This document shows positions 1 through 64,000 of a stretch of DNA of 64,000 nt, piece after piece; the first letter of the stretch is position 1, and the number at the start of each line of letters is the position of its first letter. A program made the position numbers and the translations under genes. The stretch comes from Candidatus Eiseniibacteriota bacterium. GTDB lineage: Bacteria > Eisenbacteria > RBG-16-71-46 > DASYSL01. The DNA lies in the NCBI GenBank assembly GCA_031431875.1, contig JANPEF010000008.1:2284-66283 (forward strand), written 5' to 3'. Under the pieces are notes generated by a model. The model did no database searches. It had not been told where the DNA came from and was given only the letters and a program-made list of their open reading frames with translations.

Positions 1-87
1 GGCGAGACGTTGTCCGCTGCCCGCGACATCGTCGGGCGGCAGGACGAGGTCCAGATCCTCGACTGGATCGTCGCCCACCACGAATGA
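1..87 (+). CDS. 3' end of an upstream gene (partial, product not recognised)
   Basis: Open frame from the window edge ends at TGA 85-87 (…GETLSAARDIVGRQDEVQILDWIVAHHE*), 13 nt before rbfA. It does not look like the IF-2 C-terminus. It may be a small conserved protein of the nusA-infB-rbfA region. Confidence 0.35.
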   Translation, partial: GETLSAARDIVGRQDEVQILDWIVAHHE

Positions 88-100
88 CCCGGAGTCTCGC

Positions 101-472
101 GTGTCCAAGCGAACCGAACGCGTCGCCGACCTGATTCGGCGGGAACTGGCCGACATCCTCATGAACCGCATGCGCGATCCGCGTCTGGGGTTCATCTCGG
201 TGACCGGCGCCGAGGTGTCCCCCGACCTGGGGCACGCCGTCGTCTACCTCTCCAGCCTCGACGGGGCGGAGAGGCGCGCCGAGATCATCAAGGTGCTCTC
301 CTACGCCGTGCCGTTCCTGCGCCGCGAGCTGGCCCCGCGCCTCGGCCTGCGCGAGGTGCCGACGCTGCGCTTCGTCTACGACGAGTCGATCGAGCGTGGC
401 GCCCGCATCGAGGACCTGCTGCGCCAGATCAAGGAAGGCAAGCCCATCGACGACGAGACGGAGGAAAGCTGA
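101..472 (+). CDS. rbfA: ribosome-binding factor A
   Basis: 123 aa (MSKRTERVADLIRRELADILMN…). Typical RbfA length and N-terminal motif. Conserved position upstream of truB. Confidence 0.9.
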   Translation: MSKRTERVADLIRRELADILMNRMRDPRLGFISVTGAEVSPDLGHAVVYLSSLDGAERRAEIIKVLSYAVPFLRRELAPRLGLREVPTLRFVYDESIERGARIEDLLRQIKEGKPIDDETEES

Positions 473-1437
473 GCGACCTCGGCGACATCTCCGTCGTCCG
501 CCTCGACAAGGAGGCGGGTATCACGTCGCACGACGCGGTCGACCGCCTGCGCAAGATCGTCGGCACGCGCCGGGTGGGCCACGCCGGCACGCTCGATCCG
601 TTCGCCACCGGGCTCCTGCTGCTGGCCTGGGGGCGCGCCACGCGCCTCTTGCCGTTCCTTGCCGCGGGCGAGAAGAGCTACGCCGCCACGCTGCAGTTCG
701 GGATCACGACCCATAGCTATGACCTGACCGGCGACGTCGTCCGGCGCGACGACTCGCCGCTCGACGAGGGCGCGATCCGCGCCGCCGCCGCGCAGTTCGT
801 CGGCGCCCTCGAGCAGCGCGCGCCGGCGGTGTCGGCGATCAAGGTGGCCGGCGTCCCCCTCCATGCCCGCGTGCGCCGCGGCGAGGAGGTCGAGCCGCCC
901 GTGCGCTCCGTGCATGTCTCGGAATTGCGGATCGAGCGCGTCGACGTCGCGGCGCGCACGGTCGACTTCATCGTCACCTGCTCGGCGGGGACGTACGTGC
1001 GCAGCATCGGTCACGACTGGGGTGAGGCGCTGGGCGTCGGCGGTGCGCTGTCGGCGCTGCGCCGCCTGTCGATCGGCCCGCACGCGGTCGAAGGCGCGAT
1101 CCCGACGACCGACCTGCTCGATCGCCCCGAAGGTTCGATCCCCGAGTGGAACGACCGCCTCGCCGAAGCCGGGCTCACGCCCGAACAGGCGCTGTGCGCG
1201 CTGCCCGCGCTCACGCTCGACGAGGCCGAGGCGCGCGGTGTCGGCACCGGACGGGCGCCGGGCTGCCGGCGCGCGCTCGACGCCGGGCTCGTCGCGGGAA
1301 CGCCGGCATTCCGCCTGCTTGCCGCCGACGGCGCGCTGCTCGGCGTCGCCGCGCTCGATCCGACCGCCGCGACCACGCCCGACGATCCCTTCGAACTGCG
1401 CCTCGTGTGGGCCGTGCGCGAGGGCGCCGCGTCGTGA
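469..1437 (+). CDS. truB: tRNA pseudouridine(55) synthase TruB
   Basis: Contains the TruB catalytic region (…LDKEAGITSHDAVDRLRKIVGTRRVGHAGTLDP…). The first ATG/GTG/TTG in frame is GTG at 574, which lies inside the conserved catalytic motif. The true start must therefore be upstream. Only CTG 469-471 (overlapping the rbfA TGA) or an ATC is available. Start is approximate. Confidence 0.8.
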   Translation: MSDLGDISVVRLDKEAGITSHDAVDRLRKIVGTRRVGHAGTLDPFATGLLLLAWGRATRLLPFLAAGEKSYAATLQFGITTHSYDLTGDVVRRDDSPLDEGAIRAAAAQFVGALEQRAPAVSAIKVAGVPLHARVRRGEEVEPPVRSVHVSELRIERVDVAARTVDFIVTCSAGTYVRSIGHDWGEALGVGGALSALRRLSIGPHAVEGAIPTTDLLDRPEGSIPEWNDRLAEAGLTPEQALCALPALTLDEAEARGVGTGRAPGCRRALDAGLVAGTPAFRLLAADGALLGVAALDPTAATTPDDPFELRLVWAVREGAAS

Positions 1438-2360
1438 GCGGGCGGCCGCATGTCGTCGCCGTCGGCGTGTTCGACGGCTTGCACCGCGGCCACCGCCGGA
1501 TCATCGACACGGGCCGCGATCGCGCCGGCGAGGCGGGGGACGACGTCGGTCTCGCGGTCGTCACGTTCGATCCCCATCCCGATGCGGTGCTGGGCAAGGC
1601 CGCGGCCGAACTGCCGCTCACGCCGCCGCGCGAGAAGGCCGACCTGCTGCGCGCCTGGGGCGTCGACCGCGTGCACGTCCTGCCGTTCGATCGCGAACTC
1701 GCCGACCTCGAGCCCGCGGTGTTCGTCGAGCGCCACCTCACTTCCACGCTGGGCATGATCCGCCTCGTCACCGGCCCCGACTTCGCGCTGGGGCGGGGGC
1801 GTCGCGGCACGGTCGCCCACCTGGTCGCGCTGGGCGAGCGGCAGGGCTTTGCGGTCGAGACCGTGCCGCTGCTGCTCGAGCATCACGGCGCGGTCTCCTC
1901 GACCCGGGTGCGCGGCGCGCTGCGCGGCGGCGACGTGGGATTCGCCGCCGAGCTGCTGGGCCGATCGTTTTCGATCGTCGGCCGGGTCGTCCACGGGTGG
2001 GGAATCGGGGCCAAGCTCGCCTTTCCAACCGCCAACCTCGACCCGCTGGAGCCCAGGTTCCTGCCGGCCGATGGAGTCTATGCCGGGTGGGTCCATGTGC
2101 CCGGGGCCGCGACCGGTCCCGGTCCCGAGGGCGCCTGGCGCGGGGCGATCAGCCTCGGGCTGAGGCCCACCTTCGACGGCCACGACCGGGCCCTCGAGGT
2201 GCACGTGCTGGACCTGGACAAGAACTTGCGGGACATGGACTTGCGAGTCGAGTTCATGGTCTGGATCCGGGGCCAGGAGAAGTTCGAGGACGCGGCCGCG
2301 CTGGTCGCGGCGATGGGGCGCGATGTGGCCCATTGTCGCGATCTGTTGCCCGGGGTCTGA
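1434..2360 (+). CDS. ribF: bifunctional riboflavin kinase / FAD synthetase
   Basis: GTG 1434 overlaps the truB stop (GTGA). N-terminus VSGRPHVVAVGVFDGLHRGH is the FAD synthetase nucleotidyltransferase motif. C-terminal riboflavin kinase domain (…GWGIGAKLAFPTANL…). Upstream ATG at 1146 rejected as an in-frame extension into truB. Confidence 0.85.
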   Translation: MSGRPHVVAVGVFDGLHRGHRRIIDTGRDRAGEAGDDVGLAVVTFDPHPDAVLGKAAAELPLTPPREKADLLRAWGVDRVHVLPFDRELADLEPAVFVERHLTSTLGMIRLVTGPDFALGRGRRGTVAHLVALGERQGFAVETVPLLLEHHGAVSSTRVRGALRGGDVGFAAELLGRSFSIVGRVVHGWGIGAKLAFPTANLDPLEPRFLPADGVYAGWVHVPGAATGPGPEGAWRGAISLGLRPTFDGHDRALEVHVLDLDKNLRDMDLRVEFMVWIRGQEKFEDAAALVAAMGRDVAHCRDLLPGV

Positions 2361-2519
2361 TCGCGGCACCGTTTTTGCTCGCCCCGGCCCGCTCGCGGCT
2401 GCTAGGGTGCCGTCGAATCCGCCCGTCCGGGCGGGTTCGTGCTTCAAGCTCGGGTTGACTGGAGAGGTTGCACTCCCTGTCCCGGGCCCCGTTCGCATCG
2501 GAGGGAGGTGAACGAACGC

Positions 2520-2789
2520 ATGCCGCTCTCGAAAGAGACGAAGCAGGAAGTGATCGGAAAGTTCAAGCAGCACGAAGAAGACTCGGGTTCGCCCGAGGTC
2601 CAGATCGCCCTCCTCACGGAGAAGATCAAGTACCTCACCGAGCACTTCAAGATTCACAAGCGTGATCACGCGTCTCGCCGCGGGCTCCTGCGCATGGTCG
2701 GACAGCGCCGTCGCTTGCTCGACTATCTGAAGGCAACCAAGGTTGATCGTTATCGTGCGGTTTTGAAGGAACTCGGGCTGCGCCGTTAA
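2520..2789 (+). CDS. rpsO: 30S ribosomal protein S15
   Basis: 89 aa ([57 protein letters not shown]…). GGAGGGAGG RBS 5-10 nt upstream. The ORF-track start at 2439 is an upstream extension. Confidence 0.95.
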
Positions 2790-2896
2790 CGCTCCCCCGG
2801 GTTTCGACGACGTGCGGCCGGGATCCCTCCCGGCCGCAAGTCGTGTCGGCCGTCGCCTCCCCGGCGACATGAGGCAGGAAGGAAGAGAGAGAGAGA

Positions 2897-4993
2897 ATGA
2901 TCGAACGTACCGTATCCGTTGAGTTGGGCGGACGCACCCTCAGTCTGCAGAGCGGCAAGATCGCCCGCCAGGCGGGTGGCTCGGCCGTCATCCAGTACGG
3001 CGGCACCGTGGTCCTCGTGGCCGCCACCGCCGACAAGAGGCCCGTCCAGAAGGACTTCGTCCCCCTCACCGTCGACTACCGTGAGCGCCTGTACGCCGCC
3101 GGCAAGATTCCGGGCGGCTTCTTCAAGCGCGAAGGTCGACCGACCGAGAAGGAGACGCTGACCTCGCGCCTCATCGATCGCCCCATCCGCCCGCTGTTCC
3201 CGAAAGCCTTCCCGTTCGAGATGCAGGTGCTGGCCACCGTGCTCTCGTCGGACCAGGAGAACGACTCGGACATCCTCGCCATGAACTGCGCTTCCGCGGC
3301 TCTCATGGTGTCGGACATCCCGTTTCCCGAGGCCATCGGCTGCGTGCGAGTCGGCAAGATCGAGGGCGAGTGGGTGGTCAACCCGACATTCGCGCAGCTC
3401 GACGAGTCGACCATGGACGTCGTCGTCGCCGGCACGAAGTCGAGCATCCTGATGGTGGAGGGCGGCACCCGTGAAGTCAGCGAGGCCGACCTGGTCGAGG
3501 CGCTCAAGTTCGCGCACGCCCACATCCAGGTCTGTGTCGCACTGCAGGAAGACCTGGCGCGCACGAACTCCAAGCCGAAGCGCCCGCTGGTCACGGTCGA
3601 GGACACCAGCGAGCTCATGTCCGGGCTCGAGGCGATCGTCACCGCGCCGCTGAAGAAGGCGATCCGCATTGCCAAGAAGGAAGAGCGCTACGACGAGATC
3701 AAGCGCATCGAGAGCGAGGCGGCGACGGCCCTGGCCGAGCGCTTCCCCGACTCCGAGGCGAAGGTCGGCAAGCTGTTCCACGACATCGAGCGCCGCGAGA
3801 GCCGCGAGATGGTCTTGAGCGACGGCATCCGTTCGGATGGCCGCACGCCGGACCAGATTCGCCCGATCCGCTGCGAAGTCTCGGTGCTGCCGCGCACGCA
3901 CGGTTCGGCGCTGTTCACCCGTGGCGAGACGCAGGCGCTGGCGGTGACCACGCTGGGCACGTCGAAGGACGAGCAGCGCATCGAGGAGCTCGAGGGCCAG
4001 TCGTGGAAGTCGTACATGCTGCACTACAACTTCCCGCCGTACTCGGTCGGTGAAGTGCGCCCGGTGCGCGGCGTCGGTCGCCGCGAAGTGGGTCACGGCG
4101 CCCTCGGCGAGCGCGGGATCGAGCCGGTCATCCCGGCCGACACCGTGTTCCCGTACACGATCCGCATCGTCTCCGACATCCTCGAGTCGAACGGCTCGTC
4201 GTCGATGGCGACGGTGTGCGCAGGTTCGCTGTCGCTCATGGACGCCGGTGTCCCGATCAAGGCGCCTGTCGCCGGGATCGCCATGGGCCTGATGAAGGAA
4301 GGCGATCGCTTCGCGGTCCTCTCCGACATCCTGGGCTCCGAGGATCACCTCGGCGACATGGACTTCAAGGTGACCGGCACGCGGGAAGGCATCACCGCGT
4401 TCCAGATGGACATCAAGATCAGCGGCATCACGTTCGAGATCATGGAGCAGGCACTGGCGCGTGCGCGCGACGGCCGCTTGCACATCCTCGGCGTGATGGA
4501 GCAGTGCCTGGCCGAGCCGCGCGAGGAGATCTCGGCGTACGCGCCGCGCATCTCGATCGTGCAGATCAACCCGGACAAGATCCGCGAGGTCATCGGACCG
4601 GGAGGCAAGGTCATCAAGCGCATCACCGAGGAGACCGGCGCCCAGATCGACATCGAGGACACCGGCGAGATCCGTATCGCCGCCTACTCGCTGGAGTCGG
4701 GCAAGCGGGCCGAGGAGATCATCCGCGGCATCGTCGAGGATCCCGAGGTGGGCATGGTGTTCAAGGGGAAGGTGCGCAGCATCGTGAGCTTCGGCGCATT
4801 CGTCGAAATCGTGCCGGGCAAGGACGGACTGCTCCACATCTCCGAGATCGACCACAAGCGCACGAACCGCGTCGAGGACGTCCTGCAGATGGGCGACGAG
4901 GTCGAGGTGAAGGTGATCGCCGTCGATCGCGAGGGCAAGATCAAGCTCTCGCGGAAGGCGCTGATGACCGAGGCCGAGCCCGCCCGCCACTAG
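2897..4993 (+). CDS. pnp: polynucleotide phosphorylase (polyribonucleotide nucleotidyltransferase)
   Basis: 698 aa. Two RNase PH domains, KH and S1 domains (…GDMDFKVTGTREGITAFQMDIKISGITFEIM… ; C-terminal S1 …FKGKVRSIVSFGAFVEI…). Classical rpsO-pnp arrangement. Confidence 0.95.
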   Translation: MIERTVSVELGGRTLSLQSGKIARQAGGSAVIQYGGTVVLVAATADKRPVQKDFVPLTVDYRERLYAAGKIPGGFFKREGRPTEKETLTSRLIDRPIRPLFPKAFPFEMQVLATVLSSDQENDSDILAMNCASAALMVSDIPFPEAIGCVRVGKIEGEWVVNPTFAQLDESTMDVVVAGTKSSILMVEGGTREVSEADLVEALKFAHAHIQVCVALQEDLARTNSKPKRPLVTVEDTSELMSGLEAIVTAPLKKAIRIAKKEERYDEIKRIESEAATALAERFPDSEAKVGKLFHDIERRESREMVLSDGIRSDGRTPDQIRPIRCEVSVLPRTHGSALFTRGETQALAVTTLGTSKDEQRIEELEGQSWKSYMLHYNFPPYSVGEVRPVRGVGRREVGHGALGERGIEPVIPADTVFPYTIRIVSDILESNGSSSMATVCAGSLSLMDAGVPIKAPVAGIAMGLMKEGDRFAVLSDILGSEDHLGDMDFKVTGTREGITAFQMDIKISGITFEIMEQALARARDGRLHILGVMEQCLAEPREEISAYAPRISIVQINPDKIREVIGPGGKVIKRITEETGAQIDIEDTGEIRIAAYSLESGKRAEEIIRGIVEDPEVGMVFKGKVRSIVSFGAFVEIVPGKDGLLHISEIDHKRTNRVEDVLQMGDEVEVKVIAVDREGKIKLSRKALMTEAEPARH

Positions 4994-5031
4994 GTCGTTC
5001 GAGGTTTCGCGGCAGCAACGCATCGGCGCGA

Positions 5032-5066
5032 GCGGCGGGGAACCTTCCCCGCCGCTTCGCGTTTTC
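5032..5066 (+). terminator. intrinsic terminator-like hairpin downstream of pnp
   Basis: Perfect 11-bp inverted repeat GCGGCGGGGAA-cc-TTCCCCGCCGC (5032-5055) followed by TTCGCGTTTTC. Confidence 0.5.
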
Positions 5067-5090
5067 ACCCCGCACGGAGAGTCCGAAACC

Positions 5091-6389
5091 ATGGCCGAAG
5101 CGTCGCCCTACGTTCCCGTGAAGCGCGTCTATCCCAACGGCCTCACGCTCGTGTACGAGCGGATGCCCCACCGGGCGTCCATCGCACTGGGCGTGTGGCT
5201 GCGCGCGGGCGCGCGCGACGAACCCGAGGCGCAGGCGGGGATGACACACTTCCTCGAGCACATGCTGTTCAAGGGAACCGAGCGGCGCAACGCCTACCAG
5301 ATCTCGGCCTCGATCGAGGCGCTGGGCGGGCACCTCGACGCGTTCACCGCGCGCGAGCACGTCTGCTACTCGGCGCGGGCGCTCGACGAGCACCTGCCGC
5401 ACGCGCTCGACGTGCTCGCCGACGTGGTCGGGCATTCGACGCTGCCCGAGGACGAGCTGGCGCGCGAGAAGGAAGTCGTGCGCGAGGAGATCGCCTCGTA
5501 CGAGGACAGCCCCGAGGAGAAGGTGCACGACATCCTCGCCGCCACGCTGTGGGGCGGCGATCCGCTGGGCCGGCCGATCCTGGGCTCCGAGGAGAGCGTC
5601 GGCGGGTTCACCGTCGGCGGACTGGGCACGTTCTACCGCGACCGCTACCGGCCGCGGAACCTGGTCGTCTCGGTTGCAGGGTCGTTCGATCCGGCCTGGC
5701 TCGAGGACGCGGTGGGCAAGGCGTTCGGCGACGACGGCGGCTCGCCGATCGAACTGGCCTCAGCCGGCGCACCCGCCGCGCCCGCGTTCGCCTACGAGGG
5801 CCGCGACGTGTCGCAGCTGCACCTGGCGTTGGCCCGCCCGGGGATCGCCAACGATCATCCGGCGCGCTATCGCATGGCGGTGCTGAGCGCGATCATCGGC
5901 GGCGGAATGTCGTCGCGCCTGTTCCAGCGCCTGCGCGAGGAGCGCGGCCTCGCCTACTCGGTGTACAGCTCGACCGAGTCATACCGCGACACGGGCGCGG
6001 TGACGATCGCGATGGGCGTCCAGCCCGCGCGTGGTCCCGAGGCGCTGGCCTGCCTCCAGGAGGAGCTGGCGAAGTTCACGGCGGATGGGCCGAATGACGA
6101 GGAGCTCGACAGCGGGAAGGCGCAGATCCGCGGCTCGCTGTTGCTCGGCGAGGAGAGCGTCTCGAATCACATGTACCATCTCGCGCTCGACGAACTGTGC
6201 TACGGCGCCTTCGTCCCGCTCGAGCGCCACCTCACAGACGTCGCCGCGGTCACGCGCGACGAGGTCATCGCCGCCGCGCGCACGTGGATGGGGCCGACCG
6301 GCTGGAGCATCGCCGCGGTCGGCCCGAAGAAGAGCGAGGGCACCGTGCGGGATGCCGCGCAGGCGCTGGTGGAGCACGCCGGAGGCTGA
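5091..6389 (+). CDS. M16 family zinc metallopeptidase (insulinase/pitrilysin-like)
   Basis: 432 aa. Inverted zinc-binding motif HFLEH (…AQAGMTHFLEHMLFKGT…). M16 N- and C-domains. Commonly found downstream of pnp. Confidence 0.85.
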   Translation: MAEASPYVPVKRVYPNGLTLVYERMPHRASIALGVWLRAGARDEPEAQAGMTHFLEHMLFKGTERRNAYQISASIEALGGHLDAFTAREHVCYSARALDEHLPHALDVLADVVGHSTLPEDELAREKEVVREEIASYEDSPEEKVHDILAATLWGGDPLGRPILGSEESVGGFTVGGLGTFYRDRYRPRNLVVSVAGSFDPAWLEDAVGKAFGDDGGSPIELASAGAPAAPAFAYEGRDVSQLHLALARPGIANDHPARYRMAVLSAIIGGGMSSRLFQRLREERGLAYSVYSSTESYRDTGAVTIAMGVQPARGPEALACLQEELAKFTADGPNDEELDSGKAQIRGSLLLGEESVSNHMYHLALDELCYGAFVPLERHLTDVAAVTRDEVIAAARTWMGPTGWSIAAVGPKKSEGTVRDAAQALVEHAGG

Positions 6390-6450
6390 TCCTGGGACGT
6401 GCCGCCCGCCGCGCCCTGCCCTGCGGTCCCCAGGCCCACCCCGCGCACGA

Positions 6451-6542
6451 GAACAGCCCAATCGACTCGCACTGGTGCGAGTCAACTGGGCTGTTCGTCC
6501 GCGCAGGATCACCGGTTGCGGCAACTTGCGACGGCGCAAGTT
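6451..6542. terminator. pair of stem-loops between the convergent peptidase and aminotransferase genes
   Basis: Nested inverted repeats GAACAGCCCA…TGGGCTGTTC (6451-6496), with inner stem GACTCGCAC-tg-GTGCGAGTC. A second hairpin AACTTGCG-acgg-CGCAAGTT lies at 6523-6542. No U-tract, which is common for high-GC bidirectional terminators. Confidence 0.35.
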
Positions 6543-6573
6543 CCAGTTCGGCTGTGCCGAACCGGCCCGTCGC

Positions 6574-7779
6574 CTACGCCCGTCCGGCCGGCACTCCCTC
6601 GGCCCGGATCCCCGCCTCGGCCATGCGGCGCAACGCCTCGACCAGGCGCGCCTCGGTGTCGCACAGCGCCACGCGCACATAGCCCTCGCCCGACTTGCCG
6701 AAGCCCGATCCCGGCGACACCACCACGCCCGTGCGGTTGAGCAGGTCGGCGGTGAAATCGATCGAGCTGGTCGTGCCCTTCGGCACCGGCAGCCAGATGT
6801 ACATGCCCGCGCGGGGCGCCGGCAGGTCGAAGCCCAGCTGCTTGACGCCGGCGAGGAACACGTCGCGGCGGCCGCGGTAGATCGCGGCGACCTCGGCGCA
6901 GTAGTCCTGCGGGCCGGCGAGTGCGGCCATGGCGCCACGCTGGATCGCGGTGAAGATGCCGAAATCCATGTTCGCCTTGATCTTCGCCAGGCGGCCGATG
7001 GCGTCGGCGTTGCCCACGCAGAAGCCCACGCGCCAGCCCTGCATCGAGTAGCTCTTGGAGAACGAGTGGAACTCGACCGTGCGCTCCTTCGCCTTGTCGA
7101 ACTGCAGGAACGAGTGCGCCTGATACGTCGGATCGAGCGGCAGGTCGCAATAGGCGATGTCCGAGATCACGAACGTGTCGTGCTTCGTCGCCCAGACGTT
7201 GAGCTCGTCGTAGAACTCGGGCGTCTCGGTGCCGCCGGTCGGGTTGCCCGGGAAGTTGATCGTGATCAGGTGCGCCTTGTCGGCGGTCACATCCGGGATC
7301 GCCTTGAGATCCGGGCGAAACGCGTTCTCGACGGTCAGCGGCACATTGATGACGTCGGCCTGCGCCAGCGCCGAGATGCCGACATACGCCGGGTAGCACG
7401 GCGTGGTCAGCAGGATCGGATCGCCGGGATTCAGGTGGGCGAGGAAGAACTTGGCGATGCCCTCCTTCGAGCCGACCAGTGGCAGCACCTCGGTATCGGG
7501 GTTGAGCGTGACGCCGAAGCGCCGGTCGTACCATGCGGCGATCTCGCGCCGGAACTCGGGCAGGCCGGTGAACGCGGGATAGCGGTGGTTCGGCTGCTTC
7601 ACGTTCTCGAGCGCGTCCTCGAGCGCCTTCACGATGTGCGGCGCCGGGCGCATGTCGGGGTTGCCCACGCCCAGGTCGATGACGTCGACGCCCTCGGCGA
7701 TCTTGGCGTCGCGGGCGGCAAAGACCTTGGCCAGGGCATACGGGGCGAGGTTGTCCAATCGCTGCGAAGCGCGAAGCAT
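6574..7779 (-). CDS. pyridoxal-phosphate-dependent aminotransferase, class I/II (LL-DAP/aspartate aminotransferase-like)
   Basis: 402 aa from ATG 7779, with GGGAGG RBS upstream (MLRASQRLDNLAPYALAKVF…). Contains the PLP-lysine region …FHSFSKSYSMQGWRVGF…. The longer ORF-track N-terminus (to 8202) is low-complexity and was rejected. Confidence 0.85.
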   Translation of the reverse strand: MLRASQRLDNLAPYALAKVFAARDAKIAEGVDVIDLGVGNPDMRPAPHIVKALEDALENVKQPNHRYPAFTGLPEFRREIAAWYDRRFGVTLNPDTEVLPLVGSKEGIAKFFLAHLNPGDPILLTTPCYPAYVGISALAQADVINVPLTVENAFRPDLKAIPDVTADKAHLITINFPGNPTGGTETPEFYDELNVWATKHDTFVISDIAYCDLPLDPTYQAHSFLQFDKAKERTVEFHSFSKSYSMQGWRVGFCVGNADAIGRLAKIKANMDFGIFTAIQRGAMAALAGPQDYCAEVAAIYRGRRDVFLAGVKQLGFDLPAPRAGMYIWLPVPKGTTSSIDFTADLLNRTGVVVSPGSGFGKSGEGYVRVALCDTEARLVEALRRMAEAGIRAEGVPAGRA

Positions 7780-7939
7780 GCGGCCTCCCTGCGGGGTAGT
7801 AGGGGACGACCGGGCGGCGGGAAGGTCGCCTTGCGGCCCGGCGGAATCGCACCCTATTGTAGGGAGGCCCGCCGCCACCGCAAAGGGCTCGTTCGATCCG
7901 CTCCCCTCGTCGCCGGGGCCGGCTCGCAGGGAGGTGCCC

Positions 7940-8791
7940 GTGTCTCGTTGTTCCCCGTCGCGTGCTTCCGCCGTTCGCATCGCGGCAGCCACCGCCGTCC
8001 TCCTCGCCGCCGCCCTCGCCGGGCCCGCCCGCGCCGAGGGCACCGCGCCCGTCTCCTCCACGGCCCCGGTCCTCAGCAATGCCATCGCCCGGGAGAAGGG
8101 CCTGCCGTTCGGCCCCGGCGAATCGCTCAAGTTCTCGATCGAGTACGGGCTGATCAAGGCCGGCACCGCCTGGCTCGAGGTCGCGCCCATGCAGGTGTAC
8201 AAGGGACGGCCGTGCTATCACCTCGTCTCGCGGGCCGAGTCGAACGACGTCATGTCGAAGCTCTACAAGGTGCGCGACCGGATCGACTCGCTGGTCGACG
8301 CCGAGGGCCTGTACTCGTGGCGCTACAAGAAGCGCATGCGCGAAGGATCCTTCGAGCGCGACTACGACATCCTGTACGATCCGCCGAGCGGGAAGGCGAC
8401 GTACTCCGACGGCCGCAAGTTCGACGCCGAGCCGTGGTCGAAGGACGCGCTCGCCGCGTTCTACTACGTGCGCCACATGCCGCTCGAGGTGGGCAAGGAC
8501 ATCGCGATCACGCACCACTCGGACAAGCGCTCGAACGGCATCCAGGTCCAGGTGCACAAGCGCGAGACGGTGAAGGTCCCGGCGGGCACGTTCGATTGCT
8601 TCGTCATCGAGCCGATCATGTCCGAGGGCGGGCTGTTCAAGTCCAGCGGCCGGATGCAGATCTGGGTCACGGCCGACGAGCGCCGCATCCCGGTGCTGAT
8701 GAAGAGCAAGATCCCCGTCGGCTCGATCGACGCCGTGCTGACGGAGTACAAGACCGGCGGGCCCGCGTCCGTCGCGATCGCCCGGCCCTAG
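7940..8791 (+). CDS. secreted DUF3108-like protein
   Basis: GTG 7940 preceded by GCAGGGAGG. Signal peptide VSRCSPSRASAVRIAAATAVLLAAALAGPARA. Mature ~250 aa domain (…YKGRPCYHLVSRAESNDVMSKLYKVRDRIDS…). Family assignment is from memory of DUF3108 and needs an HMM check. Confidence 0.55.
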   Translation: MSRCSPSRASAVRIAAATAVLLAAALAGPARAEGTAPVSSTAPVLSNAIAREKGLPFGPGESLKFSIEYGLIKAGTAWLEVAPMQVYKGRPCYHLVSRAESNDVMSKLYKVRDRIDSLVDAEGLYSWRYKKRMREGSFERDYDILYDPPSGKATYSDGRKFDAEPWSKDALAAFYYVRHMPLEVGKDIAITHHSDKRSNGIQVQVHKRETVKVPAGTFDCFVIEPIMSEGGLFKSSGRMQIWVTADERRIPVLMKSKIPVGSIDAVLTEYKTGGPASVAIARP

Positions 8792-8834
8792 CCGCGACGG
8801 CCGGTTTCGCCGTCCCTTAGCCCGGAGAACATCG

Positions 8835-9791
8835 ATGTCCCGATACGCCGAGGTCGACCTCGCCGGGGTCACGTTGCTGTCGGTCCAGGATCGCGCCACG
8901 AAGGTGGGCATCGCCGCGTTCGGGCGGGCGCCCGAGGATCCGGCCGCGGTCGCCCGTTTCGTCGACGGACTCCCCGACATCCTCGCCGGGCGCGTGCTGC
9001 GCGAGGCGATCGCCGCGATCCTCGCCTCGCACGCCGCGGGCCGCCCGGTCGTGCTGCTGGCGGGCGCGCACGTCATCAAGGTGGGGGTCCAGCCGTCGCT
9101 CGTGCCGCTGATCCGGCGCCGCGTGATCACGCACGTCGGCCTGCACGGCGCAGGCGCGATCCACGATGTCGAGGTGGCTTTGTTCGGCACGACCAGCGAG
9201 GACGTCGAGGCGAACCTGGGCACCGGCGCGTTCGGCATGGTCAAGGAGACGCCCGAGTTCTTCCACCGCGTTGCCGCCGAGGCGCGCGCCCGCGGCGAGG
9301 GACTGGGTGAGGCCCTGGGCCGTGCGCTCACCGAGGCCGGCGCACCGCACGCCGAGCACAGCCTGCTTGCCGCGGCGTGGCGCGCGGGCATCCCCGCGAC
9401 GGTGCATGTCGCGCTCGGCACCGACACGATCCATGCGCATCCGTCCGCGAACGGCGCCGACCTTGGCGAGACGACGCTGCGCGACTTCCGTATCCTGGCG
9501 CACACGCTGCTCGCGGCACGCGGCGCGACGGTGCTCAACCTGGGCTCGGCGGTGATCCTCCCCGAGGTGTTCCTCAAGGCGCTCACCGTCGCGGTCAACC
9601 TGGGCGCCACGCTCGAGGGGCTCACCACCGTGAATCTCGACCAGATCCAGCACTACCGGCCGCGGGTCAACGTGCTCGAGCGCCCGACCCGCGCCGCCGG
9701 GGGGCGGGGCCTGTCGCTGACCGGGCACCACGAGATCCTGGTGCCCCTGCTGGCCCAGGCGGTCCTCGCCGGGCTGCCGGGCTCCAGGTAG
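8835..9791 (+). CDS. conserved hypothetical protein
   Basis: 318 aa. ATG with GGAGAA RBS. Ordinary, non-biased composition (…VHVALGTDTIHAHPSANGADLGETTLRDFRILAHT…). Family not recognised. Antisense ORF 8817..9917 rejected. Confidence 0.6.
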   Translation: MSRYAEVDLAGVTLLSVQDRATKVGIAAFGRAPEDPAAVARFVDGLPDILAGRVLREAIAAILASHAAGRPVVLLAGAHVIKVGVQPSLVPLIRRRVITHVGLHGAGAIHDVEVALFGTTSEDVEANLGTGAFGMVKETPEFFHRVAAEARARGEGLGEALGRALTEAGAPHAEHSLLAAAWRAGIPATVHVALGTDTIHAHPSANGADLGETTLRDFRILAHTLLAARGATVLNLGSAVILPEVFLKALTVAVNLGATLEGLTTVNLDQIQHYRPRVNVLERPTRAAGGRGLSLTGHHEILVPLLAQAVLAGLPGSR

Positions 9792-9927
9792 GCCCCGGCC
9801 CCCGGTCCTGCGGTGCGGCGATTGGCACCGCGCTTGCAACCCTCTGGGGATGGGTCGGAAAAACCCCGGCCCAGGGGGGGAACGGGCGCTACGGGTCGTG
9901 CAAAGGGCACGAATCATGGCATTCTGC

Positions 9928-9957
9928 TTGACAATGTGCGTGCGCCGTCCGTAGTCT
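9928..9957 (+). promoter_or_regulatory. sigma70-like promoter candidate upstream of the polysaccharide export operon
   Basis: Perfect -35 TTGACA (9928-9933), 18-nt spacer, then TAGTCT (9952-9957). Lies in a 430-nt intergenic gap ~270 nt upstream of the Wza-like start. Confidence 0.3.
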
Positions 9958-10223
9958 TATGCGGTCGGGGCGTTCCCGGCACATCGTCATTCTCGGAGGA
10001 AACTCAGGCGCACCTTGCGATCGCATCCCGGTTCGGCCCTGCGCAGCACACAGATCGCCCGAACCTGAATCCCTGACAGCTGTCGGCATCCGCCCCATGC
10101 AGGCGGTTGCACGGTCGGGTCACGCAAGCGCCGCCTGGGTGGTTCTTCTCCTGTCCCTGGGTCAAGGCGCCCATCATGCGCGCTCGATCCGGGGATTTTC
10201 GTTTCTATGGGAGGAGAGTCGCC

Positions 10224-11030
10224 GTGACGTGGATGAAGGGCCCGAGTCGCCTGATCGTCGCCAGTGCGGGGCTGTTGCTGCTCGCATTGTGCGCCGGCGG
10301 CGCTGGGGCCAAGACGGTGAAGATCCCGGTCGACCAGTTGCCGCCGCCGCAGCCGACGGCGCCGGAGTCGCTCGCCTACTACGTGGACGAGTTGCCGTAT
10401 CGCATCGCCCCCGGTGACGTTCTTACGGTCGACTTTGGCGCGGTGCTCGACGGCAAGCCGATCCGCAGCGAGGGTGTGCTGGTGCGGCCCGACGGCATGA
10501 TCACGCTGAACCCGATCGGCGATGTGCGGGCGGCGGGTCGCACTCCCGGCGAGCTCGACAGCGTGCTGACCGACGAATACGTGGACGTGTTCCGCCAGCC
10601 GAACATCACGGTCACCGTGTCAAGGCTGGCCGGGAACATGGTGCACGTGCTCGGACAGGTCCGGACACCCGGTTCCTACGAGGTGCTGCCCAATGCGACC
10701 GTGCTGCAGGCGGTGGCGCGGGCGGGCGGGCCGGCGGTCAACGCCTCGATGGGCAGCGTGCTCCTGATGCGTCGCACCGGACCGGCGAGCATGGTGGTGC
10801 GCAAAGTGTCGCTCGATCGGGCGATCCACCTGGCGCAGGCAGCGCAGGACCCCTATGTGCGACGCTTCGACATCATCTACGTGCCGCGGACGACGATCGG
10901 CAACGTCAACCAGTTCGTCGACCAGTTCTTCGGCAGCATCAGCAAGGTCTCGCAGGCGTACATCTTCGGCTGGGAGGCGTTCCACGTGAATCGCGTGTTC
11001 CCCATCTACAACAACGACCCTCTTCCGTGA
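10224..11030 (+). CDS. polysaccharide export outer-membrane protein (Wza/EpsE-like; Poly_export + SLBB)
   Basis: GTG 10224 preceded by GGGAGGAGAG. Signal peptide VTWMKGPSRLIVASAGLLLLALCAGGAGA. Contains …PYRIAPGDVLTVDF… (Poly_export) and …VHVLGQVRTPGSYEV… (SLBB). The ORF-track TTG 10107 start is an upstream extension. Confidence 0.8.
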   Translation: MTWMKGPSRLIVASAGLLLLALCAGGAGAKTVKIPVDQLPPPQPTAPESLAYYVDELPYRIAPGDVLTVDFGAVLDGKPIRSEGVLVRPDGMITLNPIGDVRAAGRTPGELDSVLTDEYVDVFRQPNITVTVSRLAGNMVHVLGQVRTPGSYEVLPNATVLQAVARAGGPAVNASMGSVLLMRRTGPASMVVRKVSLDRAIHLAQAAQDPYVRRFDIIYVPRTTIGNVNQFVDQFFGSISKVSQAYIFGWEAFHVNRVFPIYNNDPLP

Positions 11031-11043
11031 CCGGGACCTCGCC

Positions 11044-12414
11044 ATGAACGAAACGACGACCCTGAAGCACGGCCCCGGCGGCGCCCGCGATTTCCTGGCG
11101 GTGCTGTTCCGCCGTCGTTGGATCATCGGCTCCGTCTTCGCCGTGACCACGATGACCGTGCTGGCGATCAACCTGACCCAGCCGCTCTTCTACGAATCAA
11201 CGGGCAAGGTCATCGTCAAGCGCGGCATGCGCGACAACCTGATCCAGGGCTATGCCCGCTCCATGACATGGGAAGAGGAGCTGGCTTCCGAGGTCGAGAC
11301 CGTGAAGTCGGGTGCGATCATCTCACTGGCCCAGACCTACTACGACGAGCAGTGCAGGGTGAAGCGCCGGCCGACGACGCGGATCGACATCGACCGCGTC
11401 GAGGCGACGGTGGTAGGCGAGTCGAACGTGATCGCCATGTCGTACCAGGATCGCAAGGCCGAAGTCGCGATGGATGTCACGGACGCGGTGATCCATGCCT
11501 ACATGGAGTACCGCAAGAACGAGTACACGCTGAAGTTCCCCAAGGAGTTCTTCGATACCGAGATCGGGCGGACGACCAAGGAACTCGACGAGTGGACCCG
11601 CCGCAAGGAGTCGTACATGGCGTCCACGGGGACGGTCAACTTGCTGGTCGAGGGGGTGTCCGACAAGGACTTCGTCCGCTCGCAGGAGTTGGACCTGACG
11701 GTCGTCGAGCAGGACCTGGCGCAGAAGCGCCAGACCCTGAACGACATCCGGAGCCTGGCCGCGTCCGACGCCTCGGCCGAGATCCCGTTCATGTCGAGCC
11801 TCAACTCGGGCAACGACGTCTCGATCCTCGAGATCAAGAAGAAGTTGAACGAGGCGCGGGTGCGCTACGGCGAGATGGCGACGATCTATGTCCCGAAGTC
11901 GCAGGAACTCGGGCAGATGAAGAACCAGGTCGACCAGCTCGAGTCGATGCTCGCGTCCGAAGTGAAGACGCGCATTCATCTCACCGAGTCCGAGGTGCGT
12001 TCGCTCGAGGCGAAGGCGGGACAGATCCGTCGTTCGATGGCCGAGGGCAAGTCGCGCCTGGCGACGTACCCGGCGCGGACGGCGCGCATGTCGGAAATTG
12101 ACACCCGCATCGCGGCGCTGCAGAAGAACTACACGGACCTCACCGACGCCTCGGCCCAGGCCAAGATCGCCAAGGCCACGTCGCCCGACTGGACCGTCGA
12201 CCTGCTCACGCCGGCTGGCCGGCCGTACGCGAAGAACACGCGCGACTACGTGCGCCTGGCGCTGGCGCCGATCTTCAGCCTGATCGTCGGCCTGGGGCTG
12301 GCGTTCTTCATCGACGGCCTCGACGCGACGCTCAAGAGCCCGCGCGAGACGGAGGAAGCCCTCGAACTGCCCGTCCTGGCGTCCCTGACCGAACACAAGG
12401 AGCGCCGCGCGTGA
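11044..12414 (+). CDS. polysaccharide co-polymerase / chain-length determinant (Wzz/GumC/PCP family)
   Basis: 456 aa. N-terminal TM (…RRWIIGSVFAVTTMTVLAINL…). Long coiled-coil periplasmic region. C-terminal TM (…LALAPIFSLIVGLGLAFFIDGL…). Confidence 0.8.
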   Translation: MNETTTLKHGPGGARDFLAVLFRRRWIIGSVFAVTTMTVLAINLTQPLFYESTGKVIVKRGMRDNLIQGYARSMTWEEELASEVETVKSGAIISLAQTYYDEQCRVKRRPTTRIDIDRVEATVVGESNVIAMSYQDRKAEVAMDVTDAVIHAYMEYRKNEYTLKFPKEFFDTEIGRTTKELDEWTRRKESYMASTGTVNLLVEGVSDKDFVRSQELDLTVVEQDLAQKRQTLNDIRSLAASDASAEIPFMSSLNSGNDVSILEIKKKLNEARVRYGEMATIYVPKSQELGQMKNQVDQLESMLASEVKTRIHLTESEVRSLEAKAGQIRRSMAEGKSRLATYPARTARMSEIDTRIAALQKNYTDLTDASAQAKIAKATSPDWTVDLLTPAGRPYAKNTRDYVRLALAPIFSLIVGLGLAFFIDGLDATLKSPRETEEALELPVLASLTEHKERRA

Positions 12415-13274
12415 GCCGGATTCGTGAGGCCCTGAGCAAGATCGAAGGCGAGGTGCGTCCGCTGGCGCCCGATCCGTACGCGCCCGCGCCGTACCAGGCG
12501 CCGGTGTACACGCCGGATCCCTACGCGGCGGCGAGCTACGACGTCGCGCCCGTGTACGCGCCGGCACCGATCCAGACGGTCGAGGAGGCGCCGCTTCCGG
12601 TCGCACCGACCGCCCCCACGAGCGATGGGCTGCCCGGCATCCCGGCTGACTTCCATCGCGAGCTGTCGGGGCTGCGCTTCACGCTCGAGACCGCGCTGCC
12701 CGATCGCGGTACGCGCGTCGTCCAGTTCGCGGCTGCCGTCGCCGGCGAGGGCACGACCACGGTTGCTGCGACGTTCGCCCGAATCCTGGCGCAGGATCCG
12801 TCGCAGAGCGTGCTGCTGGTTGATGCGAACCTGCGGCACCCGGGCGTGGGCTTGTTCTTCGGCGTGCCGGCGCGGCCCGGCCTGCGCGAGCTGGCCGGCG
12901 CGTCCTCGCTCGACCTCGAATCGTCGCTGGTTGCGGTCGAGCGCTGGAACCTGCACGTGCTGACGGCGCTGCCGGTCTCGGCCGAGCACGGCCAGTTGTT
13001 CCAGGCCGACGCGGTGCGCGACTTCTGGGCCCGGCATGGCCGGCATTATCGCTGGGTGATCATCGACGCGGCGCCGGTGCTCGATGCGCCGGAGACCGCC
13101 ACGCTCGGGACGACCGTCGACACGACGGTGGTGGTGATCCAGGCCGCGCGCACCAAGCGCGGCGTGGTGCAGCGCGCGATGGACGTGTTCGCCAAGGCGG
13201 GGGCGCCGGTGCTCGGCGCCGTGCTCAACCGCCGGCGGCACGACATCCCGGAGTTCATCTATCGCCGGCTCTGA
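12411..13274 (+). CDS. BY-kinase/MinD-like P-loop ATPase domain protein with degenerate Walker A (exopolysaccharide tyrosine-kinase-like)
   Basis: GTG overlapping the PCP stop (GTGA). Walker A' VLLVDANLRHPGVGL and Walker B-like WVIIDAAPVL are present. Walker A reads VAGEGTTTVAATFA, with Lys replaced by Thr. No C-terminal Tyr cluster. N-terminal Pro/Tyr-rich repeats. Confidence 0.7.
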   Translation: MSRIREALSKIEGEVRPLAPDPYAPAPYQAPVYTPDPYAAASYDVAPVYAPAPIQTVEEAPLPVAPTAPTSDGLPGIPADFHRELSGLRFTLETALPDRGTRVVQFAAAVAGEGTTTVAATFARILAQDPSQSVLLVDANLRHPGVGLFFGVPARPGLRELAGASSLDLESSLVAVERWNLHVLTALPVSAEHGQLFQADAVRDFWARHGRHYRWVIIDAAPVLDAPETATLGTTVDTTVVVIQAARTKRGVVQRAMDVFAKAGAPVLGAVLNRRRHDIPEFIYRRL

Positions 13275-13278
13275 GCCG

Positions 13279-14571
13279 GTGGCGGCGGGGGAGGTTGCGG
13301 GTCGTCACGCCCTGCGCGACGACGACCACCTCTTCCTCGCGTCGCTGGTCGAGGCGGCGGCGCGCGAGGCGCGCACCCGCCTCGAAGAGGAAGCCGGGCC
13401 GTCGCTCGGTGGAATCCTGGGTGGCAGTCTCGCCCGTGGCGAGGGAACGGTCTGGCGCGACGGCGTGCGGGTGCGCGCGCTGTCCGACCTCGACCTGGCG
13501 ATCGTCTTCGCCGAGCCCGCTGCAGCAGCGCGGGCGCGTGCGATCGCGCCGGCGACGGCGCGCGGGCTGGCCCGACGCCTGAGGGCGCGCGGCCTGCTCG
13601 GACCGGTGGACCTGGGCGTGTACGCGCTGGCTGACCTGCCGCGACAGGGGCCGCGCCCGGGGACGCTCGAGATGCGGCGCTCGGGGCGCGTGCTGTGGGG
13701 TCCGCCGGACCTCCCAGCGCGCTTCCCGGAACTCGCCGAGCAGGACGTGCCGCGCGACGAGGCGCTCGTGCTGCTCGAGAACCGGGGGATCGAGTTGCTC
13801 CACGCGTGGCCGGGTGATGCGCCGGCCGACGACGTGGATCGGCAACTCGTGGGGATGTACGCGGGACTGAAGGCGGTGGTCGATGCGGCGTTCGCGCTGG
13901 TCGTCGCCACCGGCCGGGTTCCCGCGACGCAGCAAGCGAGGCAGGCGGCGTTGGAGATCTTGGCCGTCGAGGGCCGGTCCGAGGCGCTCGACGCCGTCCT
14001 GCCCGACTTCATCGCGGAGGCCGCGTTCTGGGGGCGCATGAAACTCGCGCCGGATCCCGCGGCCATCGCACTTCACCTCGGCGCGCCCGATGTGCGCGAC
14101 CCGGTGGCGCTGGCGCGCCGGGCGTGGCGCGCGGGCGCGCACGCGCATCTTCTGGCCTACCGCGCACTCGGCCTCCACGCCGCTCATCGCGCGCGCCTGC
14201 GTCGCCGCCTCCGCCGTTGGTGGGAGGAGAGTCGGCGCTTCGCCGCATTCGAGCGCGCCGGTCGCGCGCCGTGGTCGCTGCGCCCGTGGCCGGCGCGCGC
14301 CCGGCTCGTCGCGGCCGGCGCGCCAGAACACCAACTCGCGGCGTGCGGTGCGGCGCTGCTGGCCGCCTGGGATGTGCCGGGTGCCGGCGGCGCCGACTGG
14401 CGGGCGGCGATGGAGCATCAATTTCCGGGCGCGCTACCGTCACGCCTCGAGTGGGATCCGTGCCGCACGGCCGTCGTGCGATTGTGGGATGCGATGCACA
14501 TGGGCGGGGTGCGCACCGCCTGGGACGATGATCGGCCGGAAGCGGCCGCAGGAACCTCGGAGGAACCATGA
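13279..14571 (+). CDS. nucleotidyltransferase-fold protein (Pol-beta-like NTase motif), function unknown
   Basis: 430 aa. Contains GGSLARGEGTVWRDGVRVRALSDLDLAIVF, which fits hG[GS]x(9-13)DhDh. Placed between translationally coupled neighbours; stop overlaps the next gene's start (ATGA). Confidence 0.5.
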   Translation: MAAGEVAGRHALRDDDHLFLASLVEAAAREARTRLEEEAGPSLGGILGGSLARGEGTVWRDGVRVRALSDLDLAIVFAEPAAAARARAIAPATARGLARRLRARGLLGPVDLGVYALADLPRQGPRPGTLEMRRSGRVLWGPPDLPARFPELAEQDVPRDEALVLLENRGIELLHAWPGDAPADDVDRQLVGMYAGLKAVVDAAFALVVATGRVPATQQARQAALEILAVEGRSEALDAVLPDFIAEAAFWGRMKLAPDPAAIALHLGAPDVRDPVALARRAWRAGAHAHLLAYRALGLHAAHRARLRRRLRRWWEESRRFAAFERAGRAPWSLRPWPARARLVAAGAPEHQLAACGAALLAAWDVPGAGGADWRAAMEHQFPGALPSRLEWDPCRTAVVRLWDAMHMGGVRTAWDDDRPEAAAGTSEEP

Positions 14572-15776
14572 CCCGCACGCCCCTCGTCGTGCTGGTGCTG
14601 GTGGATGCGCTGGGCTTCGATCGGGTCGGCACCAGCGGCTTTCTCGCCGCCGAACTGCCGCACCGACGGCCACTCGATACCATCCTCGGGTTCTCCGCCG
14701 GCGCGATTCCCGCACTTCTCTCCGGCACCTGGCCCGCCGAGAACGGCCACTGGGTGATGTTCCACCGCGATCCCGCCACCAGCCCCTTCAAGATCGGACG
14801 CCTGCTCGCCGCGCTGCCCGCGCGGGCGCGCAACTCGTGGAAGGTGCGGCAGTGGGTGAAGGCGCGCGCGAAGGGCAACGTCGGGGGCTACTTCGACCTC
14901 TACGACGTGCCATGGGCCGAACTCGCCGAACTCGACGTGTGTGAGCGGGCGAACCTGTACGCCCCCGGTGGGCTGGGCCCGATCGGGACGTGGTTCGACG
15001 ACTTCGCGGAACGCCGGCTCGGGGTTCGCGTGTGGGACTGGCGCAGCGACGACGCCACGAACGAGCGCGAGTTCGTCGCGGCCATCGAGGCGGCGGCCCA
15101 GGATCCCGCCGGGCAGCCCGACGTGCTGTTCTGGTACACGCCTTCGGTCGACGCGCTGATGCACGCGCACGGCGTCCACGCTGCGCCGGTGATCGACCGC
15201 CTGGCCCGGCTCGAGGCGGCGATCGCGCGCGCGCTCGCCGCTGTGCGCGCCCATGGGCGCGAGGTGTGGCTGTACCTTTGTTCGGATCATGGGATGGCGG
15301 ACGTCAGGTTCCACGTCGACGTGATGGCGAGAGTCGCCGCGACGGGCCTTTCGGCCCGTCGCGATTATCACGCGTTCTACGACTCGACGATGGCGCGCTT
15401 CTGGTTCGCGAGCCCGCTCGCGGAGGCGCAGGTTCAGCGGGCCCTCGCGGGCCTGCCCGGACGCTTCCTGACGCCCGCCGACGAGGAGCGCTGGGGCATC
15501 CACTTCGCCGATCGGCGCTACGGTGAGGCGATCTGGCTGGTCGACGAGGGCGGACTGATCGTGCCGTCGTACATGGGCAAGCACGGCGTCGCCGCGATGC
15601 ACGGCTACGATCCGGCGACGAGCGCGTCGCAGGCCGTGTTCCTCTCCAACCGACCGCTGCCCGCGGGGCTCGCCCACGTCGTCGATGTCCGCGCGTTCCT
15701 GGCGGGCGAACTCGACGCCCGCGCCGCGCTGGCCGCGCCCGGCGCGGAACGCAGCATGGCGGGGGCGCGGGCATGA
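14568..15776 (+). CDS. alkaline-phosphatase-superfamily nucleotide pyrophosphatase/phosphodiesterase-like enzyme
   Basis: 402 aa. Metal-ligand motifs LVDALGFD (N-terminal) and LCSDHGM (type I phosphodiesterase/NPP signature). Confidence 0.7.
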   Translation: MTRTPLVVLVLVDALGFDRVGTSGFLAAELPHRRPLDTILGFSAGAIPALLSGTWPAENGHWVMFHRDPATSPFKIGRLLAALPARARNSWKVRQWVKARAKGNVGGYFDLYDVPWAELAELDVCERANLYAPGGLGPIGTWFDDFAERRLGVRVWDWRSDDATNEREFVAAIEAAAQDPAGQPDVLFWYTPSVDALMHAHGVHAAPVIDRLARLEAAIARALAAVRAHGREVWLYLCSDHGMADVRFHVDVMARVAATGLSARRDYHAFYDSTMARFWFASPLAEAQVQRALAGLPGRFLTPADEERWGIHFADRRYGEAIWLVDEGGLIVPSYMGKHGVAAMHGYDPATSASQAVFLSNRPLPAGLAHVVDVRAFLAGELDARAALAAPGAERSMAGARA

Positions 15777-17392
15777 GCCAGATGCTCAAGAACGTGGGGC
15801 GGGGCTCGTTCTACCTCACGCTCGAGAGCCTCACCGTCGTCGTCTCGGGACTGCTCTACTCGATCGTCGTGCTGCGCTGGCTGGGGCCGGGCTGGTTCGG
15901 TATCCTCTCGCTCGCGCTGTCGATCGTGGGGCTGGCCTCGGTCGCCACCGGCAACTTCGAGATCTACCTCGAGCGCCATGCCGCCGAGTTCGAGACGCGC
16001 GGGCAGTACCTGCGCCTGCTGCGCGCGCACCTGTGGGCGCTCGCGCTCAAGGCGGTCCTCGGCTTCCTCGCCGGCTATGCGCTGCTCCAGCTCGCGCCGT
16101 GGATCGAGCGGCAGTACGGTTTCGAGAAGCTGGGGCTGCTCGTCTCGCTGCTCGTCTCGCTCGTCGTCTTCGACGGCTTCGGCGCGACCGGCCGGGCCAC
16201 GTTGTACGGGCTCCAGCAGTACACGTGGATCGCGGCACTCACGCTGCTGCAGCACGTGCTCAAGCTGGCGGCGGTCATCGTGCTGTGGCAGACCGGGCGC
16301 GGACCCACCTCGCTGGCGCTCACCATCTCGGGGCTCGCCGTGCTGCACGGGGCCCTGGCCGGCGGCATCGCGTTCGCCGTCGCATGGGGACGGGCCACCA
16401 CGGCGCGGCGCGACGGCACCGACACCTCGCCCGAGGAGACGCCGTCGGCGATCCTCGCCGACATCTTCCGCTACTGCCTGCCGCTGCTCGGTGCGCGGGC
16501 GGCCTTCATCTCCGGGCAGAACCTGTCGCGTGTCGTCCTCGGCAAGTTCTTCCCGGCCGAGGCGCTCGGCCTCTTCTCCTTCGCCTTCCAGACGGTCGAG
16601 CGCTTCGTCGGCTTGGTCTACGCGATCCCGTCGTCGCTGCTGCCGTCGCTGACGCAGCTCGTCGCCCGCGGCGAGCCCGAGCGCCTGCGCCGCCTGCTCG
16701 ACAAGAGTTTCCGCCTGATCGCCACGCTGGCCTGCGCGCTGTCGTTCGGCGTGTTCGTCTTCGCCGAGGAGATCACGCGCCTGCTCGGCGGCGAGCGCTA
16801 CCTGCCCGCGGTCGGACTGCTGCGCATCCTCGCCCTGGTGCCCTGGGTGCGGACCGCGCACCAGCCGTTGACCATGGGCTTCTACGCCCTGCGCAAGACC
16901 GGGACCGTGCTGGCGATCGCGGTGGCCAAGTTCCTGACCGAGATGGGGAGCTACTTCCTGCTCATCCCGGTGCTCGGCCTGTCGGGGGCGGCGTGGGCAA
17001 ACCTCGCCGGCGCCGTGGTCGCCTTCGCCGGCGCGCACGCCGCGATGAGCGGGCACCTCGCCGACGGCGGACGTCACCGCCGTACCGTGATGCTCAAGTC
17101 GGGGCTGCTGGTCGTGATCGGCGCGGCCGCCGCACTGGCGCTCCACTCCCTGGTCTGGGACTGGCGCCTCGTCTTCGCCGTCAAGCTCGTCGGGCTCGTG
17201 CCCGCGCTCGCGCTCGGTGTCGTGCTGCTCGACCTGGTGACGCACGACGACCTGGCCCGCGCCCAGGCCGTCGAGCTGCGCGTGCCGTGGATGTCCGCGG
17301 TGCGCGACCGCGTCGTCGGGCTGGCGCTGGCCGCCGACCGAGCCATCGGCCGCCGCCGCCCCGATGCGCTGGCCACGACCGAGGGCCACTGA
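15773..17392 (+). CDS. Wzx-like oligo/polysaccharide flippase (MOP superfamily)
   Basis: 539 aa, ~12-14 predicted TM helices. ATGA overlap with the upstream stop. Confidence 0.8.
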   Translation: MSQMLKNVGRGSFYLTLESLTVVVSGLLYSIVVLRWLGPGWFGILSLALSIVGLASVATGNFEIYLERHAAEFETRGQYLRLLRAHLWALALKAVLGFLAGYALLQLAPWIERQYGFEKLGLLVSLLVSLVVFDGFGATGRATLYGLQQYTWIAALTLLQHVLKLAAVIVLWQTGRGPTSLALTISGLAVLHGALAGGIAFAVAWGRATTARRDGTDTSPEETPSAILADIFRYCLPLLGARAAFISGQNLSRVVLGKFFPAEALGLFSFAFQTVERFVGLVYAIPSSLLPSLTQLVARGEPERLRRLLDKSFRLIATLACALSFGVFVFAEEITRLLGGERYLPAVGLLRILALVPWVRTAHQPLTMGFYALRKTGTVLAIAVAKFLTEMGSYFLLIPVLGLSGAAWANLAGAVVAFAGAHAAMSGHLADGGRHRRTVMLKSGLLVVIGAAAALALHSLVWDWRLVFAVKLVGLVPALALGVVLLDLVTHDDLARAQAVELRVPWMSAVRDRVVGLALAADRAIGRRRPDALATTEGH

Positions 17393-17393
17393 C

Positions 17394-18113
17394 ATGCGCG
17401 TGCTCGTGGTCGTTCCCGCGTTCAACGAGGAGGAGAGCCTGCCCGCGATCCTCGCCGAGATCCGCGCCACGGCGCCGGGCGTCGACGTCGTGGTCGTCGA
17501 CGACGGCTCGCACGACGGCACCCAGGTGGCGGCGCGTGCCGCCGGCGTGCCCGTGCTCGTGTTGCCGGTGAACCTGGGCGTGGGGGCGGCGCTGCAGACC
17601 GGGTTCCTCTACGCGCTCGAGGAGGGCTACGACGTCGCGGTCCAGCTCGACGCCGACGGGCAACACGATCCCGCCGACCTTCCGGCATTGTTGGCGCCGA
17701 TCGCGGCGGGGCGGGCCAACCTGTCGATCGGATCGCGTTACGTGGCGGGCGCCAGCGGTTATCATGCGCCCTTGCTGCGCCGCCTCGGCATGGTGCTGTT
17801 CTCGGCGCTGGCGACGGCCGTCACCGGACGGCCGCTCAAGGACACGACATCGGGCTACCGCGCCTACGATCGGAGTGTGATGGCGCTGTGCAAGACGGAG
17901 TTCCCGCAGGACTTTCCCGACGCGCCGCTGCTCATCCAGGTGGCGCGCGCCGGCTACATCCTCGAGGAGGTCCCGGTCGCAATGCGGCCGCGCACGCGCG
18001 GAACGTCGTTCTACACCTGGACGCGCTCGCTCTACTACCCGTACAAGACGCTGCTCGCCTCGCTGGTGCTGCTCCTGCGCCGACCGCCGCAGCGCGCCGG
18101 AGGCTCGTCGTGA
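17394..18113 (+). CDS. GT2 polyprenyl-phosphate glycosyltransferase (DPM1/GtrB-like)
   Basis: MRVLVVVPAFNEEESLPAIL…VVVDDGSHDGT…QLDADGQHDP. Classic GT-A DxD and DPM1-like motifs. Start 1 nt after the flippase stop. Confidence 0.85.
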   Translation: MRVLVVVPAFNEEESLPAILAEIRATAPGVDVVVVDDGSHDGTQVAARAAGVPVLVLPVNLGVGAALQTGFLYALEEGYDVAVQLDADGQHDPADLPALLAPIAAGRANLSIGSRYVAGASGYHAPLLRRLGMVLFSALATAVTGRPLKDTTSGYRAYDRSVMALCKTEFPQDFPDAPLLIQVARAGYILEEVPVAMRPRTRGTSFYTWTRSLYYPYKTLLASLVLLLRRPPQRAGGSS

Positions 18114-18475
18114 CCCGCCCGCAGTTGCTGGCCGCCTTGCTCACGGTCGGTCTTGCCGTGGGCGTGGTCGAGCTGGTGCGCCGCCGCCGGCTGTCCGAGG
18201 AGTACTCGCTGCTGGCGCTCGTCGCCATGGCCGGCGTGCTCGTCGTCGCGTTCTGGACGAGCGGCGTGACGACCTTCACGCACTGGTTCGGCGCGCTCTA
18301 CGAGACGTCGGTCATCTTCTTCTTCGGGCTCGTGTTCGTGATGGTGGCGCTCGTCTACTATGCGGTGAAGCTGACCCGGCTGACGCAGGAGGTGCGGCGG
18401 CTGGCGCAGGAGAGCGCGCTGCTTCGGCTCAAGCTCGAGCGTGCCGAGCGGCGCGACGGGGAGGGCGGACGATGA
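18110..18475 (+). CDS. small DUF2304-like membrane protein (GT2 partner)
   Basis: 121 aa. GTG overlaps the GT2 stop. Three TM helices (…LLTVGLAVGVVELV…LLALVAMAGVLVVAFW…VIFFFGLVFVMVALVYY…) plus a C-terminal amphipathic/coiled tail. Confidence 0.6.
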   Translation: MTRPQLLAALLTVGLAVGVVELVRRRRLSEEYSLLALVAMAGVLVVAFWTSGVTTFTHWFGALYETSVIFFFGLVFVMVALVYYAVKLTRLTQEVRRLAQESALLRLKLERAERRDGEGGR

Positions 18476-19479
18476 ACGCCGGCAAGCTCAAGGTCCAGCT
18501 CGCCATCGGCCTGCTGCTGTCGGCGGCGCTGTTGTGGCTGTCGCTGCGCTCGCTCGACCTGCACGAGGTCCTCGCCGCGCTGGCCGGCGCGAACTGGCTG
18601 TGGTTCCTGCCGATCTGCCTGTTGACGCTGCTCTCGTTCTGGGTGCGCGCGGTCCGCTGGGGCTGGATCCTGCACGGGATCAAGCCGATCCCGGCGCCGC
18701 GCCTGTTCGCCGCGACGATGATCGGCTTTGCCGCCAATAACCTGCTGCCGGCACGCCTGGGCGAGCTGGTGCGCCCCTGGGCGCTGGGCACCAGCGAGCG
18801 CATCTCGCGCTCCTCGGCGTTCGCCACGATCATCGTCGAGCGCGTCGTCGACATGTTCTGCATCCTGCTGCTGTTCGCGGTCGCCCTGGCGCTGCACCCG
18901 TTCCCGAAAATGGTGCAGGACGCCGGTCTCGCCGCGCTGGCCGTCAACGTCTTGCTGCTGGCGCTCCTCATGTCGATCGAACGCAGCCCGGCGCAGGCCG
19001 AGCGCGCGGCGGCGTGGGTGGAGCGGCGCGCCCCTTCGCGGATTGCACCGGCGGCCGCCTCGCTGCTGCGCAACTTCTCGGGCGGCCTGGGCGTGTTCCG
19101 CAACGGGCCGGGCCTGCTGAGGGTCACCATCTACTCGGCGATCATGTACGCCGTGACCGCGCTCGGGATGCAGGGTTGCATGTGGGCGTTCGACATGGTG
19201 GTGCCGTGGTATGCCGGCATCGTCCTGCTGGTCATCACTGCGTTCGGCATGATGATCGCGCCAACGCCGGGATACCTGGGCGCCATCCAGTACGCCTGCG
19301 TGCTGGGCCTGTCGCTGTTCGGCATCGACCGCGCGGTCGGCTTCTCGTTCTCGCTCTACTACCACCTGACGCAGTTCCTGCCCATCACGGTGGTGGGATT
19401 GATCTACCTGGGTCGCGCGGGGATGTCGCTCGGGCAGGTCGCGACCGCAAGCCGGGAGGGGGTGGGGGCCAGCGGCTGA
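18472..19479 (+). CDS. UPF0104 / LPG-synthase-TM-like 'flippase-like' membrane protein
   Basis: 335 aa polytopic protein. ATGA overlap with the previous gene. This family recurs next to DPM1-like GT2 genes. Confidence 0.65.
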   Translation: MNAGKLKVQLAIGLLLSAALLWLSLRSLDLHEVLAALAGANWLWFLPICLLTLLSFWVRAVRWGWILHGIKPIPAPRLFAATMIGFAANNLLPARLGELVRPWALGTSERISRSSAFATIIVERVVDMFCILLLFAVALALHPFPKMVQDAGLAALAVNVLLLALLMSIERSPAQAERAAAWVERRAPSRIAPAAASLLRNFSGGLGVFRNGPGLLRVTIYSAIMYAVTALGMQGCMWAFDMVVPWYAGIVLLVITAFGMMIAPTPGYLGAIQYACVLGLSLFGIDRAVGFSFSLYYHLTQFLPITVVGLIYLGRAGMSLGQVATASREGVGASG

Positions 19480-19596
19480 CGGCGAACGAGGCGGGTCGGA
19501 TCCGGGTTCACGCGCCTGAGTGTCGAGGGCCACTCGACGCGGGGACACCGTCGAAGGACGGAGTGAACCGGCCCGCCGAATAGAAGCTCGTGCGCG

Positions 19597-20814
19597 CTAC
19601 GGGCGACGCACGTGTGCCAGGACCTTTTTCACCGCGAACACCGCATCGTCGACGTCGACGTCGGTCATGCGCGGATAGATGGGCAGCGTGAAGATGCGCG
19701 GGTAGATGCGCTCGGCGACCGGAAAGTCGGCCGCGGCGAAGCCCAGCGTGTCGCGGTAGTAGGGGTGCTTGTGCACCGGGATGAAGTTGACCGTCGTGCC
19801 GATGTTCTCGGCCTTGAGCAGCTCGAGGAAGCGGGCCCGGTCGACGGTGAGGCGCTCGATGTCGAGCTCGATCGTGTACAGGTGCCGCGCGTGGTAGGCG
19901 TCGGGATGCACCCACGGGATCGTGACCTCGGGCACGTCGGCGAACGCCGCGTCGTAGCGCGCCGCGATCGCCTGGCGACGGGCGTCGAAGACCGGGTGGC
20001 GATCGAGCTGGGTCAGGCCCAGCGCGGCCGCGAGGTCGGTCAGGTTGTACTTGAATCCGGGTGCGGTCACCTCGTAGTACCACGAGCCCGCGCTCGAGTA
20101 GCGCTTCCAGGCGTCCTTCGAGATACCGTGCAGCGACAGCACCTGCGCCAGTGCCATGAAGTCGGCGTCGGCCGAGACGAGGCAGCCGCCCTCACCGGTG
20201 GTGATGTTCTTGATGGCGTAGAACGAGAAGCACGTCGCGTCGGCCAGCGTGCCGACGGGGCGGCCGTGCCAGCGGGCGCCGAACGAGTGGGCCGCGTCGG
20301 CGAGCAGGTGCAGCTTGTGGCGGAGGCACAGTTCGGCCAGCGCGTCGTAGTCGGCAGGCTGCCCGGCGAAGTCGACGGCGATGATCGCCTTCGTGCGCGG
20401 CGTGATCGCGGCGGCCACGCGCGCCGGATCGAGGTTCTTGGTGCGCGGGTCGACGTCGACCAGCACGACCTTCGCGCCGCAGTGGATGATGACGTTCGCG
20501 GTCGAGACGAAGGTCCAGGTCGAGGTGATCACCTCGTCGCCCGGGCCGATGCCCCAGGCGGCGAGCGCCAGGTGCAGCGCGCCGGTGCACGAGTTGACGG
20601 CGAGCCCCTGCGGCGCGCCGGACAGCTCGGCGATGCGGCGGCCGAGTTCGATCGCCTTCGGTCCGGTCGTCACCCAGCCGGATTCGAGCGTCTCGAGCAC
20701 GGCGGCCTTCTCAGCCTCGCCGACGGACGGCAGCGCGACGGGCAGGAAGGTTTCACGGACGGGGGCGCCGCCCTCGGCGGCGAGCGGGGCGGACAGGTCG
20801 CGGGGGTCGCTCAT
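19597..20814 (-). CDS. DegT/DnrJ/EryC1/StrS-family PLP-dependent sugar aminotransferase
   Basis: 405 aa from ATG 20814 (MSDPRDLSAP…). Contains …LESGWVTTGPKAIELGRRIAEL… and …CFSFYAIKNITTGEGG… (PLP-lysine motif). The rest of the 794-aa track ORF is the upstream gene plus a read-through. Confidence 0.9.
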   Translation of the reverse strand: MSDPRDLSAPLAAEGGAPVRETFLPVALPSVGEAEKAAVLETLESGWVTTGPKAIELGRRIAELSGAPQGLAVNSCTGALHLALAAWGIGPGDEVITSTWTFVSTANVIIHCGAKVVLVDVDPRTKNLDPARVAAAITPRTKAIIAVDFAGQPADYDALAELCLRHKLHLLADAAHSFGARWHGRPVGTLADATCFSFYAIKNITTGEGGCLVSADADFMALAQVLSLHGISKDAWKRYSSAGSWYYEVTAPGFKYNLTDLAAALGLTQLDRHPVFDARRQAIAARYDAAFADVPEVTIPWVHPDAYHARHLYTIELDIERLTVDRARFLELLKAENIGTTVNFIPVHKHPYYRDTLGFAAADFPVAERIYPRIFTLPIYPRMTDVDVDDAVFAVKKVLAHVRRP

Positions 20815-21812
20815 GCGCGCAGCGTCTCCGCAAGGGTGAGGACGTTCGAGTAACGGGCGGCGCGGAAGTCGGCTTCGGGTCGGTCGCGGAGCCAGGCGGC
20901 GATCTCGTCGACGCCGGACTCGACGGTGCGGCTCGCGTGGAAGCCGAGTTCGCGCTCGATGCGGGCGAACGACACGCGGTACGAACGCGGGTCGCGCGTT
21001 TCCTGGACGGTGAGACGGGTGCCCGGGAAGCGCGCGGCGATGCGCTCGCCGAGGTCGGCGATGCGGAGGTTCAAGGCATCCGAGCCGACGTTGAACGTCT
21101 CGCCGGCCGCGGCCGGGTGATCGAGACCGAGGACGACGGCGCGGGCCACGTCGTCGACGTGCACCTGCGGGCGCCACTGGTCGCCGCCGTGCACCTCGAC
21201 GATGCCGTCGCGCAGGGCGCGCGCGGTGAGCAGGTTGACGACCAGGTCGAAGCGCATGCGAGGTGCTGTGCCGAACACGGTCGCGAAGCGGAGCACGCAG
21301 GGCGCCTCGGCGCTCGACGGGTGCGCGGCGATCAGGGCCTCGGCCTCGAGATGTGTCTCGGCGTACAGCGACAGCGGTGCCGTCGGCGAGAGTTCGTCGA
21401 GCCAGGTGTCGCCGGCGGCGCCGTAGACCGAGCAGGTCGAGGCGAAGACGAGCCGGCGCAGGCCGGCCGCGGTGGCGGCGGCGAGGACGTGACGCGTGCC
21501 CTCGACGTTGACCGCGCGCGTGAGCACGGGGTCGAGCGCGCAGGCCGGGTCGCCGACCAGGCGCGCCAGGTGGACGACGCCGTCGCAGCCCTCGGCCGCA
21601 CGACGGACGGCGTCGGCGTCGCGCACGTCGCCGCGCACGAGGGTGAAGCCGGGGTGGTCGCGCAGCGCGGCGACCGAGTCGTCGGCGAAGAGGAACGAGT
21701 CGAACCCGCGGACGGCGTGACCGTCGGCGAGCAGCAGGGCCGCGACCCTCGTCCCGACGTAGCCGGCGACGCCGGTGACGAGCACGGGACGAGCGGAGAG
21801 GGGAGCGGGCAA
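20811..21812 (-). CDS. NAD-dependent epimerase/dehydratase (extended SDR)
   Basis: …PVLVTGVAGYVGTRVAALLL… (Rossmann GxxGxxG) and …YAETH… (YxxxK-type). Start chosen as TTG 21812 with AGGA 5 nt upstream; an alternative GTG lies at 21779. Stop overlaps the DegT start (ATGA). Confidence 0.75.
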   Translation of the reverse strand: MPAPLSARPVLVTGVAGYVGTRVAALLLADGHAVRGFDSFLFADDSVAALRDHPGFTLVRGDVRDADAVRRAAEGCDGVVHLARLVGDPACALDPVLTRAVNVEGTRHVLAAATAAGLRRLVFASTCSVYGAAGDTWLDELSPTAPLSLYAETHLEAEALIAAHPSSAEAPCVLRFATVFGTAPRMRFDLVVNLLTARALRDGIVEVHGGDQWRPQVHVDDVARAVVLGLDHPAAAGETFNVGSDALNLRIADLGERIAARFPGTRLTVQETRDPRSYRVSFARIERELGFHASRTVESGVDEIAAWLRDRPEADFRAARYSNVLTLAETLRA

Positions 21813-22024
21813 GGACGTCCTCGCAGGTGGAGGGGCGCGATCGGTGGTCGGTCGCGCCGACACGAAAACGCTGCGCCGAAGGGCGCAGCGACAGAATGAT
21901 GGTAATCGGCGGGATGCTTGCGCGACAAGGGCCATGGCACGGGCCCCGTCCCGCGCGGCGATCACGCGCCTGACCCCCCACGGGTCGCCGCCCCGGCGGC
22001 GCCCGCGAAGGCGCGAGGTGGACG

Positions 22025-23545
22025 GTGAGTCAGAAGAAGCAATTCGTGCGCGATACGGCGGGGTTCGCCCTCAGCCAGTACCTGTCGCGCTTCGTCCAGC
22101 TGTTCCGCGGCCTGATCGCGGCCCGCATCCTGGGGCCCGCGGCCTACGGCTCGTGGAACGCGCTGCTGCTGGTGCTCGACTACGGGATCCTGACGCAGCT
22201 CGGGCTGCAGCAGGGGCTCGATCAATGTGTGCCCGGCGCGCTGGCCAAGGAGACGCCCGCGCAATCGTCGCGGCTCAAGCAGGGCGGCATCGCCGGGATG
22301 ATCGTGCTGTGGATCCTCTTCGCGGTGGGGACCGCGATCTACCTCGTGGTGCGGCCGCGACGGCTGGCCGAGAGCTGGGGTGCCTGGGGCGTCATGCTCA
22401 TGGTGCTGGCGGTCCTCTTGCAGATGCTCATCTACTACCACGGAACGCTGCTGCGCTCGCACGGCCGGATCGGGGTGGTCAGCAAGACGATGACCATCCA
22501 GGCGATCATCGGCGGCCTGGCCGGGCTCGGCCTGCTGTTCCCGTTCGGGGTGTGGGGCCTGCTGTTCGGCTGGCTCCTTGGACAGGTCGTCGCGCTGATC
22601 TACATTCGCCGCCTCGGCGCGGAGTTCGCGCCGCTGGCGTTCGTGCCCAACGAGCGCACGCGCGAGTTGCTGGCCCACGGCTTCCCGATCTTCCTGTTCA
22701 TGGCGACGACTACGGTCCTCAAGTCGATCGATCGCGTGATGATCCTCAAGTTCCTCTCGGTCGAGGCGCTCGGCTACTACTCGATCGGCCTGATGGGCGT
22801 ATCGATGCTGCTCTACCTGCCCGAGTCGATCGCCTACGTGCTCTATCCCCGCCTGCTCGCCAAGTTTGCCGAGACCGGCGATCCCGACGTGACCGCGCGC
22901 GAGATGGTGCGCCCGCTCGCCGTCGTGGCGTGGGTCATGCCGCTCGTCGTCGGCATCTCCGTGTTCTGGGTGCGCGAACTCGTGCTCCTGTTCCTGCCCC
23001 AGTACCTGCCCGGCGTGCGTTCGCTCGCGCTTCTGCTGTTCGGCGCGCTGGGGCTGGCCCTCTCCAGCATTCCCGCGTTCTATCTCATGTCGATTCGCCG
23101 CCAGGGACAACTCATTCCGCTGGCCCTGCTGACGATCGCGGTCGAGGTCGGACTCATCCTCTTGTTCCTCCACTCCGGCGCGAAGATCGAGGGCGTGGCG
23201 CTGGCGGTGAGCCTCGGTTCCGCCATCTACGGGCTGGGGCTGCTCGGCTTCGCCGCGATGCACGCCGAGTCGACGACCCGGGCGCGCGTGGGCTTCGTGC
23301 TCAAGAGCGCGCTGCCGTCGATCCTCACCGTGCTGATCTGCGTCGGGCTCTACCTCGGCCTGCGACCACGGCTCGAGCCGTTCGCCTCGGAACTCGTGAT
23401 CTCGTTCCTGCTGAGCCTGCTGTTCGTGCTCTTCTACCTGCTGCTCGCGCGGCGGCTCAAGCCGCGCACGGGCGTGGTCGCCATGCTCCGGGAATCGAGC
23501 TGGCCGTTTGCGCGGATGCTGGCCGGGGTGTGGTCGCGTGATTAG
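22025..23545 (+). CDS. second Wzx-like polysaccharide flippase (MOP superfamily)
   Basis: 506 aa, ~12 TM helices, GTG start. Divergent from the DegT/SDR pair. Confidence 0.75.
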   Translation: MSQKKQFVRDTAGFALSQYLSRFVQLFRGLIAARILGPAAYGSWNALLLVLDYGILTQLGLQQGLDQCVPGALAKETPAQSSRLKQGGIAGMIVLWILFAVGTAIYLVVRPRRLAESWGAWGVMLMVLAVLLQMLIYYHGTLLRSHGRIGVVSKTMTIQAIIGGLAGLGLLFPFGVWGLLFGWLLGQVVALIYIRRLGAEFAPLAFVPNERTRELLAHGFPIFLFMATTTVLKSIDRVMILKFLSVEALGYYSIGLMGVSMLLYLPESIAYVLYPRLLAKFAETGDPDVTAREMVRPLAVVAWVMPLVVGISVFWVRELVLLFLPQYLPGVRSLALLLFGALGLALSSIPAFYLMSIRRQGQLIPLALLTIAVEVGLILLFLHSGAKIEGVALAVSLGSAIYGLGLLGFAAMHAESTTRARVGFVLKSALPSILTVLICVGLYLGLRPRLEPFASELVISFLLSLLFVLFYLLLARRLKPRTGVVAMLRESSWPFARMLAGVWSRD

Positions 23546-25730
23546 GCACCTGCTCACACCAGGCACGTGGTGGCTCGACGATCACCTGCCGCAGATCGAG
23601 CGGGCGACGATGTGGGGCAAGGTCGTGCTCTACGCGCTGCTCGGCAACCTTGCGGTGATGGGTTCGCCGGACGGGCTGTTGCTCTACGGTCCAGCCGAAC
23701 CCGGGGTCGGGCCGCTGGCGCGCACCATCCCGGCGCTCCTGGTGTGTGGTTTCGTCCCGGGCTGGGTGCTGGCGCGCGCGCTGCGGATCGACGGTTTCTG
23801 GATGTCGGTCGCCTGCGCCGTGTTGTTCTCGGCGTTCCTCGCCGCGGCGACCGCGGTGCCGGGCCTCGCCCAGGGCGGGAGTTTCGCCACGTCCGGGATC
23901 TTTCTCGGGCTCGCGCTGTGGACGCTCGCCATCGTCACCCTGGCGCGTGGCCTGCGGCGCATGCGCGGCGCGCCCCGAAGCGGTGTCGACGTGCCCACGT
24001 TCGTGCGGCCGTGGTCGGCGCTCGCGGTCGTCACGTTCGTGTCGCTGATCGCCGCGGTGCATGCGCAGAACCACGGCCTGGCGTGGCGCAGCGACGGCTG
24101 GTTCCACGGGGCAGTGACCGCGCGGCTGGCCGACGCGGGCCTGCCGCTGACAGATCCCTACTTCGCCGGGCAGGCGCTGCACTATCCGTACTTCTGGCAC
24201 GTGCTCGTGGGCACGACGGCTTCGGTGGGCGCGCGCCTCGGCGTCAGCGTTTTCGACGCGCTCGCCGGCTGGTCGGTGATGTCCGCGCTGGCGACCGCTG
24301 CCGCACTGGTGGCACTCGCGCACGCATGGGGCCGGCGCGCGGGGCTCGACGCCGCCGCGCGGGATCGAGCCGGCGCGTTCGCGGTGGCCGCGGCCATGCT
24401 CCTGGTCAATCCGTTCGGCTGGGTGCTGTGGCTCGGTCGCGGACTCCTCGGCGCCGATGGGGGCATGGCGGTGCTCACGCGTCCACTCATGCAGGGCGCG
24501 GCCGAGACGCTGGCGGCCATGTCGCTGATCACGCCGCACGTGAGCCTCGCCTCCACGCTCGACAAGTTTCTCACGCCGACGGCGTTCGGTCTCGCCCAGG
24601 CGGCGTTCCTGGTCGTCGCCGCATTCCTCGTCGGGCCGCGCCCGGCGCGGTACGTCGTGGGGGCCTTCGCCGTCGCGATCGGCTCGCTGGTGCACACGCT
24701 CCTGCCCCTGGTTTTCGCGATCGGGGTGGGCGCGGCCACACTGGCGCGGGCGACGGCCACCGACGGCGGCCGCGCGTTCGGGCGGGCCGCGGGACCGGTG
24801 TTCGCTGCGATGGCCTTCGGCATCGCCGTCCTCTGGCCGTACCTGCTGCAGGCGACCGCGCGGGGCACCGGGGGCCTGCGCTTTGGCGGTCATGCCGACA
24901 TGGCGCTCGCGGTCGTGCTGCTGGCGCCACTGGTGGCGCCGCTGGCGTGGACCGAGGCGCGACGGCGGACGTGGCGCCCCGGCTTCCGCGCATTCAAGGC
25001 GGGGTGGTTCGCGCTCGCGGCGATGCTGCTCTTCCTCGCGCTGGCGGTCACGCTCGTGCAGCGCAACGAGACGAAGTTCCTGAACCTGGCGCTCCTCGCC
25101 CTCGCCGTGCCTGCGGGCGTGGCGCTGGCGCGGTTGCGGGTCGCGCCCGCGGTCGGGCTCTGCCTGCTGGCTGCGCCGACGACGCTCGTCGCGCTCGCCG
25201 GGTTCGCGCTCGACCCGGGTCACGAGACCGTGGGCCGACGCGTGCCGCCGCCGGAGCTGGCTGCCGCCTATGACGCGGTGGCACGGCGCACGACGCGGCA
25301 CGATGTCCTGCTCGAAGCCCAGGCGGCGGACGCCCAGGACCCGGACCGGGATCTCCTGGTGCATGGTCCGCGCAGGCTCGTCTGGGGCGGCGAGGGCTAC
25401 GCGCACAACTGGGGCTACCCGGCGGCGGACCTCGCGCTGCGGCGCCGCGCCGCGCTCGAGCTGGCCGCCGGCGCGCTCGAAGAGTCGACCGTCGACGACC
25501 TGCGACGCCGGGCCGCGGCGGTCGGCGGGCATGTCTTCGCCGTGCGCCGGGATCCCACGGCGCCTGCACTGGGGGGGCCGTGGGCGCGCGTGTTTGCCAA
25601 CCACGCGCTCGCGCTCGAGGAACTCGACGCTCCGGAGATGACCCCGCGGGCCCGGTCCGTCGACTCCGTCGCCCCGGTCGAACCGCCGCGGGCCGTGCGC
25701 GTGGGCGTGCGCGAGCGGGAGCAAGGATGA
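23538..25730 (+). CDS. large polytopic membrane protein, paralog A (putative GT-C-like glycosyltransferase/polymerase)
   Basis: ~730 aa. GTG 23538 overlaps the flippase stop; alternative starts are TTG 23508 and ATG 23610. ~12-14 TM helices plus a C-terminal soluble domain. Loop motif SDGWFHGAVTARLADAGLPLTDPYFAGQALHYPYFWH is shared with the proteins at 25727 and 50655. Confidence 0.6.
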   Translation: MIRHLLTPGTWWLDDHLPQIERATMWGKVVLYALLGNLAVMGSPDGLLLYGPAEPGVGPLARTIPALLVCGFVPGWVLARALRIDGFWMSVACAVLFSAFLAAATAVPGLAQGGSFATSGIFLGLALWTLAIVTLARGLRRMRGAPRSGVDVPTFVRPWSALAVVTFVSLIAAVHAQNHGLAWRSDGWFHGAVTARLADAGLPLTDPYFAGQALHYPYFWHVLVGTTASVGARLGVSVFDALAGWSVMSALATAAALVALAHAWGRRAGLDAAARDRAGAFAVAAAMLLVNPFGWVLWLGRGLLGADGGMAVLTRPLMQGAAETLAAMSLITPHVSLASTLDKFLTPTAFGLAQAAFLVVAAFLVGPRPARYVVGAFAVAIGSLVHTLLPLVFAIGVGAATLARATATDGGRAFGRAAGPVFAAMAFGIAVLWPYLLQATARGTGGLRFGGHADMALAVVLLAPLVAPLAWTEARRRTWRPGFRAFKAGWFALAAMLLFLALAVTLVQRNETKFLNLALLALAVPAGVALARLRVAPAVGLCLLAAPTTLVALAGFALDPGHETVGRRVPPPELAAAYDAVARRTTRHDVLLEAQAADAQDPDRDLLVHGPRRLVWGGEGYAHNWGYPAADLALRRRAALELAAGALEESTVDDLRRRAAAVGGHVFAVRRDPTAPALGGPWARVFANHALALEELDAPEMTPRARSVDSVAPVEPPRAVRVGVREREQG

Positions 25731-28321
25731 ACCGCATCCTCGAGCGCTTCGAGTTTCCGCTGCCGCGCCTGGCGATGGGGGCCGCGCTGCTGGCGCTCTT
25801 CGGCGCGGTCGTCGCGGGGGCGCCGCTGCCCGGCTTCGTGCGGCTCACGGTGGCGGTGCTCACGCTGTCGTTCTGGCCCGGTGCGATGTTGTGGCGCTTC
25901 TTCCTGGTCGAGCACGAGGTCGAGTGGCCGGGACGCGTCGCGATCGCGTTTGCGCTGGGCCTGGGGATGGCGTGCGCGATCAACGTCGCCGCCGCCTGGT
26001 GGGGGTTCGATCCCGGCGTGGTCCTGTGGGTGCTGCCGGCGATCGGCGTCGCGCTGGCCTGCATGCGGCCCGCGCGTCCGGTCGAGGCGGCGGCACCGCG
26101 CGGCATGCTGCCGTGGTCGCTGCTCGCCGTCGTCGCCGTCGCCACGGCGCTTGTGGTGGGGACGCTCGGCGCGCCGCTGATGACCGACACGGACTCGCCG
26201 GATCACATCGCGACCGTGCGGCGCATTGCCGACACACGCGTCGTGCTTCCCGGCGACGCGTTCTTCGCCGATGCGGGCCTGTACGGCGCCGATCCGCGGA
26301 AGGGCGTGTATCACGCCTGGATCGCCTCGGTCGTGCGCGCCTCGCACGTCGACCCGGTCGACGCCTGGCGCTGGCTGCCAATCCTGTTCATTCCCACGTT
26401 CCTGCTCGCCGTCGCGGCGTTCACCTACAAGCTGACGGGCTCGCGCATGTCGGCGCTGCTCGCGGCCGTCCTGTTCCCGCTGATCTACGGCGGGGGGCTG
26501 GGCGGCACCGAGCTGCGCGAGACGGTCTATTCGACGCGCATCGGCGAGATGGTCGCGATCCTCGCGGCGGCCTGCCTGGTGCGCTTCATCGAGCGCGGCG
26601 GGCGGCGGCGGCTGGCGCTGTTCGTCGCGGTGGGCTGGACCGCGATCGCCGTGCACTTGTGGATCGTCCTCTACTTCGCGGTCGCCTTCGGCGTGTACGC
26701 GCTGGGGACGCTCGTCGTGCAGCGCTCGTGGCGGACGCTCGGGCGCTTCGCGGCGGCGGCTGCAGCGCTCGCGGTCCCCGCGCTGCCGTACCTCATGTGG
26801 CGCAAGGGCCAGGCCTACGGGCCGCAGAACGAGATCCACACCGAGCCGCAGGGCCTCTTCTACCTCGACGCGCACCGCTTCACGGTCGACCCGCAGGCGA
26901 TCTGGACCTGGTCGGGGGTGTGGCTGCTCGTGGCACTCGCCGCGGCGCCGTGGTTCTGGTCGCGTCGCCGCGAGTCGACCGGAGCGATCTACCTGGCGCT
27001 CGTGCCGTGGGCGGTCGTTCTCGTCGTGCTCAATCCGTTCGTGCTGCCGCTGGCGCACCGAACGCTCGGCTACCTGGTGATGCGGCTGATCTGGATCGTG
27101 CCTGTCATCCCCGCAGTCGCCACCGTGCTGACCGCCGTCGCCGAGGTCGCGCTGCGCGGCGCCGGGCGGGCGCGGGCGTGGGCGCTCGTGGGGTCCGCCG
27201 CGGCGCTGCTCGTGCTGGCGCCGGCGCTGGGCCAGGCCGTGTCGAACTTGACCGACCGGGGGCTGCTGCATTCGCTCGAGGCCGAGCGCGGGCCCGCGTC
27301 GTGGATGGACCTGCTCACGTGGCTGCGCGACGAGTACCCGCGACCGCGCGTGCTGCTGGCCGACCCGGCGACATCGTACTCGATCCCCGCCTACACCGGA
27401 CACCAGGTGACGGCGTACCTGGACCAGCACAGCTCGCCGAACGATCCGCGCGGGCTGACGCGCATCCTCGACGCGCGCGACGTGCTGTCGCCGTCGGTCG
27501 ACCTGCGCACGACGCTCACCCTGTTGCGCGCGTACGGCGCCGACGCGGTCGTGGTCAACCAGCGTTTCGTGCGGCCGATCGCGTTCGACTACTGGTCGGT
27601 CGAGCCCCGCCTGTATGCGGCGACGCGCGCCAAGTTCGAGGAACACCCGGAGTGGTTCCGGCCCGTGTTCGCCGAGCGAGGCGCCTGGGTGTTCGAGCTC
27701 ACCGATTCCGCGCGTCACGGCGCGCTGCCGGCTCCGGCCGAGATGCCGCGGCCCGTGCTGACGGCGACCGAGCGCGAGAGCACGCTGGCGACCGTGACCC
27801 CGCTCGCCGACGGCCTGTTCCTGCAGTACGGCACCACGAGCGATCGCCCGGTGTACGCGCCGGGGGACACCATCCAGTTGGTCACCCACTGGGCCCTGAC
27901 CCCGGGCCAGGTGGCCCGGCCGGGCAGCTACACGGTGTACGTGCGCCTCGACGGCGCTGAGCCGCGCGGGCCGCTCTACTCGGACCGGTGGCAGAAGCCG
28001 TATCGCAAGGCGCTCGAGCGCACGAGCGGGCAGAAGTGGCGCGCCCGCGAGTCGCACCGGCCGCTCAACGGCGTGTTCGCGCCCGACCGCTGGCGCACGG
28101 GGGAGATCGTGGCCGATTCGTCCACGTTCGGCGTGCCGCGCGAGCTGGCCCCCGGCGAGTACGAGGTGCGCGTGCGCATGGTGCGCATGCCGCACTACCC
28201 GAACACTCGCCTGCGCGACTACCTCAGCGACGACGACCTGTTCAACGGACCGGTGGTCGGTCGCGTGCGGATCGAGTCGCCGACGGACTCGGACCCGGGA
28301 TCGAGGGAGACTGCGCCATGA
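25727..28321 (+). CDS. large polytopic membrane protein, paralog B (putative GT-C-like), with ~300-aa C-terminal extracytoplasmic domain
   Basis: 864 aa from ATG 25727 (ATGA overlap); MNRILERFEFPLPRLAMGAALLALFG…. Asp-rich first loop …MTDTDSPDHIATVRRIADTRVVLPGDAFFADAGLYGADPRKGVYHAW…. The ORF-track start 25580 is an extension. Confidence 0.6.
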   Translation: MNRILERFEFPLPRLAMGAALLALFGAVVAGAPLPGFVRLTVAVLTLSFWPGAMLWRFFLVEHEVEWPGRVAIAFALGLGMACAINVAAAWWGFDPGVVLWVLPAIGVALACMRPARPVEAAAPRGMLPWSLLAVVAVATALVVGTLGAPLMTDTDSPDHIATVRRIADTRVVLPGDAFFADAGLYGADPRKGVYHAWIASVVRASHVDPVDAWRWLPILFIPTFLLAVAAFTYKLTGSRMSALLAAVLFPLIYGGGLGGTELRETVYSTRIGEMVAILAAACLVRFIERGGRRRLALFVAVGWTAIAVHLWIVLYFAVAFGVYALGTLVVQRSWRTLGRFAAAAAALAVPALPYLMWRKGQAYGPQNEIHTEPQGLFYLDAHRFTVDPQAIWTWSGVWLLVALAAAPWFWSRRRESTGAIYLALVPWAVVLVVLNPFVLPLAHRTLGYLVMRLIWIVPVIPAVATVLTAVAEVALRGAGRARAWALVGSAAALLVLAPALGQAVSNLTDRGLLHSLEAERGPASWMDLLTWLRDEYPRPRVLLADPATSYSIPAYTGHQVTAYLDQHSSPNDPRGLTRILDARDVLSPSVDLRTTLTLLRAYGADAVVVNQRFVRPIAFDYWSVEPRLYAATRAKFEEHPEWFRPVFAERGAWVFELTDSARHGALPAPAEMPRPVLTATERESTLATVTPLADGLFLQYGTTSDRPVYAPGDTIQLVTHWALTPGQVARPGSYTVYVRLDGAEPRGPLYSDRWQKPYRKALERTSGQKWRARESHRPLNGVFAPDRWRTGEIVADSSTFGVPRELAPGEYEVRVRMVRMPHYPNTRLRDYLSDDDLFNGPVVGRVRIESPTDSDPGSRETAP

Positions 28322-29448
28322 CGGCTTCCACGCCAGAGCCGCGGCGAATCCTGCTCATTATCCACGCCATGTCCGCCGGGGGCGCGGAGCGCGTCTGCAG
28401 CGTGCTCGCCAATGCGTGGGCGGCGCGCGGGGACGTGGTCACCATCGCCACCCTGTCCGCGCCGGGTGAGCCGTCGTTCTTCCCGCTCGACGCCGCCGTG
28501 ACGCAGGTCTCGCTCGGCGCGGATGGCGACCCGGGTCCGGCGTTGCGGGCCCTCGGCGCCGTGGGGCGCAATGTCGCCCGCATCCGGGCGATCCGACGCG
28601 CCATGCGCGACGCCCGGCCGGACATCGCCCTCTCGTTCATGGATGTGACGAACGTCCTGACCATCATCGCGTCCCAGGGGACCGGGATTCCAGTGATCGC
28701 CACGGAGCACATCGATCCGTCCCAGCACGACATTGGGGCGTTGTGGACAACCCTGCGGCGTCGTGCCTATTCGCACGTCGCGCGCCTCGCCGTCCTGAGT
28801 GATCGAGCACTCGACTACTTCCCCGCGGACATTCGCCGTCGCTCCATCGTCATGCCGAACCCGATCGGGCTCCCGCCCGCCCGGCAACAGGCGTCGTGCA
28901 GCGGGCGGGGGAACGCACGAACGGTGGTCGCGATGGGCCGCATGACGTCGCAGAAGGGCTTCGACCTCCTGCTCGATGCGTTCGCCCTGGTCGCCGGCGC
29001 CCACCCCGAGTGGTCGCTCGAGATCTGGGGGGAGGGGCCGCTTCGCGCGGAGCTCGAGCTACGGGCCCAGGCGCCGGACCTTGCGGGGAGAGTTCGATTT
29101 CCGGGGACGACGAACGATGCCTACGGCGTCCTCCGCGCGGCGGACCTGTACGTCCTCTCGTCCCGCTACGAAGGATTCCCCATGGTTCTCTGCGAGGCGA
29201 TGGCCAGCGGGCTTCCCGTGATCAGCTTCGACTGCCGGACGGGACCACGGGAGATCATCCGCGATGGCGTCGATGGAGTGCTCGTGCCACCCGAGGACGT
29301 GGGCGGACTGGCTGCGCAACTGAATCGACTCATGGCCGACGCGAGGTCGCGTGACGATCTGGCGCGGCGCGCTCCAGAGATCTGCGATCGGTTCGGAGTG
29401 ACCCGCGTGCTCGCCCGGTGGGACGACCTCTTCCAGGAGATTCTCTGA
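28318..29448 (+). CDS. GT4 glycosyltransferase
   Basis: 376 aa from ATG 28318 (ATGA overlap); MTASTPEPRRILLIIHAMSAGGAERV…. GT-B C-terminal motif …EGFPMVLCEAMASGLPVISFD…. Confidence 0.85.
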   Translation: MTASTPEPRRILLIIHAMSAGGAERVCSVLANAWAARGDVVTIATLSAPGEPSFFPLDAAVTQVSLGADGDPGPALRALGAVGRNVARIRAIRRAMRDARPDIALSFMDVTNVLTIIASQGTGIPVIATEHIDPSQHDIGALWTTLRRRAYSHVARLAVLSDRALDYFPADIRRRSIVMPNPIGLPPARQQASCSGRGNARTVVAMGRMTSQKGFDLLLDAFALVAGAHPEWSLEIWGEGPLRAELELRAQAPDLAGRVRFPGTTNDAYGVLRAADLYVLSSRYEGFPMVLCEAMASGLPVISFDCRTGPREIIRDGVDGVLVPPEDVGGLAAQLNRLMADARSRDDLARRAPEICDRFGVTRVLARWDDLFQEIL

Positions 29449-29449
29449 C

Positions 29450-31417
29450 ATGTGTGGTATCGCGGGGATCTACCACTATGCGAACGGGCGCTCGGTCGAT
29501 CACGACCTGCTGCTCGCCATGCGGGACCGCCTCACCCATCGCGGGCCGGATGACGCGGGGCTTCGCATCGAGGGGCCGATTGGGCTCGCCCAGCGCCGGC
29601 TGTCCATCGTCGACCTGTCGGAGGCGGGGCGGAACCCGCTGGCGAACGAGGACGACACGCGCTGGATCACGTTCAATGGAGAGGTCTACAACGTGCTCGC
29701 GCGGCGCTCCGAGCTCGAGGCCAGGGGCCACCGCTTCCGCAGTCGCACCGACACCGAGATGGTCCTCCACCTGTACGAGGAATACGGCGACGAGGTGGTT
29801 CATGAGCTGAGCGGAATGTTCGCATTCGCGTTGTGGGACGGACCGCGGAAGCGCCTGCTCGTGGTGCGCGATCGCATGGGCAAGAAGCCGTTGTATTGGC
29901 GCGCCGACGGCGGATCGTTCGCGTTCGCCTCGGAGATGAAGGCGCTGCTGGCGGATCCGACCCTGTCCCGCACGGTCGATCCGCGCGCGTTGCAGGCGTA
30001 CCTCACGCTTCAGTACGTGCCGTCGCCCGACTCGATCCTGCAGGGAGTGCGGAAGCTGCCGCCGGGGCACCTGCTGATCGTCACGCCCGATGGCGTGGAG
30101 GAACGGCGCTGGTGGACTCCGCCCACCGACGAGAAGATCGAGCGCACCGACGCCTCGGCAGCGGGGGAGTTGCGTGGCCTGCTCGAGACCGCAGTCGAAC
30201 GCCGCTTCATGAGCGATGTACCGCTGGGCGCATTCCTCTCCGGCGGGATCGATTCATCCATCGTGTGTGCCCTGATGGCACGTCGGATGGATCGCCCGGT
30301 GAAGACCTTCACGATCGGCTTCGAAGGGGCGCCCGAGGACGAGCGCGCGCATGCGCGCATCGTGGCGCGTCATCTCGGCGCCGAGCACCACGAGTTTGTC
30401 GTGCGGCCCGACGCCCTGTCCATCCTGCCGTGGCTGGTGTGGCACATGGACGAACCGCTGGCCGACTCGTCGACGCTGCCCACCTGGGCGGTGAGCGAGA
30501 TGGCGCGCCAGCACGTCACCGTTGTTCTCTCCGGCGACGGGGGCGACGAGACCTTTGCCGGCTACGAGACGTACCGCTCGGCCGCGGCCTACACGCGGGC
30601 CGATCGCATTCCGGCGCCGCTGCGGAAACTTGCCTCCGGCGCCGCCGCGGCACTGGGGTCGGCGGTCAATCCGGCCTGGGCGCGTCGCTTCGTCCGGCTG
30701 GCCCAGGATCCACTCGAACGCTATCTCAGCTTCGTGGCGATCGCAGGCCCTGCCGAGGTGGCGGGCGTGCTGGCGCCCGACGTGCGCGCCTCGCTCGCCG
30801 CCGCCGATCCGTTCGCGCGCCTGCGGCCGCATGTCGCGGGCCTTGATCCGCGTGATCCGCAGACCCTGCTTCATCTCGACCTGACCACGTACATGACGGA
30901 CGACGTGCTCGCCAAGGTCGATCGGATGAGCATGGCGCATGCGCTCGAAGTGCGCGTTCCCCTGCTCGACACGGACGTCGTGGAGTTCGCTTCACGCCTG
31001 CCCTACGGCCAGAAGTTCCGGGACGGCACGTCGAAGTGGCTGCTCAAGCGCGTGGCCGCCGACCTGCTGCCGCCGTCGATCCTGGCGCGCGGCAAGCAGG
31101 GCTTCGCTGTGCCGCTCGAGCGCTGGTTCGGGGGCCGCTTCGACAGCTTTGTGGACGCGACCCTTTCGCGGGACGCGATCGTCCGCCGCGGCCTGTTCGA
31201 CCCGGACGGCGTCGCGCGCCTGACGCAGCGTGCCCTCGGTCGCGCCCCGGGAGGACGACCAGGTCGGCCAGATCACGTCGCCGGCAGGCTTCTGTGGGCC
31301 CTGATCGTCTTCGAGCTCTGGGCGGGCAGGTTTCTTGACCACGCGGGCGTGGCGCCGCCCGGGACCCGGCCGCGCCTCACCGGGGCCGAGGTCACGACCC
31401 CGGCAGGTGTCGTATGA
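29450..31417 (+). CDS. asnB: asparagine synthetase (glutamine-hydrolysing)-family amidotransferase
   Basis: 655 aa. MCGIAGI N-terminal Cys2 nucleophile (class II GATase). …SGGIDSS… PP-loop. Starts 1 nt after the GT4 stop. Confidence 0.9.
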   Translation: MCGIAGIYHYANGRSVDHDLLLAMRDRLTHRGPDDAGLRIEGPIGLAQRRLSIVDLSEAGRNPLANEDDTRWITFNGEVYNVLARRSELEARGHRFRSRTDTEMVLHLYEEYGDEVVHELSGMFAFALWDGPRKRLLVVRDRMGKKPLYWRADGGSFAFASEMKALLADPTLSRTVDPRALQAYLTLQYVPSPDSILQGVRKLPPGHLLIVTPDGVEERRWWTPPTDEKIERTDASAAGELRGLLETAVERRFMSDVPLGAFLSGGIDSSIVCALMARRMDRPVKTFTIGFEGAPEDERAHARIVARHLGAEHHEFVVRPDALSILPWLVWHMDEPLADSSTLPTWAVSEMARQHVTVVLSGDGGDETFAGYETYRSAAAYTRADRIPAPLRKLASGAAAALGSAVNPAWARRFVRLAQDPLERYLSFVAIAGPAEVAGVLAPDVRASLAAADPFARLRPHVAGLDPRDPQTLLHLDLTTYMTDDVLAKVDRMSMAHALEVRVPLLDTDVVEFASRLPYGQKFRDGTSKWLLKRVAADLLPPSILARGKQGFAVPLERWFGGRFDSFVDATLSRDAIVRRGLFDPDGVARLTQRALGRAPGGRPGRPDHVAGRLLWALIVFELWAGRFLDHAGVAPPGTRPRLTGAEVTTPAGVV

Positions 31418-31456
31418 GCCGCAAGCGGCACTCCTATCTGCAAGTGGGAACGGCAC

Positions 31457-31485
31457 TTGCGTGCACAGTCTGTCTCCGCTAGAAT
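31457..31485 (+). promoter_or_regulatory. sigma70-like internal promoter candidate
   Basis: TTGCGT (31457-31462), 17-nt spacer, TAGAAT (31480-31485). Lies in the 125-nt gap between asnB and the double-GT4 gene. Confidence 0.3.
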
Positions 31486-31541
31486 GGACGGGCTATGACC
31501 GACCCCCGCTTCGTGGCCCTCCCGTCCCGGGTGTGGTCCGC

Positions 31542-33812
31542 ATGAACATCACCATCCTGATCGGGCGGTTCCCGCCGCACGACGTCGGGGGCGCCGAGCG
31601 TCAGGCCGACCGCCTGGCCGCCGCGCTCGCAGCGCGAGGTCACGGCGTGACGGTGCTCACCCGGCGCTGGTCGGGTCGGCCGGCGCACGGGGAGCGCGAC
31701 GGGTTCACCATCGTGCGCACGCCCGTCGTCCTGGCCGGGCCGGCGCGCAGCGGGCTCGACGCGGCGACGACGCTCGGGGCGCTGCGTGCGCTGTCGCCCC
31801 GCCCCGACGTGGTGCTCGCGTTCCAGACCTACGTCAGCGGCACGATCGCCGGCCTGGCGGATGTGGCGCTGGGAATCCCTTCGGTCGTCTGGGTGCGCGG
31901 CGAGAACGAGTACCGCTTCGACCGGCTGCCGCACCTCTATGCTCCGTCGAAGTTCGCCTGGAGCCAGGCGCGGCGCGTCCTCGTCCAGAGCCGGGCGCAC
32001 CGCGAGGGCATGCTCGCGCAGATCGCGCTGCGCAACCCGCTGCTCTCCGAGCGCATCGCGACGCGCGTCGACGTGCTGGGCAACGGCGTCGAGCTCCCCG
32101 CCGAGGCGGTGACTGGCGGCACCGACTGGCTGTACGTGGGTCGCCTGATCGAGCACAAGGGCGTGGATGTCCTGCTGCATGCGCTCGCCCGGGCGCACGG
32201 CACGGCGGCGGATCGACCCTTGTGGGTCGTCGGCGACGGTCCCGCCCGCGCGGAACTCGAGGCGCAGGCGAAGCAGATGGGGCTCGACGTGCGCTTCGTC
32301 GGCTTCGCCGCGCGGTCGGAACTTCCAGGCTACTGGGAGAAGGCGGCGGCGATCGTCCTGCCCTCGACCCAGGGCGAGGGACTTCCCAACGCATTGCTCG
32401 AGGCGATGGCGGCCGGCGTGCCACCGGTGGCCACGGCCCTGCCGGGCGTCGAGGAACTGGTCCGGGGCGTGGGCCGCATCGTTCCCGTCGGGGACGCCGC
32501 GAGCCTTGCCGGGGCGCTGGCCGAGCTGACCGAGCCCAGCGAGCGGCGGCGACTCGCCTTCGGTGCGCGCGCGCGCGCGGCCACGATGTCGTTCGAGGCG
32601 ATCGCGGCACAGCTCGAGGGCGTGTTGACGGAAGCGATCCGACCGGCGCCGCGCGTCTGGCTGGTCTCGCCGGATCCGGGCTCGCGCGGCGGCGTGGCAG
32701 CCGTGGCGCGGCAGATGGTCGTCTCGCCGCTGTCGCGCCACGTCCGGCTCTCGATGTTCCCGACGTACCGCGCCGGCTCGGTCCTCGGGCGCCTGTACCG
32801 CGGGGGCCTCGGCATCGGTGCGATCGCCGTTGGACTGGCGCTGCGCAAGCCCGATCTCATCCACATCAAGGTCGCCTCGCGCGGCTCGTTCGCTCGCAAG
32901 CTCGTGGTGTCCTCGCTGGCCCGGCTGCGCGGCGTACCGGTCCTGGTCCACGTGCACGGCGGCGGCTTCGACCAGTTCGTCGCCCGGTCGCCGGCGATGG
33001 TTCGCGCGCTCGCGCGGTGGTTGCTCGAGTCGACGCCGCAGGTGCTCTCCCTCTCCGAGCGCTGGGCGGAAAAACTGCGGCCGCTGTTCCCGAACGCACA
33101 CATCGCCGTGCTGGCGAACCCGGTCGAGGTGTCGCGGTTTGCCGCCGTCGCGCAGCAGCGCTTCGATGCGCTCGACCGGGGCGAGGCGCTGCCGCCGCCC
33201 TTGACCGCGCTCTTTCTCGGCGAGGTGCTCGAGCGCAAGGGGATCTACGACCTGATCGCGGCCTGGCGAGACGTCGTGCGCGACGTGCCCGGTGCGCGGC
33301 TGATCCTTGCCGGAACCGGTGAACTCGAGCGCGCGCGCGCCGCGGCCGAGGCTGCGGGCGTCTCGCCCCTGGTCGACCTTCCCGGATGGATCGGCTTCTC
33401 CGACAAGCTCCGGGCCATGGCGCAGGCCAGCCTGTTCGTGCTGCCGTCCTACACCGAGGGCGTGCCGATCAGCCTGCTCGAGGCGATGGCGGCGGGGCTC
33501 CCCTCGGTGGTCACGCCCGTCGGCGGCGTGCTCGATGCCGTGACCGACGGGCAGGAGGCGTTGATCGTGGCCCCGGGCGATCGCGACGCCCTGGCGCGCG
33601 CCATCGTCCAGGTCCTGCGCACACCCGAGCTGGGGCGCGCGCTCGGCGCGACGGCGCGCCGGCGCACGGCGGACTTCGATGTGGTCGTGTACGCGGAGCG
33701 CCTGGAGAGGATCTATCACTCGATCCTCGCGGCGCGATCCAGGACGTCGCAGGACGGGACCGGGGTCGCGACGGCTGCCGCCGGCGGCATGCCCGCAAAG
33801 GCCGCGCGATGA
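31542..33812 (+). CDS. tandem double-domain GT4 glycosyltransferase (two fused GT-B units)
   Basis: 756 aa from ATG 31542 (MNITILIGRFPPHDVGGAER…). Two successive GT4 C-terminal motifs (…EGLPNALLEAMAAGVPPVATA… and …EGVPISLLEAMAAGLPSVVTP…). The ORF-track start 31335 is an extension. Confidence 0.8.
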   Translation: MNITILIGRFPPHDVGGAERQADRLAAALAARGHGVTVLTRRWSGRPAHGERDGFTIVRTPVVLAGPARSGLDAATTLGALRALSPRPDVVLAFQTYVSGTIAGLADVALGIPSVVWVRGENEYRFDRLPHLYAPSKFAWSQARRVLVQSRAHREGMLAQIALRNPLLSERIATRVDVLGNGVELPAEAVTGGTDWLYVGRLIEHKGVDVLLHALARAHGTAADRPLWVVGDGPARAELEAQAKQMGLDVRFVGFAARSELPGYWEKAAAIVLPSTQGEGLPNALLEAMAAGVPPVATALPGVEELVRGVGRIVPVGDAASLAGALAELTEPSERRRLAFGARARAATMSFEAIAAQLEGVLTEAIRPAPRVWLVSPDPGSRGGVAAVARQMVVSPLSRHVRLSMFPTYRAGSVLGRLYRGGLGIGAIAVGLALRKPDLIHIKVASRGSFARKLVVSSLARLRGVPVLVHVHGGGFDQFVARSPAMVRALARWLLESTPQVLSLSERWAEKLRPLFPNAHIAVLANPVEVSRFAAVAQQRFDALDRGEALPPPLTALFLGEVLERKGIYDLIAAWRDVVRDVPGARLILAGTGELERARAAAEAAGVSPLVDLPGWIGFSDKLRAMAQASLFVLPSYTEGVPISLLEAMAAGLPSVVTPVGGVLDAVTDGQEALIVAPGDRDALARAIVQVLRTPELGRALGATARRRTADFDVVVYAERLERIYHSILAARSRTSQDGTGVATAAAGGMPAKAAR

Positions 33813-35281
33813 GCCTTGCCACCGAGGCGCGGCTCCTCCTCGAGCGACTTCCGCCCGGTGCCCGCGAGGCGCTCGAGGGGACGGTCTCGTTCGTGCCGCG
33901 GCCGCTGCTCTACGGCGCGACGTTTCGTGCGACGTGGGACGCGCTGGCCGCCAGCGATCGCCGCTCCGGCGCCGAGTTGCAGGCGGCGCAGGACGAGCGG
34001 GTCCGCGACCTGGTCTCCTACGCGTACGCCCGGGTTCCCTACTACCGGCGGGTGATGGACGAGCGCGGCGTGCGTCCGGAGCACATCGCGCATGCCCGGG
34101 ACCTCGTGCTCCTGCCGACGGTCGACCGACACACCCTGATCGAGCACGGCGACGAAATGGTCGCCCGCGGAGTGCCGGCGGCGGGCCGCCAGGTCGTGGC
34201 GACCAGCGGGACGTCGGGCACGCCCCTGCGCCTGTGGATCGACCGCGATCGTTCGGCGAAGGAGTGGGCGTTCATGACGGGCCAGTGGGCGCGCGTCGGC
34301 TACCGGCCCGGGATGCGCCGAGCCGTCCTCCGCGGCGTCCACATCAAGGGAGCCGAACACGGTCGAGTGCACGAATGGCATCCGCTGCTGGACGAGCTGG
34401 TGCTCTCGACCTTCCTGCTCTCGCCGGCCACGCTCCCGCGCTACGTCGAACTGCTGGAGCACTATCGCCCGGACTTCCTCCATGCCTATCCGTCGTCGGC
34501 CGAGATGCTGGCCCGGCTGCTGGGGGAGCTTCCGCCGGCGCGGCGCCCGCGCTTCAAGGCGCTTCTCCTCGGTTCGGAAAACCTGTACCCGGCGCAGCGG
34601 GAACACCTCGAGCGGGCGTTCGACTGCCCCGTGCTCGCATGGTACGGCCACAGCGAGAAATGCCTGATGGGGGCCGGCTGCGATCGCTCGAACGACTATC
34701 ACATGCTCCCCGACTACGGCGTGCTCGAGCTGGTGGACGATGCGGGCCAACCCGTTGACCCCGGCGAAACGGGAACCATCGTCGGCACGGGCTTCCTCAA
34801 TCGCGTGATGCCGTTCCTCCGTTATGCGACGGACGATCGCGGGACGCTGGCGCCCGACTCGACGACATTCCCGGGCGTGGACACCGCGCCCTGCGCGTGC
34901 GGCCGGGCGTATCCTCGCCTGACCATGATCGAGGGGCGGTGGCTCGGGGAGCGCCTGTTCGGCGGTCGCGGCGAGGTCTTCGCGATGACCGCGATCAACT
35001 CGCACTCCGACGCGTTCCAGCACGTGGCGCGCTTCCGCGTGCGGCAGGAGCGACCCGGCGAGGCGACCGTGCTGGTCGTGCCCGGCCCGGGATTCGGCCC
35101 CGCGGACTCCGCCGCCATCGTCGCGGCCTACGGCAAGAGCGCCGCGGGCGCGGTCCGCTTCGCCGTCGAGATCACCCCCGACCTTCCCCTCAGCGGGCGC
35201 GGCAAGTTCATGCTCGTCGAACAACTCATTCCCGAACCGGTTCAGCAGGCCCTCGTCCAGGGCCGTGGCGAGGTGGCATGA
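33809..35281 (+). CDS. phenylacetate-CoA-ligase-like adenylate-forming enzyme (PaaK/CapK/F390-synthetase family)
   Basis: 490 aa from ATG 33809 (ATGA overlap); MSLATEARLLLERLPPGAREALEGTVSFV…. AMP-binding motif …VVATSGTSGTPLRLW…. Confidence 0.8.
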   Translation: MSLATEARLLLERLPPGAREALEGTVSFVPRPLLYGATFRATWDALAASDRRSGAELQAAQDERVRDLVSYAYARVPYYRRVMDERGVRPEHIAHARDLVLLPTVDRHTLIEHGDEMVARGVPAAGRQVVATSGTSGTPLRLWIDRDRSAKEWAFMTGQWARVGYRPGMRRAVLRGVHIKGAEHGRVHEWHPLLDELVLSTFLLSPATLPRYVELLEHYRPDFLHAYPSSAEMLARLLGELPPARRPRFKALLLGSENLYPAQREHLERAFDCPVLAWYGHSEKCLMGAGCDRSNDYHMLPDYGVLELVDDAGQPVDPGETGTIVGTGFLNRVMPFLRYATDDRGTLAPDSTTFPGVDTAPCACGRAYPRLTMIEGRWLGERLFGGRGEVFAMTAINSHSDAFQHVARFRVRQERPGEATVLVVPGPGFGPADSAAIVAAYGKSAAGAVRFAVEITPDLPLSGRGKFMLVEQLIPEPVQQALVQGRGEVA

Positions 35282-37494
35282 AGCAGATCCTGCAGAACTA
35301 CAAGACCGGCGAGCTGCGCCTCGCCGACGTGCCGCCTCCCGCGCTGCGCGCCGGCGGCGTGCTGGTGGCCACGCGCGCGTCGCTGATCTCGGCCGGCACC
35401 GAGAAGATGAAGGTCGACGTGGCGAAGAAGAGCCTGCTGGGGAAGGCCATGGAGCGTCCCGACCAGGTGAAGAAGGTGATCGAGACCGTGCGCCAGCAGG
35501 GGCTGCTGCAGACCTACGAGAAGGTGATGAACAAGCTCGACACGCCGACGCCGCTCGGTTACTCGAGTGCGGGCGTCGTGCTCGCGGTGGGGCGCGAGGC
35601 GTCGGAGTTCAAGGTTGGTGATCCCGTGGCCTGCGCCGGGGCCGGCTACGCCGTGCATGCCGACGTCGCCTACGTGCCGCGCAACCTGGTCGTGGCCATG
35701 GCCGCCGACACGCCATTCGAGCGTGCCGCGTTCACCACGCTGGGCGCGATCGCGCTGCAGGGCGTGCGCCAGGGCGAGATTCGCCTCGGTGAGGACGTCG
35801 TCGTCATCGGCCTGGGCCTGGTCGGCCTGCTCACGGTGCAGTTGCTGCGCGCCAGCGGTGCGCGCGTGATCGGCGTCGAGATCGATCCGTCCAAGGCCGA
35901 GCTGGCGTTGCGCCTGGGTTGCGAGCGCGTGATCGTCGGGCCCGACGTCGAAGTGCGCGACGCCGTGCGCCAGGCCACCGGCGGGCGCGGCGCCGATTGT
36001 GTGCTGGTCACCGCGGCATCGAGCTCGAGCGGCCCCGTGATCCTGGCCGGCGAGCTGTGCCGCGATCGCGGTCGCGTCGTCGTCGTGGGGATCACGCGCA
36101 TGGACCTGCCGCACCGCACGTACTACGACAAGGAGCTGTCGCTCGTGCTGTCGCGCTCGTACGGGCCCGGGCGCTACGATCCGTCGTACGAGGAGAAGGG
36201 CGTCGACTATCCGCTGGGCTACGTGCGCTGGACCGAGCGGCGCAACATGCACGAGTTTCTGCGGCTGGTCGAGGGCGGGCAGGTCGAGGTCGACCCGCTG
36301 ATCTCGCACCGCATTCCGTTCGCCGACGCCGAGCGCGCCTACGGGCTGATCACCGGCAAGGCGACCGAGCGCTACCTGGGGATCGTGCTCACCTATCCCG
36401 ACACGCCGCCGGCGGGGGGCCGCATCGAACTCGGTGCCGGTGCCGCAGTCGGTGCGGTCGCGGCCCGGCGTCCGCGCGTGGCCGGCGATCCGGTGGGCGT
36501 GGGCTTCCTGGGTGCGGGCAACTTCGCCACGTCGATGCTGCTGCCGCATCTCAAGGCGCGCAAGGACGTGAAGCTCACCGGCGTCGTCACCGCGAGCGGG
36601 CTGACCGCGCGGGGCGCGGCCGAGAAGTTCGGCTTCGGCTTCTGCGCCTCGAGCGCCGACGAGCTGTTCGCCGATTCCGCTACCGACGCGGTGTTCGTGG
36701 TCACGCGGCATCACCTCCACGCCGGCTACGCCGAGCGCGCACTGCGCGCGGGCAAGGCGGTGTTCGTCGAGAAGCCGCTGGCCTGCACCGCGGAAGAGCT
36801 GGCGTCCGTCGCCGCCGCGGCGCGCGACGTTGCGGCGCAGACGGGACGGCCCGCGCCGCTGCTGGTCGGCTTCAACCGTCGTTTTGCCGCGCTGTCGACC
36901 GCGCTCGCCGCGCACTTCCCGCCCGGCGAGGGGCCGCTCATGATCCACTACCGCGTCAACGCCGGTTACCTGGGCAAGGAGTCGTGGTACCAGGACCCGG
37001 CCGAGGGCGGGGGTCGCATCCTGGGCGAGGTCTGCCACTTCCTCGACTACGTCGCGTTCATCGCCGGATCTCCGATCACGCGCGTCCACGCGACCGGGAT
37101 GCGCGACGCGCGCGGACACTTCCGCGCCGACGACAACCTGGCCGTCACGCTCGAGTGCGCCGACGGCTCGGTCGGCATGGTGCTGTACGCCGCGTCGGGC
37201 GATGCGGCGATGCCCAAGGAGCGGGTCGAGGTGCTCGGCCGCGGGCGCAGTGCGATCCTCGACAACTACCAGTCGCTCACCACGTGGGCCGGGAACCGGA
37301 AGAAGCAGGTCAAGGCGATGTCGGTGGACAAGGGGCACGCGGCCGAGATCGCGCGCTGGATCGCGACCCTGGTCGCCGGGCAGGCGCCGCCCATTGCGTG
37401 GTCCGCGCTCCACAACGCCTCGGCGGCGACGCTGGCCGTGATCGCGTCGCTGACGACCGGGCTGCCGGTCGACGTCGCCGGGCCCGGGGAGTAG
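35278..37494 (+). CDS. bi-domain oxidoreductase (N-terminal MDR/alcohol-dehydrogenase-like + C-terminal Gfo/Idh/MocA)
   Basis: 738 aa from ATG 35278 (ATGA overlap). N-terminal region …VVIGLGLVGLLTVQLLRASGARVIGVE… (MDR Rossmann). C-terminal region …VGVGFLGAGNFATSMLLPHL…FVEKPLA… (Gfo/Idh/MocA). Confidence 0.75.
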   Translation: MKQILQNYKTGELRLADVPPPALRAGGVLVATRASLISAGTEKMKVDVAKKSLLGKAMERPDQVKKVIETVRQQGLLQTYEKVMNKLDTPTPLGYSSAGVVLAVGREASEFKVGDPVACAGAGYAVHADVAYVPRNLVVAMAADTPFERAAFTTLGAIALQGVRQGEIRLGEDVVVIGLGLVGLLTVQLLRASGARVIGVEIDPSKAELALRLGCERVIVGPDVEVRDAVRQATGGRGADCVLVTAASSSSGPVILAGELCRDRGRVVVVGITRMDLPHRTYYDKELSLVLSRSYGPGRYDPSYEEKGVDYPLGYVRWTERRNMHEFLRLVEGGQVEVDPLISHRIPFADAERAYGLITGKATERYLGIVLTYPDTPPAGGRIELGAGAAVGAVAARRPRVAGDPVGVGFLGAGNFATSMLLPHLKARKDVKLTGVVTASGLTARGAAEKFGFGFCASSADELFADSATDAVFVVTRHHLHAGYAERALRAGKAVFVEKPLACTAEELASVAAAARDVAAQTGRPAPLLVGFNRRFAALSTALAAHFPPGEGPLMIHYRVNAGYLGKESWYQDPAEGGGRILGEVCHFLDYVAFIAGSPITRVHATGMRDARGHFRADDNLAVTLECADGSVGMVLYAASGDAAMPKERVEVLGRGRSAILDNYQSLTTWAGNRKKQVKAMSVDKGHAAEIARWIATLVAGQAPPIAWSALHNASAATLAVIASLTTGLPVDVAGPGE

Positions 37495-37503
37495 TCCGCC
37501 GAC

Positions 37504-39423
37504 ATGTGCGGAATCTGCGGTGGGCGCTTCGCCCTGCGAACCGGCAACGACTTCGACGCCGGCGGATTGGTGCGCCGCATGGCCGACGCGCAGCGTCACC
37601 GTGGGCCGGATGACGACGGGTTCTTCCGCGACGGTCCGCTGCACCTGGGCTTCCGCCGGCTGTCGATCATCGACGTCGACGGCGGTCACCAGCCGATCGG
37701 CAACGAGGACGACTCGATCCAGGTCATCTTGAACGGCGAGATCTACAACTTCCGCGAGCTGCGCGACCGCCTCGCCGCTCGGCACACCTTCCGCACGCGC
37801 AGCGACACGGAGGTGATCGCCCACCTCTACGAGGAGAAGGGCGACGACTGCTTCGCCGAGCTCAACGGCATGTTCGGGATCGCGATCATCGACCGTCCGC
37901 GGCGACGCCTGGTGCTGGCCCGCGATCGCGCCGGCGTGAAGCCCGTGTACTGGGCGAATTGCGGCCCCGACTTCGTCTTCGCCTCGGAGATCCGGCCGAT
38001 CCTCGAGCACCCGGATTGCCCGCGCGAGATGGACGGCGGCGCGTTCGCGCGCTACCTCGGCATCCAGTACGTGCCCGGCCCGCGCACCGCGTTTCGTGGC
38101 ATCCAGGTGCTCGAGCCCGGCCACCGCCTGATTCTCGAGGGCGACCTGCCGCCGCGCATCGAGCCGTTCTGGACGTTCCCCGCGCTCGACCCGGAGCGGA
38201 TGTTCCGCGATCGGGCCGCCTGTGCCCGCGAACTCGCGGCGCTCCTCGAGGAGTCGGTGCAGATGCGCCTGGTGTCCGACGTTCCGCTCGGGGCGCTGCT
38301 GTCGGGCGGACTCGACTCGAACATCGTCGTCGCGCTGATGGCGCGCATGTCGAACGCGCCGATCGTCACCGTGTCGGTGGGCTTCAACGACTCGACGCAG
38401 CTCGATGAGACCGCGCTGGCGGGGGAGACCGCCCGTCACCTCGGCACGCAGCATCACGAGATTCGCTACGGCCGCGACGAGGCGCTGGCGATGCTGCCGC
38501 AGCTCATCGTGCAGAACGAGCTCCCGATCGCCGAACCTCTGCTGGTCCCGTCGTACTTCCTGTTCCGCGAAGCGCGGCGACACGTCACCGTCGTGCTGTC
38601 GGGCGAGGGCGCCGACGAGCTGTTCGGTGGCTATATGCGCTACCGTGTGCTCTCCGAGTTGCGGCGCTTCCGGCCCTTCCTGCCCGCGCCGTCATGGAGC
38701 GGCTGGGATGCGCTGCGCGGCGGCCCCGGCCTCGTGCACACGCTGGGCAAGGTCGGGCATGCCGTCGCCGAACCCATCGCGGCGCAATCCCTCTGGGAGT
38801 GGAACAGCGTCTGGTCCGAGGAGGACGTGCGCGCGGCCATGGTCGACCCGGCGTACGCCACGCAGTGTTCCGCGCATGCGTATCGCACCCGCGACGGCTT
38901 CCGGGAAGACCTGCCGCTGGCCGAGCGCGGCAACCAGCTCATGGGCATCGAGGCCGAGAACCGGCTGGTCGACTTCGCCCTGAACCGCGCCGACAAGATG
39001 TCGATGGCGAACTCGCTCGAGTTGCGGACCCCGTTCCTCGACTACCGGCTGATCGAGTTCGCGAGTCGGATCCCGACCCGCTGGAAGGTCAATCACTCGG
39101 GGGAGAAGCAGATCCTGCGCGAGGCGTTCAAGGGACTGCTGCCCGAGTCCGTGCGCCAACGCCCGAAGCGGGCGTTCCAGGCGCCCTACCAGTCGTGGCT
39201 CCCCGTGATGTCCAGGCGCCTCCTGCCGGACAGTCGACTGGTCCGCGACGGCTGGCTCAAGCGGGCTCCGGTCGACGCGCTGTCGGGCCGGGCGGGCGCG
39301 AGCGAGCGCGCCATGAAGCAGCTGTGGACCATTCTCGTCGCCGAGATGTGGTACCGCGCATACATCGCGCGCGAGGAGATCCCAGCCTTCGTGTCCACGA
39401 TCACCCTCCCCACGGGCGCGTGA
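37504..39423 (+). CDS. second asparagine-synthetase-family amidotransferase
   Basis: 639 aa; MCGICGG N-terminus, …SGGLDSN… PP-loop. Paralog of the gene at 29450. Confidence 0.9.
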   Translation: MCGICGGRFALRTGNDFDAGGLVRRMADAQRHRGPDDDGFFRDGPLHLGFRRLSIIDVDGGHQPIGNEDDSIQVILNGEIYNFRELRDRLAARHTFRTRSDTEVIAHLYEEKGDDCFAELNGMFGIAIIDRPRRRLVLARDRAGVKPVYWANCGPDFVFASEIRPILEHPDCPREMDGGAFARYLGIQYVPGPRTAFRGIQVLEPGHRLILEGDLPPRIEPFWTFPALDPERMFRDRAACARELAALLEESVQMRLVSDVPLGALLSGGLDSNIVVALMARMSNAPIVTVSVGFNDSTQLDETALAGETARHLGTQHHEIRYGRDEALAMLPQLIVQNELPIAEPLLVPSYFLFREARRHVTVVLSGEGADELFGGYMRYRVLSELRRFRPFLPAPSWSGWDALRGGPGLVHTLGKVGHAVAEPIAAQSLWEWNSVWSEEDVRAAMVDPAYATQCSAHAYRTRDGFREDLPLAERGNQLMGIEAENRLVDFALNRADKMSMANSLELRTPFLDYRLIEFASRIPTRWKVNHSGEKQILREAFKGLLPESVRQRPKRAFQAPYQSWLPVMSRRLLPDSRLVRDGWLKRAPVDALSGRAGASERAMKQLWTILVAEMWYRAYIAREEIPAFVSTITLPTGA

Positions 39424-40535
39424 ATCCGCGTGCGCTGATCGTCGGGCCGCTGCCGCCCCCTCCGGGCGGAGTCGGGCGGCTGGTCGAGGCCATCGTGGCG
39501 TCGCCGTTGGCCGAGCGCTGGCAGCTCGACGTCTTCAACCTGTCCAAGCCGCAGCAGGAGGGGAAGCCCTCGACGGTCACGGCGTGGGACGTGGCGTGGA
39601 CGCTGGTCCACCTCGTCACGCTGCCCCTGCGCTTGCTCCGTGCGCGCCCGCAGGTCGCGCTCGTCCAGTCGACGGCGGACAGCGGTTTCGTGCGCGACCT
39701 CGCGTTGATTCTCATCCTGCGCGTCTTCCGCGTGCCGGTCGTGATCCACTGGCACGGGGCGCCGGAGTCGTTGCAGTTCCCCGGCCCGAACCGCGCCTCG
39801 TGGCGGAGCGCGTTGTTCCGCTTCGCGGTGCGGCGGGCGCGGGCACTCCTGCTGCTCGCCGAGCCGTATCGTCGGTTCTTCGCGCAGCACGTCGGCGATG
39901 AGCCCCTGGTGGTCGTTCCGAACTTCGTTGACGGGGGAGCCATCGCGGCCGCGGCACCGGTGACCGCGGTGGGAATGAGCTCGGCGCTACGCCTGGTATT
40001 TCTCGGGCGCATCGGCCCGCAAAAGGGCGTCGACGTCCTGCTCGATGCATTCACGCGCGCCCGCGAGACCGTGCCGTGGATGGCGCTCGAGTTGATCGGC
40101 GAGGGCGAGTCGCCAGCGGCACTCGAAGCCGTGCGCGCCCATCCCGCGGTGCTCGCGGGCCACGCGGTGCTGGCGGGCGCCATGGGCGAGGAACGCTTCG
40201 CACGGCTCCGTGGTGCCGACGTCTTCGTGCTGCCGACGCGCGCCGATTCGTTTCCGCTGTCGATCCTCGAGGCGATGGCCGCCGGGCTGCCCGTCGTCGC
40301 GTCCGCCGTCGGCGCCATCCCGTGGCTGCTCGACGATGGCGCGTGCGGAGTTCTCGTTCCCGTCGGCGACCCGGCGGCGCTCGCCGCCGCACTGGTGAAG
40401 CTCGCGCAGGACGAGAAGCAGCGCGCGGCGCTGAGTCTCGCGGCGCGCGCCCGACAGCAGACGATGTTCGACTCGACGCAGGCAGCGGTGCAGCTCGATG
40501 CCGTGCTGCGCGCGGCGGCAGGACTGCCTGCGTGA
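39420..40535 (+). CDS. GT4 glycosyltransferase
   Basis: 371 aa from GTG 39420 (GTGA overlap); VNPRALIVGPLPPPPGGVGR…. …DSFPLSILEAMAAGLPVVASAVGAIP…. Confidence 0.85.
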   Translation: MNPRALIVGPLPPPPGGVGRLVEAIVASPLAERWQLDVFNLSKPQQEGKPSTVTAWDVAWTLVHLVTLPLRLLRARPQVALVQSTADSGFVRDLALILILRVFRVPVVIHWHGAPESLQFPGPNRASWRSALFRFAVRRARALLLLAEPYRRFFAQHVGDEPLVVVPNFVDGGAIAAAAPVTAVGMSSALRLVFLGRIGPQKGVDVLLDAFTRARETVPWMALELIGEGESPAALEAVRAHPAVLAGHAVLAGAMGEERFARLRGADVFVLPTRADSFPLSILEAMAAGLPVVASAVGAIPWLLDDGACGVLVPVGDPAALAAALVKLAQDEKQRAALSLAARARQQTMFDSTQAAVQLDAVLRAAAGLPA

Positions 40536-41992
40536 CACCGCGCCAGGAGACCCCGGCTGCCCCACTGGATGGCGCCTTCCTCGCGCTGCTCGCGCTCGTG
40601 GCTGTGGCGGTGCTGGCGCCGCGTGTGGCCGGCTTCACCACCGATTCCGACGCCTACCTCGACGTGGCGATGAACCTGCGCGACGGCCACGGGCTCGTGC
40701 AGTCGGTCGTCGACTTCTGGCGACCGGCGGTGCCCGATCCGCTCGGGCTCTGGCCGCCGCTCTATCCCGCACTGGTCGCCGCCGTCGGGGCGTTCGGCGT
40801 GCCGCTCGAGCTGGCCGCACGCTTCGTCTCTGCCGGCTCGTTCGCCGTGTTCGCGTTCGCGTTTCATGCGCTGGCTGTTTCGGCGCTCGGCCGGGGCGCC
40901 GGGGCGCTCGCGACCGTCGCCGCGCTGGCCACCCCGGCGGTCACGCAGCTCGGCGCGTTCGCGTGGAGCGAGGCGACGTACCTGGCGTTGATCACGGGCG
41001 GGCTCGTGCTGCTGGCGCGAGCGGAGGCGCGCGGCGAGTGGAGTCGGGGCGCTGCCTTCGCCGCCGGCGCACTGCTTGGCGCGGCGGCGCTGACGCGCTA
41101 CGCCGGCGTGCCGATCGCCGTGCTCGCGGTCGCCTACGCTGCGCTGCGCGGATCCCTGCGCGCGCGCGGGCTCGCCGCCTTCGCGTTGCCGGCGCTCGTG
41201 CTGCCGGCCGTGTGGCTGGGCCACAACCTGGCGGAGTTCGGGCGGCCGTTCGGCCCCGCGCTCGCGCCCGCGACGCACGGGCTGGGCACGCAGGCATTCG
41301 AGTTCCTGCGCGCGCTGCGCTGGGAGCTGTTGCCCGCCCCGTTCGATCGAAGGGCGGCGATGGCGTACGGCCTCGCGTTGGTCACTGCGGCAGGAGTGTT
41401 GCTGGCGCTGCGCCACCGCGGCGCCGGCCGGCTGGCCGCCGCGTTCGCCCTGCTCTACGCGGGGCTCGTCGTCGTGGCCACCGGGACGAGCGGGATCAAT
41501 GCGCCGACCGGGCGCTACCTCGCACCGGTGCTGCCGTTCCTGGTGCTCGCGGCATTCGCGGGGTGGCGGGGCAGGAGCGTGACGGTGGATCCTGCCGCGG
41601 GCGGGCGTCGCGCCCTGTCGACGGGCCTTTCGGCCGTGTGGACGATCGCCGTGCTGGTCGAGCTACTGGGCCTGGTGCGGGTGTTGCCCGCGACGGCGCC
41701 CGCAGCCCTCGCGCGTCGCGAGGATCGGCGTGCACTCGCGCGCCTCGTGCCGGAGGGGAGCGCGCCCGTGCTGTCCGATTGCGGGCACCTGCTTCGCAGC
41801 GCGACCGGGCGGACTGCCGTGCAGGTTCCTGCGGCGGGTTACCGGCCGCGAGCCTACGCGGCCGCGGACGACGCGCGCTGGGCGGGCGCGGGCGTGAGCG
41901 AGGCGATCCTCGCCGGCGAAACGCCGCCGGCCGGAGCATGGCGATCCGTCGCGGTCGAGGGACGGTTCACACGGTGGGTGCGGTCCGACTAG
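40532..41992 (+). CDS. GT39/GT83 (ArnT/PMT_2)-like polytopic membrane glycosyltransferase
   Basis: 486 aa from GTG 40532 (GTGA overlap). Loop motif …GFTTDSDAYLDVAMNLRDGHGL… after the first TM helix. ~11 TM helices. Confidence 0.65.
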   Translation: MTPRQETPAAPLDGAFLALLALVAVAVLAPRVAGFTTDSDAYLDVAMNLRDGHGLVQSVVDFWRPAVPDPLGLWPPLYPALVAAVGAFGVPLELAARFVSAGSFAVFAFAFHALAVSALGRGAGALATVAALATPAVTQLGAFAWSEATYLALITGGLVLLARAEARGEWSRGAAFAAGALLGAAALTRYAGVPIAVLAVAYAALRGSLRARGLAAFALPALVLPAVWLGHNLAEFGRPFGPALAPATHGLGTQAFEFLRALRWELLPAPFDRRAAMAYGLALVTAAGVLLALRHRGAGRLAAAFALLYAGLVVVATGTSGINAPTGRYLAPVLPFLVLAAFAGWRGRSVTVDPAAGGRRALSTGLSAVWTIAVLVELLGLVRVLPATAPAALARREDRRALARLVPEGSAPVLSDCGHLLRSATGRTAVQVPAAGYRPRAYAAADDARWAGAGVSEAILAGETPPAGAWRSVAVEGRFTRWVRSD

Positions 41993-42675
41993 GCTCCGGG
42001 CCGGGTTCCGCGCACTCCCCAGTTGATCATGAGCGGATACAGCGTCCCCCCGAATCGATCGAAGAACGGAAGCACCGCGCGCGCGAACGGAAGTTGCCAG
42101 GGAAACAGATGGCAACCGGTGACGGTCACGTCGCGCAGGCCGCACTCCTCGAGCGTCCGGGCGGCTTCCCGCGGGGACAGCCACAGCTCGTTGCCTGCGA
42201 ACTTCCGGATCTTGAGCGCCATCGACAGCAGCAGCACCGGGTACCAGAGCTTGTTCGGCGAGGTCACGATGAGCGTGCCGCCCGGCCGGACAACGCGTGC
42301 CAGCTCGCGCAGGGCGCGCCGTGGATCGGGGGTATGCTCGATGCACTCCGAGGAGAACACGAGGTCGAAGGACCGGTCCGGATAGTCGATGGCGCAGGCA
42401 TCCTGCCGGCTCCAATCCGTCCCCAGGCGCTCACCCGTCTCGCGCGAGAGCTTTTCGGAGTAGTCGCTCACGGTCAGGCGACCGACGTGCGGTACGATCG
42501 CCTCGCTGACGGCGCCCGTGCCGCAGCCGATCTCGAGCGCCGTGCCCTCTTTCGCGTTCGCGGGCAGCAGGCCGCGGATCACCTCGACGCGACGGCCGAC
42601 GTCGTACGCGGACATCCAGCCGTTGAAGTTGTCCCCGATCTCCTCGAAGTACAACTCGCTCTTCGTTCGGGCCAT
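41989..42675 (-). CDS. class I SAM-dependent methyltransferase
   Basis: 228 aa. Motif I …ALEIGCGTGAVS… and post-I/II motifs. Its stop shares a CTAG with the stop of the convergent gene at 40532. Confidence 0.8.
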   Translation of the reverse strand: MARTKSELYFEEIGDNFNGWMSAYDVGRRVEVIRGLLPANAKEGTALEIGCGTGAVSEAIVPHVGRLTVSDYSEKLSRETGERLGTDWSRQDACAIDYPDRSFDLVFSSECIEHTPDPRRALRELARVVRPGGTLIVTSPNKLWYPVLLLSMALKIRKFAGNELWLSPREAARTLEECGLRDVTVTGCHLFPWQLPFARAVLPFFDRFGGTLYPLMINWGVRGTRPGA

Positions 42676-42694
42676 GCCTGTCTCCTCCTGCCCG

Positions 42695-43660
42695 TCAGCC
42701 GAGCGGTGAGCGCTCCGCCGGCGGAGCGATGCCGGTGAGCTGGCCGACCACGTAGCGCGGACGGCGCTTCACTTCCCGGAGAACGGCGCCGACGTATCCG
42801 CCGAGTATGCCGATGAGAATGAACTGGACGCCGCTGGCCACCAGGATGACGAGGATCTGCGACGACCAGCCGGCGATTCCCTGGTGGAGAACGAGCCGGA
42901 CGTAGAGCACGTAGCACGCGTACGCCGCGAACAGCGCGAGGAAGGCGAGCCCGAGGACGTAGCCTGCATAGAGCGGGGCCAGCGAGAAACTGAACAGCGA
43001 CTCGGTCGCGAAGCGCAGCATCTTGGAATACGAGTACTTCGTCGTGCCGGCGAATCGCGGCGCCGGAATGTACGGAATCTCCTCGGCCCGGAACGGCAGT
43101 TTCGCAAGCAGGAAGCGCACCGGCAGCGTCTCCTCGCGGTGCTCCCGGACGACGAGGACGACCCGGCGATCGATGCCGCGGAAGTCGGCCATGCCCGGCT
43201 TGATCGGGATTCCCGTGACGGCGCTGAAGAGGCGATAGTAGAGGCGCGACGAGATGCGCTTGACGGGGCTCTCGCTCGCGGTCTCCTGGCGGATCGTGTG
43301 GACGACGAGCGCGCCGCCCTTCCAGCGCCGGATGATTTCGGGAATGACCTCCGGGGGATGCTGCAGGTCGGCGTCCATGGTGATGACGAGATCGCCCTCG
43401 GCATGGTCGAGCCCGGCCACGAGCGCCTTCATGTGGCCGCCGTTGAGAAGCAGGTGGATGCCGCGCACGCGCGGATCCTCGGCATGCAGCCGCTGCACCA
43501 CCTCGATGGTCCCGTCGGTGCTGCCGTCATCGCAGACCAGGACCTCCCAGTCGAGTTCCGTCCGGAGCACCTCGCGCAGCCGCGCGACGAGGGCCGGGAG
43601 CGACTCGGCCTCATTGTACGCGGGAACGACGATGCTCAGGGCGGGGCGGTGGGCGCTCAT
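42695..43660 (-). CDS. GT2 polyprenyl-phosphate glycosyltransferase (ArnC/DPM1-like) with C-terminal TM helices
   Basis: 321 aa; MSAHRPALSIVVPAYNEAESLPAL…CDDGSTDGT…MDADLQHPP…. Two C-terminal TM helices, as in ArnC/GtrB. Start/stop overlap with the upstream GT-C gene. Confidence 0.85.
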   Translation of the reverse strand: MSAHRPALSIVVPAYNEAESLPALVARLREVLRTELDWEVLVCDDGSTDGTIEVVQRLHAEDPRVRGIHLLLNGGHMKALVAGLDHAEGDLVITMDADLQHPPEVIPEIIRRWKGGALVVHTIRQETASESPVKRISSRLYYRLFSAVTGIPIKPGMADFRGIDRRVVLVVREHREETLPVRFLLAKLPFRAEEIPYIPAPRFAGTTKYSYSKMLRFATESLFSFSLAPLYAGYVLGLAFLALFAAYACYVLYVRLVLHQGIAGWSSQILVILVASGVQFILIGILGGYVGAVLREVKRRPRYVVGQLTGIAPPAERSPLG

Positions 43661-45090
43661 CGAAAAGCGATCTCCCTGGAGGTGTCCGGGCGCCGCGACG
43701 AGACGAAGATCGCCACGGCAAGCAGCTGGCCGAAGACGGCGGGCAGCAGGAGCCGTGCTCCGAGCGCGATCGGCAAGTGCGAAAGGTACAGGTACAGGTA
43801 GGGCAGGAACAGCAGGATTCCCACACGGCGGGTCCGGCGATCGAGGATGACCGCGACATTCACCGCGAACAACGCGATGCCGATCAGCCCGAAGATCAGG
43901 CGATCCCAGTAGGCGCGCAGTACATCGGCAGGGTGCGCCAGGATCGCCTGGATCGGCGTGAGTCCCTGGCGCGCGTAGTCGTAGAAGCCATGGCCTTCGT
44001 AATACGGATTGTCGTAGCCCCAGCGGTACAGCGGGACGATGCCGAGCGGGATGCGTCGCACCATCTGGCTCGGGACGAGCAGGGGATCCTCGCGCACGAT
44101 GGCGAGGAAGCGCTGCTTGAACCACTGGTCCGTCCTCGCATCGTCGATGCCCTCGAAGCCCTGCTCCACCGCGAGCTTCGCCATGAGGTCGTCGTCGAAA
44201 ACGATCCCGTACTTGTTCGGAAACTGGCCGATGCTCTGCAGGATCGACATGCCACCGGCGTGCGTCGTGACGTTGAAGCGCCCGTTCTCGCGCAGGTTGC
44301 GCATACCCCACGGCACGACCGCGAGCGCGGTCATCAGCGTCAGCACTGCACTGCCGGCCAGGGCACGCCGCCACGGCAGGGTCACCAGGGCGCCGACGAG
44401 CAGGAACGACGGATACAGCAGGTAGTCCGGCCTGAACATGCATGCCAGGCCCAGCAAGAGGCCGGTCGCGGCGAACCATCGTATCCGGCCGCTCTGCAGT
44501 GCGCGCACGTACAGGTAGAAGATGCCGATCATGGCGGCGGGCATCAGCGTGTCGGCGACATGCGAGGTCACGAGGTACGCCGTCGGCAGGAACACCGCCG
44601 CCAGCGCCGCGCCGATGAGCCCGACGCGCGAACCGGCCAGGCGCGCGCCGATCGAGAAGACGACGAGGCACGCGCACGCATCGACCAGCGCCTGCAGCGC
44701 CTTGGCCCATGGAATGAGCGGGTTCCCCAGGGTGCGATAGACGAGCGCCAGGAACGTGGAGTAGCCCGGCGGATGCAGCGTCGACGGCCGCCAGCGCGCG
44801 GGATCCTTGGCCGGCACGTCGGCGGGATCGAGGCGCTCGCCGCGCGCCTCGAGGCTGTCCTCGAACACGAAGAAGTCGACCTGCGGCGGCTGGTGCTCGA
44901 CCGGGCGGACGAAGCCGTAGCCCGCGACCATCGCGTAGGCGTCCTGCTCGTAGCGGTGGGCGAGGCCCTCCATCTCGCCACGACCATTCGCCCACACGCC
45001 GATGACCGCGCGGATCGCCAGGGCGACGACGAAGATCGCCGCGAGGGCGAGCCGGTGGCGACGGCGTTCGGTGGGGGAACGGTCCTGCAT
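43657..45090 (-). CDS. GT39/GT83 (ArnT/PMT_2)-like polytopic membrane glycosyltransferase
   Basis: 477 aa from ATG 45090 (MQDRSPTERRRHRLALAAIFVVALAIRAVIGVW…). Acidic loop …AHRYEQDAYAMVAGYGF…. The upstream part of the 524-aa track ORF was rejected. Confidence 0.7.
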   Translation of the reverse strand: MQDRSPTERRRHRLALAAIFVVALAIRAVIGVWANGRGEMEGLAHRYEQDAYAMVAGYGFVRPVEHQPPQVDFFVFEDSLEARGERLDPADVPAKDPARWRPSTLHPPGYSTFLALVYRTLGNPLIPWAKALQALVDACACLVVFSIGARLAGSRVGLIGAALAAVFLPTAYLVTSHVADTLMPAAMIGIFYLYVRALQSGRIRWFAATGLLLGLACMFRPDYLLYPSFLLVGALVTLPWRRALAGSAVLTLMTALAVVPWGMRNLRENGRFNVTTHAGGMSILQSIGQFPNKYGIVFDDDLMAKLAVEQGFEGIDDARTDQWFKQRFLAIVREDPLLVPSQMVRRIPLGIVPLYRWGYDNPYYEGHGFYDYARQGLTPIQAILAHPADVLRAYWDRLIFGLIGIALFAVNVAVILDRRTRRVGILLFLPYLYLYLSHLPIALGARLLLPAVFGQLLAVAIFVSSRRPDTSREIAFR

Positions 45091-45094
45091 GCGA

Positions 45095-45985
45095 TCACGG
45101 CCTCTCATGGGTCGACCTGGATCTCGCGAGGAAGAGCCTTCGCAGCGCTTCCTCCATCGGTATCGGCACATCGATGCCGAGCTGTCGCATCGAGTCCGCA
45201 TTGTCCCATGGGATGAGCGCTTTGAGCCCAAGAACGTTCTCGCGCCGGATCGGGAACGGGATGCGCATGGTCTCGAGCAGCCCCGCGCCCAGCTCGACCA
45301 GACCCAGCGGAACGGGCACGAAGGTGCGCTTCACTCCGAGTCCATCACAGATCGCGAGGTAAAGCTCGCGCATCGTCCGCACGTCCGGATGCGCGACTGC
45401 GAAGCGCCCGGACAGTCCGCGCTCGGCGATCGCCACGATTGCCGCCTCCAGGTCCCCGATCCACAGCGTCTGGATCGGCTGGCACCCGCCGTCGGGCAGC
45501 GGCACGACGCTCGCGTCGCGAAGCAGGGCGGCCATGCTGCCGAACAGCCCGCCGTCCCCGAGCACGAGTCCCAGCTTGAGGATCGCGTCGCGCGACGGGT
45601 CGAACAGCGCCTCGAGCTCGAGCTTGTTGCGCCCGTAGTGGGAAAGCGCGCCCGGATGCGCGGACATCGTCGACAGGTAGACGACGCGCGCCCCATGAGC
45701 GCGCGCCGCGGCGAGCACGTTGCGCGCACCCTCGCGATTGATCGCGTCGGCGTCGGGATGTCCTGGCCCGTACTCGACGAACGCTCCGTGCACCAGCACG
45801 TCGAGTCCGGCGAAGTCGTCGACGTGGACCTGATCCGGCAGGATCAGCGTGTGGACTTCGATGCCGGGAATCGCCTCGCCGGCCGGGGGCCGCTGGAAAG
45901 CGGTGACCGCGAACCCGCGCGCCGCGAGCCCGCGCACGAGGTGCCGGCCGACGAACCCGGTGGCGCCGGTGATGCCGATCCGCAT
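45095..45985 (-). CDS. NAD(P)-dependent epimerase/dehydratase-family SDR
   Basis: 296 aa; MRIGITGATGFVGRHLVRGL… (GxxGxxG), …YGRNK… (YxxxK). Confidence 0.8.
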   Translation of the reverse strand: MRIGITGATGFVGRHLVRGLAARGFAVTAFQRPPAGEAIPGIEVHTLILPDQVHVDDFAGLDVLVHGAFVEYGPGHPDADAINREGARNVLAAARAHGARVVYLSTMSAHPGALSHYGRNKLELEALFDPSRDAILKLGLVLGDGGLFGSMAALLRDASVVPLPDGGCQPIQTLWIGDLEAAIVAIAERGLSGRFAVAHPDVRTMRELYLAICDGLGVKRTFVPVPLGLVELGAGLLETMRIPFPIRRENVLGLKALIPWDNADSMRQLGIDVPIPMEEALRRLFLARSRSTHERP

Positions 45986-45987
45986 GC

Positions 45988-47595
45988 TCACGCGTCGCTC
46001 CCGCGGGCGGCCAGGCGCGACCCGAGGACGTGCGCCCACGCCATCAGCGTGAACGTGAGGCCCCCGCTGGGCAGCGCGAGGAAGCCCGAGCCGTCGGCGA
46101 CGAAGACGCGCCGGGTTCCGGCGAGGCGACCATCCGGGCCGAGCGTTCCGGGCGTCGTGCCGTCGCCGAACGGCAACGTGCCCGCGTAGTGCACGGAGGA
46201 ACCGAGCGGCATCGACTGATGCTTGAGCGCGGGTGCGCCGAGGCGACGCATTGCGGCGAGGATGCGCCGTTCGCAGGCGGCGTCCGCGGCGCGATCCGTC
46301 TCGCTCCGCGAGAGTTGCGACTCCAGTCGGTCGCCGGTCGGCGACGTGGCATCGGGCACGCGACGAAGCCGGTTGCCCGGCGACGGGCGATCCGGATGGT
46401 TGATCGTGACCAGCAGCAGCGCCGGCACGAGCGTGCGGAAGATACCGAGCCCTTCGGCGAGCGCCAGCGGCACCTCTTTCACCAGCTTGAACAGCAGCAG
46501 CGAGCGATAGGTGAAGATCGAGACCATGCGCACATCTTCCCCGGTGCCGCGTGGATCGAGGTACATCTCGACCTGCCCCAGGCTGGTGCGATGCCTTTCG
46601 AGCGCGCGCCCCAGCCGGCGCACGTGCAGGCACGGCGCGATCGTGTAGCCGTTCGTCATCACCGGACGCTCGTCGATGCCGGGGAGCGAGCGCATGGCGA
46701 TGCGGGCGCTGCCCAGCGCTCCCGTACCCAGGATCAGGCGCCGGGCCCGCACAATTTCGTCGGGCCCGGCGTCCAGCGGGCGGACGTGGATCGCGACGTG
46801 GTCTGCAGCCTCCTCGAAGCGGAGCACGAGCACCCCGGAGCGGTACTCGAACCCGGCCTCGCGCCGCAGCGCATCGACCGTCATCCACGGGCGATAGACC
46901 GCGTGGCCGTGATCGGCCCAGTAGTCCATGTCGGTATAGGGTGTCGCGCCACGATCGCCGAGCGACTGCGTCAGCACGGCCATCGGCATCTTGCCCATGT
47001 GCGCGCCCACCGCGCGCAGGGGGCCGCGGTGCCGTGCGTAGGCCGCCCGCAACGCGGCGATGCTGCCGTCCATCACCAGCGGCGGCTGCACCGTCGTCAG
47101 GCCGTTCCCGCAGTAGCGGGTCAGGTCGTCCGGCTCGGCCGCGATGCCGATGCGCTGCGCGACCGCCTCGTAGGCCGGCGTGATCGCGACTGGATCGAGC
47201 CCGGTGGCGCGCAGCTCGGCCGGCGTGTACGCCGCGCAGCCCGCGCCCCAGGCGGCACCGAGGCCGCCGTAGGCGAGGCTCTCCATGCGCGCCAGTGTGC
47301 CGCCGAATGGCAGCCAGCGTTCGGTGTCGGCGATGACGTGGGCACGGGGTGGCGTCAGCGTGTGCGTGGCGGGTCCCCAGGGCACGCCTTCGAAACGATC
47401 GCCCAGGAACCAGCGGTGCTGTTCCGGATCCTCCGCGCGAAGGCTCGAGAAGTCCCGCTCGGGGACCCGCGCGGCGTCCGGGTCACCGCCGCGGCCTCCG
47501 TCGAGCATGAGCACGCGGGCGCCGTTCTCGATCAGCGCGCGAGCGACTGCCGCACCGCTGATACCGGAGCCGACGACGACGTGATCGTGGATCAT
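45988..47595 (-). CDS. GMC-family FAD-dependent oxidoreductase
   Basis: 535 aa from ATG 47595; [32 protein letters not shown] (FAD-binding βαβ). C-terminal GMC region …ADGSGFLALPSGGLTFTLMAWAH…. Confidence 0.8.
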   Translation of the reverse strand: MIHDHVVVGSGISGAAVARALIENGARVLMLDGGRGGDPDAARVPERDFSSLRAEDPEQHRWFLGDRFEGVPWGPATHTLTPPRAHVIADTERWLPFGGTLARMESLAYGGLGAAWGAGCAAYTPAELRATGLDPVAITPAYEAVAQRIGIAAEPDDLTRYCGNGLTTVQPPLVMDGSIAALRAAYARHRGPLRAVGAHMGKMPMAVLTQSLGDRGATPYTDMDYWADHGHAVYRPWMTVDALRREAGFEYRSGVLVLRFEEAADHVAIHVRPLDAGPDEIVRARRLILGTGALGSARIAMRSLPGIDERPVMTNGYTIAPCLHVRRLGRALERHRTSLGQVEMYLDPRGTGEDVRMVSIFTYRSLLLFKLVKEVPLALAEGLGIFRTLVPALLLVTINHPDRPSPGNRLRRVPDATSPTGDRLESQLSRSETDRAADAACERRILAAMRRLGAPALKHQSMPLGSSVHYAGTLPFGDGTTPGTLGPDGRLAGTRRVFVADGSGFLALPSGGLTFTLMAWAHVLGSRLAARGSDA

Positions 47596-48029
47596 CGCGT
47601 CGTCGCCCGGATGCCGGCCACGAGGGCGAGACCAAGCAGCGCGCGCAGCGCGCCGCGGACTCCGTGCCACGCAAGGGCCGCAAGCGCAGCCATCGGCGGG
47701 GTGTCGCGCGCCTCGAAGCGCGCGACATGGCTCGGCGAGGCCTCGAGCACCGCGAGCATCAGGTAGAGGCGGTGTCGAACGGGGGACCACGGGTCGAGCA
47801 GCGCCAGACCCGCGTCGACGAGGCCCATCCACGGTCCGCCGCGCCGGGCAAGCGCCCACAGGCGGCGGTCGACTGGTCGATCGAGCGGCAGCGCGACGAG
47901 TGCAACCGCACGTCGCCAGCGTTCGATCTCGAACGGATCCGGATCCTCGCCGATCAGGCCGTGCGCGATGCGCCGCGCATCGTCCGCGCCGGGTGCCGAC
48001 GGGCTCGAGGTGGCCGCGGCGGAACTCAT
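47592..48029 (-). CDS. small hypothetical protein
   Basis: 145 aa ORF. Exactly bridged by ATGA overlaps to both neighbours (48026-48029 and 47592-47595). Non-biased, hydrophobic-rich sequence. No family recognised. Confidence 0.35.
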
Positions 48030-48547
48030 GCCAGCGTCTTCACGACCCGGGCCGGCACGCCGGCGACGACCGTGTGCGGCGGGACATCCCGCGTGACGAC
48101 CGCACCGGCGGCCACGACCGCACCTTCGCCCACGGTCACCCCGGGCAGGAGAATCGCGCCGGCGCCCACGTACGAGCGGCGGCGCAGGATCACCGGGGCC
48201 ACGGTGCCGTCGAGCTGGCCGGGCTCGATGCGATCCATCCTTCGCGCGTCGTCGTGGACGATCACGATGACGCGGAACGAGATCACGACGTCGTCCTCGA
48301 GAACGATCAGTTCGGGGAACTGGTCGTCGAGCCAGGAATCCATGCCGATGTAGACGTGATCGCCGACGTGGATGCCCATGGCGCGATACAGCGCGACGCG
48401 CAGGCCCCCGTGGATGCAGAAACGCGCCAGCATGTGCAGCGTCTTCTGGGCGAATACAGTGAAGATTCCTCGTGGCGCGATCCGCTGCTCGTACTCGCGG
48501 CGCTCCGTGCGGGCGGTGATCGGCGGGGCGGACACGACGGGGCTCAT
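48026..48547 (-). CDS. hexapeptide-repeat (left-handed β-helix) acetyltransferase
   Basis: 173 aa from ATG 48547. …[46 protein letters not shown]… (LβH repeats; LacA/NodL/CysE-like). Confidence 0.8.
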
Positions 48548-48960
48548 GGCCGGGGCGCGGAATCGCGCTCGTCCTGCATTGCCTTGAGTTCGCTGGCGAG
48601 GATGCCGACGTCCTGGATCAGCGCCTTGTTCTGCTCCTTGAGGTGCGAGATCACCGTGCTGAAGTGGAACTGGAGCAGCAGGATCATCAGGATCGCGATC
48701 AGGAACAGGAACGCCGGCGGGTAGTAGATGCCCACCAGGTGCGAGAGCTGTTCGATCCCGTGGATGAAGATCGCCGACAAGCACAACACCACGGATGCGA
48801 TGACCCAAAGCAGCGCATACTGCTCGCGCAGCTGCTTCTTGCGCACCAGATTCAGAATGAAGAGCAGGATCCCGAGGCCGGCGAGAAAGACGAAGACGCG
48901 CGTACGGAGCTGGATCCCGACGACCGGAACCGTGGGCAGAGACTGCATGGGAATCAGCAT
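48544..48960 (-). CDS. second DUF2304-like small membrane protein
   Basis: 138 aa. Three TM helices (…[18 protein letters not shown]…[17 protein letters not shown]…[20 protein letters not shown]…) plus a C-terminal coiled tail. Same architecture as 18110..18475. Noticeably lower GC than its neighbours. Confidence 0.6.
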
Positions 48961-48973
48961 TGGCTCCTCCTTC

Positions 48974-49843
48974 CTACGCGGCGCGGCGCAGGTGGCCGCC
49001 GCGTTCGAGGATGTCGATCATCGGCTCGCAGCGGTGGCGCGAGAGAATCCGCTCCAGGCGCCCGGGTACGGCGTGCAGGTTGTGATAGGTGATGAACGCA
49101 TCGACCGCGCCAAGCGCGACGCGCGGCACGTCCGACACCCACTCCCACGGATGGACGAACAGCGATGCCGGCCGCTGCTGCACGTAGGAAGCGAGAGCGG
49201 CCTCGAAGACGAAACGGGGCAACGCTCGCAGGTAGAAGCCGCCGGCGATGGGCACGCGCAGCCCGGCCACCTCGTGCACCGCCACGGGGAACTCGACGAG
49301 CGCCCCGGCCGGATCGTGGCGCCCCAGGTCGTCGGCCGCCGGGCGGTAGATGCCCAGCGGCGCACCGGCGACGCCATAGAGCTTCACCTTGAGCGGAAAG
49401 ATGCTCGAGTCGTAGGTGAATCCCTCGTCCCGCAGCACCTCGAGCCCCCACGCGGTCGTCCGGTCGATGCTGAACGTCGGGGCGCGGAAGCCCACGACCG
49501 GATCGGCGCCCAGCGCATCCTTCACCGCGCGACGGAAATCGCGCAGCTCGGCGCGAAAACTCTCGCGATCGAGCCGCCACAGCGACGTGTGCGAAAAGCC
49601 GTGGCTGGCGAGCTCGTGGCCCTCGTCGACGATGCGGCGCACCAGGTCGGGGTGCTGCGCCGCGACATCGCCCAGCACGAAGAACGTGGAGTGGGCACGG
49701 TGACGTCGCAGCAGGTCGAGCAGTTCCATCGTGCCCTGCCGGACGACCGAGCGGCGATCGTCCTTCGCCACGTGGGCGCGGACCAGCTCGGGGTGGTACC
49801 AGTCCTCGATGTCGAAGGTGAGCGACGCGGGCTGCGCGGTCAT
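48974..49843 (-). CDS. polysaccharide deacetylase (CE4/NodB homology)
   Basis: 289 aa; MTAQPASLTFDIEDWYHPEL… (DxEDW motif 1), …ELASHGFSH… (motif 2). Resembles the deacetylase subfamily seen in exosortase-associated EPS loci (from memory). Confidence 0.85.
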   Translation of the reverse strand: MTAQPASLTFDIEDWYHPELVRAHVAKDDRRSVVRQGTMELLDLLRRHRAHSTFFVLGDVAAQHPDLVRRIVDEGHELASHGFSHTSLWRLDRESFRAELRDFRRAVKDALGADPVVGFRAPTFSIDRTTAWGLEVLRDEGFTYDSSIFPLKVKLYGVAGAPLGIYRPAADDLGRHDPAGALVEFPVAVHEVAGLRVPIAGGFYLRALPRFVFEAALASYVQQRPASLFVHPWEWVSDVPRVALGAVDAFITYHNLHAVPGRLERILSRHRCEPMIDILERGGHLRRAA

Positions 49844-50658
49844 CGCGACGCCTCGATCGGCACGCGCAGCACCTTGCGGCGCAGGAGGACCATGAGGATC
49901 GACAGCATCATCTTCGAGACGTAGTAGAACGCCTTCAGGTTGGAGTGCATCGACGTCCCGGCGGTGCGCGCCTGCATGACGACGGGCACCTCGAGGACGC
50001 GGAACCCAGCGAGGTTGAGCAGGATGATCGTGTCGGCGTCGGGGAAGTCGCTCGGGTAGTTGTCGCGGGCGAAGAAGCGCAACACCTTCGAGTTCATCGC
50101 CTGGTATCCCGATGTCGGATCCGAGAACGTCTTGCGCGTGACGAACGTCACGATCGCGCCGAAGACGGCCATGCCCAGGCGGCGCGGCAGCGGGATCGGG
50201 TAGTTCGCGTGCCCGGTGAATCGCGAGCCGATCGCCACGTCTGCCTCGCCGCGCGCGACCGGAGCGAACAGGCCCGCGGCGGACTTCGGATCGTGCTGAC
50301 CGTCGGCGTCGATCTGGATGACGAACTCGTAGCCCTTCGTGAGCGCGTACTTGAACCCGGTCTGGACGGCGCCGCCGTACCCGAGGTTGCACGGCAGGTC
50401 GACGACGTCGGCGCGGCACTCGGCGGCGATCGTCGTCGTCCGGTCGGTGGAGAAGTCGCTGATCACGACGATCTTCACGCCTGGCAGTTCGCTCCGGATC
50501 GAGGCGATGGTCGGCCCCAGGCTCGCTTCCTCGTTGTGGGCCGGGATGACGACCAGCAGGCGGCCGGCCGCAAGCGCCGCGGTGACGGCCGGATCGGGGG
50601 CCTCGGCCGCGGCAGGCACGTGCGGGGCGGCTCCCGTGGGGGCGGGGGCTGCGGTCAA
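49840..50658 (-). CDS. GT2 polyprenyl-phosphate glycosyltransferase (DPM1/GtrB-like)
   Basis: 272 aa from TTG 50658 (GGAGGA RBS; TTGA overlap with the upstream stop). …LLVVIPAHNEEASLGPT…ISDFSTDRT…QIDADGQHDP…. An alternative GTG start lies 20 codons downstream. Confidence 0.8.
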   Translation of the reverse strand: MTAAPAPTGAAPHVPAAAEAPDPAVTAALAAGRLLVVIPAHNEEASLGPTIASIRSELPGVKIVVISDFSTDRTTTIAAECRADVVDLPCNLGYGGAVQTGFKYALTKGYEFVIQIDADGQHDPKSAAGLFAPVARGEADVAIGSRFTGHANYPIPLPRRLGMAVFGAIVTFVTRKTFSDPTSGYQAMNSKVLRFFARDNYPSDFPDADTIILLNLAGFRVLEVPVVMQARTAGTSMHSNLKAFYYVSKMMLSILMVLLRRKVLRVPIEASR

Positions 50659-52733
50659 GGTCGGGATCCTCCGGCTGGGGTGGGGGACGGCGTCTCCGGG
50701 CGCAGAGGGCGCAGACCGAAGATGCGCACGCCCGCATGATCGTACACCAGGTCGAAGCCCTCGCCCAAGGTCGCGGGCAGGGGATGGGGCTCCGGGGGCA
50801 GTCCGGGCTTGGCCCGGTTGGCGCGATAGACGACGTACACCGGGGCCGCCAGGCGTCGCAGGACACTGCGTGTGTTCGCCATCCCGGCCCGTTCTCCGTA
50901 GAGATCGATCATGACGGCATGGCGTTCGGCGATCTGATCGGCCGGGAACGCGGCACGTGTCGGCCCCAATGGCGAGCCGCAGAACAGGCGACGCGGCGCC
51001 AGGACCATGATCGCGTCGCGGAACTCGGAATCGACGACGATCGACTCCCGCGGCGTCTCGCGCGCCAGCCACGCGTAGGCCGCACGTTCCGCCGCGCCGG
51101 CCTCGATCTCGGACGGGTAGCCCACGGTCGGGGCGAGCGCCATCGCCTGGATCGCAAGGAGGGGAACGGCGGCAAAGAGCGCGGCGAATACCAGTGCCGC
51201 AGCGGCGCGTCCCCGCCGGCGAGCGATTCCGGCCAACCAAGGGGCGAGCGCGCCGCCCGCGAACAGCGCCAGGCCGAAATGAACCTGGAACGCGAACTTC
51301 GATTCGTTGTCTTCGGGCAGGTTGACGATCGCGGCGAACGCGAGCATGCCGAGCGTCCACACGACGAGGAATGCTCCGGTCGCGTGCGCGCGGGCCAGGC
51401 GCCGCGCCGGCGCGAACGCGAGCGCGCCGACTACGATGCTCGCCGTGCCGAGCGTCCACAGCATCTGCGGCTGCGGCGCGAGGAACGCGTGCTGGAGCCC
51501 GGATTTTCCGGCGCTCCATCCCGCCGAGATCGCGCGTGTGTAGGGCAGGCCGGCGAGCGCGCCGACGGCGAGCGCAGCCAACGCGGCGACCGTGCGCCCG
51601 CGCCCCGGCGCCGGCAGCCCGATCGACGGCAGCACGAAGGCGACCACGAGCGCGCCCACCGTCACCGGGATCGCCGACAGGCCGACCACGCCGTGGAACA
51701 GGAGCTGGCCCAGCGCGGCGAGCGCGACGACGGGCAGCCACGCGCGCGATCCGCCCGCGAGCCAGCGCACGACGGCGAGCAGCATGAGCAGCATCATGAT
51801 CCACGAGTAGTTGAGTGCGGTGCCCAAGGTGACCTTGTCGAACACGTTGACCATGTGCGCGAACGGGGCGGTCAGGTCGTAGAGGATCCGCCACGAGCCG
51901 AATCCCGGGACGTGGTATTCGGCAAGGACCGCGTCGAGGCCCCGCACGTTGCCGGTGAGGCCCTTGAGGCCGACCAGCGGGGCGAGGATCCACGCGCCCG
52001 CGGCGAGGCCGCCGAGCGCGACCACGGCCGCCCCGAACGCGTCGGCCGCGCGGCCCCATAGGGCGTGGCCCAGCGCGAAGACCAGCCCGACCAGTACGGC
52101 AGTGTCTGCGACGTTGAGCATGGCCATGAACGCGAACGGATCCTGTCGGTGGAACGAGCACAGGAGCCCGATGAACCAGTTGTAGAACCACACGTAGTTG
52201 AGCGTCAGGCCCGCGAAGCGCGGATCCTGCGGCGGGAAGCCGAGGTCGAGTACGTCCCACACGATGCCGGCATGGACCCACGAGTCAGAGCGCACCCGCG
52301 CCAGGACGTTGACCAGCGGCGGAATCGCGACCAGCAGCGCGGTGCCGATCGCAAGGAGGGTCGCACGGCGCACCCAGCGCGTTTCGTCCCCGGCCGGCGC
52401 GGGCTTCGGCGCGCGGCTCGTCCGTGCCTCGGCCACGATCCACACGAGGCCCGCTCCGAGCGCGATCGCGCGCGCCGCGGCCACCGGCGCCATGCCGAGG
52501 ATGACCAGCAGCCAGCCGAGGGTCGAGGCGACCAGGGGCGCGAGCGCGAGTCCGACAACCGCACGCAGACGCCGTGAGCCGGACGGGAACAGGACGCCGA
52601 CGAGCGCCATGCCCGGGAGCACGCCGAGGGCGGGATACAGCGCGAGCATGGGCAGCGCGTGCGTCCCACCGACGGCGGCGCCGGCGGCGGCCACCGCGCA
52701 GGTGAGCAGGGCAACGAGCAGGCCGGGCTTCAC
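50655..52733 (-). CDS. large polytopic membrane protein, paralog C (putative GT-C-like glycosyltransferase/polymerase)
   Basis: 692 aa from GTG 52733 (GGAGG RBS, GTGA overlap). Loop motif …SDSWVHAGIVWDVLDLGFPPQDPRFAGLTLNYVWFYNWF… is shared with 23538 and 25727. The first ~225 aa of the 917-aa track ORF are Arg-rich and were rejected. Confidence 0.6.
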   Translation of the reverse strand: MKPGLLVALLTCAVAAAGAAVGGTHALPMLALYPALGVLPGMALVGVLFPSGSRRLRAVVGLALAPLVASTLGWLLVILGMAPVAAARAIALGAGLVWIVAEARTSRAPKPAPAGDETRWVRRATLLAIGTALLVAIPPLVNVLARVRSDSWVHAGIVWDVLDLGFPPQDPRFAGLTLNYVWFYNWFIGLLCSFHRQDPFAFMAMLNVADTAVLVGLVFALGHALWGRAADAFGAAVVALGGLAAGAWILAPLVGLKGLTGNVRGLDAVLAEYHVPGFGSWRILYDLTAPFAHMVNVFDKVTLGTALNYSWIMMLLMLLAVVRWLAGGSRAWLPVVALAALGQLLFHGVVGLSAIPVTVGALVVAFVLPSIGLPAPGRGRTVAALAALAVGALAGLPYTRAISAGWSAGKSGLQHAFLAPQPQMLWTLGTASIVVGALAFAPARRLARAHATGAFLVVWTLGMLAFAAIVNLPEDNESKFAFQVHFGLALFAGGALAPWLAGIARRRGRAAAALVFAALFAAVPLLAIQAMALAPTVGYPSEIEAGAAERAAYAWLARETPRESIVVDSEFRDAIMVLAPRRLFCGSPLGPTRAAFPADQIAERHAVMIDLYGERAGMANTRSVLRRLAAPVYVVYRANRAKPGLPPEPHPLPATLGEGFDLVYDHAGVRIFGLRPLRPETPSPTPAGGSRP

Positions 52734-53743
52734 AGCGCCTCCGGAAACAGGCGGCGCGCACGCGGGCCGACCGCGCGCGTCACCGCCAGCGGCAGGCGCT
52801 GCCAGATGCGCACGGCGAGGTCGAGCGACGACTTCTGTGCCGCGAGCGTCGGCACCTCCTGCGCCGTGCCCAGCGCGTACTGGTAGGCGAGCGGTTGCGG
52901 TGCGGCACCGTATTGCACCTTGAAGCGGTACGTACCCGCTCCGGGTTGGCTGCGCCCGAAGTCGAAGCGCCGCGCGCCGGCGGCGATCGCGCCGCGGACC
53001 GCCTCCCAGTAGAGGAGGTTGTTCGGGCACAGGGCGAAGAAGCGGCGCAGCGACGAGGCCCACGGGTCGGTGATCGTCGCGCCGTGGGCGACGGTGAACA
53101 TGCCGCCGATCGGCCGGTCGCCCAACCAGACCACGAGCAGGTCGGCGTCGTCGCCGTACAGCGCGAGGGCCCGCGCGAAGTAGCGTACCTCCATCGCGGG
53201 CGTGCCGAGGTCGCGCATGTTCTCGGAAAACACGCGGTGGAACGCATCGACCTGGTCGCGGCCGCGCGTGCAGTGCAGGCCGGACTTCTCGGCCTTGCGG
53301 ATCTGGTTCCGGAGCTTCGCGTCGAAGCGCTTCCACTGGGCGTCGGCGTCGTCGGCGAGTTCGAGCACGAGGGTTGCGTGCTCGGGATTGGTCGCGAGTC
53401 CGGGCCACGCGCGGGCCTGGTCGCGCAGCTCGAGCCAGCGAAGGCCCTCGCGTGCCACATCGGCGCGGGCGTGTTCGATCAGCGCCGCCGCGGCCACGTC
53501 ATCCTCGGCGAGGAGTCCGCCCGGGGCCGAGAACAGCGTGTCCTTGCCGCGGAACAGCGGCAGGACGCCGACGATCTGTTCCGCGGCGTCATGCGCCATC
53601 CACCACCGCGCCTCGACACCGAAGAACTCGCTGGTCAGGGTCCGCCACGCGGTGCGCTGAGCGAAGTGGGAGCCGGGGCGGGCGAGGACATAGCTGTCCC
53701 AGGCGGTCGCGTCGGAGGCCGTCAGCGGCCGGACGTCGATCAC
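52730..53743 (-). CDS. FemAB-like (GNAT-fold) protein, EPS-locus type
   Basis: 337 aa from GTG 53743 (VIDVRPLTASDATAWDSYVLARPGSHFAQRTAWRTL…). Size and N-terminus resemble the FemAB-related proteins found in exosortase/PEP-CTERM loci (from memory). The upstream Arg-rich 228 aa were rejected. Confidence 0.65.
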   Translation of the reverse strand: MIDVRPLTASDATAWDSYVLARPGSHFAQRTAWRTLTSEFFGVEARWWMAHDAAEQIVGVLPLFRGKDTLFSAPGGLLAEDDVAAAALIEHARADVAREGLRWLELRDQARAWPGLATNPEHATLVLELADDADAQWKRFDAKLRNQIRKAEKSGLHCTRGRDQVDAFHRVFSENMRDLGTPAMEVRYFARALALYGDDADLLVVWLGDRPIGGMFTVAHGATITDPWASSLRRFFALCPNNLLYWEAVRGAIAAGARRFDFGRSQPGAGTYRFKVQYGAAPQPLAYQYALGTAQEVPTLAAQKSSLDLAVRIWQRLPLAVTRAVGPRARRLFPEAL

Positions 53744-55323
53744 GGCAGGGGCACGGCGGGTCGCTGCGACACTCGCGGCACCGCGGGGCGCTGCGCGACA
53801 CGCTGCGGAACCGTCGAACCGCGGGCAGCGTCCGGCGTCGGCTCCGCCAGCGCGGGCACGAGGCGCAGACCGGCCTCGCGCCGGGCGACCCGGCCGATTG
53901 CGAATACCAGCCCGAACAGGAACCAGACGAAAAACGAGTACGTCCCGTTCCGGAGGTAGTCGATCTTGATCTGATCGATGATGAAGGTGAAGAGCATGAC
54001 CCGGGTGAGCAGGGTCGCCCCCTCGATGTACGTGCCGCTCCCGAGACTGGGAGCGAGGGGCCGGCTCGTCTTCCACAGGCTCCACAGGAACCAGAGGAAG
54101 AACGCCAGGCCGAAGACCCCGACGATGTAGGCGTAGAAGATGTAGACGTTGTGCGGCCAGTACTGCGCGTGCACGCCGATGCGCGGTGCCATGTAGGGGC
54201 CATGACCGATCCAGGGCTCCTTGAGGACGCTCTCGAACGACTGAGCCCAGACCTCGGAGCGCGTCTCGGGAACGACGCCCTTCATCTCGGTCCCGGAGAG
54301 TCGTTCGAGCACCGAGTCCCCATTGGTAAAGTTCGCGACGATGTAGTCGGCGCCGAGGATCAGCGGAATGGCGAGGGCGAAGACCATGACGAGCCGGACG
54401 AAGTTCAGCCGGGTCCGCGACAACCACATCAGGTAGACCGCGCCGACCGAGAACGACAGGAGCGCACCGCGCGTCACGGTGGAGAACAGGCAGAAGAGTG
54501 TCAGTCCCATGATTCCGGCGATCGCGAAGCGCCTCGACTGCGTGGCGGCCCGGGTGAACAGGAACATCTGGAGGAAGAGGTTGAGCGCGCAGTACTCGCC
54601 GAACAGTTCGTAGTCGAGGAAAGTGCTGCCGACGCGCACGCCGCTGCCTTGCCCGCCCACGGTTCCCGCGAACGAGATCCAGCCCGGGATCAGCGTGGCC
54701 CCCGGGTGCCGCTGCTCATACAGCGCGAACAGGCAGACCATCACGCACGAGATGGTCTGGACCAGGAACAGCTTCTTCACGTCCGCCGTCGAGCGGACGA
54801 TGGCGACGACCATGTAGTAGATCAGCAGGTACGTGAGGAAGCCCATGAAGAGCCCCCACGCGACCGAGAAGTACTGCGGCTGCACGTTGTAGAACGAGAT
54901 GCAGTAGGCCATGACGAGCCCGAGGATGGGGACGTCGAGCGGCGTGCGACCGGGCGGCTCGATTCGGCGGGTGCTCACGCGGAACAGCCAGACGATGAAG
55001 ATGAGGAGGATGAACGCGACGTTCGTGTTGCCGTAGCTCGTGCCCTTGGGGAAGGGGAGGAAGAGCGCGGCGAGCATGAGGCCGTCGATCGAGCTGAAGC
55101 GGAAGGCGAGCAGGACGATGATGCCGCCGGCGAACAGCTGGAGCACGCGGGCGTCGGGCTCGAGGAACTGCATGCCGGCGAGAATCGCCGCGGCCAGAAT
55201 GGCGGCGAACGTGAACGTCCGTCCGGCGAACCCTTCCGGGAATCGCCGTCCGATCGTCGCTCCCAGGGACTTCAGCGCGTCGAACACAGACACCGTGCTC
55301 CCCCGGGGGCCGTGGCGGCCCAC
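53740..55323 (-). CDS. O-antigen ligase / Wzy-like polymerase family membrane protein
   Basis: 527 aa, ~12 TM helices (…FILLIFIVWLFRVSTRR…VYLMWLSRTRLNFVRLVMVFALAIPLI…). GTG 55323 lies 4 nt after the upstream GT2 stop; an alternative GTG at 55293 has a GGGGGAG RBS. Lower-GC, hydrophobic coding region. Confidence 0.75.
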   Translation of the reverse strand: MGRHGPRGSTVSVFDALKSLGATIGRRFPEGFAGRTFTFAAILAAAILAGMQFLEPDARVLQLFAGGIIVLLAFRFSSIDGLMLAALFLPFPKGTSYGNTNVAFILLIFIVWLFRVSTRRIEPPGRTPLDVPILGLVMAYCISFYNVQPQYFSVAWGLFMGFLTYLLIYYMVVAIVRSTADVKKLFLVQTISCVMVCLFALYEQRHPGATLIPGWISFAGTVGGQGSGVRVGSTFLDYELFGEYCALNLFLQMFLFTRAATQSRRFAIAGIMGLTLFCLFSTVTRGALLSFSVGAVYLMWLSRTRLNFVRLVMVFALAIPLILGADYIVANFTNGDSVLERLSGTEMKGVVPETRSEVWAQSFESVLKEPWIGHGPYMAPRIGVHAQYWPHNVYIFYAYIVGVFGLAFFLWFLWSLWKTSRPLAPSLGSGTYIEGATLLTRVMLFTFIIDQIKIDYLRNGTYSFFVWFLFGLVFAIGRVARREAGLRLVPALAEPTPDAARGSTVPQRVAQRPAVPRVSQRPAVPLP

Positions 55324-55327
55324 CGGC

Positions 55328-56005
55328 TCACACCAGCCCGAATCGCTTGGCGAACAGGAAGGAGAGGTTCAGCCACCCGTCGCGCCACTTCTGCAGCTTC
55401 ACCTCGCCGATGCGCGGCCGGTAGTCGATGCCGAACTCGGCGAAGCGGGGGCCCAGCTTCTCGATCGCCTCGATCTTGATCTCCTCGCTGAGTGGCATGC
55501 CGTCGGAGGTCAGCTTGAGGCGGGGGAGGACCGAGCGGCGGAAGACCCACATCCCGGACTGCGAATCCTTGAGCGGCCGGAACCACAGGAGGCCGGTGGC
55601 GACCGTGAGCACGAAGTTCCCCACCTTGTTGGTGAAGTTCATCGCGGAAGGGTTGCGCAGCGGAAAGCGGGCGCCGGAGACGAAGTCGAGCTGCCGGTCC
55701 TCGAGCTGGTCGACGAGGAGGGAGATCTCGTCGGCCGGGTACGTCCCGTCCCCGTCGAGGGTGGCGATGATGTCGCAGGTCGCGGCCGGAAGTCCCGCCT
55801 GGTAGGCCGCCCCGTAGCCCTTGCGGGGCTGGAAGACGACCTTGGCCCCGAGCGAGCGGGCCACCTCGGCGGTGCGGTCGGTCGAGTTGTTGTCCACGAC
55901 CACGACCTCGTCCACGTAGGAGGGCATGCCCTCGAAGACGTGGCGGATTCCGTCCTCCTCGTTGTAGCAGGGGATGACGACGCTGATCGACAGGCCACGG
56001 TGCAT
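55328..56005 (-). CDS. GT2 polyprenyl-phosphate glycosyltransferase (DPM1-like, no C-terminal TM)
   Basis: 225 aa; MHRGLSISVVIPCYNEEDGI…VVVDNNSTDRT…TLDGDGTYP…. First gene of the 14-gene minus-strand operon. Confidence 0.85.
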   Translation of the reverse strand: MHRGLSISVVIPCYNEEDGIRHVFEGMPSYVDEVVVVDNNSTDRTAEVARSLGAKVVFQPRKGYGAAYQAGLPAATCDIIATLDGDGTYPADEISLLVDQLEDRQLDFVSGARFPLRNPSAMNFTNKVGNFVLTVATGLLWFRPLKDSQSGMWVFRRSVLPRLKLTSDGMPLSEEIKIEAIEKLGPRFAEFGIDYRPRIGEVKLQKWRDGWLNLSFLFAKRFGLV

Positions 56006-56255
56006 CCGGGTCTCCGCGCTTGGGGGGAATCATTGGCCGAAGGCGGCCGGCCGCCGCCCCCTGAGTGTACGCCATCCCGCCCGGCCCGACAATGGTAATT
56101 GCAAATCGCAACGTCAGTTACGTGGTTCGGACGCGCCGGTGTGGGGCTGCTCCGGGAGTCATCGGCAGCTCCGTCGGCCTTCCCAACGAGATCGCGCCGG
56201 GGGCCCGCCGTCGCGAGATTCTGCTCCAGCTCCGGAGCCCGGAGATCGTGGGCAC

Positions 56256-56284
56256 TTGACCTTTGCCGGACTGTGTGGTACAGT
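56256..56284 (+). promoter_or_regulatory. sigma70-like promoter candidate in the divergent intergenic region
   Basis: TTGACC (56256-56261), 17-nt spacer, TACAGT (56279-56284). Oriented toward the + strand phosphoglycosyltransferase ~850 nt downstream. Confidence 0.3.
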
Positions 56285-57132
56285 CTTCGCACGTTGTCTG
56301 GAGGTGCCTGATCGCGGATTCGGGGAAGGGACCGGGCCGCGGGCCTTCAATGGATTGATGGTATCAAATCGGTTTCCCTTCGCTGACCTCCTGGGCCTTG
56401 GCCCACGTCGCACCGTACGAATCGCGTTTCCGTCGAGCCCCGACCCTCATTGACCGATCACTCCATTTGAGGTTTCGGGCAGTCCTCCCCCAGGGCGCGG
56501 ATTTCGCGGATACCCCGCAAGGGGCAACCGCACCGACAGTTCCGGGAGAGGACATTCATTGAGTCCTCGGCGTCCTGCAATCAATCGGGCGCCGCATTCC
56601 GGTCGATGTCCGGCCGTCGGGCCTATTCAATCCGCGACGCTGTCCGCGCACTGGAGCCGTCATCGTGTCCCCCGCCATTTCTTCGAGCGCGATCACGCAG
56701 GCAGGCATTTCGCCCCGCGATGGGGTACACTCATCTCTGGCGGCCGCACCGAAGCGTACGGCCGCGATCGAAACCGGAATCCACCCCCTTGGCGTGGGTC
56801 CCTCTTGCGATGCTCCTGCCGATTCTCGCGGCCCTGCCCTCGGCCATGCGAATGGAGCGGTGTTGTTCACGGTCGAGGTTCCTACGACTCCTCCCCTGCC
56901 GTCGGTCGCGCCCGTCCTCGGATCCGAGGACGCGTCGGACATCCACCTGCAGGTGCTCGACCTGCGGAGTGGCTCCGCGTTTGCCCATGCGAACGGACAT
57001 TCCCGCGATCACGCGCACGGCAATGCGCGTCGGCGCGACGAGTTCGGCCTGGGGGAAGTCGCCACGTTCTTGAGCGCCCCGCTGGTCAGCACCGGCTTCG
57101 CCAGCAGCTCGACCGTGCCGTCGGCGATCCCC

Positions 57133-57780
57133 ATGCGGCCCACCGCGGTCCCCGCGATCCCCATGCTCCCGACGGGGTTGTATGCGCACATCGGCAAACG
57201 CGTGCTCGACCTCGCCGGCGGCGTCCTCGCGATCGTGCTGGCGGGACCGGTGATCCTGCTCGCTGCACTGGCGGTCAAGCTCACCTCGCGTGGCCCTGCG
57301 TTCTACACGTCGACGCGCCTGGGGAAGGATGGCCGGCCGTTCACCTTCCTCAAGCTGCGCTCGATGTACGTCGGCGCCGATGCCGAGCGCGCCCGGCTGA
57401 TGCATCTCAATGAAGTCGACGGCCCGGTGTTCAAGCTGCGCCGCGATCCGCGCGTCACCCGCGTCGGCCAGTGGCTGCGCTCGAGCTCGGTCGACGAACT
57501 CCCCCAGTTGCTCAACGTGCTCAAGGGCGACATGAGCCTGGTCGGCCCGCGTCCGCCGCTGCCCGAGGAGGCCGAGCGCTACGAGGCCTGGCAGCGCCGC
57601 CGTCTCGACGTGAAGCCCGGGATCACCTGCCTGTGGCAGGTCTCGGGCCGCAGCCGTCTCAGCTTCGAGGAGTGGATGCGGCTTGACCTCGAGTACATCC
57701 GGCGGCAGTCTCTCGCCACCGATCTCTGGATCCTGGTCCGGACGATCCCGGCGGTGCTCTCGCGCGAGGGTGCCTACTGA
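57133..57780 (+). CDS. small monotopic phosphoglycosyltransferase (bacterial sugar transferase domain, PglC/WbaP C-terminal-like)
   Basis: Conserved domain …RVLDLAGGVLAIVLAGPVILLAALAVKLTSRGPAFY…KLRSMY…PGITCLWQVSGRSRLSFEEWMRLDLEYI…. Start taken as ATG 57133; ATG 57163 is also possible. The ORF track extends it to GTG 56665 with a 156-aa Ser/Ala/Pro-rich region lacking a TM helix (see findings). Confidence 0.75.
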   Translation: MRPTAVPAIPMLPTGLYAHIGKRVLDLAGGVLAIVLAGPVILLAALAVKLTSRGPAFYTSTRLGKDGRPFTFLKLRSMYVGADAERARLMHLNEVDGPVFKLRRDPRVTRVGQWLRSSSVDELPQLLNVLKGDMSLVGPRPPLPEEAERYEAWQRRRLDVKPGITCLWQVSGRSRLSFEEWMRLDLEYIRRQSLATDLWILVRTIPAVLSREGAY

Positions 57781-57813
57781 CCGTGCGGGGCCCGGCCCGC
57801 GCGTGAGGAGCGC

Positions 57814-59373
57814 GTGGACCAAACTCTCGGCAGCAGCCAACCCAGCGGAATGCAGGCCCCGCCGCAAGGGCGTCGGGGCCTTTGGCTTGCCCTGATCGCC
57901 GCGGCGATCCTGCGCTTCTACCATCTCGGCACCCAGAGCCTGTGGATCGACGAGATCTTCACCTGGCAGACGGCCTCGCCGACCGCGCCGCTGACCTGGC
58001 TCGACATCGTCTCCAACCTGCATGGCCCGCTCGTCTCCGTGTTCGCGCACTTCTGGATGCGCGCCTTCGGCGAGTCGGAGTTCATCCTGCGCCTGCCCAT
58101 GGCGGTGGCCTCGATCGCACTCGTTCCCGTCGTCGCGGGGCTGGCGCGCCGCGCCGTCGGGCCCGCGGCGTCCCTGCCGGCGGCGTGGCTCGTCGCACTC
58201 TCCCCGTTCGTCACCTGGTACGGGCAGGAGTTCCGCGGCTACATCTTTGCCATACTCTTTGCCGCGCTCGCGCTGTCGGCGCTCTTCGACTGGCGGGGGA
58301 GCGGCATGCGCCGCGACTTCGTCGCGCTCGTCGCGTGGACCGTCCTCGCCACCTGGTCGAACATGAGCGGCGTGCTGCTCGTGCCCGTGTTCGCCGGTGC
58401 CCTGCTGCTGGCGCGCCCGCCGGGCCGCGGTCGCTTCGCGCCGACGCTGCTTTTCCTCGGATGCGTCGGGCTCGCCCTTTCCCCGTGGATCGCCTACCAC
58501 TTCGTCCAGCGCATGGGCTGGCTCGAGTGGGGGCGGCTGGTGCCGGGGCGCCCGCCCGAGGCCGCGGGGGCGCCGCTGCGCGGGGAGCTCACGTTCTCGT
58601 GGCTCGGCATCCCGTTCACGTTCTACGTCTTCGCGGTGGGCTACACGCTGGGCCCGAGCCTGCGCGACCTGCGCTCGGGCGGCGGGCTCGACGTCCTCGT
58701 GCCGTTCCTGCCCGGCATCCTCGCCGCGCTGCTGACCTTCGGCACGCTGGCGGTGGTCGGCGTGGTCGCGCTGGCGGATCGCGCGCGGAGATTCGAGCGC
58801 GGCGTGATCCTCGGGGCGATCCTCGTGCCGATCGCCGTCGTGTCGTACTTTGCACTGTCGAACTTCAAGGTGTTCAACCCGCGCTACGTCGCGATCGGCG
58901 CGCCGGCGTTCTTTGTGCTGCTCGCCGCCGGCTTCACCGCCCTGTCACCGCTGGCCCGGCGGCTCACCGCCCTGGCCGTGCTCGGGTTGTTCACCCTCTC
59001 GCTCTTGCACCACTATCACGGAGCGCGTTACGCGAAGGACGACTTCAAGCGCGCCGTGCACGCGCTCGAGCTGGTGGTCGCTCCGCAGGACGTGATCATC
59101 GCGGCCGGCAACTTCTCGCCGCTCGAGTTCTACTGGCGCGACCACGAACCGACGCCGGTCGTGTACTGGGCGGGGTACGCGCGGGACGCGCGGATGGAGG
59201 AGAAGTTCCTGCCCCTGCGCAACCCGGCCGGAGCGACCTGGCTGGTCGTCTCGCGGACGCAGGAACTCGACCCCGAGGGGCGCCTCGAGCGCTGGGTTCA
59301 AGCCACGTGGGGCGCGCCGATCGGGGTCTTTCCGGGGGTGCGCGTTTATCGGATCGCCGCTCCGGTGCGCTAG
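57814..59373 (+). CDS. GT39/GT83 (ArnT/PMT_2)-like polytopic membrane glycosyltransferase
   Basis: 519 aa. First-loop motif …YHLGTQSLWIDEIFTWQTA…, the DE motif of PMT/ArnT-type GT-C enzymes. ~11 TM helices. An alternative start ATG lies at 57850. Confidence 0.8.
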   Translation: MDQTLGSSQPSGMQAPPQGRRGLWLALIAAAILRFYHLGTQSLWIDEIFTWQTASPTAPLTWLDIVSNLHGPLVSVFAHFWMRAFGESEFILRLPMAVASIALVPVVAGLARRAVGPAASLPAAWLVALSPFVTWYGQEFRGYIFAILFAALALSALFDWRGSGMRRDFVALVAWTVLATWSNMSGVLLVPVFAGALLLARPPGRGRFAPTLLFLGCVGLALSPWIAYHFVQRMGWLEWGRLVPGRPPEAAGAPLRGELTFSWLGIPFTFYVFAVGYTLGPSLRDLRSGGGLDVLVPFLPGILAALLTFGTLAVVGVVALADRARRFERGVILGAILVPIAVVSYFALSNFKVFNPRYVAIGAPAFFVLLAAGFTALSPLARRLTALAVLGLFTLSLLHHYHGARYAKDDFKRAVHALELVVAPQDVIIAAGNFSPLEFYWRDHEPTPVVYWAGYARDARMEEKFLPLRNPAGATWLVVSRTQELDPEGRLERWVQATWGAPIGVFPGVRVYRIAAPVR

Positions 59374-60038
59374 CGTCTTGTGCGGTAGTCGTTCGGGTCG
59401 ATGCAGGCGTCGTAGAACGAGCGAGGGAGCTTGAGCCATTCGGTTTTGTTCACGCCGCGCCTGTTGTCGTATGTGGGGCTGACCGGGTAGGCGGACGCCA
59501 TCCAGAGCCATCGGTCCTGCTCATCTGAGATCGCCCGCACTTCATCGGCGACCTCCGAGAAGTCTTGATCCTGGGTAAAGACTACGGCGACGTCGTAGAC
59601 GCGCTCGCGTGCGAGCCGAACGATATCAAGCGCCATCCGAACGTCGATTCCCTTCTCTCTGCCCACCATCAAGCTCGAAACAGTGCCGTCGGCCTGACGG
59701 AGGGCCTCATTTCTGTACCGCATCGGCCGCGAGAAGAGTCGTACGCCTCGTGTGCCCATCACGGCCATTTTCGCGACCCAGAATTGGTGACGCCCTGGGT
59801 CGGCATTGGCGTCGGGAACACCTGTGTAGAAGTAGGTTTGGTGGTGCTGCCAACCCTCCTGAGCGCAAACTTTGCGTGCGAGGAGTTGAGGGTCATAATT
59901 TGGATATCGGTAGCCGAACGCGAGCTTTGCCGCGTTGAACAAGTTTTGTCCATCGATGAAAACGCAAGCCCGCTTGACCCTCGGCTCAGACTTCACAGCT
60001 TCCCCCCAATGCAAAACCCCGCCGGAGGCCGAGTACAA
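59370..60038 (-). CDS. NYN-domain (LabA/PIN-like) protein
   Basis: …RACVFIDGQNLFNAAKL… is an NYN N-terminal motif; acidic residues occur later (…DVAVVFTQDQDFSEVADEV…). A probable GTG start at 59996 has a GGGGGAAG RBS; the ORF-track ATG is at 60038. Codon usage is visibly AT-richer at third positions than in neighbours. Confidence 0.65.
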   Translation of the reverse strand: MYSASGGVLHWGEAVKSEPRVKRACVFIDGQNLFNAAKLAFGYRYPNYDPQLLARKVCAQEGWQHHQTYFYTGVPDANADPGRHQFWVAKMAVMGTRGVRLFSRPMRYRNEALRQADGTVSSLMVGREKGIDVRMALDIVRLARERVYDVAVVFTQDQDFSEVADEVRAISDEQDRWLWMASAYPVSPTYDNRRGVNKTEWLKLPRSFYDACIDPNDYRTRR

Positions 60039-60286
60039 CCGGCTGATCCGGCGGGGAGCAATTCCCGAGGGCTTGCGACGACAAGATCAAGACTAGTCTC
60101 CTTCATCGGCCGTTTCAAGCCCCCGATCGAGGCCGTCCGTTCCCGCAGCACCCTCCGGGCGGGAATGGCCGGGCGCATCCTCTTGTGTTAAGCTAAATCC
60201 TTCAGTGACCGATCATTAGGTCGGATCCCGATCGGTTGTTTTTCCGCTTTCGTGCCCCGCGCCGGAGGACGGGCGACTTGCCCCAG

Positions 60287-62398
60287 GCTATGGCCCCCGA
60301 ACAACATCCGCCCACACCCACGCCCGCTCGCGGGCGGGAGGGTTCGCTCGCCTGGAAGCTCCAGCGCCTGCGCTCCATGTCGCCCGCCGAAGTGGCGTGG
60401 CGCGTCGAGCGGCGGCTCGCGCTCAGGCGGCTGGCGCGTCGCGCCGGGGCGCCCGTGCCCACGCTGCCGACGCCCGGTGCAGGCTTCCGTGCGACGCTCG
60501 TTGCCGCCACCGTCCCGCTCGTGCCGTGGGCGGGCGACAACGGGATCGCGAGTGAGGCCGAGCGCGCGGCATTCGAGCAGGCCTATCCGGGCGAGGCCGC
60601 CCGCATCGTCGCGTCGGCCGAGGCGATCCTCGTCGGACGCATCGAGCTGTTCGCGCGGACCTATGCCTTCGGGCCCGATCCGCGAGCGTGGCCGTGGAAT
60701 CGCAGCGCCGACGACGGGCCGCCAGTCCCGCTCGACTTCGGGCCGACGCTCGATTATCGCGAGCCGGCCGTGGTGGGGGACGCGCGCCTCGCCTGGGAGC
60801 TGGGTCGGCACGGTTGCCTCGCGCCGCTGGCGCAGGCCGCGTGGCTGACCGGGGATCCCCGCTACGCCCGCTTCGCCTTCGCCGTGATCGAGGCGTGGAG
60901 CGAAGCGTGCCCGCCGTATCGCGGGATTCAGTGGGTGAGCGCGCTCGAGTTCGCGATCCGTTCGCTCGCGTGGGGCTTTGCACTCGCCGTCGTGGCCCGC
61001 AGTGTCGCCGGTGCGGAGATCGACGAGACGCGCTGGGAGCGCGTGCTCGCCACGTGGGCCGAGCAGTTGCGCTTCGTGCACGCGCACGACGCGCGCTTCT
61101 CCTCGGCGAACAACCATCGCCTCGGCGAGGCGGCCGGGCTGGCGTGGGGTGGGATCGCGCTGTCGTTCCTGCCCGAGGGCGACCTGTGGCGGCGCCGCGG
61201 TTTCGACGTGCTCGAGGAGTGCGTGCTCGCCCAGACGACCGACGACGGCGTCACCCGCGAGCACGCGTTCGCCTACCAGCACTTCGTCCTCGACTTCGCG
61301 GTTGCGGTCGAGGCGGCCGGCGAACGCACCGGGCGGGCCATGCCGGCGGCCGTGCGGTCGCGCCTGGCCGCGGTCGCATCGTCGCTCGAGCGCTTTGCGC
61401 CGGGCGGAAGGCTGTGGTCGGTGGGCGACGGCGACGAGGGGCAGGCGCTGGCGCTGGGCGATCCGTTCGCGACGCGCGTCACGGCGAGCCTCGAGACGGC
61501 CCGGGCCCTGGTCGGGGACACCGGGCACGGCGCGAATCATCCGCGCTCGTTCTGGCTGGGTCTTTCGCCGCGGGCCGCTAACGATTCCACCGACGCGGCC
61601 GGCGCTTTCGCGCCGGACCTGGGCGTCACGCAGCGCGGCGGCTACGTGCTCGACGCGTGGGACACGCCAGGCGGCGCGGCGCGCCTGCTCTTCGACGTCG
61701 CCGAGATGGGTCTCGCACCGCTGTACGCGCACGGGCATGCCGACGCGCTCCAGGTCCTGCTCGACGTCGCCGGGCCGCGGCTCGTCGATCCGGGCACCGG
61801 CGCGTACCACGCCCGGCCCGAATTGCGCGAGTGGCTGCGCTCGACCGCGGCCCACAACACGCTCGAGCTCGAGGGCAAGTCGCAGTCCGAGCCGGGCGGC
61901 CTGTTCCAGTGGTTGCGCGTGGCGCGCGTGACGGAGATCGCCGTCGCAGACGGCGCAGCCCTCGATGCATCGGCTGCGCATGATGGCTACGCGAAGGACG
62001 ACGGCCTCCTGCACCGCCGGCGCGTGTGGCGCGGGAGCCCGACCGTGGTGCACGTGACCGACACGCTCGAGGCGGCCGGAGCAGGCGGCACGGGCGGGGG
62101 CGCGATGCGGCGCGCCGTTGTCCGCTGGCACGTCGGTGAAGGACGGCCGCGGGTCACCGCGCCGGATCGCGTCGAGGTGACGTGGCCGGACGGATATGTG
62201 CTGGCGCTGTGCGTCGTCTCATCGCCCGCGGGCGTGCGGGCGCGCATTGCCGAAGACGGCATGTGGGCACCCCGGTTCCTCGAGCCGCGGGCCTGCGGCG
62301 TCGTCGAATGGATCGTCGAAACGGCCGCCGGCTGCACGATCGAGACCGTGATCGTGCTCGGTGGTGCTGACTTCTCGTTCACGGCCGCATCGTCGTGA
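60287..62398 (+). CDS. heparinase II/III-like protein (alginate-lyase/heparinase superfamily)
   Basis: ~700 aa. Start approximate: TTG 60236, TTG 60281 (GGAGGA RBS 8 nt upstream) or ATG 60287. …HGCLAPLAQAAWLTGDPRYARFAFAVIEAWSEACP…NNHRLGEAAGLAWGGIA… resembles the N-terminal (α/α)-toroid. β-rich C-terminus. Such proteins often accompany UDP-sugar dehydrogenases in polysaccharide loci. Confidence 0.7.
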   Translation, partial: AMAPEQHPPTPTPARGREGSLAWKLQRLRSMSPAEVAWRVERRLALRRLARRAGAPVPTLPTPGAGFRATLVAATVPLVPWAGDNGIASEAERAAFEQAYPGEAARIVASAEAILVGRIELFARTYAFGPDPRAWPWNRSADDGPPVPLDFGPTLDYREPAVVGDARLAWELGRHGCLAPLAQAAWLTGDPRYARFAFAVIEAWSEACPPYRGIQWVSALEFAIRSLAWGFALAVVARSVAGAEIDETRWERVLATWAEQLRFVHAHDARFSSANNHRLGEAAGLAWGGIALSFLPEGDLWRRRGFDVLEECVLAQTTDDGVTREHAFAYQHFVLDFAVAVEAAGERTGRAMPAAVRSRLAAVASSLERFAPGGRLWSVGDGDEGQALALGDPFATRVTASLETARALVGDTGHGANHPRSFWLGLSPRAANDSTDAAGAFAPDLGVTQRGGYVLDAWDTPGGAARLLFDVAEMGLAPLYAHGHADALQVLLDVAGPRLVDPGTGAYHARPELREWLRSTAAHNTLELEGKSQSEPGGLFQWLRVARVTEIAVADGAALDASAAHDGYAKDDGLLHRRRVWRGSPTVVHVTDTLEAAGAGGTGGGAMRRAVVRWHVGEGRPRVTAPDRVEVTWPDGYVLALCVVSSPAGVRARIAEDGMWAPRFLEPRACGVVEWIVETAAGCTIETVIVLGGADFSFTAASS

Positions 62399-62424
62399 CG
62401 GCACTCCTTCCCCCCGGAGAGCGC

Positions 62425-63747
62425 ATGCGCATCGCAGTCTTCGGCCTCGGCTACGTCGGTTCGGTGACTTCGGCCTGCCTGGCGAAGCTCGGCCACGACG
62501 TCGTCGGCGTCGATCCCAACGAGTACAAGGTCGGTTGCCTCGCCCGTGGCGAGAGCCCGATCGTCGAGAAGGACCTGGGTGACCTGATCGCCGAGGCCGC
62601 ACGCGCGGGCCGGCTCACGGCTACCACCGATTTCGTCGCGGCGGTCAAGGGCGTCGACCTCGTGCTGGTGTGCGTCGGCACCCCGAGCCGCGAGGACGGA
62701 TCGCTCGACCTGTCGCACGTCGAGCACGCGGCGGGCGAGGTGGGGGCCGCACTCGCCGCGCAACCGCACTTCGCGACCGTCGTGTTCCGCAGCACCATGC
62801 TGCCGGGCTCGGTCGAGGAGCGCCTGGTGCCGCGCCTCGAGCAGGCCTCGGGCGGTAAGCGCGGGAAGGACTTCGGCGTCTGCTACAACCCCGAGTTCCT
62901 GCGCGAGGGCACCGCCGTCGCCGACTTCTTCGCCCCGCCGATCACCGTGCTCGGTGTCGGCGACGAGGCGAGTGCCGTGCCCATGCGCGCGCTCTATGCG
63001 CCGCTGCCGGGCGAGCTGGCGGTCGTCCCGATCCGCACCGCCGAGATGCTCAAGTACGTGAACAACGCGTTCCACGGGCTCAAGGTCGCGTTCGCCAACG
63101 AGGTCGGCGTGCTGTGCAAGCGCGAGGGTGTCGATTCGCACGAGGTAATGCGCCTGTTCTGCGCCGACACGAAGCTCAACCTGTCGCCGTACTACCTGAA
63201 GCCCGGGTTCGCCTTCGGCGGTTCGTGCCTGCCCAAGGACCTGCGCGCCATCACGCACCGCGCGCGCGAGCGGAGCCTCGACCTGCCCGTGCTCGACTCG
63301 GTGTTGCGCTCGAACGACCTGCACGTGCAGCGCGCGGTCGCCGCGGTCGAGAGGGCAAAGGCGCCGGGCCGCAAGGTCGGCATCCTCGGCCTGTCGTTCA
63401 AGGCCGAGACCGACGACCTGCGCGAGAGCCCGATCGTCCGCGTCGTCGGCGCTCTCGTCGGCAAGGGCTGGACGCTGGCGCTGCACGATGCGCACATCGA
63501 CGCGGCGAAGCTGGTCGGCGCCAACCGCCAGTACCTCGAGGCCGAGATTCCGTACCTCGATCGCCTGTTCCACAAGGACCCGCGCGACGTGGTGCGCGGC
63601 TCCGAGGTGATCGTCATCGCGAACGGACATCCGGCCTACCGCGAGGTGCCGCAGTGGATGACGGAGGGCCAGACGCTGGTCGACCTGGTGCACCTGGTCG
63701 ATGCCAGGTCCGTGACGCGCGGGGAGTATGTCGGCCTCGCCTGGTGA
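62425..63747 (+). CDS. nucleotide-sugar 6-dehydrogenase (UDP-glucose/GDP-mannose dehydrogenase family)
   Basis: MRIAVFGLGYVGSVTSACLAKLGHDVVGVD (NAD Rossmann). Catalytic Cys motif …GFAFGGSCLPKD…. C-terminal UDP-binding domain. The ORF-track start 62395 overlaps the upstream stop; ATG 62425 has a GGAGAG RBS. Confidence 0.9.
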   Translation: MRIAVFGLGYVGSVTSACLAKLGHDVVGVDPNEYKVGCLARGESPIVEKDLGDLIAEAARAGRLTATTDFVAAVKGVDLVLVCVGTPSREDGSLDLSHVEHAAGEVGAALAAQPHFATVVFRSTMLPGSVEERLVPRLEQASGGKRGKDFGVCYNPEFLREGTAVADFFAPPITVLGVGDEASAVPMRALYAPLPGELAVVPIRTAEMLKYVNNAFHGLKVAFANEVGVLCKREGVDSHEVMRLFCADTKLNLSPYYLKPGFAFGGSCLPKDLRAITHRARERSLDLPVLDSVLRSNDLHVQRAVAAVERAKAPGRKVGILGLSFKAETDDLRESPIVRVVGALVGKGWTLALHDAHIDAAKLVGANRQYLEAEIPYLDRLFHKDPRDVVRGSEVIVIANGHPAYREVPQWMTEGQTLVDLVHLVDARSVTRGEYVGLAW

Positions 63748-64000
63748 GCGCGCGGGCGGCCGCGTCCTCATCCTCGTCGAAAACCTTCCAGTGCCGTTCG
63801 ACCGCCGGGTCTGGCTCGAATCGAAGGCGCTGACCCGCGCCGGCTGGCTGGTCTCGGTGATCTGCCCCAAGGGCGAACCGTGGACGGCCGAGTACGAAGA
63901 GATCGAGGGCGTCCACATCCACCGCTACGAGCCGCCGCCGCCCGCGAAGGGCGCGTTGTCGTACGTGTGGGAGTTCCTCTACTGCTGGCTGCAGACCCTG
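63728..64000 (+). CDS. GT4 glycosyltransferase, 5' fragment (continues beyond window)
   Basis: Open frame from ATG 63728 to the window edge: MSASPGERAGGRVLILVENLPVPFDRRVWLESKALTRAGWLVSVICPKGEPW…. This is a typical N-terminus of EPS-locus GT4 sugar transferases. Overlaps the dehydrogenase 3' end by 20 nt. Confidence 0.55.
   Translation, partial: MSASPGERAGGRVLILVENLPVPFDRRVWLESKALTRAGWLVSVICPKGEPWTAEYEEIEGVHIHRYEPPPPAKGALSYVWEFLYCWLQTL

Follow-up and report, generated by a model that had tools for sequence, protein, structure and literature searches.

We interpret the region from position 10224 to the end of the 64,000-nucleotide stretch analysed here (hereafter the window) as a native locus for a cell-envelope polysaccharide in an uncultured Candidatus Eisenbacteria bacterium, rather than an exosortase system, with a probability of roughly 0.6. 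With about the same confidence, it appears to be a Wzx/Wzy-type locus that carries additional lipid-linked sugar decoration modules. Sugar-modifying enzymes known chiefly from exosortase loci are redeployed here alongside unannotated membrane glycosyltransferases in place of an exosortase, which makes the locus of interest to glycobiology. It is not a new kind of system, as the same toolkit without an exosortase is already in the literature.

Gene calling by third-position GC bias yielded 42 genes between 10224 and 64000 (Table 1), one of them cut by the window end and two (g37 and g48) doubtful, packed closely into five strand blocks at a coding density of 94.8%. Glycan-related assignments were obtained for 39 of the 42; an earlier note on this DNA had proposed approximately 45 glycan genes. 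Housekeeping genes bound the cluster on both sides: the segment before 9.8 kb encodes RbfA, TruB, RibF, S15, PNPase, an M16 peptidase, an aminotransferase and a DUF3108 protein, while a 95%-identical relative carries the cluster on for 7.9 kb beyond the window end, as far as a gene for a small membrane protein and another that reads as an M48-type peptidase. The intervening segment of this relative contains only glycosyltransferases; past g51 the cluster of the relatives runs on through four more genes of GT4 type and two of GT2-like type to its end (genes d1 to d7 were annotated in relative L004, and L010 keeps the same order). The whole locus, at about 62 kb, is unusually large. The label "island" given to it earlier is a misnomer because its GC content is even, no tRNA was found and no integrase family was matched in the window, and its synteny is kept across Eisenbacteria.

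Table 1. Genes of the polysaccharide cluster with window coordinates and the basis of each assignment (scores in bits)
Gene	Family or predicted product	Position	Strand	Basis
g10	Wza/OPX-like outer-membrane polysaccharide export protein	10224..11030	+	Pfam Poly_export, SLBB
g11	Chain-length-determinant (PCP)-like, one TM segment per end (residues 26 and 402)	11044..12414	+	NCBIfam, TM; no Pfam match
g12	BY-kinase-like P-loop protein	12411..13274	+	TIGR03018 88.8 (cutoff 230.65)
g13	430-aa protein of unknown family	13279..14571	+	Gene call in three Logan contigs; no Pfam or NCBIfam match
g14	Phosphodiesterase/nucleotide pyrophosphatase family	14568..15776	+	Pfam PF01663
g15	MOP-family flippase (Wzx-like)	15773..17392	+	Pfam Polysacc_synt, Polysacc_synt_3, MurJ
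g16	GT2, polyprenyl-phosphate sugar synthase-like	17394..18113	+	Pfam PF00535; top NCBIfam PpgS 105.8, under cutoff
g17	Small DUF2304 membrane protein	18110..18475	+	Pfam PF10066
g18	LPG_synthase_TM-family membrane protein	18472..19479	+	Pfam PF03706
g19	DegT-family sugar aminotransferase	19597..20814	-	Pfam DegT 395; top NCBIfam the 4-aminotransferases PseC 362, ArnB 357, both under cutoff
g20	NAD-dependent sugar epimerase/dehydratase	20811..21785	-	Pfam Epimerase 146.7
g21	Second MOP-family flippase	22025..23545	+	Pfam Polysacc_synt, Polysacc_synt_3
g22	730-aa, 13-TM protein, predicted GT-C fold	23538..25730	+	g42 paralogue (29% identity across 575 aa); no Pfam or NCBIfam match
g23	864-aa GT-C-fold membrane glycosyltransferase, C-terminal beta-rich domains	25727..28321	+	AF2 model, Foldseek; no Pfam or NCBIfam match
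g24	GT4 glycosyltransferase	28369..29448	+	Pfam Glycos_transf_1 135.8
g25	AsnB-type glutamine amidotransferase, WbpS/eps_aminotran_1-like	29450..31417	+	NCBIfam, Pfam; TIGR01536 486, above cutoff
g26	Two tandem GT4 modules	31533..33812	+	Glyco_trans_1_4 and Glycos_transf_1, two stretches each
g27	PaaK/F390-synthetase-like adenylate-forming ligase	33809..35281	+	Pfam AMP-binding 36; NCBIfam DVU_1553 family 114.6, under cutoff
g28	Zinc-ADH-type dehydrogenase::GFO/IDH/MocA oxidoreductase fusion	35278..37494	+	Pfam ADH_zinc_N, GFO_IDH_MocA
g29	Second AsnB-type amidotransferase	37504..39423	+	TIGR01536 461.8, above cutoff; this start gives N-terminal MCGICGG nucleophile
g30	GT4 glycosyltransferase	39420..40535	+	Pfam, NCBIfam
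g31	486-aa multi-TM protein, possible membrane glycosyltransferase	40532..41992	+	Sole match NCBIfam NF047440 (LA_3751/LA_3752 putative glycosyltransferase) 23, weak
g32	SAM-dependent methyltransferase	41989..42675	-	Pfam Methyltransf_11 77.6
g33	GT2 with C-terminal TM pair, ArnC/PgfS-like polyprenyl-phosphate glycosyltransferase	42695..43660	-	Pfam; NCBIfam PgfS 195, ArnC 156, both under cutoff
g34	GT-C glycosyltransferase (PMT_2)	43657..45090	-	Pfam PF13231 43.3, above gathering score
g35	SDR/epimerase-family NAD-binding protein	45095..45991	-	Pfam Epimerase, NAD_binding_10
g36	GMC-family FAD oxidoreductase	45988..47595	-	Pfam GMC_oxred_C 29.4
g38	Hexapeptide-repeat acyltransferase	48026..48547	-	Pfam Hexapep; NCBIfam WcaF/WbbJ-like
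g39	Small DUF2304 membrane protein	48544..48960	-	Pfam PF10066 78.7
g40	CE4 polysaccharide deacetylase + DUF3473, VimE/XrtA-type	48974..49843	-	Pfam Polysacc_deac_1, DUF3473
g41	GT2, polyprenyl-phosphate sugar synthase-like	49840..50619	-	Pfam; NCBIfam PpgS 83.8
g42	692-aa GT-C-fold membrane glycosyltransferase	50655..52733	-	AF2 model, Foldseek
g43	FemAB-like (VimA/TIGR03019-like) acyl or aminoacyl transferase	52730..53743	-	Pfam Acetyltransf_6, FemAB
g44	Wzy_C-family membrane protein (polymerase or ligase)	53740..55323	-	Pfam PF04932 51.5
g45	GT2, dolichyl/polyprenyl-phosphate hexose transferase-like	55328..56005	-	Pfam; NCBIfam AglJ 126.7, Dol-P-hexose transferase 116, both under cutoff
g46	Initiating polyprenyl-phosphate glycosylphosphotransferase	56860..57780 (start may be 56665)	+	Pfam Bac_transf 212
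g47	GT-C glycosyltransferase (PMT_2)	57850..59373	+	Pfam PF13231; NCBIfam Agl23 and mannosyltransferase, weak
g49	Heparinase II/III-like protein	60392..62398	+	Pfam Hepar_II_III_N, Hepar_II_III_C
g50	Nucleotide-sugar 6-dehydrogenase	62425..63747	+	TIGR03026 391.6 (cutoff 189.8), above cutoff; Pfam UDPG_MGDP_dh N-terminal, central and C-terminal domains
g51	5' part of GT4 gene	63791..64000	+	95.7% identical to start of L004 gene d1

Every component on which the earlier note had based a likeness to exosortase loci is present, namely g10, g11, g12, the amidotransferases g25 and g29, the deacetylase g40 with its DIEDW motif (the protein begins MTAQPASLTFDIEDWYHPE), g43 and g44. The top NCBIfam match is an XrtA/PEP-CTERM-locus model for g12 and for g10 (TIGR03027, 82.8 bits against a cutoff of 180), g25 (TIGR03108, 584.7 against 816.9, with the whole length aligned), g40 (TIGR03006, 226 against 276.2) and g43 (TIGR03019, 255.3 against 260.35, also full-length and the nearest to its cutoff of all the models). 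In g11 such a model is a close second in a near-tie (TIGR03017, 74.4 bits; TIGR03007, 70.9 bits with a cutoff of 278.85; both far under cutoff), g44 matches TIGR03097 at noise level (17.6 against 188.1), and g46 is closest to the generic TIGR03025 (282.2 against 295.55), with the XrtA-type TIGR03013 well behind at 157 bits. The note had held that scores below cutoff for all PEP-CTERM-locus models, with best matches to generic families instead, would speak against it; the former was found, yet the XrtA-locus models are still the best for five proteins. As judged from these profile scores, the resemblance to exosortase loci is real but weak. The kinase-like g12 has the Walker A sequence GEGTTT, with Thr in place of Lys, and a search for a C-terminal tyrosine cluster found none, suggesting that it is probably not an active autokinase.

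No exosortase was recovered from the window, either by Pfam and NCBIfam models among its multi-TM proteins or by two real exosortase seeds against its six-frame ORFs; an uncalled gene is unlikely to be hidden in the cluster because the longest non-coding gap, at 854 nt, is too short. A PEP-CTERM regular expression, which retrieves each of the three PEP-CTERM proteins annotated on the D. vulgaris plasmid pDV as positive controls, gave 0 matches in the window and none in 1.07 Mb of related loci. Likewise, no exosortase was seen among 80 multi-TM ORFs of these 82 related loci, and neither an exosortase nor a PEP-CTERM tail occurs in the 8.9 kb past the window end in the 95%-identical relative. 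Nor does the window encode any of the XrtA-specific partners (TIGR03015 ATPase, TIGR03016 outer-membrane protein, EpsI). A TIGR03015-like "XrtA-associated" ATPase is present in other Eisenbacteria EPS loci. Thus, the absence of exosortase and PEP-CTERM signals reported in the earlier note is upheld, whereas its suggestion that the sorting machinery lies just outside is disfavoured, because the relative's cluster ends without an exosortase after a run of glycosyltransferases, housekeeping genes fill the 10 kb on the left, and the XrtA partners are missing. The other option that it raised, a toolkit operating without exosortase, is favoured but not novel, having been described as the Wbp/Vim pathway. 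Of the locus families, EpsH is the only one without homologues in genomes that are PEP-CTERM-negative, the accessory families not being PEP-CTERM-specific (Haft 2006; PMC1569441), and the FemAB-like, CE4 and AsnB trio constitutes the Vim/WbpS sugar-modification pathway, which occurs in exosortase-free species, with VimE (CE4), VimA (TIGR03019-like) and WbpS (TIGR03108-like) building an aminoacyl uronamide sugar (Veith 2020; PMC7468200).

The excess of membrane glycosyltransferases noted earlier is borne out by five supported GT-C proteins, of which g22, g23 and g42 were recognized through structure and paralogy and g34 and g47 through the PMT_2 domain, with g31 as a weakly matched sixth candidate in which no relation to the g42 family was found. 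To these are added four polyprenyl-phosphate-type GT2 enzymes (g16, g33, g41 and g45; g41 and g16 are 47% identical). High-confidence AlphaFold models of g42 (pLDDT 92, pTM 0.93) and g23 (pLDDT 91.2) suggest that both families match GT-C glycosyltransferases: Foldseek retrieved STT3 (9e-9), DPY19, AftA, PglB and ArnT for g42 (E 9e-9 to 7e-5 for all except DPY19), and AftA (1e-8), STT3 (about 1e-8), DPY19, AglB and PglB for g23, with TM-scores of only 0.4 to 0.56. The g23 protein is homologous to the g42 family (hhalign probability 99.2%). The g42 family, which has no Pfam or NCBIfam coverage, comprises 71 members that are all unnamed or labelled hypothetical, and the few with an organism name are from Eisenbacteria; across the g22/g42 and g23 families the sole exception to the lack of a model is DUF6541 in 3 of 46 relatives. 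Fusions join a GT2 domain to a g42-type protein (P0156) and an AsnB domain to a g23-type protein (P0235).

A module comprising Wzy_C, AsnB, FemAB-like and Hexapep proteins, a membrane protein of about 690 aa, CE4+DUF3473, two GT4 enzymes, a further AsnB and a membrane protein of about 850 aa is found again on a 558-kb and a 460-kb contig, both likewise of Eisenbacteria type, in which no Exosortase_EpsH match lies within 10 kb on either side of it. Pfam leaves its two membrane-protein families all but uncovered. On balance, the genetic partners of the tailoring set in Eisenbacteria appear to be two GT-C families, unannotated and related to each other, and not an exosortase. The g38 homologue adjoins the FemAB-like gene in loci L086 and L088; g38 itself resembles an O-acetyltransferase.

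By analogy with known pathways, we infer the substrates, reaction order and acceptor in a scheme of three layers. In the first, g46 would initiate a backbone that about ten cytoplasmic GT4/GT2 glycosyltransferases extend, with g15 and g21 as flippases, g44 as Wzy_C polymerase or ligase, and g10, g11 and the degenerate kinase-like g12 as the export trio. In the second, comprising periplasmic decoration modules, a GT2 enzyme (g16, g33, g41 or g45) would load a sugar onto polyprenyl phosphate, assisted by a small DUF2304 or LPG_synthase_TM membrane protein, and a GT-C protein (g22, g23, g34, g42, g47 and perhaps g31) would move it to the growing glycan outside the cytoplasm. In the third, Vim/XrtA-type tailoring would follow the chemistry proposed for the Wbp/Vim pathway: g40 would take off an N-acetyl group, g43 or the hexapeptide acyltransferase g38 would re-acylate or aminoacylate the freed amine, and g25 and g29 would amidate a uronic acid made via g50. 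Three observations count against this explanation: the persistence of XrtA-locus models as top matches for g10, g12, g25, g40 and g43, with g43 only 5 bits short; the Wbp part of the pathway, which is not clearly present, g19 matching 4-aminotransferases and g38 being O-acetyltransferase-like; and the TIGR03015-like ATPase of other Eisenbacteria EPS loci.

The same top matches and ATPase, together with an order of export, chain-length and kinase genes as in the canonical loci L089 and L091, would fit a genuine XrtA/PEP-CTERM system with exosortase and substrates encoded elsewhere in the genome and the glycan serving as attachment or matrix partner. We consider this unlikely, since EpsH almost always lies within the EPS locus (PMC1569441), and here neither the window, the right flank nor the 82 related loci contain an exosortase. 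Moreover, every score is below its curated cutoff, PEP-CTERM tails are lacking from the 1.07 Mb of related loci, the three XrtA partners are missing from the window, and PGAP calls the Eisenbacteria homologues only "GNAT family N-acetyltransferase".

Eisenbacteria are commonly assigned to the FCB group. It is conceivable, if distinctly unlikely, that an anionic polysaccharide receives from the Vim-like enzymes an aminoacyl "linking sugar", to which another sorting enzyme, such as a PorU-type sortase of type IX secretion, attaches secreted proteins. Eisenbacteria conserve g40, g43 and g25 as a trio, and in P. gingivalis this is just what the homologues VimE, VimA and WbpS accomplish, VimA matching TIGR03019 (PMC7468200); against this, the full WbpA/B/E/D set is not clearly present, inspection of the window and the examined loci, without a T9SS-specific search, revealed no T9SS component or T9SS C-terminal-domain protein, and we found no paper connecting Eisenbacteria with T9SS. 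The presence of STT3, PglB and AglB among the top Foldseek matches of g42 and g23 might instead point to oligosaccharyltransferases and a general protein-glycosylation system. This appears very improbable, given that g22, g23 and g42 have no WWDxG motif, AftA, ArnT and DPY19 score as well, the TM-scores are low, and the Wza, PCP and Wzy_C context argues for a polysaccharide product.

The reading that we prefer, a polysaccharide locus with decoration modules, combines features of four known systems. With the XrtA/PEP-CTERM EPS loci defined by Haft 2006 (D. vulgaris Hildenborough pDV, L089; Vibrio alfacsensis plasmid, L091) it shares the export, chain-length and kinase-like trio in the same order, as well as CE4+DUF3473, FemAB-like, AsnB-type, Wzy_C-like, flippase and GT4 proteins. 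It differs from them in lacking the exosortase, EpsI, PEP-CTERM proteins, TIGR03015, TIGR03016 and PrsK/R/T-type regulators, in its below-cutoff accessory scores and generic rather than TIGR03013-type initiator, and in that GT-C enzymes hold the position of XrtA. The Wbp/Vim pathway of Porphyromonas gingivalis and Tannerella forsythia (PMC7468200), likened here by enzyme type, has the corresponding VimE, VimA and WbpS, and in both the trio stands alongside GT4 enzymes, a WbaP-type initiator and a nucleotide-sugar dehydrogenase. Here, however, the WbpB/E/D set is not clearly identifiable and no T9SS is in view, while the GT-C coupling is not described for Vim. Decoration by polyprenyl-phosphate sugars and GT-C enzymes is typified by ArnC/ArnD/ArnT, mycobacterial PpgS/Rv3632/Rv3779 and Gtr. 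The likeness lies in GT2 enzymes matching PpgS, ArnC or AglJ, in adjoining DUF2304 proteins and in GT-C transferases; further, the CE4 gene adjoins a GT2 gene, as ArnD does, and the g42 family includes a GT2::GT-C fusion. The matches here, in contrast, are all below equivalog cutoffs, the g22/g42 and g23 families lack models save for DUF6541, and to our knowledge such systems do not include FemAB-like or AsnB partners. Finally, the phosphoglycosyl transferase, Wzx-type flippases, Wzy_C protein, Wza-like exporter and PCP-like protein are those of Wzx/Wzy-dependent capsule/EPS loci with OPX, PCP and BY-kinase, from which this locus departs in a g12 devoid of the Walker A lysine and tyrosine cluster, in its extent and in its five or six GT-C genes.

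The polysaccharide cluster of the window (g10-g51) belongs to a known kind of polysaccharide locus, of which it is a variant without an exosortase, and its chief interest lies in the conserved coupling of tailoring enzymes of the Vim/XrtA type to two related, unannotated families of GT-C membrane proteins. Gene calling by third-position GC bias yields 51 genes in the window, which is about 70% G+C and returned no match in an Rfam search. The first nine genes are of a housekeeping character, coding for RbfA, TruB, RibF, ribosomal protein S15, PNPase, an M16 peptidase, an aminotransferase, a DUF3108 protein and one unknown protein, and they are followed by the 42 genes of the cluster, which have a coding density of 94.8% and a widest gap of 854 nt at a divergent promoter region. 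The right flank was read from L004, a 95%-identical relative, in place of the source contig. This locus shares 95.4% identity with the end of the window and runs 8.9 kb beyond it, where g51, the gene cut by the window (d1 in L004), is followed by four more GT4 and two GT2-like genes, and then, at the edge of the cluster, by a small membrane protein and a gene which, from a reading of the sequence only, resembles an M48-type peptidase. The gene order of L004 is kept in the related locus L010, in which the Ugd homologue shares 77% identity with g50. The cluster thus spans about 62 kb with housekeeping genes at both ends.

A protein from a Candidatus Eisenbacteria MAG shares 99% identity with the nucleotide-sugar dehydrogenase g50, and Eisenbacteria are the source of most of the best 80 loci; among the fetched loci, homologues of g49 occur in 25 and those of d1 in 56. 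The even GC content, taken together with the conserved synteny, shows the locus to be native and not a mobile island. The earlier note had described an island of more than 54 kb, and this part of its description is abandoned here: horizontal acquisition is rejected on the even GC, the lack of any tRNA gene in the window, the lack of an integrase family match, and the synteny kept in relatives.

Features of the window and of related loci, with their coordinates
Feature	Sequence	Coordinates	Strand	Description
g1-g9	window	1-9791		housekeeping genes
g10-g51	window	10224 to window end		polysaccharide cluster
Block 1, g10-g18	window		+	
Block 2, g19, g20	window		-	
Block 3, g21-g31	window		+	
Block 4, g32-g45	window		-	
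Block 5, g46-g51	window		+	
g12	window	12411-13274		kinase-like protein of the export trio
g13	window	13279-14571		430-aa protein in the export operon
g26	window	31533-33812		two complete GT4 modules on one polypeptide; unusual architecture
g28	window	35278-37494		zinc-ADH-type dehydrogenase fused to GFO/IDH/MocA oxidoreductase; unusual architecture
g33-g36	window	42695-47595		adjoining polyprenyl-phosphate GT2, PMT_2 GT-C, SDR and GMC flavoprotein
Segment shared with L004	window	54760-64000		
g48 interval	window	59370-60391	g48 antisense	100-aa NYN-domain fragment between g47 and g49, then 719 nt with no convincing gene
Conserved block	window	60392-63747		heparinase II/III-like, nucleotide-sugar dehydrogenase and GT4 genes
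ATPase	L079	1363-2793		TIGR03015-like
g12 homologue	L079	2844-3593		
Plasmid locus (L090)	NZ_CP018096.1	74365-115363		Chelatococcus daeguensis plasmid pTAD1

An XrtA/PEP-CTERM system was taken to comprise an exosortase (EpsH/XrtA) matching TIGR02602, TIGR03109 or PF09721, normally within the EPS locus, together with at least three proteins whose C-terminus is a PEP-CTERM signal (TIGR02595). The multi-TM proteins of the window showed no match to the exosortase models, phmmer searches of the window with two genuine exosortases as seeds returned nothing, no gap between the genes of the cluster is wider than 854 nt, and the right flank of L004 contains no exosortase. The 82 GC-rich related loci, 1.07 Mb in all, contain 80 multi-TM ORFs, 50 of which are homologous to window proteins, while the remaining 30 match 14 Pfam families that do not include Exosortase_EpsH. 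A regular expression for the PEP-CTERM signal, applied to all six-frame ORFs, found none in the window and none in the related Eisenbacteria loci; on D. vulgaris pDV (L089), fetched as a canonical XrtA control along with a Vibrio alfacsensis plasmid (L091), it recovered all three annotated PEP-CTERM proteins. The models, seeds and controlled pattern search therefore bear out the earlier observation that the 64 kb hold neither an exosortase nor a PEP-CTERM tail. The other XrtA partners, namely EpsI, the TIGR03015 ATPase and the TIGR03016 outer-membrane protein, were likewise not found in the window by phmmer with the D. vulgaris copies, and the ATPase seed matches only other loci (L066, L067, L072 and L079). 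In these four, all located around a dehydrogenase homologue and belonging to Eisenbacteria MAGs (L066, L079) or to unclassified sources (L067, L072), the protein named "XrtA/PEP-CTERM system-associated ATPase" reaches 193 bits, where the cutoff is 324.5; in L079 it lies between the chain-length and kinase-like genes, and no exosortase was found near it in any of them.

The scores of the accessory proteins are given in the table of scores below. For several window proteins an XrtA/PEP-CTERM-locus model is the best NCBIfam match and yet below its cutoff, and none of the seven exceeds the curated threshold. For the chain-length protein g11 the EpsF model is slightly ahead (74.4), the initiating transferase g46 matches the generic TIGR03025 with 282 bits vs 157 bits for the XrtA-type TIGR03013, and the GT4 enzymes match the 'stp' models at a generic level only. 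The earlier note had seen an exosortase-locus toolkit here and had proposed this very NCBIfam comparison; its outcome upholds a weak resemblance of several proteins to the XrtA-locus families but not their membership by the curated cutoffs.

Scores of accessory proteins against curated NCBIfam models of XrtA loci
Protein	Model	Score	Cutoff
g10	TIGR03027	82.8	180
g11	TIGR03007	70.9	278.85
g12	TIGR03018	88.8	230.65
g25	TIGR03108	584.7	816.9
g40	TIGR03006	226	276.2
g43	TIGR03019	255.3	260.35
g44	TIGR03097	17.6	188.1

Three of these proteins make up a tailoring trio, defined as a VimE-like CE4 protein, a TIGR03019-like VimA and a TIGR03108-like WbpS, and represented by g40, g43 and g25, respectively, with best and full-length matches in each case; their homologues are also clustered in the related loci L086 and L088. 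PDB sequence searches gave generic CE4 matches only for g40 and nothing useful for g43, which has 4962 relatives at E < 1e-20, those from Eisenbacteria being named by PGAP only as 'GNAT family N-acetyltransferase'. The link to the Vim proteins rests on the TIGR models, with the equivalence of VimA to TIGR03019 and of WbpS to TIGR03108 taken from PMC7468200. The P. gingivalis Wbp/Vim pathway uses VimE to take off the acetyl group at C-2, VimA to attach serine or glycine and WbpS to form the uronamide, and homologues of all three occur both in XrtA loci and in exosortase-free species (PMC7468200); only EpsH has no homologues in PEP-CTERM-negative genomes (Haft 2006, PMC1569441). That the accessory enzymes are widely distributed glycan-tailoring enzymes explains how a cluster can bear exosortase hallmarks with no exosortase, and it is this alternative of the earlier note, a toolkit used without the sorting enzyme, that is favoured. 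The deacetylase and FemAB protein of the plasmid locus of Chelatococcus daeguensis, named by PGAP as XrtA-type, constitute a further case, from a proteobacterium, of the toolkit with no adjacent exosortase: none is annotated within 20 kb on either side, and the exosortase seeds had no phmmer match there. Candidates for the WbpA/B/E/D enzymes, which make the 2,3-diacetamido uronic acid, are the dehydrogenase g50, g28 with its GFO/IDH/MocA domain, g19 and g38. A complete Wbp pathway composed of these four is unsupported by the best matches of g19, which are the 4-aminotransferases PseC and ArnB, and of g38, which is O-acetyltransferase-like.

The backbone machinery forms a Wzx/Wzy set with an initiating phosphoglycosyl transferase (Bac_transf, 212 bits), flippases (Polysacc_synt in g15 and g21) and a Wzy-family protein, g44, which matches Wzy_C above the gathering score (51.5 bits) and is either polymerase or ligase. 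In the export trio the OPX domains are present, the PCP matches are sub-threshold, and the BY-kinase-like g12 lacks both the Walker A lysine and the C-terminal tyrosine cluster. Its Walker A motif reads GEGTTT and that of its Eisenbacteria homologue in L079 GAGTST, as against GEGKT in genuine XrtA kinases, and its Walker A' reads VDANLR instead of VDADLR; to judge from these motifs, g12 is probably a pseudo-kinase or scaffold. The neighbouring g13 is conserved in three Logan contigs and had no match in Pfam and NCBIfam searches, and a nucleotidyltransferase-like GS...DLD motif can be discerned in it by eye. The antisense fragment g48, also called in Logan contigs, is possibly the relic of a nuclease or toxin gene. 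Few parts of the cluster are conserved as widely in the fetched loci as the heparinase-containing block that follows it, which is also present in L010 and L079.

Four GT2 proteins (g16, g33, g41 and g45) have as best matches the polyprenyl- or dolichyl-phosphate glycosyltransferases PpgS, AglJ, Dol-P-hexose transferase, PgfS and ArnC. Of these, g16 is followed by a DUF2304 protein (g17) and an LPG_synthase_TM protein (g18); g41 is preceded by the GT-C g42 and the FemAB-like g43 and followed by the CE4 protein g40, a DUF2304 protein (g39) and a hexapeptide acyltransferase (g38); and g33 is grouped with the GT-C g34, an SDR (g35), a GMC flavoprotein (g36) and a methyltransferase (g32). Such groupings resemble the Arn system and the mycobacterial system of PpgS, Rv3632 and Rv3779. 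By analogy of gene order, g33-g36 recall DprE1/DprE2-type lipid-linked sugar epimerisation ahead of GT-C transfer, though this is speculation.

Proteins were assigned to the GT-C superfamily if their membrane fold was of this type or if they matched one of its family models. For g34 and g47 the assignment comes from PMT_2 scores that exceed the gathering threshold, while g22, g23, g31 and g42 are without a Pfam match, the same holding for NCBIfam apart from a weak match of g31; PDB sequence searches with g23 and g42 were also negative. AlphaFold (AF2) models of g42 (pLDDT 92, pTM 0.93) and g23 (pLDDT 91, pTM 0.91) retrieved STT3, DPY19, AftA, PglB, AglB and ArnT in Foldseek with probability 1.0 and E-values of 1e-8 to 1e-4, and g22 is included by paralogy to g42. 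The surplus of membrane glycosyltransferases that had been noted earlier is thereby confirmed, with at least five GT-C enzymes in the cluster; g31, which did not resemble the g42 family in a profile comparison, may be a sixth. For the g42 family 71 members could be detected, all of about 680 aa and unnamed or labelled hypothetical, the few with an organism name being from Eisenbacteria; the g23 family has 46, three of which carry DUF6541. An hhalign comparison shows the two families to be homologous (99.2%, E 1e-19), and they share invariant Asp/His positions that align across both, D150 and H154 in g42 with D156, D159 and H160 in g23. Oligosaccharyltransferases of the STT3/PglB/AglB kind, defined by a WWDxG motif in the C-terminal periplasmic domain, are rejected as an identity for g22, g23 and g42, which have neither WWD nor WWDxG. 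A 924-aa relative of g42 (P0156) has a GT2 domain fused to the GT-C, and a 1502-aa relative of g23 (P0235) has AsnB amidotransferase domains fused to it; such natural fusions imply functional coupling.

On the whole, we infer a pathway, including its substrates, reaction order and acceptor, in which the polymer would be built and exported by a Wzx/Wzy-type route, several modules of polyprenyl-phosphate-sugar and GT-C enzymes would add decoration outside the cytoplasm, and the tailoring chemistry would be as in the Wbp/Vim pathway of P. gingivalis. An exosortase, or a T9SS, may be encoded elsewhere in the genome; no paper linking Eisenbacteria to exosortase or type IX secretion was found. The conserved module recovered on contigs of 558 kb and 460 kb runs Wzy_C, AsnB, FemAB-like, hexapeptide acyltransferase, a protein of about 690 aa, CE4+DUF3473, GT4, GT4, AsnB, and a protein of about 850 aa, the two sized proteins having no Pfam match, and no exosortase lies within 10 kb on either side. 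The accessory genes alone, it should be cautioned, do not justify inferring an exosortase system.

The FemAB-like, CE4+DUF3473 and AsnB-type families carry the label 'XrtA/PEP-CTERM system-associated', but what reactions they perform is known only for the Vim enzymes of P. gingivalis; a phylum with the trio, no exosortase in the locus and the GT-C coupling offers an independent setting for learning their roles, and the two GT-C families, each represented to date by a few dozen sequence clusters from metagenomes, have been missed by current family databases. Canonical XrtA loci run deacetylase, FemAB, GT, XrtA, amidotransferase, whereas in the Eisenbacteria module a large membrane protein takes the place held there by XrtA. 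That g42 or g23 is for this reason a divergent exosortase is rejected, since both models are predicted GT-C folds. A bolder reading, to which we give roughly one chance in five, is that in Eisenbacteria the trio is hard-wired to a lineage-centred, unannotated GT-C clade, a link to which the conserved adjacency and the AsnB::GT-C and GT2::GT-C fusions lend support. An aminoacylated or amidated sugar would then be assembled on polyprenyl phosphate and added to the glycan outside the cytoplasm by a GT-C of its own, and the coupling would represent a third, sortase-independent context of the toolkit, beside the exosortase loci and the Vim pathway of the T9SS. Alternatively, the coupled set could be the glycan half of an unrecognised protein-anchoring system in this phylum.

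Follow-up and report, generated by a model that had tools for sequence, protein, structure and literature searches.

Candidate three-component glycosylation modules in a polysaccharide locus of an uncultured Candidatus Eisenbacteria bacterium

Introduction

A three-component design for periplasmic glycosylation is known from GtrB/GtrA/Gtr*, GacI/J/K/L, the Arn system and mycobacterial PpgS/Rv3632/Rv3779. The paradigms in the literature are GacI/GacJ/GacK(Wzx)/GacL and PpgS/Rv3632, in which GacJ and Rv3632 stimulate their partner GT2 enzymes. Published three-component systems also include MOP/MATE flippases, GT-C enzymes that bear a carbohydrate-binding module, and epimerases that work on the lipid-linked sugar in the cytoplasm.

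Here, a locus of an uncultured Candidatus Eisenbacteria bacterium is described that contains four GT2 genes (GT2_1 to GT2_4) and six GT-C genes (GTC_1 to GTC_3, parA, parB and parC). An initial annotation had taken this concentration to imply multiple periplasmic glycosyl additions, and could not place the arrangement in a described system.

Locus setting and gene content

Genes were called by GC3 analysis in the window (the whole stretch of 64,000 nt analyzed), which has a G+C content of about 70%. Strands are given as + or -. The region is best read as the organism's principal locus for a surface polysaccharide or exopolysaccharide. The surrounding cluster is of the Wzx/Wzy/PCP/Wza type and XrtA/PEP-CTERM-like, without an exosortase. 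Its export, amidotransferase, FemAB-like and deacetylase genes have their best matches in XrtA/PEP-CTERM exopolysaccharide families.

The Wzx/Wzy/PCP/Wza pathway of the initial annotation was recovered in all its parts. The Wza-like protein (10107-11030, +; Poly_export and SLBB domains), the chain-length determinant/PCP (11044-12414, +) and a tyrosine-autokinase-like P-loop protein (12411-13274, +) have as best NCBIfam matches the XrtA/PEP-CTERM export protein, the EpsF/XrtA chain-length determinant and the XrtA-associated tyrosine kinase, respectively, all below cut-off. Two MOP-family flippases are present. Wzx1 (15773-17392, +; Polysacc_synt_3, Polysacc_synt, MurJ, MatE) is located immediately upstream of GT2_1, a position kept in the relative L070. 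Wzx2 (22025-23545, +; Polysacc_synt, Polysacc_synt_3) is located immediately upstream of parA and parB, and is found with parB in other Eisenbacteria loci. A Wzy-type polymerase with an O-antigen-ligase-like domain (53740-55323, -; Wzy_C 4.5e-14) and a priming polyprenyl-phosphate sugar-1-phosphate transferase (56665-57780, +; Bac_transf 1.2e-63, TIGR03025 EPS_sugtrans 1.5e-83) were also identified.

A cytoplasmic assembly and modification block (28369-40535, all genes +, assigned by Pfam) consists of a GT4 (28369-29448), an AsnB-type amidotransferase (29450-31417), a double GT4 (31542-33812), an AMP-ligase-like gene (33809-35281), an ADH/GFO fusion (35278-37494), a second AsnB-type gene (37504-39423) and a further GT4 (39420-40535). 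Best NCBIfam matches in this block include the XrtA/PEP-CTERM amidotransferase and the stp2 glycosyltransferase, below cut-off. A sugar 4-aminotransferase (19597-20814, -; DegT_DnrJ_EryC1 4e-119), with PseC and ArnB as best NCBIfam matches, lies beside an SDR dehydratase/epimerase (20811-21965, -). A nucleotide-sugar dehydrogenase is encoded at 62395-63747.

A SAM-dependent methyltransferase (41989-42675, -; Methyltransf_11 1.6e-22) is the last gene of the minus-strand operon. A candidate lipid-sugar epimerization cassette comprises an SDR (45095-45985, -), a GMC/FAD oxidoreductase (45988-47595, -), both assigned by Pfam/NCBIfam, and a 145-aa protein (47592-48029, -); neither a signal peptide nor a convincing membrane anchor was found in the three proteins (one hydropathy window in the GMC protein). 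The hexapeptide-repeat protein (48026-48535, -; Hexapep 1.7e-8) resembles WcaF/WbbJ/NeuD-type acetyltransferases. A polysaccharide-deacetylase-family enzyme (48974-49843, -; Polysacc_deac_1 and DUF3473), predicted to be cytoplasmic with no signal peptide, scores 226 bits against the XrtA-system deacetylase model TIGR03006 (cut-off 276). The FemAB-family, GNAT-fold acyl(aminoacyl)transferase (52730-53743, -; Acetyltransf_6, FemAB) scores 255.3 bits against TIGR03019, XrtA/PEP-CTERM FemAB (cut-off 260.35). Judged by these matches, both belong to the XrtA-type gene set.

Candidate donor synthases and their partners

All four GT2 proteins match PF00535 (E 1e-23 to 1e-33) and have DAD/DGD motifs (DADLQHPP/DADGQHDP type). 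Their best NCBIfam matches are polyprenyl-phosphate sugar synthases (PpgS, AglJ, Dol-P-hexose transferase, ArnC and PgfS), with no NCBIfam equivalog cut-off reached by any of the four. These best matches mark them, as initially proposed, as candidate polyprenyl-phosphate sugar synthases and not as enzymes with soluble-substrate signatures; by type they are DPM1/ArnC/GacI-like.

GT2_1 (17364/17406-18113, +; PF00535 3e-25; motif DADGQHDP) is a PpgS/GacI-like candidate, with PpgS as best NCBIfam match (2e-30), followed by AglJ and Dol-P-hexose transferase. GT2_2 (42695-43660, -; PF00535 1.4e-33; motif DADLQHPP) is of the ArnC/GtrB/PgfS type. It matches PgfS (1e-57) and ArnC (9e-46) in NCBIfam over its full length, and two C-terminal TM helices are located at residues 225-259 and 264-295. 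GT2_3 (49840-50658, -; PF00535 1.2e-23) is PpgS/GacI-like (PpgS 1.4e-23) and coupled to parC. GT2_4 (55328-56005, -; PF00535 5.9e-28), the first gene of the minus-strand operon, is AglJ/DPM1-like (AglJ 1e-36, Dol-P-hexose transferase 1e-33), and no TM helix was predicted in it. The top PDB match of both GT2_3 and GT2_4 is the Dol-P-Man synthase 5mlz of P. furiosus (2.6e-12 and 4.5e-13, respectively), followed by ArnC.

Small membrane partners of the GacJ/Rv3632 type are encoded beside two of the GT2 genes, namely DUF2304_1 (18110-18475, +; PF10066 1.7e-19), the partner of GT2_1, and DUF2304_2 (48544-48960, -; PF10066 2.9e-23). The LPG_synthase_TM/UPF0104 'flippase-like' protein (18472-19479, +; PF03706 9e-54) reaches 101.5 bits against the TIGR00374 flippase-like domain (cut-off 43.2). 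The two DUF2304 genes and one UPF0104 gene reported earlier are confirmed by these matches. Overlaps of 4 nt join GT2_1/DUF2304_1/LPG_synthase_TM, parA/parB, GTC_2/GT2_2 and parC/GT2_3/deacetylase.

The GT2_2/GTC_2 pair had been described as arranged exactly like arnC/arnT. This has to be corrected: the E. coli order is arnB-C-A-D-T-E-F, in which arnC and arnT are not adjacent, whereas here GTC_2 lies upstream of GT2_2 and overlaps it.

GT-C membrane proteins

The six large membrane proteins belong to the GT-C class, as originally suggested, and not to transporter families. The PMT_2 family is broad, with ArnT-like lipid and glycan transferases among its members. Three of the six had been called GT39/83-like. 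This holds for GTC_2 (43657-45090, -; PMT_2 2e-11, 44.8 bits), translationally coupled to GT2_2 and with an orthologue of 483 aa in L001, and for GTC_3 (57814-59373, +; PMT_2 1.7e-10, 41.8 bits), which also weakly matches Agl23 and MT1671; both exceed the Pfam cut-off of 26.1 bits. GTC_1 (40532-41992, +), the weakest assignment among the six, stays below it (E 2.4e-3, 18.5 bits) and is linked to PMT_2 through its orthologues, 13 of 29 of which match (best 7.9e-8). Acidic motifs directly follow the first TM helix in these proteins: TTDSDAY within the invariant TTDSDAYLDVA of GTC_1, EQDAY, and WIDEIF in GTC_3.

For parA (23538-25730, +), parB (25727-28321, +) and parC (50655-52733, -), the last taken as reference for the family, no Pfam, NCBIfam or PDB sequence match was obtained. 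The earlier view of three paralogues stands for parA and parC, which by BLASTP are clear paralogues (29% identity over 575 aa, E 2e-13). The more distant parB, which has an extra C-terminal beta-rich domain, was not linked to either by BLASTP and joins them at the profile level (hhalign probability 99.3%, E 3.8e-20). By sequence comparison the three constitute a small GT-C family absent from Pfam and NCBIfam, with about 1,500 representatives among 1.84 billion, mostly from Eisenbacteria and neighboring candidate phyla. The invariant D/H/K/H/K residues of the family are retained in parA. The invariant Asp/His of parC (D150/H154) and D156/D159/H160 of parB open the loop after a TM helix; the motif is predicted to be periplasmic because the loop before that helix is rich in Arg and Lys. 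By structure, parB and parC are most similar to oligosaccharyltransferases, whose donors are PP-linked.

Comparison with related genomes

The full locus is syntenic in one relative, at about 77-81% identity. The loci compared below come from related genomes, and their counts are not independent events. In 21 of 30 Eisenbacteria loci, a DPM1-like GT2 gene is found no more than 6 kb from parC and on its strand; a GT2 gene is immediately beside parC in only 7/30. The tightest neighbor of parC is the deacetylase gene, directly downstream in 32 of 37 loci, and most Eisenbacteria loci retain the hexapeptide-repeat acyltransferase gene upstream of parC. Among loci with enough downstream sequence, DUF2304 is present in 8/8 with a GT2 gene directly after parC and in 0/17 without; GMC and SDR genes occur within 7 kb in 5/8 of the former and 0/17 of the latter (Fisher p 0.001, for loci that are not phylogenetically independent); in L008, a sixth of the eight, they lie just outside this span. 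An apparent GT2-parC fusion in one relative is a frameshift artefact. The pairing of GTC_3 with the priming transferase is kept in L001, L003, L005 and L026.

Around the parC-like genes of the distant Krumholzibacteriota and related candidate phyla lie parB-like, Wzy-like, DPM1-like GT2 and LPG_synthase_TM genes, and compact GT2-MT-GT-C-LPG_synthase_TM cassettes occur. In Krumholzibacteriota loci, LPG_synthase_TM adjoins the parC-like genes and a methyltransferase like that at 41989-42675 lies between the GT2 and parC-like genes. Wzy homologues adjoin parC-like and parB-like genes in Krumholzibacteriota and Latescibacteria (tblastn E 1e-60 to 1e-77).

Interpretation

Several extracytoplasmic glycosyl additions next to a Wzx/Wzy/PCP/Wza pathway, as first claimed, remain the best reading, because the membrane proteins did not fall into unrelated families and the GT2 enzymes did not resemble soluble-substrate ones. 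Enzyme fold and class, conserved motifs, predicted topology, operon structure and cross-genome synteny are shown directly by these data. With moderate confidence, we propose that several three-component modules decorate one polysaccharide.

From family roles and gene order we infer all of the following steps, including the phosphate-linked monosaccharide donors, the GT2-to-GT-C pairings, which proteins act as flippases, what the epimerase and the deacetylase act on, and the acceptor. A repeat unit would be assembled on undecaprenyl phosphate in the cytoplasm by the priming transferase together with several GT4s, with amino, uronic, amidated and acylated sugars expected from the accompanying tailoring enzymes. 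It would then be flipped by Wzx, polymerized by Wzy and exported by PCP/kinase/Wza. In a parallel route, the four GT2 enzymes, two of them helped by DUF2304 proteins, would charge polyprenyl phosphate with single sugars at the cytoplasmic face. One lipid-linked sugar is probably modified further in the cytoplasm; the candidates are the deacetylase, modelled on ArnD/LgmC-like logic, and the GMC-oxidase/SDR pair, modelled on DprE1/DprE2-like logic. Flipping of the polyprenyl-phosphate sugars may fall to the second Wzx-type protein, the LPG_synthase_TM 'flippase-like' protein or both, and on the periplasmic face the six GT-C enzymes would attach the sugars as side branches of the repeat unit or polymer.

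An Arn-like module of DegT aminotransferase, SDR, UDP-sugar dehydrogenase, GT2_2, deacetylase and GTC_2 could instead put a cationic 4-amino sugar on lipid A or LPS core, not on exopolysaccharide. With E. coli ArnB the aminotransferase shares 42% identity (E 9e-95), but it is equally PseC-like and below both cut-offs. Full-length alignment of GT2_2 with E. coli ArnC gives 33% identity, the SDR is similar to the decarboxylase domain of ArnA (E 8e-14), the nucleotide-sugar dehydrogenase is at hand, the cytoplasmic deacetylase is from the ArnD superfamily and GTC_2 is in the PMT_2/ArnT-type family. However, ArnT, ArnD and ArnE/F were unmatched by BLASTP, a formyltransferase domain is absent from the window, and the order is unlike arnBCADTEF, with candidate genes scattered over three operons. 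Besides the close relatives L001 and L069, only one sampled parC locus has a GTC_2-like gene and a weak, non-adjacent GT2_2-like match (25% identity). Such a module is judged unlikely.

It is rather unlikely, too, that parA, parB and parC serve as ligases, alternative polymerases or transferases of oligo- or polysaccharides, moving the Und-PP-glycan made by Wzx/Wzy as a whole onto an anchoring protein or lipid and adding no single sugars from polyprenyl monophosphate. A Wzy-type gene, not GT2, is the most constant neighbor across phyla, GT2 is directly beside parC in only 7/30 Eisenbacteria loci, and the lack of an exosortase in this XrtA/PEP-CTERM-like locus leaves the anchoring step without an assigned gene. 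Yet a WWDxG-type motif was found in none of the six GT-C proteins, ArnT-type enzymes have comparable alpha/beta periplasmic domains, a DPM1-like GT2 and a flippase-like gene accompany the family in two distant clades, and the locus already has a dedicated Wzy. The least probable alternative is that some GT-C enzymes, especially GTC_1 to GTC_3, have secreted or envelope proteins and not the polysaccharide as acceptors, in the manner of actinobacterial PMT/Ppm1 O-mannosylation or archaeal Agl. It draws on the PMT_2 matches ('dolichyl-phosphate-mannose-protein mannosyltransferase'), the weak likeness of GTC_3 to Agl23 and the MT1671 mannosyltransferase, and the AglJ and Dol-P-hexose transferase matches of GT2_4. 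Against it, PMT_2 is broad, all six GT-C genes lie within polysaccharide operons, GTC_3 is paired with a polysaccharide priming transferase in several genomes, candidate substrate proteins are absent among nearby genes, and the conserved beta-rich C-terminal domain of parB recalls carbohydrate-binding modules of glycan-modifying GT-Cs.

Points counted against the decoration of one polysaccharide by several modules were the six GT-C for only four GT2 genes, the GT2 scores below equivalog cut-offs, GT2_4 without TM helix, GTC_1 alone below the Pfam threshold, the 7/30 loci with GT2 beside parC, the deacetylase of the XrtA-type set as the tightest parC neighbor (32 of 37 loci), the origin of the one apparent GT2-parC fusion in a frameshift, the kinship of the genomes behind the locus counts, and the oligosaccharyltransferase matches of parB and parC.

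Comparison with described systems

The arrangement can be placed after all. It fits the three-component design of GtrB/GtrA/Gtr*, GacI/J/K/L, Arn and PpgS/Rv3632/Rv3779, present here in multiple copies within an XrtA/PEP-CTERM-like locus.

Locus organization and gene calls

The G+C content of the window is about 70%, and spurious long ORFs are therefore plentiful; genes were called from third-position GC and tiling. The lipid-linked-sugar genes span five transcription units, in which start/stop overlaps of 4 nt are frequent. Unit 1 (10107-19479, + strand) encodes Wza, PCP, a kinase-like protein, an uncharacterized protein, a phosphodiesterase-family protein, Wzx1 (15773-17392), the donor synthase GT2_1, DUF2304_1 and an LPG_synthase_TM (UPF0104) protein (18472-19479). 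Unit 2 (21965-19597, - strand) consists of SDR and aminotransferase genes. Unit 3 (22025-41992, + strand) begins with Wzx2 (22025-23545), parA, parB, GT4, AsnB and a double GT4, and continues with an AMP-ligase-like gene, an ADH/GFO fusion, a second AsnB, another GT4 and GTC_1. Unit 4 (56005-41989, - strand) carries GT2_4, Wzy, a FemAB-like gene, parC, GT2_3, deacetylase and DUF2304_2, followed by a hexapeptide acyltransferase, a 145-aa protein, a GMC oxidoreductase, an SDR, GTC_2, GT2_2 and a methyltransferase. Unit 5 (56665-59373, + strand) contains a priming phosphoglycosyltransferase and GTC_3. Synteny with a relative extends over both arms of the locus, at about 77-81% identity. The unusual concentration of lipid-linked-sugar machinery described in the initial annotation is real and its class assignments were right, as judged from the profile and PDB matches of the GT2 genes, the PMT_2 matches and the fold models of parB and parC.

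Several further genes are of note. The uncharacterized protein of unit 1 (13279-14571, + strand, 430 aa), encoded after the kinase-like gene within the export operon, has no Pfam or NCBIfam match. It is followed, before Wzx1, by a protein of the type I phosphodiesterase / alkaline-phosphatase superfamily (14568-15776, + strand); both proteins appear to be cytoplasmic. The double GT4 fusion (31542-33812, + strand, 756 aa) comprises two complete GT4 modules, and a 738-aa protein (35278-37494, + strand) joins a zinc-ADH-like domain to a GFO/IDH/MocA oxidoreductase. A class I/II aminotransferase ORF (6574-8202, - strand, 542 aa), with its domain confined to residues 173-525, overlaps a DUF3108 ORF (7634-8791, + strand) by several hundred bases; the true starts of both are probably internal. 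Upstream of this pair are the housekeeping genes rbfA, truB, ribF, pnp and an M16 peptidase. An NYN-domain gene (predicted RNase; 59370-60038, - strand) is located between GTC_3 and a heparinase II/III-like gene (60236-62398, + strand). The latter has no NCBIfam match and no evident N-terminal signal peptide, and is followed 3' by a nucleotide-sugar dehydrogenase and then a further GT4.

Donor synthases

Four DPM1/ArnC/GacI-type GT2 genes are present: GT2_1 (17364-18113, +), GT2_2 (42695-43660, -), GT2_3 (49840-50658, -) and GT2_4 (55328-56005, -). All four match PF00535 in Pfam (E 1e-23 to 1e-33), and their top NCBIfam matches are polyprenyl-phosphate glycosylating enzymes, namely PpgS, AglJ, a haloarchaeal Dol-P-hexose transferase, ArnC and PgfS. 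The closest solved structures to GT2_3 and GT2_4 are the Dol-P-Man synthase of Pyrococcus and then ArnC. The proteins have a GT-A GT2 domain closest to characterised synthases, with the DxD motif found as DAD or DGD. The earlier view that they belong to the polyprenyl-phosphate rather than the soluble-substrate type was borne out at the subfamily level by these top NCBIfam and PDB matches. No NCBIfam equivalog cut-off is reached by any of the four, all scores being far lower, and the sugar can therefore not be named: PpgS, the best match of GT2_1 and GT2_3, gives 84-106 bits against a cut-off of 370, and GT2_2 scores 195 against PgfS (cut-off 500) and 156 against ArnC (cut-off 529).

GT2_2 aligns over its full length with E. 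coli ArnC at 33% identity, carries the motif DADLQHPP and ends in two C-terminal TM helices, as is typical of ArnC/GtrB. GT2_1 and GT2_3 share the motif DADGQHDP and have a DUF2304 gene adjoining or one gene off (DUF2304_1, 18110-18475, +; DUF2304_2, 48544-48960, -). The DUF2304 proteins GacJ and Rv3632 bind and stimulate GacI, a GlcNAc-P-Und synthase, and PpgS, a GalNAc-P-polyprenol synthase, respectively. The hydropathy scan detected a hydrophobic C-terminal helix in GT2_3; a C-terminal hydrophobic stretch is visible in the sequence of GT2_1, under the threshold of the scan. Membrane association or a DUF2304 partner is thus found for GT2_1, GT2_2 and GT2_3, and GT2_4 has neither a membrane helix in the hydropathy scan nor a DUF2304 partner.

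PMT_2-type GT-C proteins

Three of the six GT-C proteins had been described as GT39/83-like. GTC_2 (43657-45090, -) and GTC_3 (57814-59373, +) pass the gathering cut-off of Pfam PMT_2 (PF13231; 26.1 bits) with 44.8 and 41.8 bits. GTC_1 (40532-41992, +) alone stays under it at 18.5 bits, and its assignment holds only through its orthologues, 13 of 29 of which match PMT_2 (best 7.9e-8). The sequence TTDSDAYLDVA is invariant in the GTC_1 family, directly after the first membrane helix; WIDEIF in GTC_3 and EQDAY in GTC_2 occupy the equivalent position, downstream of an Arg-rich N-terminus. PDB sequence searches with the three proteins and with the GTC_1 family profile returned nothing significant, nor was the profile comparison of the GTC_1 family with GTC_3 significant (probability 3.7%).

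The unassigned GT-C family

The remaining three GT-C proteins, parA (23538-25730, +), parB (25727-28321, +) and parC (50655-52733, -), are without a match in Pfam, in NCBIfam and in PDB sequence searches, and show no significant profile match to a named GT-C family (PMT_2/GT39/GT83, DUF6541 and others). The description of the three as paralogs stood for parA and parC, with 29% identity over 575 residues (E 2e-13); parB shows no similarity to either by BLASTP and is related at the profile level only, the alignments of the parB and parC families matching in hhalign with a probability of 99.3% (E 3.8e-20, 601 columns). This comparison aligns RVRSD150SWVH154 of parC with TD156SPD159H160 of parB, in which D150 and H154 (parC) and D156, D159 and H160 (parB) are invariant.

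parB and parC were modelled by AlphaFold2 with the family alignments, with high confidence for both (parC, pLDDT 90.6, pTM 0.93; parB, pLDDT 90.8, pTM 0.91). Against solved GT-Cs the parC model scored 22.5 with STT3B, 19.3 with ArnT, 19.0 with Pmt4, 18.9 with PglB, 18.7 with AglB and 16.8 with both AftA and ALG12; the parB model scored 21.9 with STT3B and 17.8 with AglB, followed by ALG12, AftA and AftD. By their polytopic membrane fold, superimposable on solved enzymes, parA, parB and parC belong to the GT-C superfamily. parB has an extra conserved beta-rich domain at residues of about 690-850, with numerous invariant Asp, Arg and Trp. The helix predictions and the positive-inside rule put the invariant Asp/His after the fifth helix, at the start of a predicted periplasmic loop; the preceding cytoplasm-facing loops are rich in Arg/Lys. 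The Asp/His of parB and parC are candidate counterparts of the catalytic loop acid of GT-Cs. Genes of the family share operons with DPM1-like GT2s, the context of a putative polyprenyl-phosphate-linked donor.

Profile comparisons of the parC family with E. coli ArnT (probability 0.4%) and with the GTC_1 family (2.4%) were not significant; the best local alignment in the latter, itself non-significant and suggestive only, places RVRSD150 over TTD38SD. The parC family has no significant Pfam match, with weak DUF6798 matches in 10 of 40 members (best 1.2e-3). DUF6541 is matched by 5 of 34 parB relatives (best 1.8e-13), the window parB not being among them. The literature search found no paper on DUF6541 and nothing relevant on glycosyltransferases of Eisenbacteria.

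Distribution and gene neighbourhood

Homologues of parA, parB and parC come from metagenomes and lack annotation; the few that carry a name are from Candidatus Eisenbacteria. A scan of one genome per species gave 65 family loci, nearly all in Eisenbacteria MAGs; relatives at 22-30% identity occur in MAGs of Krumholzibacteriota, Latescibacteria and several without a named phylum. The family is small: of 1.84 billion representatives searched in full with the HMM, 342 matched at E<=1e-30 and 1,493 at E<=1e-3. A GT-C glycosyltransferase label can replace 'hypothetical membrane protein' for about 1,500 entries of metagenome catalogues.

In Eisenbacteria, the deacetylase follows parC in 32 of 37 loci. 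A DPM1-like GT2 directly adjoins parC in 7 of 30 loci and lies on the same strand within 6 kb in 21 of 30. DUF2304 is present in all eight loci with a GT2 directly after parC and in none of the 17 without. GMC and SDR genes occur within 7 kb in five of these eight loci versus 0 of 17 (Fisher p 0.001), and just outside this span in a sixth (L008); the loci are related, and these counts are therefore not independent events. In the distant phyla, a parC-like gene is found among parB-like, Wzy-like, DPM1-like GT2, methyltransferase and LPG_synthase_TM genes, and some of these loci have compact cassettes of GT2, methyltransferase, GT-C and LPG_synthase_TM genes. The Wzy-type gene of such loci (L054-L067, from Krumholzibacteriota, Latescibacteria and unclassified MAGs) is better conserved than the GT-Cs, with tblastn E values of 1e-60 to 1e-77, and nearly always adjoins parC-like and parB-like genes. 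This adjacency suggests that the three form a functional trio across phyla.

Apparent gene fusions were also encountered. A 924-aa protein (P0036; positions 10001-12775 of locus L003), considered as a parC-GT2 fusion, was rejected as a frameshift artefact in a long-read Eisenbacteria MAG: when the junction was translated in all frames, parC proved to end normally in frame +1, with its stop codon, and in a fusion a cytoplasmic GT2 would follow a periplasmic domain. An error of the same type probably explains the 590-aa 'Wzy_C + FemAB' gene called in a relative (locus L001, 8232-10004). A 1,502-aa protein (P0115) with a parB-like region and asparagine-synthase domains could be a frameshift fusion or a genuine link of parB to AsnB-type amidotransferases. 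Inferring function from fusions in these MAGs is unsafe.

Tailoring, export and epimerisation genes

In NCBIfam, the export protein, the chain-length determinant, the kinase, the AsnB-type amidotransferase, the FemAB-like protein, the deacetylase (DUF3473) and some of the GT4s match XrtA/PEP-CTERM models best, with all scores under the curated cut-offs (nearest, FemAB-like, 255.3 vs 260.35). No exosortase was found among the scanned window genes, nor in the syntenic region of about 50 kb in the relative. Membership in an XrtA/PEP-CTERM system was rejected on these two grounds. The aminotransferase has 42% identity to ArnB of E. coli, and PseC scores equally.

Neither a signal peptide nor a convincing membrane anchor was seen in the deacetylase, FemAB-like protein, acyltransferase, GMC enzyme, SDR or 145-aa protein when the N-termini were inspected and hydropathy was scanned by a simple method; the GMC enzyme and the acyltransferase each had a hydrophobic window over the scan threshold. 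Nucleotide- or lipid-linked sugars in the cytoplasm are therefore the expected substrates of these proteins.

The 145-aa protein, the GMC-type FAD oxidoreductase and the SDR form a cassette at 45095-48029 (- strand). Among Eisenbacteria loci it is confined to those in which GT2 and DUF2304 genes lie downstream of parC. In the PDB, the GMC enzyme is closest to the large subunit of membrane-bound fructose dehydrogenase, over the N-terminus only. The variable cassette of GT2, DUF2304, 145-aa protein, GMC and SDR suggests a new epimerisation of a lipid-linked hexose on the lines of DprE1/DprE2. Epimerases have recently been described in side-chain glycosylation, and such a route would add to these cases.

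Proposed pathway and alternatives

Three-component periplasmic glycosylation combines a synthase of polyprenyl-P-sugars with a flippase and a GT-C; cytoplasmic enzymes that remodel the lipid-linked sugar are optional. The design is documented for the Gtr, Gac, Arn, mycobacterial arabinan and GalN, and Citrobacter pentofuranose systems, and MOP/MATE-type flippases, auxiliary epimerases and GT-Cs with C-terminal carbohydrate-binding domains are described in this literature. The locus matches this paradigm and is therefore read as a polysaccharide pathway of the Wzx/Wzy-dependent type, to which several modules of this design have been added. The four GT2 synthases would supply the six GT-Cs, with the second Wzx and/or the LPG_synthase_TM protein as putative donor flippases. 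One lipid-linked sugar would probably be modified by the deacetylase, with ArnD-like logic, and by the GMC oxidase and SDR, with DprE1/DprE2-like logic. The analysis shows the enzyme classes, motifs, predicted topology, operon structure and synteny, whereas all substrates are inferred.

The donor of parA, parB and parC could be different, if these proteins handled Und-PP-linked glycans as a ligase or oligosaccharyltransferase. This agrees with their STT3/AglB-like fold, with Wzy as a constant associate and with GT2 genes that do not always adjoin them, but the motif WWDxG is missing and GT-Cs with P-linked donors score almost equally in the structural comparison. That the three represent an unrecognised STT3/AglB-like branch of GT-Cs, acting with Wzy to move an Und-PP-glycan en bloc to a protein or lipid anchor, is in our judgement improbable. 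If true, the family, whose members come mainly from Eisenbacteria, Krumholzibacteriota and Latescibacteria, would be a new bacterial type of ligase or of oligo- or polysaccharyltransferase, and would take care of anchoring in those XrtA-like loci that have no exosortase.

GT2_2 and GTC_2 might instead perform an Arn-like modification of lipid A, and their arrangement had been described as exactly that of arnC/arnT. This comparison failed, as the order in E. coli is arnB-C-A-D-T-E-F; moreover, BLASTP found no homologues of ArnT, ArnD, ArnE/F or the formyltransferase in the window. Membership in the Arn pathway was rejected, with only ArnB-like, ArnC-like and weak ArnA C-terminal-domain matches found. 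The PMT_2-type enzymes might also glycosylate proteins, against which the operon context argues. With six enzymes present, the three alternatives are not mutually exclusive. On the preferred reading, by grafted three-component modules, a candidate phylum represented by metagenomes only builds a surface polysaccharide with an unusually large set of predicted extracytoplasmic, lipid-sugar-dependent glycosyltransferases.

Comparison with known systems

The locus resembles GtrB/GtrA/Gtr* of Shigella and Salmonella O antigens and the three-component system ORF15/ORF14/ORF12 (GT136) of Citrobacter youngae (PMC11127046) in its combination of cytoplasmic synthase, flippase and extracytoplasmic GT-C transfer to a polysaccharide. 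Those systems have one synthase and one GT-C each, whereas four and six are present here, and three of the GT-Cs are from a family without a Pfam or NCBIfam model. Unlike in Gtr, there is no GtrA/SMR-type flippase in the window locus, the candidates being the second Wzx and the LPG_synthase_TM protein. The candidate epimerase pair is a GMC flavoenzyme and an SDR, compared with DprE1/E2 or a lone SDR elsewhere.

GacI/GacJ/GacK/GacL of Streptococcus pyogenes and PpgS/Rv3632/Rv3779 of Mycobacterium tuberculosis likewise combine a GT2 and its DUF2304 activator with a Wzx-type flippase and a GT-C, and in the window Wzx1 is directly 5' of GT2_1. In contrast to these systems, the GT-C partners have no sequence relation to GacL or Rv3779, and the organism is diderm (Wza present).

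With Arn (arnBCADTEF), to which the lipid A amino-sugar systems Lgm of Bordetella and FlmF2/NaxD/FlmK of Francisella are related, the locus shares the logic of GT2 synthase, cytoplasmic deacylation of a lipid-linked sugar and transfer by a GT-C. The deacetylase differs in being of the XrtA-locus type with a DUF3473 domain. We know of no XrtA loci that carry GT-C genes. The XrtA-associated models matched by the export, tailoring and GT4 genes named above are those of XrtA/PEP-CTERM exopolysaccharide loci (the TIGR03006/03007/03018/03019/03027/03108 set of Haft).

In the models, the best structural match of parB and parC is to the GT66 enzymes STT3/AglB/PglB, including the globular domain after the membrane part. 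They differ from these in an identity of 11-15%, in the position of the invariant Asp after the fifth predicted helix instead of the first, and in their context, a polysaccharide operon with DPM1-like synthases. Membership in the OSTs (GT66) was rejected on the missing WWDxG, the expression W[WYF]DxG being absent from all six GT-C proteins. The family without a Pfam or NCBIfam model, with a confident predicted structure and a clear Asp/His motif in the predicted periplasmic loop, is open to classification. Relative to the known systems, the locus is a multiplied and elaborated version of an existing design, which carries a structurally clear GT-C family without a model and a possible new cassette for lipid-sugar epimerisation.

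Follow-up and report, generated by a model that had tools for sequence, protein, structure and literature searches.

Three large membrane proteins, here called A, B and C, encoded in a 64,000-nucleotide stretch of the genome of an uncultured member of the Eisenbacteria (the window), are predicted to adopt a GT-C glycosyltransferase fold closest to that of the oligosaccharyltransferases (OSTs). Their relationships are best explained by membership of an uncharacterised DUF6541-like superfamily, and they make up a so far unstudied branch of a familiar class of enzymes; the kind of system is not a new one. GT-C enzymes make and decorate most cell-surface glycans. We consider it probable that A, B and C are periplasm-facing transferases which use polyprenyl-phosphate-sugar donors to decorate an exopolysaccharide polymer.

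Two paralogs and a distant relative

GC3-based gene calling reproduced the three open reading frames of the earlier note (Table 1), and the three peptide motifs quoted there occur verbatim in the proteins. The ATG of B overlaps the stop of A. An alternative start may apply to A, the ATG at MWGKVV, as in its relative P0001.

The three had been described as paralogs. Judged by their sequences, this is clear for A and C (29% identity over 575 residues, BLASTP E=2e-13) but B, which gave no BLASTP match to either, is an ancient relative that has diverged strongly and carries a beta-sandwich as an additional domain. The A/C-family and B-family profiles align by hhalign with a probability of 98.4% (E=7.9e-15, 588 columns) and with the loop motif in register, RSDGWFH pairing with TDSPDH and DPYFAG with DAFFAD. 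The control, a polytopic GT-C of the PMT_2 type from the same window, reached probabilities of only 2.5% and 0.4% against the A/C and B profiles, so that the likeness between A/C and B is more than hydrophobic composition.

Table 1. Features of the A, B and C genes, their products and their neighbourhood in the window
Feature	Nucleotides	Strand	Residues	Remarks
GT2a + DUF2304 small membrane protein + LPG_synthase_TM flippase-like	17394..19479	+		
GT2a	17394..18113	+		PpgS/AglJ/ArnC-like polyprenyl-phosphate sugar synthase
DegT aminotransferase (PseC/ArnB-like) + SDR dehydratase/epimerase	19597..21785	-		
Wzx2, Wzx-type flippase (Polysacc_synt)	22025..23545	+		stop overlaps start of A
A	23538..25730	+	730 aa	
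A membrane core			1-~558	
A loop motif DGWFHGAVTARLADAGLPLTDPYF	24093..24164	+		after fifth TM helix, predicted periplasmic loop
A soluble C-terminal domain			~559-700	
B	25727..28321	+	864 aa	
B membrane core			1-~535	~15 TM helices
B loop motif DSPDHIATVRRIADTRVVLPGDAFF	26192..26266	+		D156, D159, H160, P175 invariant in 26 relatives
B OST-type alpha/beta core domain	27344..27721	+	~540-665	predicted periplasmic
B C-terminal beta-sandwich	27794..28276	+	~690-850	highly conserved
PMT_2 protein (control)	43657..45090			polytopic GT-C
Module downstream of C	45095..50619	-		same operon as C
SDR of C module	45095..45991	-		
GMC oxidoreductase	45988..47595	-		
Hexapeptide acyltransferase	48026..48547	-		
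DUF2304 of C module	48544..48960	-		
Polysaccharide deacetylase with DUF3473	48974..49843	-		
GT2c	49840..50619	-		PpgS-like
C	50655..52733	-	692 aa	
C loop motif DSWVHAGIVWDVLDLGFPPQDPRF	52215..52286	-		D150, H154
Wzy_C protein	53740..55323			

A conserved loop, predicted to be periplasmic

Topology prediction and the positive-inside rule place the N-terminus in the cytoplasm and the motif loop outside, after TM5. Five residues of A (D186, H190, Y216, H386 and R612) are invariant among 47 diverse A/C relatives. Their aligned counterparts D156, H160 and H310 in B are invariant in 26 B relatives; D177 is near-invariant (23/26), and the motif is followed by the invariant D189-P-R191-K192 and H196. 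D186 of A, D156 of B and D150 of C align with one another and each is invariant within its own family. All three proteins therefore share with GT-C enzymes a conserved acidic residue starting the first long extracytoplasmic loop. A catalytic role for this Asp is putative, and the positions proposed for the active site derive from sequence and topology only. When all six reading frames of the window were translated, the core pattern D-x3-H-x8-20-P-x1-2-D-x2-F, which had been derived post hoc from A, B and C, gave exactly three occurrences, all of them in these proteins, where shuffles predict 0.14.

Domain organization and predicted fold

In line with the earlier description of a membrane core followed by a soluble part, the cores measure ~510-560 residues, and the C-terminal part is longest in B (~330 aa, against ~170 aa in A and ~165 aa in C). 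The odd number of TM helices in B leads to the prediction that its C-terminal domains are periplasmic. Its alpha/beta domain carries the conserved motifs DPATSYSIP and DQHSSPND, which would occupy the position of the OST WWDYG motif, judging from the order of secondary structure elements and not from residue-level superposition; the beta-sandwich is possibly carbohydrate-binding. The polytopic core is predicted to have the GT-C helix arrangement. Fold searches with both predicted models (for A the confidence is moderate only, pLDDT 69) returned GT-C enzymes alone as top matches. Since the next unrelated folds score far lower, these results support the resemblance to GT-C enzymes suspected earlier and reject a transporter; nor did searches of Pfam, NCBIfam and PDB give a confident assignment to any transporter family.

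Family relationships

No Pfam or NCBIfam model matched A, B or C at E<1, and sequence and profile searches against PDB chains gave nothing meaningful. It is their relatives which match uncharacterised polytopic membrane families (DUF6541, DUF2298 and DUF6798). Two distant relatives of B, P0041 and P0051, match DUF6541 (PF20176) end to end with 50.1 and 36.8 bits, above the gathering threshold of 29 bits; B itself does not match the model and is thus a peripheral relative, not a member. Among the 47 A/C relatives, DUF2298 (PF10060) is matched by 5 (best E 1.6e-6), DUF6541 by 3 and DUF6798 (PF20604) by 3, in each case weakly. The description of the family as unnamed consequently holds for A, B and C, but the wider B family has the placeholder name DUF6541. 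On DUF6541, DUF2298 and the polysaccharide of Eisenbacteria, literature searches turned up no functional information.

A full HMMER scan revealed the size of the family, ~1000 sequence clusters; a word-indexed search with A had found 8 matches only and a broad alignment added little. Membership of PMT_2/ArnT (GT83, GT39) was rejected, there being no model match and no profile likeness to a PMT_2 protein. An apparent B-AsnB fusion, P0052, proved to be a frameshift artefact in which 180 low-complexity, out-of-frame residues in the middle replace the beta-sandwich.

Genomic context

The locus is an exopolysaccharide cluster of the Wzx/Wzy type with XrtA/PEP-CTERM-like character, its best family matches being the XrtA/PEP-CTERM EPS families. 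The order Wzx1-GT2-DUF2304-flippase-like-DegT-Wzx2-A-B-AsnB-GT4 is kept in ~20 loci from Eisenbacteria, Binatia and Acidiferrales, a sample biased towards Eisenbacteria by the alignment with which it was gathered. The translationally coupled A-B tandem persists across the phylum even though A and B retain only 30-40% identity. In related loci Wzx2 lies directly upstream of A-B, or of B alone (loci L003 and L004), and the trio GT2a/DUF2304/LPG_synthase_TM is conserved upstream of Wzx2-A-B.

C belongs to a separate module that encodes a GT2, a deacetylase and a DUF2304 protein of its own. The set C-GT2-deacetylase-DUF2304-GMC-SDR also surrounds a C-like gene in L034/L035, and C-like genes adjoin the deacetylase in L002 and L026. 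The supposed triplication within one locus is better described as an ancient coupled A-B tandem plus a separate C module.

Candidate genes for a lipid-linked sugar pathway adjoin each of the three, in the form of a PpgS/ArnC-like GT2, a DUF2304 membrane protein and flippase-like genes. The top NCBIfam matches of GT2a, GT2c and GT2d, all below curated cutoffs, are the polyprenyl-phosphate sugar synthases PpgS, AglJ, Dol-P-hexose transferase and ArnC. Candidate flippases are the two DUF2304 proteins, Wzx1 (a MatE/MurJ-like match) and the LPG_synthase_TM protein (101.5 bits to the flippase-like TIGR00374, cutoff 43.2). The DegT and SDR enzymes are a likely source of an amino-sugar nucleotide.

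A proposed function and its alternatives

The adjacent GT2, DUF2304 and flippase-like genes suggest that A, B and C may use polyprenyl-(di)phosphate-linked donors. In the pathway that we propose, the PpgS/ArnC-like GT2s and their DUF2304 partners would load a sugar, probably an amino or N-acetylamino sugar made by the DegT/SDR enzymes, onto polyprenyl phosphate at the cytoplasmic face. In the C module the lipid-linked sugar may then undergo deacetylation and perhaps also epimerisation, the latter through the GMC oxidoreductase and SDR. The donor would cross the membrane by way of a flippase-like protein (LPG_synthase_TM, DUF2304 or Wzx1), and the GT-C enzyme would pass the sugar to the growing or finished exopolysaccharide made by the Wzx/Wzy machinery. 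The architecture of the enzymes can be read accordingly: four extra N-terminal TM helices precede a fifth helix and the predicted periplasmic D-x3-H ... P-x-D-x2-F loop, and ~10 more TM helices lead to an AglB/STT3-type C-terminal domain, predicted to be periplasmic. The catalytic base would be the loop Asp, conserved His, Lys and Arg residues may hold the lipid phosphate, and the acceptor glycan would be held by the C-terminal domain(s). The three proteins may add different sugars or linkages; distinct specificities, as suggested earlier, are plausible.

Several observations sit less well with this proposal. The best structural neighbours, C-terminal domain included, are OSTs, which use diphosphate-linked oligosaccharides, and translational coupling ties A and B to a Wzx flippase, a type of protein that normally handles Und-PP-linked repeat units. 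The subthreshold scores of the GT2s count on the same side, as do relatives found outside such modules: an orphan in L011 adjoins a TPR protein and an Isosphaeraceae gene lies in an ABC-transporter glycan locus. The GT-C candidates of the window (A, B, C and three PMT_2 proteins) moreover outnumber its four PpgS/ArnC-like GT2s, so that a one-to-one pairing of GT-C and GT2 is not established.

In an alternative that we regard as possible, if doubtful, A and B (and C) move a whole Wzx-flipped, Und-PP-linked oligosaccharide to an acceptor in OST-like fashion. They would then serve as a non-Wzy polymerase, as a ligase whose target is a lipid or cell-wall anchor, or as a protein glycosyltransferase for non-sequon acceptors, for example those of the PEP-CTERM type. 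The overlaps of the Wzx2 stop with the A start and of the A stop with the B start would suit such a role, as would the persistence of Wzx2 beside B where A is missing, the XrtA/PEP-CTERM character of the locus and the fact that several related loci have no visible Wzy_C gene. Against it, the window does encode a Wzy_C protein, no STT3 Pfam match was found, WWDYG is missing from all 83 family sequences examined, and there is no conserved DXD. The conserved genes for GT2, DUF2304 and flippase-like proteins call for a GT-C to work with, for which A/B and C are the conserved candidates, and monophosphate-donor GT-Cs score nearly as well as OSTs (AftA 14.8, ArnT 13.9, Pmt4 17.2).

A narrower version, which we think improbable, sees in A and B a coupled bacterial lineage of STT3/AglB-like OSTs, perhaps hetero-oligomeric, which has lost the sequon-reading WWDYG motif and transfers the Wzx-flipped, Und-PP-linked oligosaccharide en bloc to a non-sequon acceptor. 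The acceptor might be a further repeat unit, which would make the pair a polymerase independent of Wzy, or else PEP-CTERM-type surface proteins or a lipid or cell-wall anchor. If true, this would extend OST-like enzymes to a new class of reaction, kept across the candidate phylum Eisenbacteria.

Very unlikely is a non-enzymatic transporter, scaffold or sensor with a structural motif, or a pseudo-enzyme, for example A as inactive partner of B, an arrangement with parallels in some hetero-oligomeric GT-C complexes. The co-conservation of A and B as a coupled pair and the dispensability of A in some loci would fit, but the fold matches are enzymes only, no transporter family was matched in Pfam, NCBIfam or PDB, and the invariance of the putative catalytic Asp and His in all three lineages argues against loss of activity. 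Classical Wzy polymerases or WaaL ligases (Wzy_C/O-antigen polymerase) too divergent for Pfam, an idea invited by the large size and polytopic nature of the proteins, by the Wzx gene beside them in a locus of the Wzx/Wzy type and by the frequency with which Wzy proteins escape Pfam, have scarcely any likelihood left, given no Wzy_C model match and no WaaL-like fold where GT-Cs head the searches.

Comparison with known systems

For now, what A, B and C offer is no surprise but a well-founded gain in annotation, by which hypothetical proteins become GT-C glycosyltransferases. The family is distinctive in combining a D-x3-H loop signature with an OST-type C-terminal domain that lacks WWDYG; if characterised, it would probably add one or two GT families to CAZy. 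Experimentally founded GT-C families, such as ArnT, Emb/Aft and GT136, have each opened new biology. Characterisation of A, B and C would help to explain the Eisenbacteria envelope polysaccharide and would clarify how OST architecture relates to polysaccharide-modifying GT-Cs.

With STT3, AglB and PglB (GT66), these proteins share the predicted fold of the C-terminal central-core globular domain, but no sequence-level relationship (no Pfam STT3, NCBIfam or PDB match). Neither WWD nor W[WYF]D[YWF]G occurs in A, B, C or 83 aligned relatives. B has D154-T-D156, but D154 is variable (10/26), so that the first external loop has no conserved DXD; the pattern conserved in the loop of all three is instead D-x3-H, in B more exactly D-x2-D-H. 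Unlike the OSTs, the family has four additional TM helices at the N-terminus, and the locus of its genes is one for polysaccharide, equipped with polyprenyl-phosphate sugar synthases, and not one for protein N-glycosylation.

Systems of three components, the last of them a GT-C, are widespread (PMC11127046). In mycobacteria, PpgS (GT2), the small membrane protein Rv3632 and the GT-C Rv3779 add GalN to arabinogalactan (PMC3485146). GtrA/B/C, ArnC/D/E/F/T, PpgS-Rv3632-Rv3779 and Citrobacter GT136 all bring together a GT2 synthase, a GT-C and a small membrane protein or one that resembles a flippase, as here, and the Arn system has further parallels in our locus, which also encodes an ArnB-like DegT aminotransferase and an ArnD-like member of the polysaccharide-deacetylase family. 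The putative system described here differs in that its GT-C is not of the PMT_2/ArnT, GtrC, GT136 or Rv3779 type by sequence and carries an OST-type C-terminal domain.

Genes and relatedness of A, B and C

The G+C content of the window (about 70%) crowds raw ORF lists; a codon-position GC model gave a clean gene map. This placed at the same coordinates the three genes for large polytopic membrane proteins (A, B and C) singled out in an earlier note for a shared loop motif, and the peptides quoted there are found in the products. A and C match each other by BLASTP over nearly their whole length (E=2e-13, 29% identity over 575 residues). B matches neither by BLASTP. Relatives were gathered for profile building (8 for A and 46 for B). 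The family profile of A and C relatives (A/C profile) aligned with that of B relatives in hhalign with a probability of 98.4% (E=7.9e-15); the 588 aligned columns begin in the N-terminal helices and extend into the C-terminal soluble domain. Within this alignment the loop signatures fall at matching positions, RSDGWFH opposite TDSPDH and DPYFAG opposite DAFFAD. As a control, the PMT_2 GT-C of the window that is paired with a GT2 scored 2.5% and 0.4% against the same two profiles. The core pattern D-x3-H-x8-20-P-x1-2-D-x2-F, defined post hoc, has three occurrences in the six-frame translation (0.14 expected), all of them within A, B and C. The proposed relationship thus holds for all three proteins, although B has diverged strongly and is an old relative.

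Features of the window
Feature	Position	Strand	Length	Remarks
Polysaccharide locus	10224..64000		54 kb
ORF	11044..12414	+		No Pfam match; weak NCBIfam chain-length determinant match (EpsF/pepcterm_ChnLen)
ORF	13138..14571	+	~477 aa	No Pfam match; upstream of Phosphodiest gene
GT2a	17394..18113	+
Wzx2	22025..23545	+		Stop overlaps A start
A	23538..25730	+	730 aa	Codon-position GC gene calling
B	25727..28321	+	864 aa	Codon-position GC gene calling
Unusual fusion	31533..33812	+	759 aa	Two complete GT4 units
Unusual fusion	35278..37494	+	738 aa	Zinc-type alcohol dehydrogenase domain and GFO/IDH/MocA oxidoreductase
PMT_2-type GT-C candidate	40532..41992	+		Weak match, E 0.0024, below cutoff
ArnC/PgfS-like GT2	42695..43660
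PMT_2-type GT-C candidate	43657..45090	-		Paired with the ArnC/PgfS-like GT2
GMC-family FAD oxidoreductase and short SDR	45095..47595	-		Directly downstream of GT2-deacetylase-DUF2304
GT2c	49840..50619	-
C	50655..52733	-	692 aa	Codon-position GC gene calling
PMT_2-type GT-C candidate	57850..59373	+
Heparinase II/III-like protein	60392..62398	+		N- and C-terminal domains; adjoins Ugd

Family extent and conserved residues

No Pfam or NCBIfam model matched A, B or C at E<1, and no PDB chain matched them by sequence or profile. When 1.84 billion cluster representatives were scanned in full with HMMER, the A/C profile recovered 1030 proteins at E<=1e-3, and 241 at the stricter E<=1e-30; most have 650-700 aa and align over their entire length. 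This is thus a real, moderately large and unannotated family. Where the sources name the relatives, they appear as 'hypothetical protein'. Residues G75, D186, H190, Y216, H386 and R612 (A numbering) are invariant in 47 diverse A/C members. Among those invariant in 26 B relatives are D156, D159, H160, D189, R191, K192, H196, H310, R340, H371 and R453, together with a DQHSSPND block. Above-threshold matches to Pfam DUF6541, covering the full length, come from distant relatives of B; among the A/C relatives, a few give weak matches to DUF2298, DUF6541 or DUF6798. A literature search found no mention of DUF6541.

Related genes also occur in other settings. An Eisenbacteria contig of 1 Mb (CAWBWI010000006.1) carries an orphan A-like paralog of 683 aa (9593..11644) outside any glycan locus; the gene directly before it encodes a TPR protein of 340 aa, and molybdopterin and housekeeping genes lie around it. 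In three Isosphaeraceae MAG loci, a distant relative of 646 aa (P0210; 10001..11941) is part of a glycan locus of the ABC-transporter (Wzm/Wzt-like) type, together with heptosyltransferase, sulfotransferase, DegT, NeuB and CMP-sugar synthetase genes, a pathway context that differs from that of the Eisenbacteria loci. The family is therefore not confined to the EPS module. An apparent fusion of a B-like protein with an AsnB-like amidotransferase (P0052, NCBI, 1502 aa) was rejected: a low-complexity, out-of-frame-looking middle replaces the beta-sandwich, and the sequence most likely reflects a frameshift or assembly artefact.

Predicted fold and topology

AlphaFold2 models were built with the family alignments, with high confidence for B (pLDDT 90.1, pTM 0.91) and moderate confidence for A (pLDDT 69, pTM 0.75). 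All 22 Foldseek matches of the B model at E<=1e-3 are GT-C proteins. From predicted helices and the positive-inside rule, the N-terminus is cytoplasmic; four TM helices are followed by a fifth and then by the motif loop of about 70 residues on the periplasmic side, where the C-terminal domains are also predicted to lie. In the modelled architecture, four additional helices precede the GT-C core at the N-terminus and a core domain of the OST type follows it at the C-terminus; B adds a conserved beta-sandwich. None of the 83 sequences examined contains the WWDYG hallmark of N-OST, and the DXD-like D154-T-D156 of B is not conserved. The tests run place the proteins in the GT-C fold class and outside GT66, PMT_2/ArnT and Wzy_C. 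Together with the lack of any Pfam or NCBIfam assignment, the Foldseek result supports the original suggestion of an unnamed, GT-C-like family.

The polysaccharide locus and its conserved gene order

The window begins with the housekeeping genes rbfA, truB, ribF, rpsO and pnp, followed by a single, very large polysaccharide locus. For export and chain length it encodes a Wza-like exporter, a chain-length determinant and a tyrosine kinase. Four small GT2s, several GT4s, three PMT_2 GT-Cs and a Bac_transf initiating transferase are encoded as well, along with two Wzx flippases and a Wzy_C protein; further products are two AsnB-like amidotransferases, a CapK/PaaK-like ligase, a heparinase II/III-like protein and Ugd. 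With A, B and C included, the putative GT-C enzymes number six, and four GT2s resemble polyprenyl-phosphate sugar synthases. GT2a, GT2c and GT2d have polyprenyl-phosphate sugar synthases as best matches (PpgS, AglJ, Dol-P-hexose transferase, ArnC). LPG_synthase_TM passes a 'flippase-like' model, and DegT is PseC/ArnB-like. Many genes (export, chain-length, amidotransferase, deacetylase, FemAB-like) have XrtA/PEP-CTERM exopolysaccharide families as best NCBIfam match, all slightly below curated cutoffs, and there is no exosortase gene within the window. The heparinase II/III-like protein may act on the polymer, as a lyase or as an epimerase-like enzyme.

Among related loci the best match is JANOEH010000166.1 (Candidatus Eisenbacteria, 95% identity). 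Window proteins were mapped by tblastn onto 30 loci. Some 20 of them conserve the order Phosphodiest-Wzx1-GT2a-DUF2304-LPG_synthase_TM-DegT(-)-[SDR]-Wzx2-A-B-AsnB-GT4, including loci whose A and B share just 30-40% identity with the window proteins. In two loci (L003 and L004) Wzx2 is followed by B without A. A second module, on the minus strand and headed by C, reads C-GT2c-deacetylase(DUF3473)-DUF2304-hexapeptide acyltransferase-GMC oxidoreductase-SDR. Two ENA contigs (L034 and L035) carry the same gene set around a C-like gene, including the oxidoreductase and SDR in the same position, and in two further loci (L002 and L026) the deacetylase adjoins C-like genes. Both unusual fusions are conserved in related loci, and L004 has a 445-aa Pfam-less gene in the position equivalent to the ORF upstream of Phosphodiest.

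Proposed function

On balance we favour a reading in which A, B and C supply the GT-C part of periplasmic glycosylation modules with three components. In these, a PpgS/ArnC-like GT2 and its DUF2304 partner would charge polyprenyl phosphate with what is probably an amino sugar. This lipid-linked sugar may, in the C module, be de-N-acetylated and, by analogy, possibly epimerised by the oxidoreductase of the GMC family together with the SDR; the deacetylase would resemble ArnD, and the latter pair may follow the DprE1/DprE2 logic of lipid-linked sugar epimerisation. The donor would then be flipped and the GT-C would move the sugar onto the exopolysaccharide. By analogy, the loop Asp may act as base, with His, Lys or Arg as phosphate ligands.

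The main rival, en bloc transfer from an Und-PP-linked oligosaccharide, is suggested by the fold and C-terminal domain, both OST-like, and by the coupling of translation with Wzx2; we regard it as rather unlikely.

The gain in annotation for A, B and C is solid, and two features, the conserved A-B pair and an OST-like domain that lacks WWDYG, provide a testable and potentially more interesting hypothesis. The three proteins represent an uncharacterised GT-C branch whose architecture and signature are unusual; they do not make up a new kind of system. The mycobacterial PpgS-Rv3632-Rv3779 set (PMC3485146) is a precedent for the three-component periplasmic module, as are the Gtr, Arn and GT136 systems (PMC11127046).
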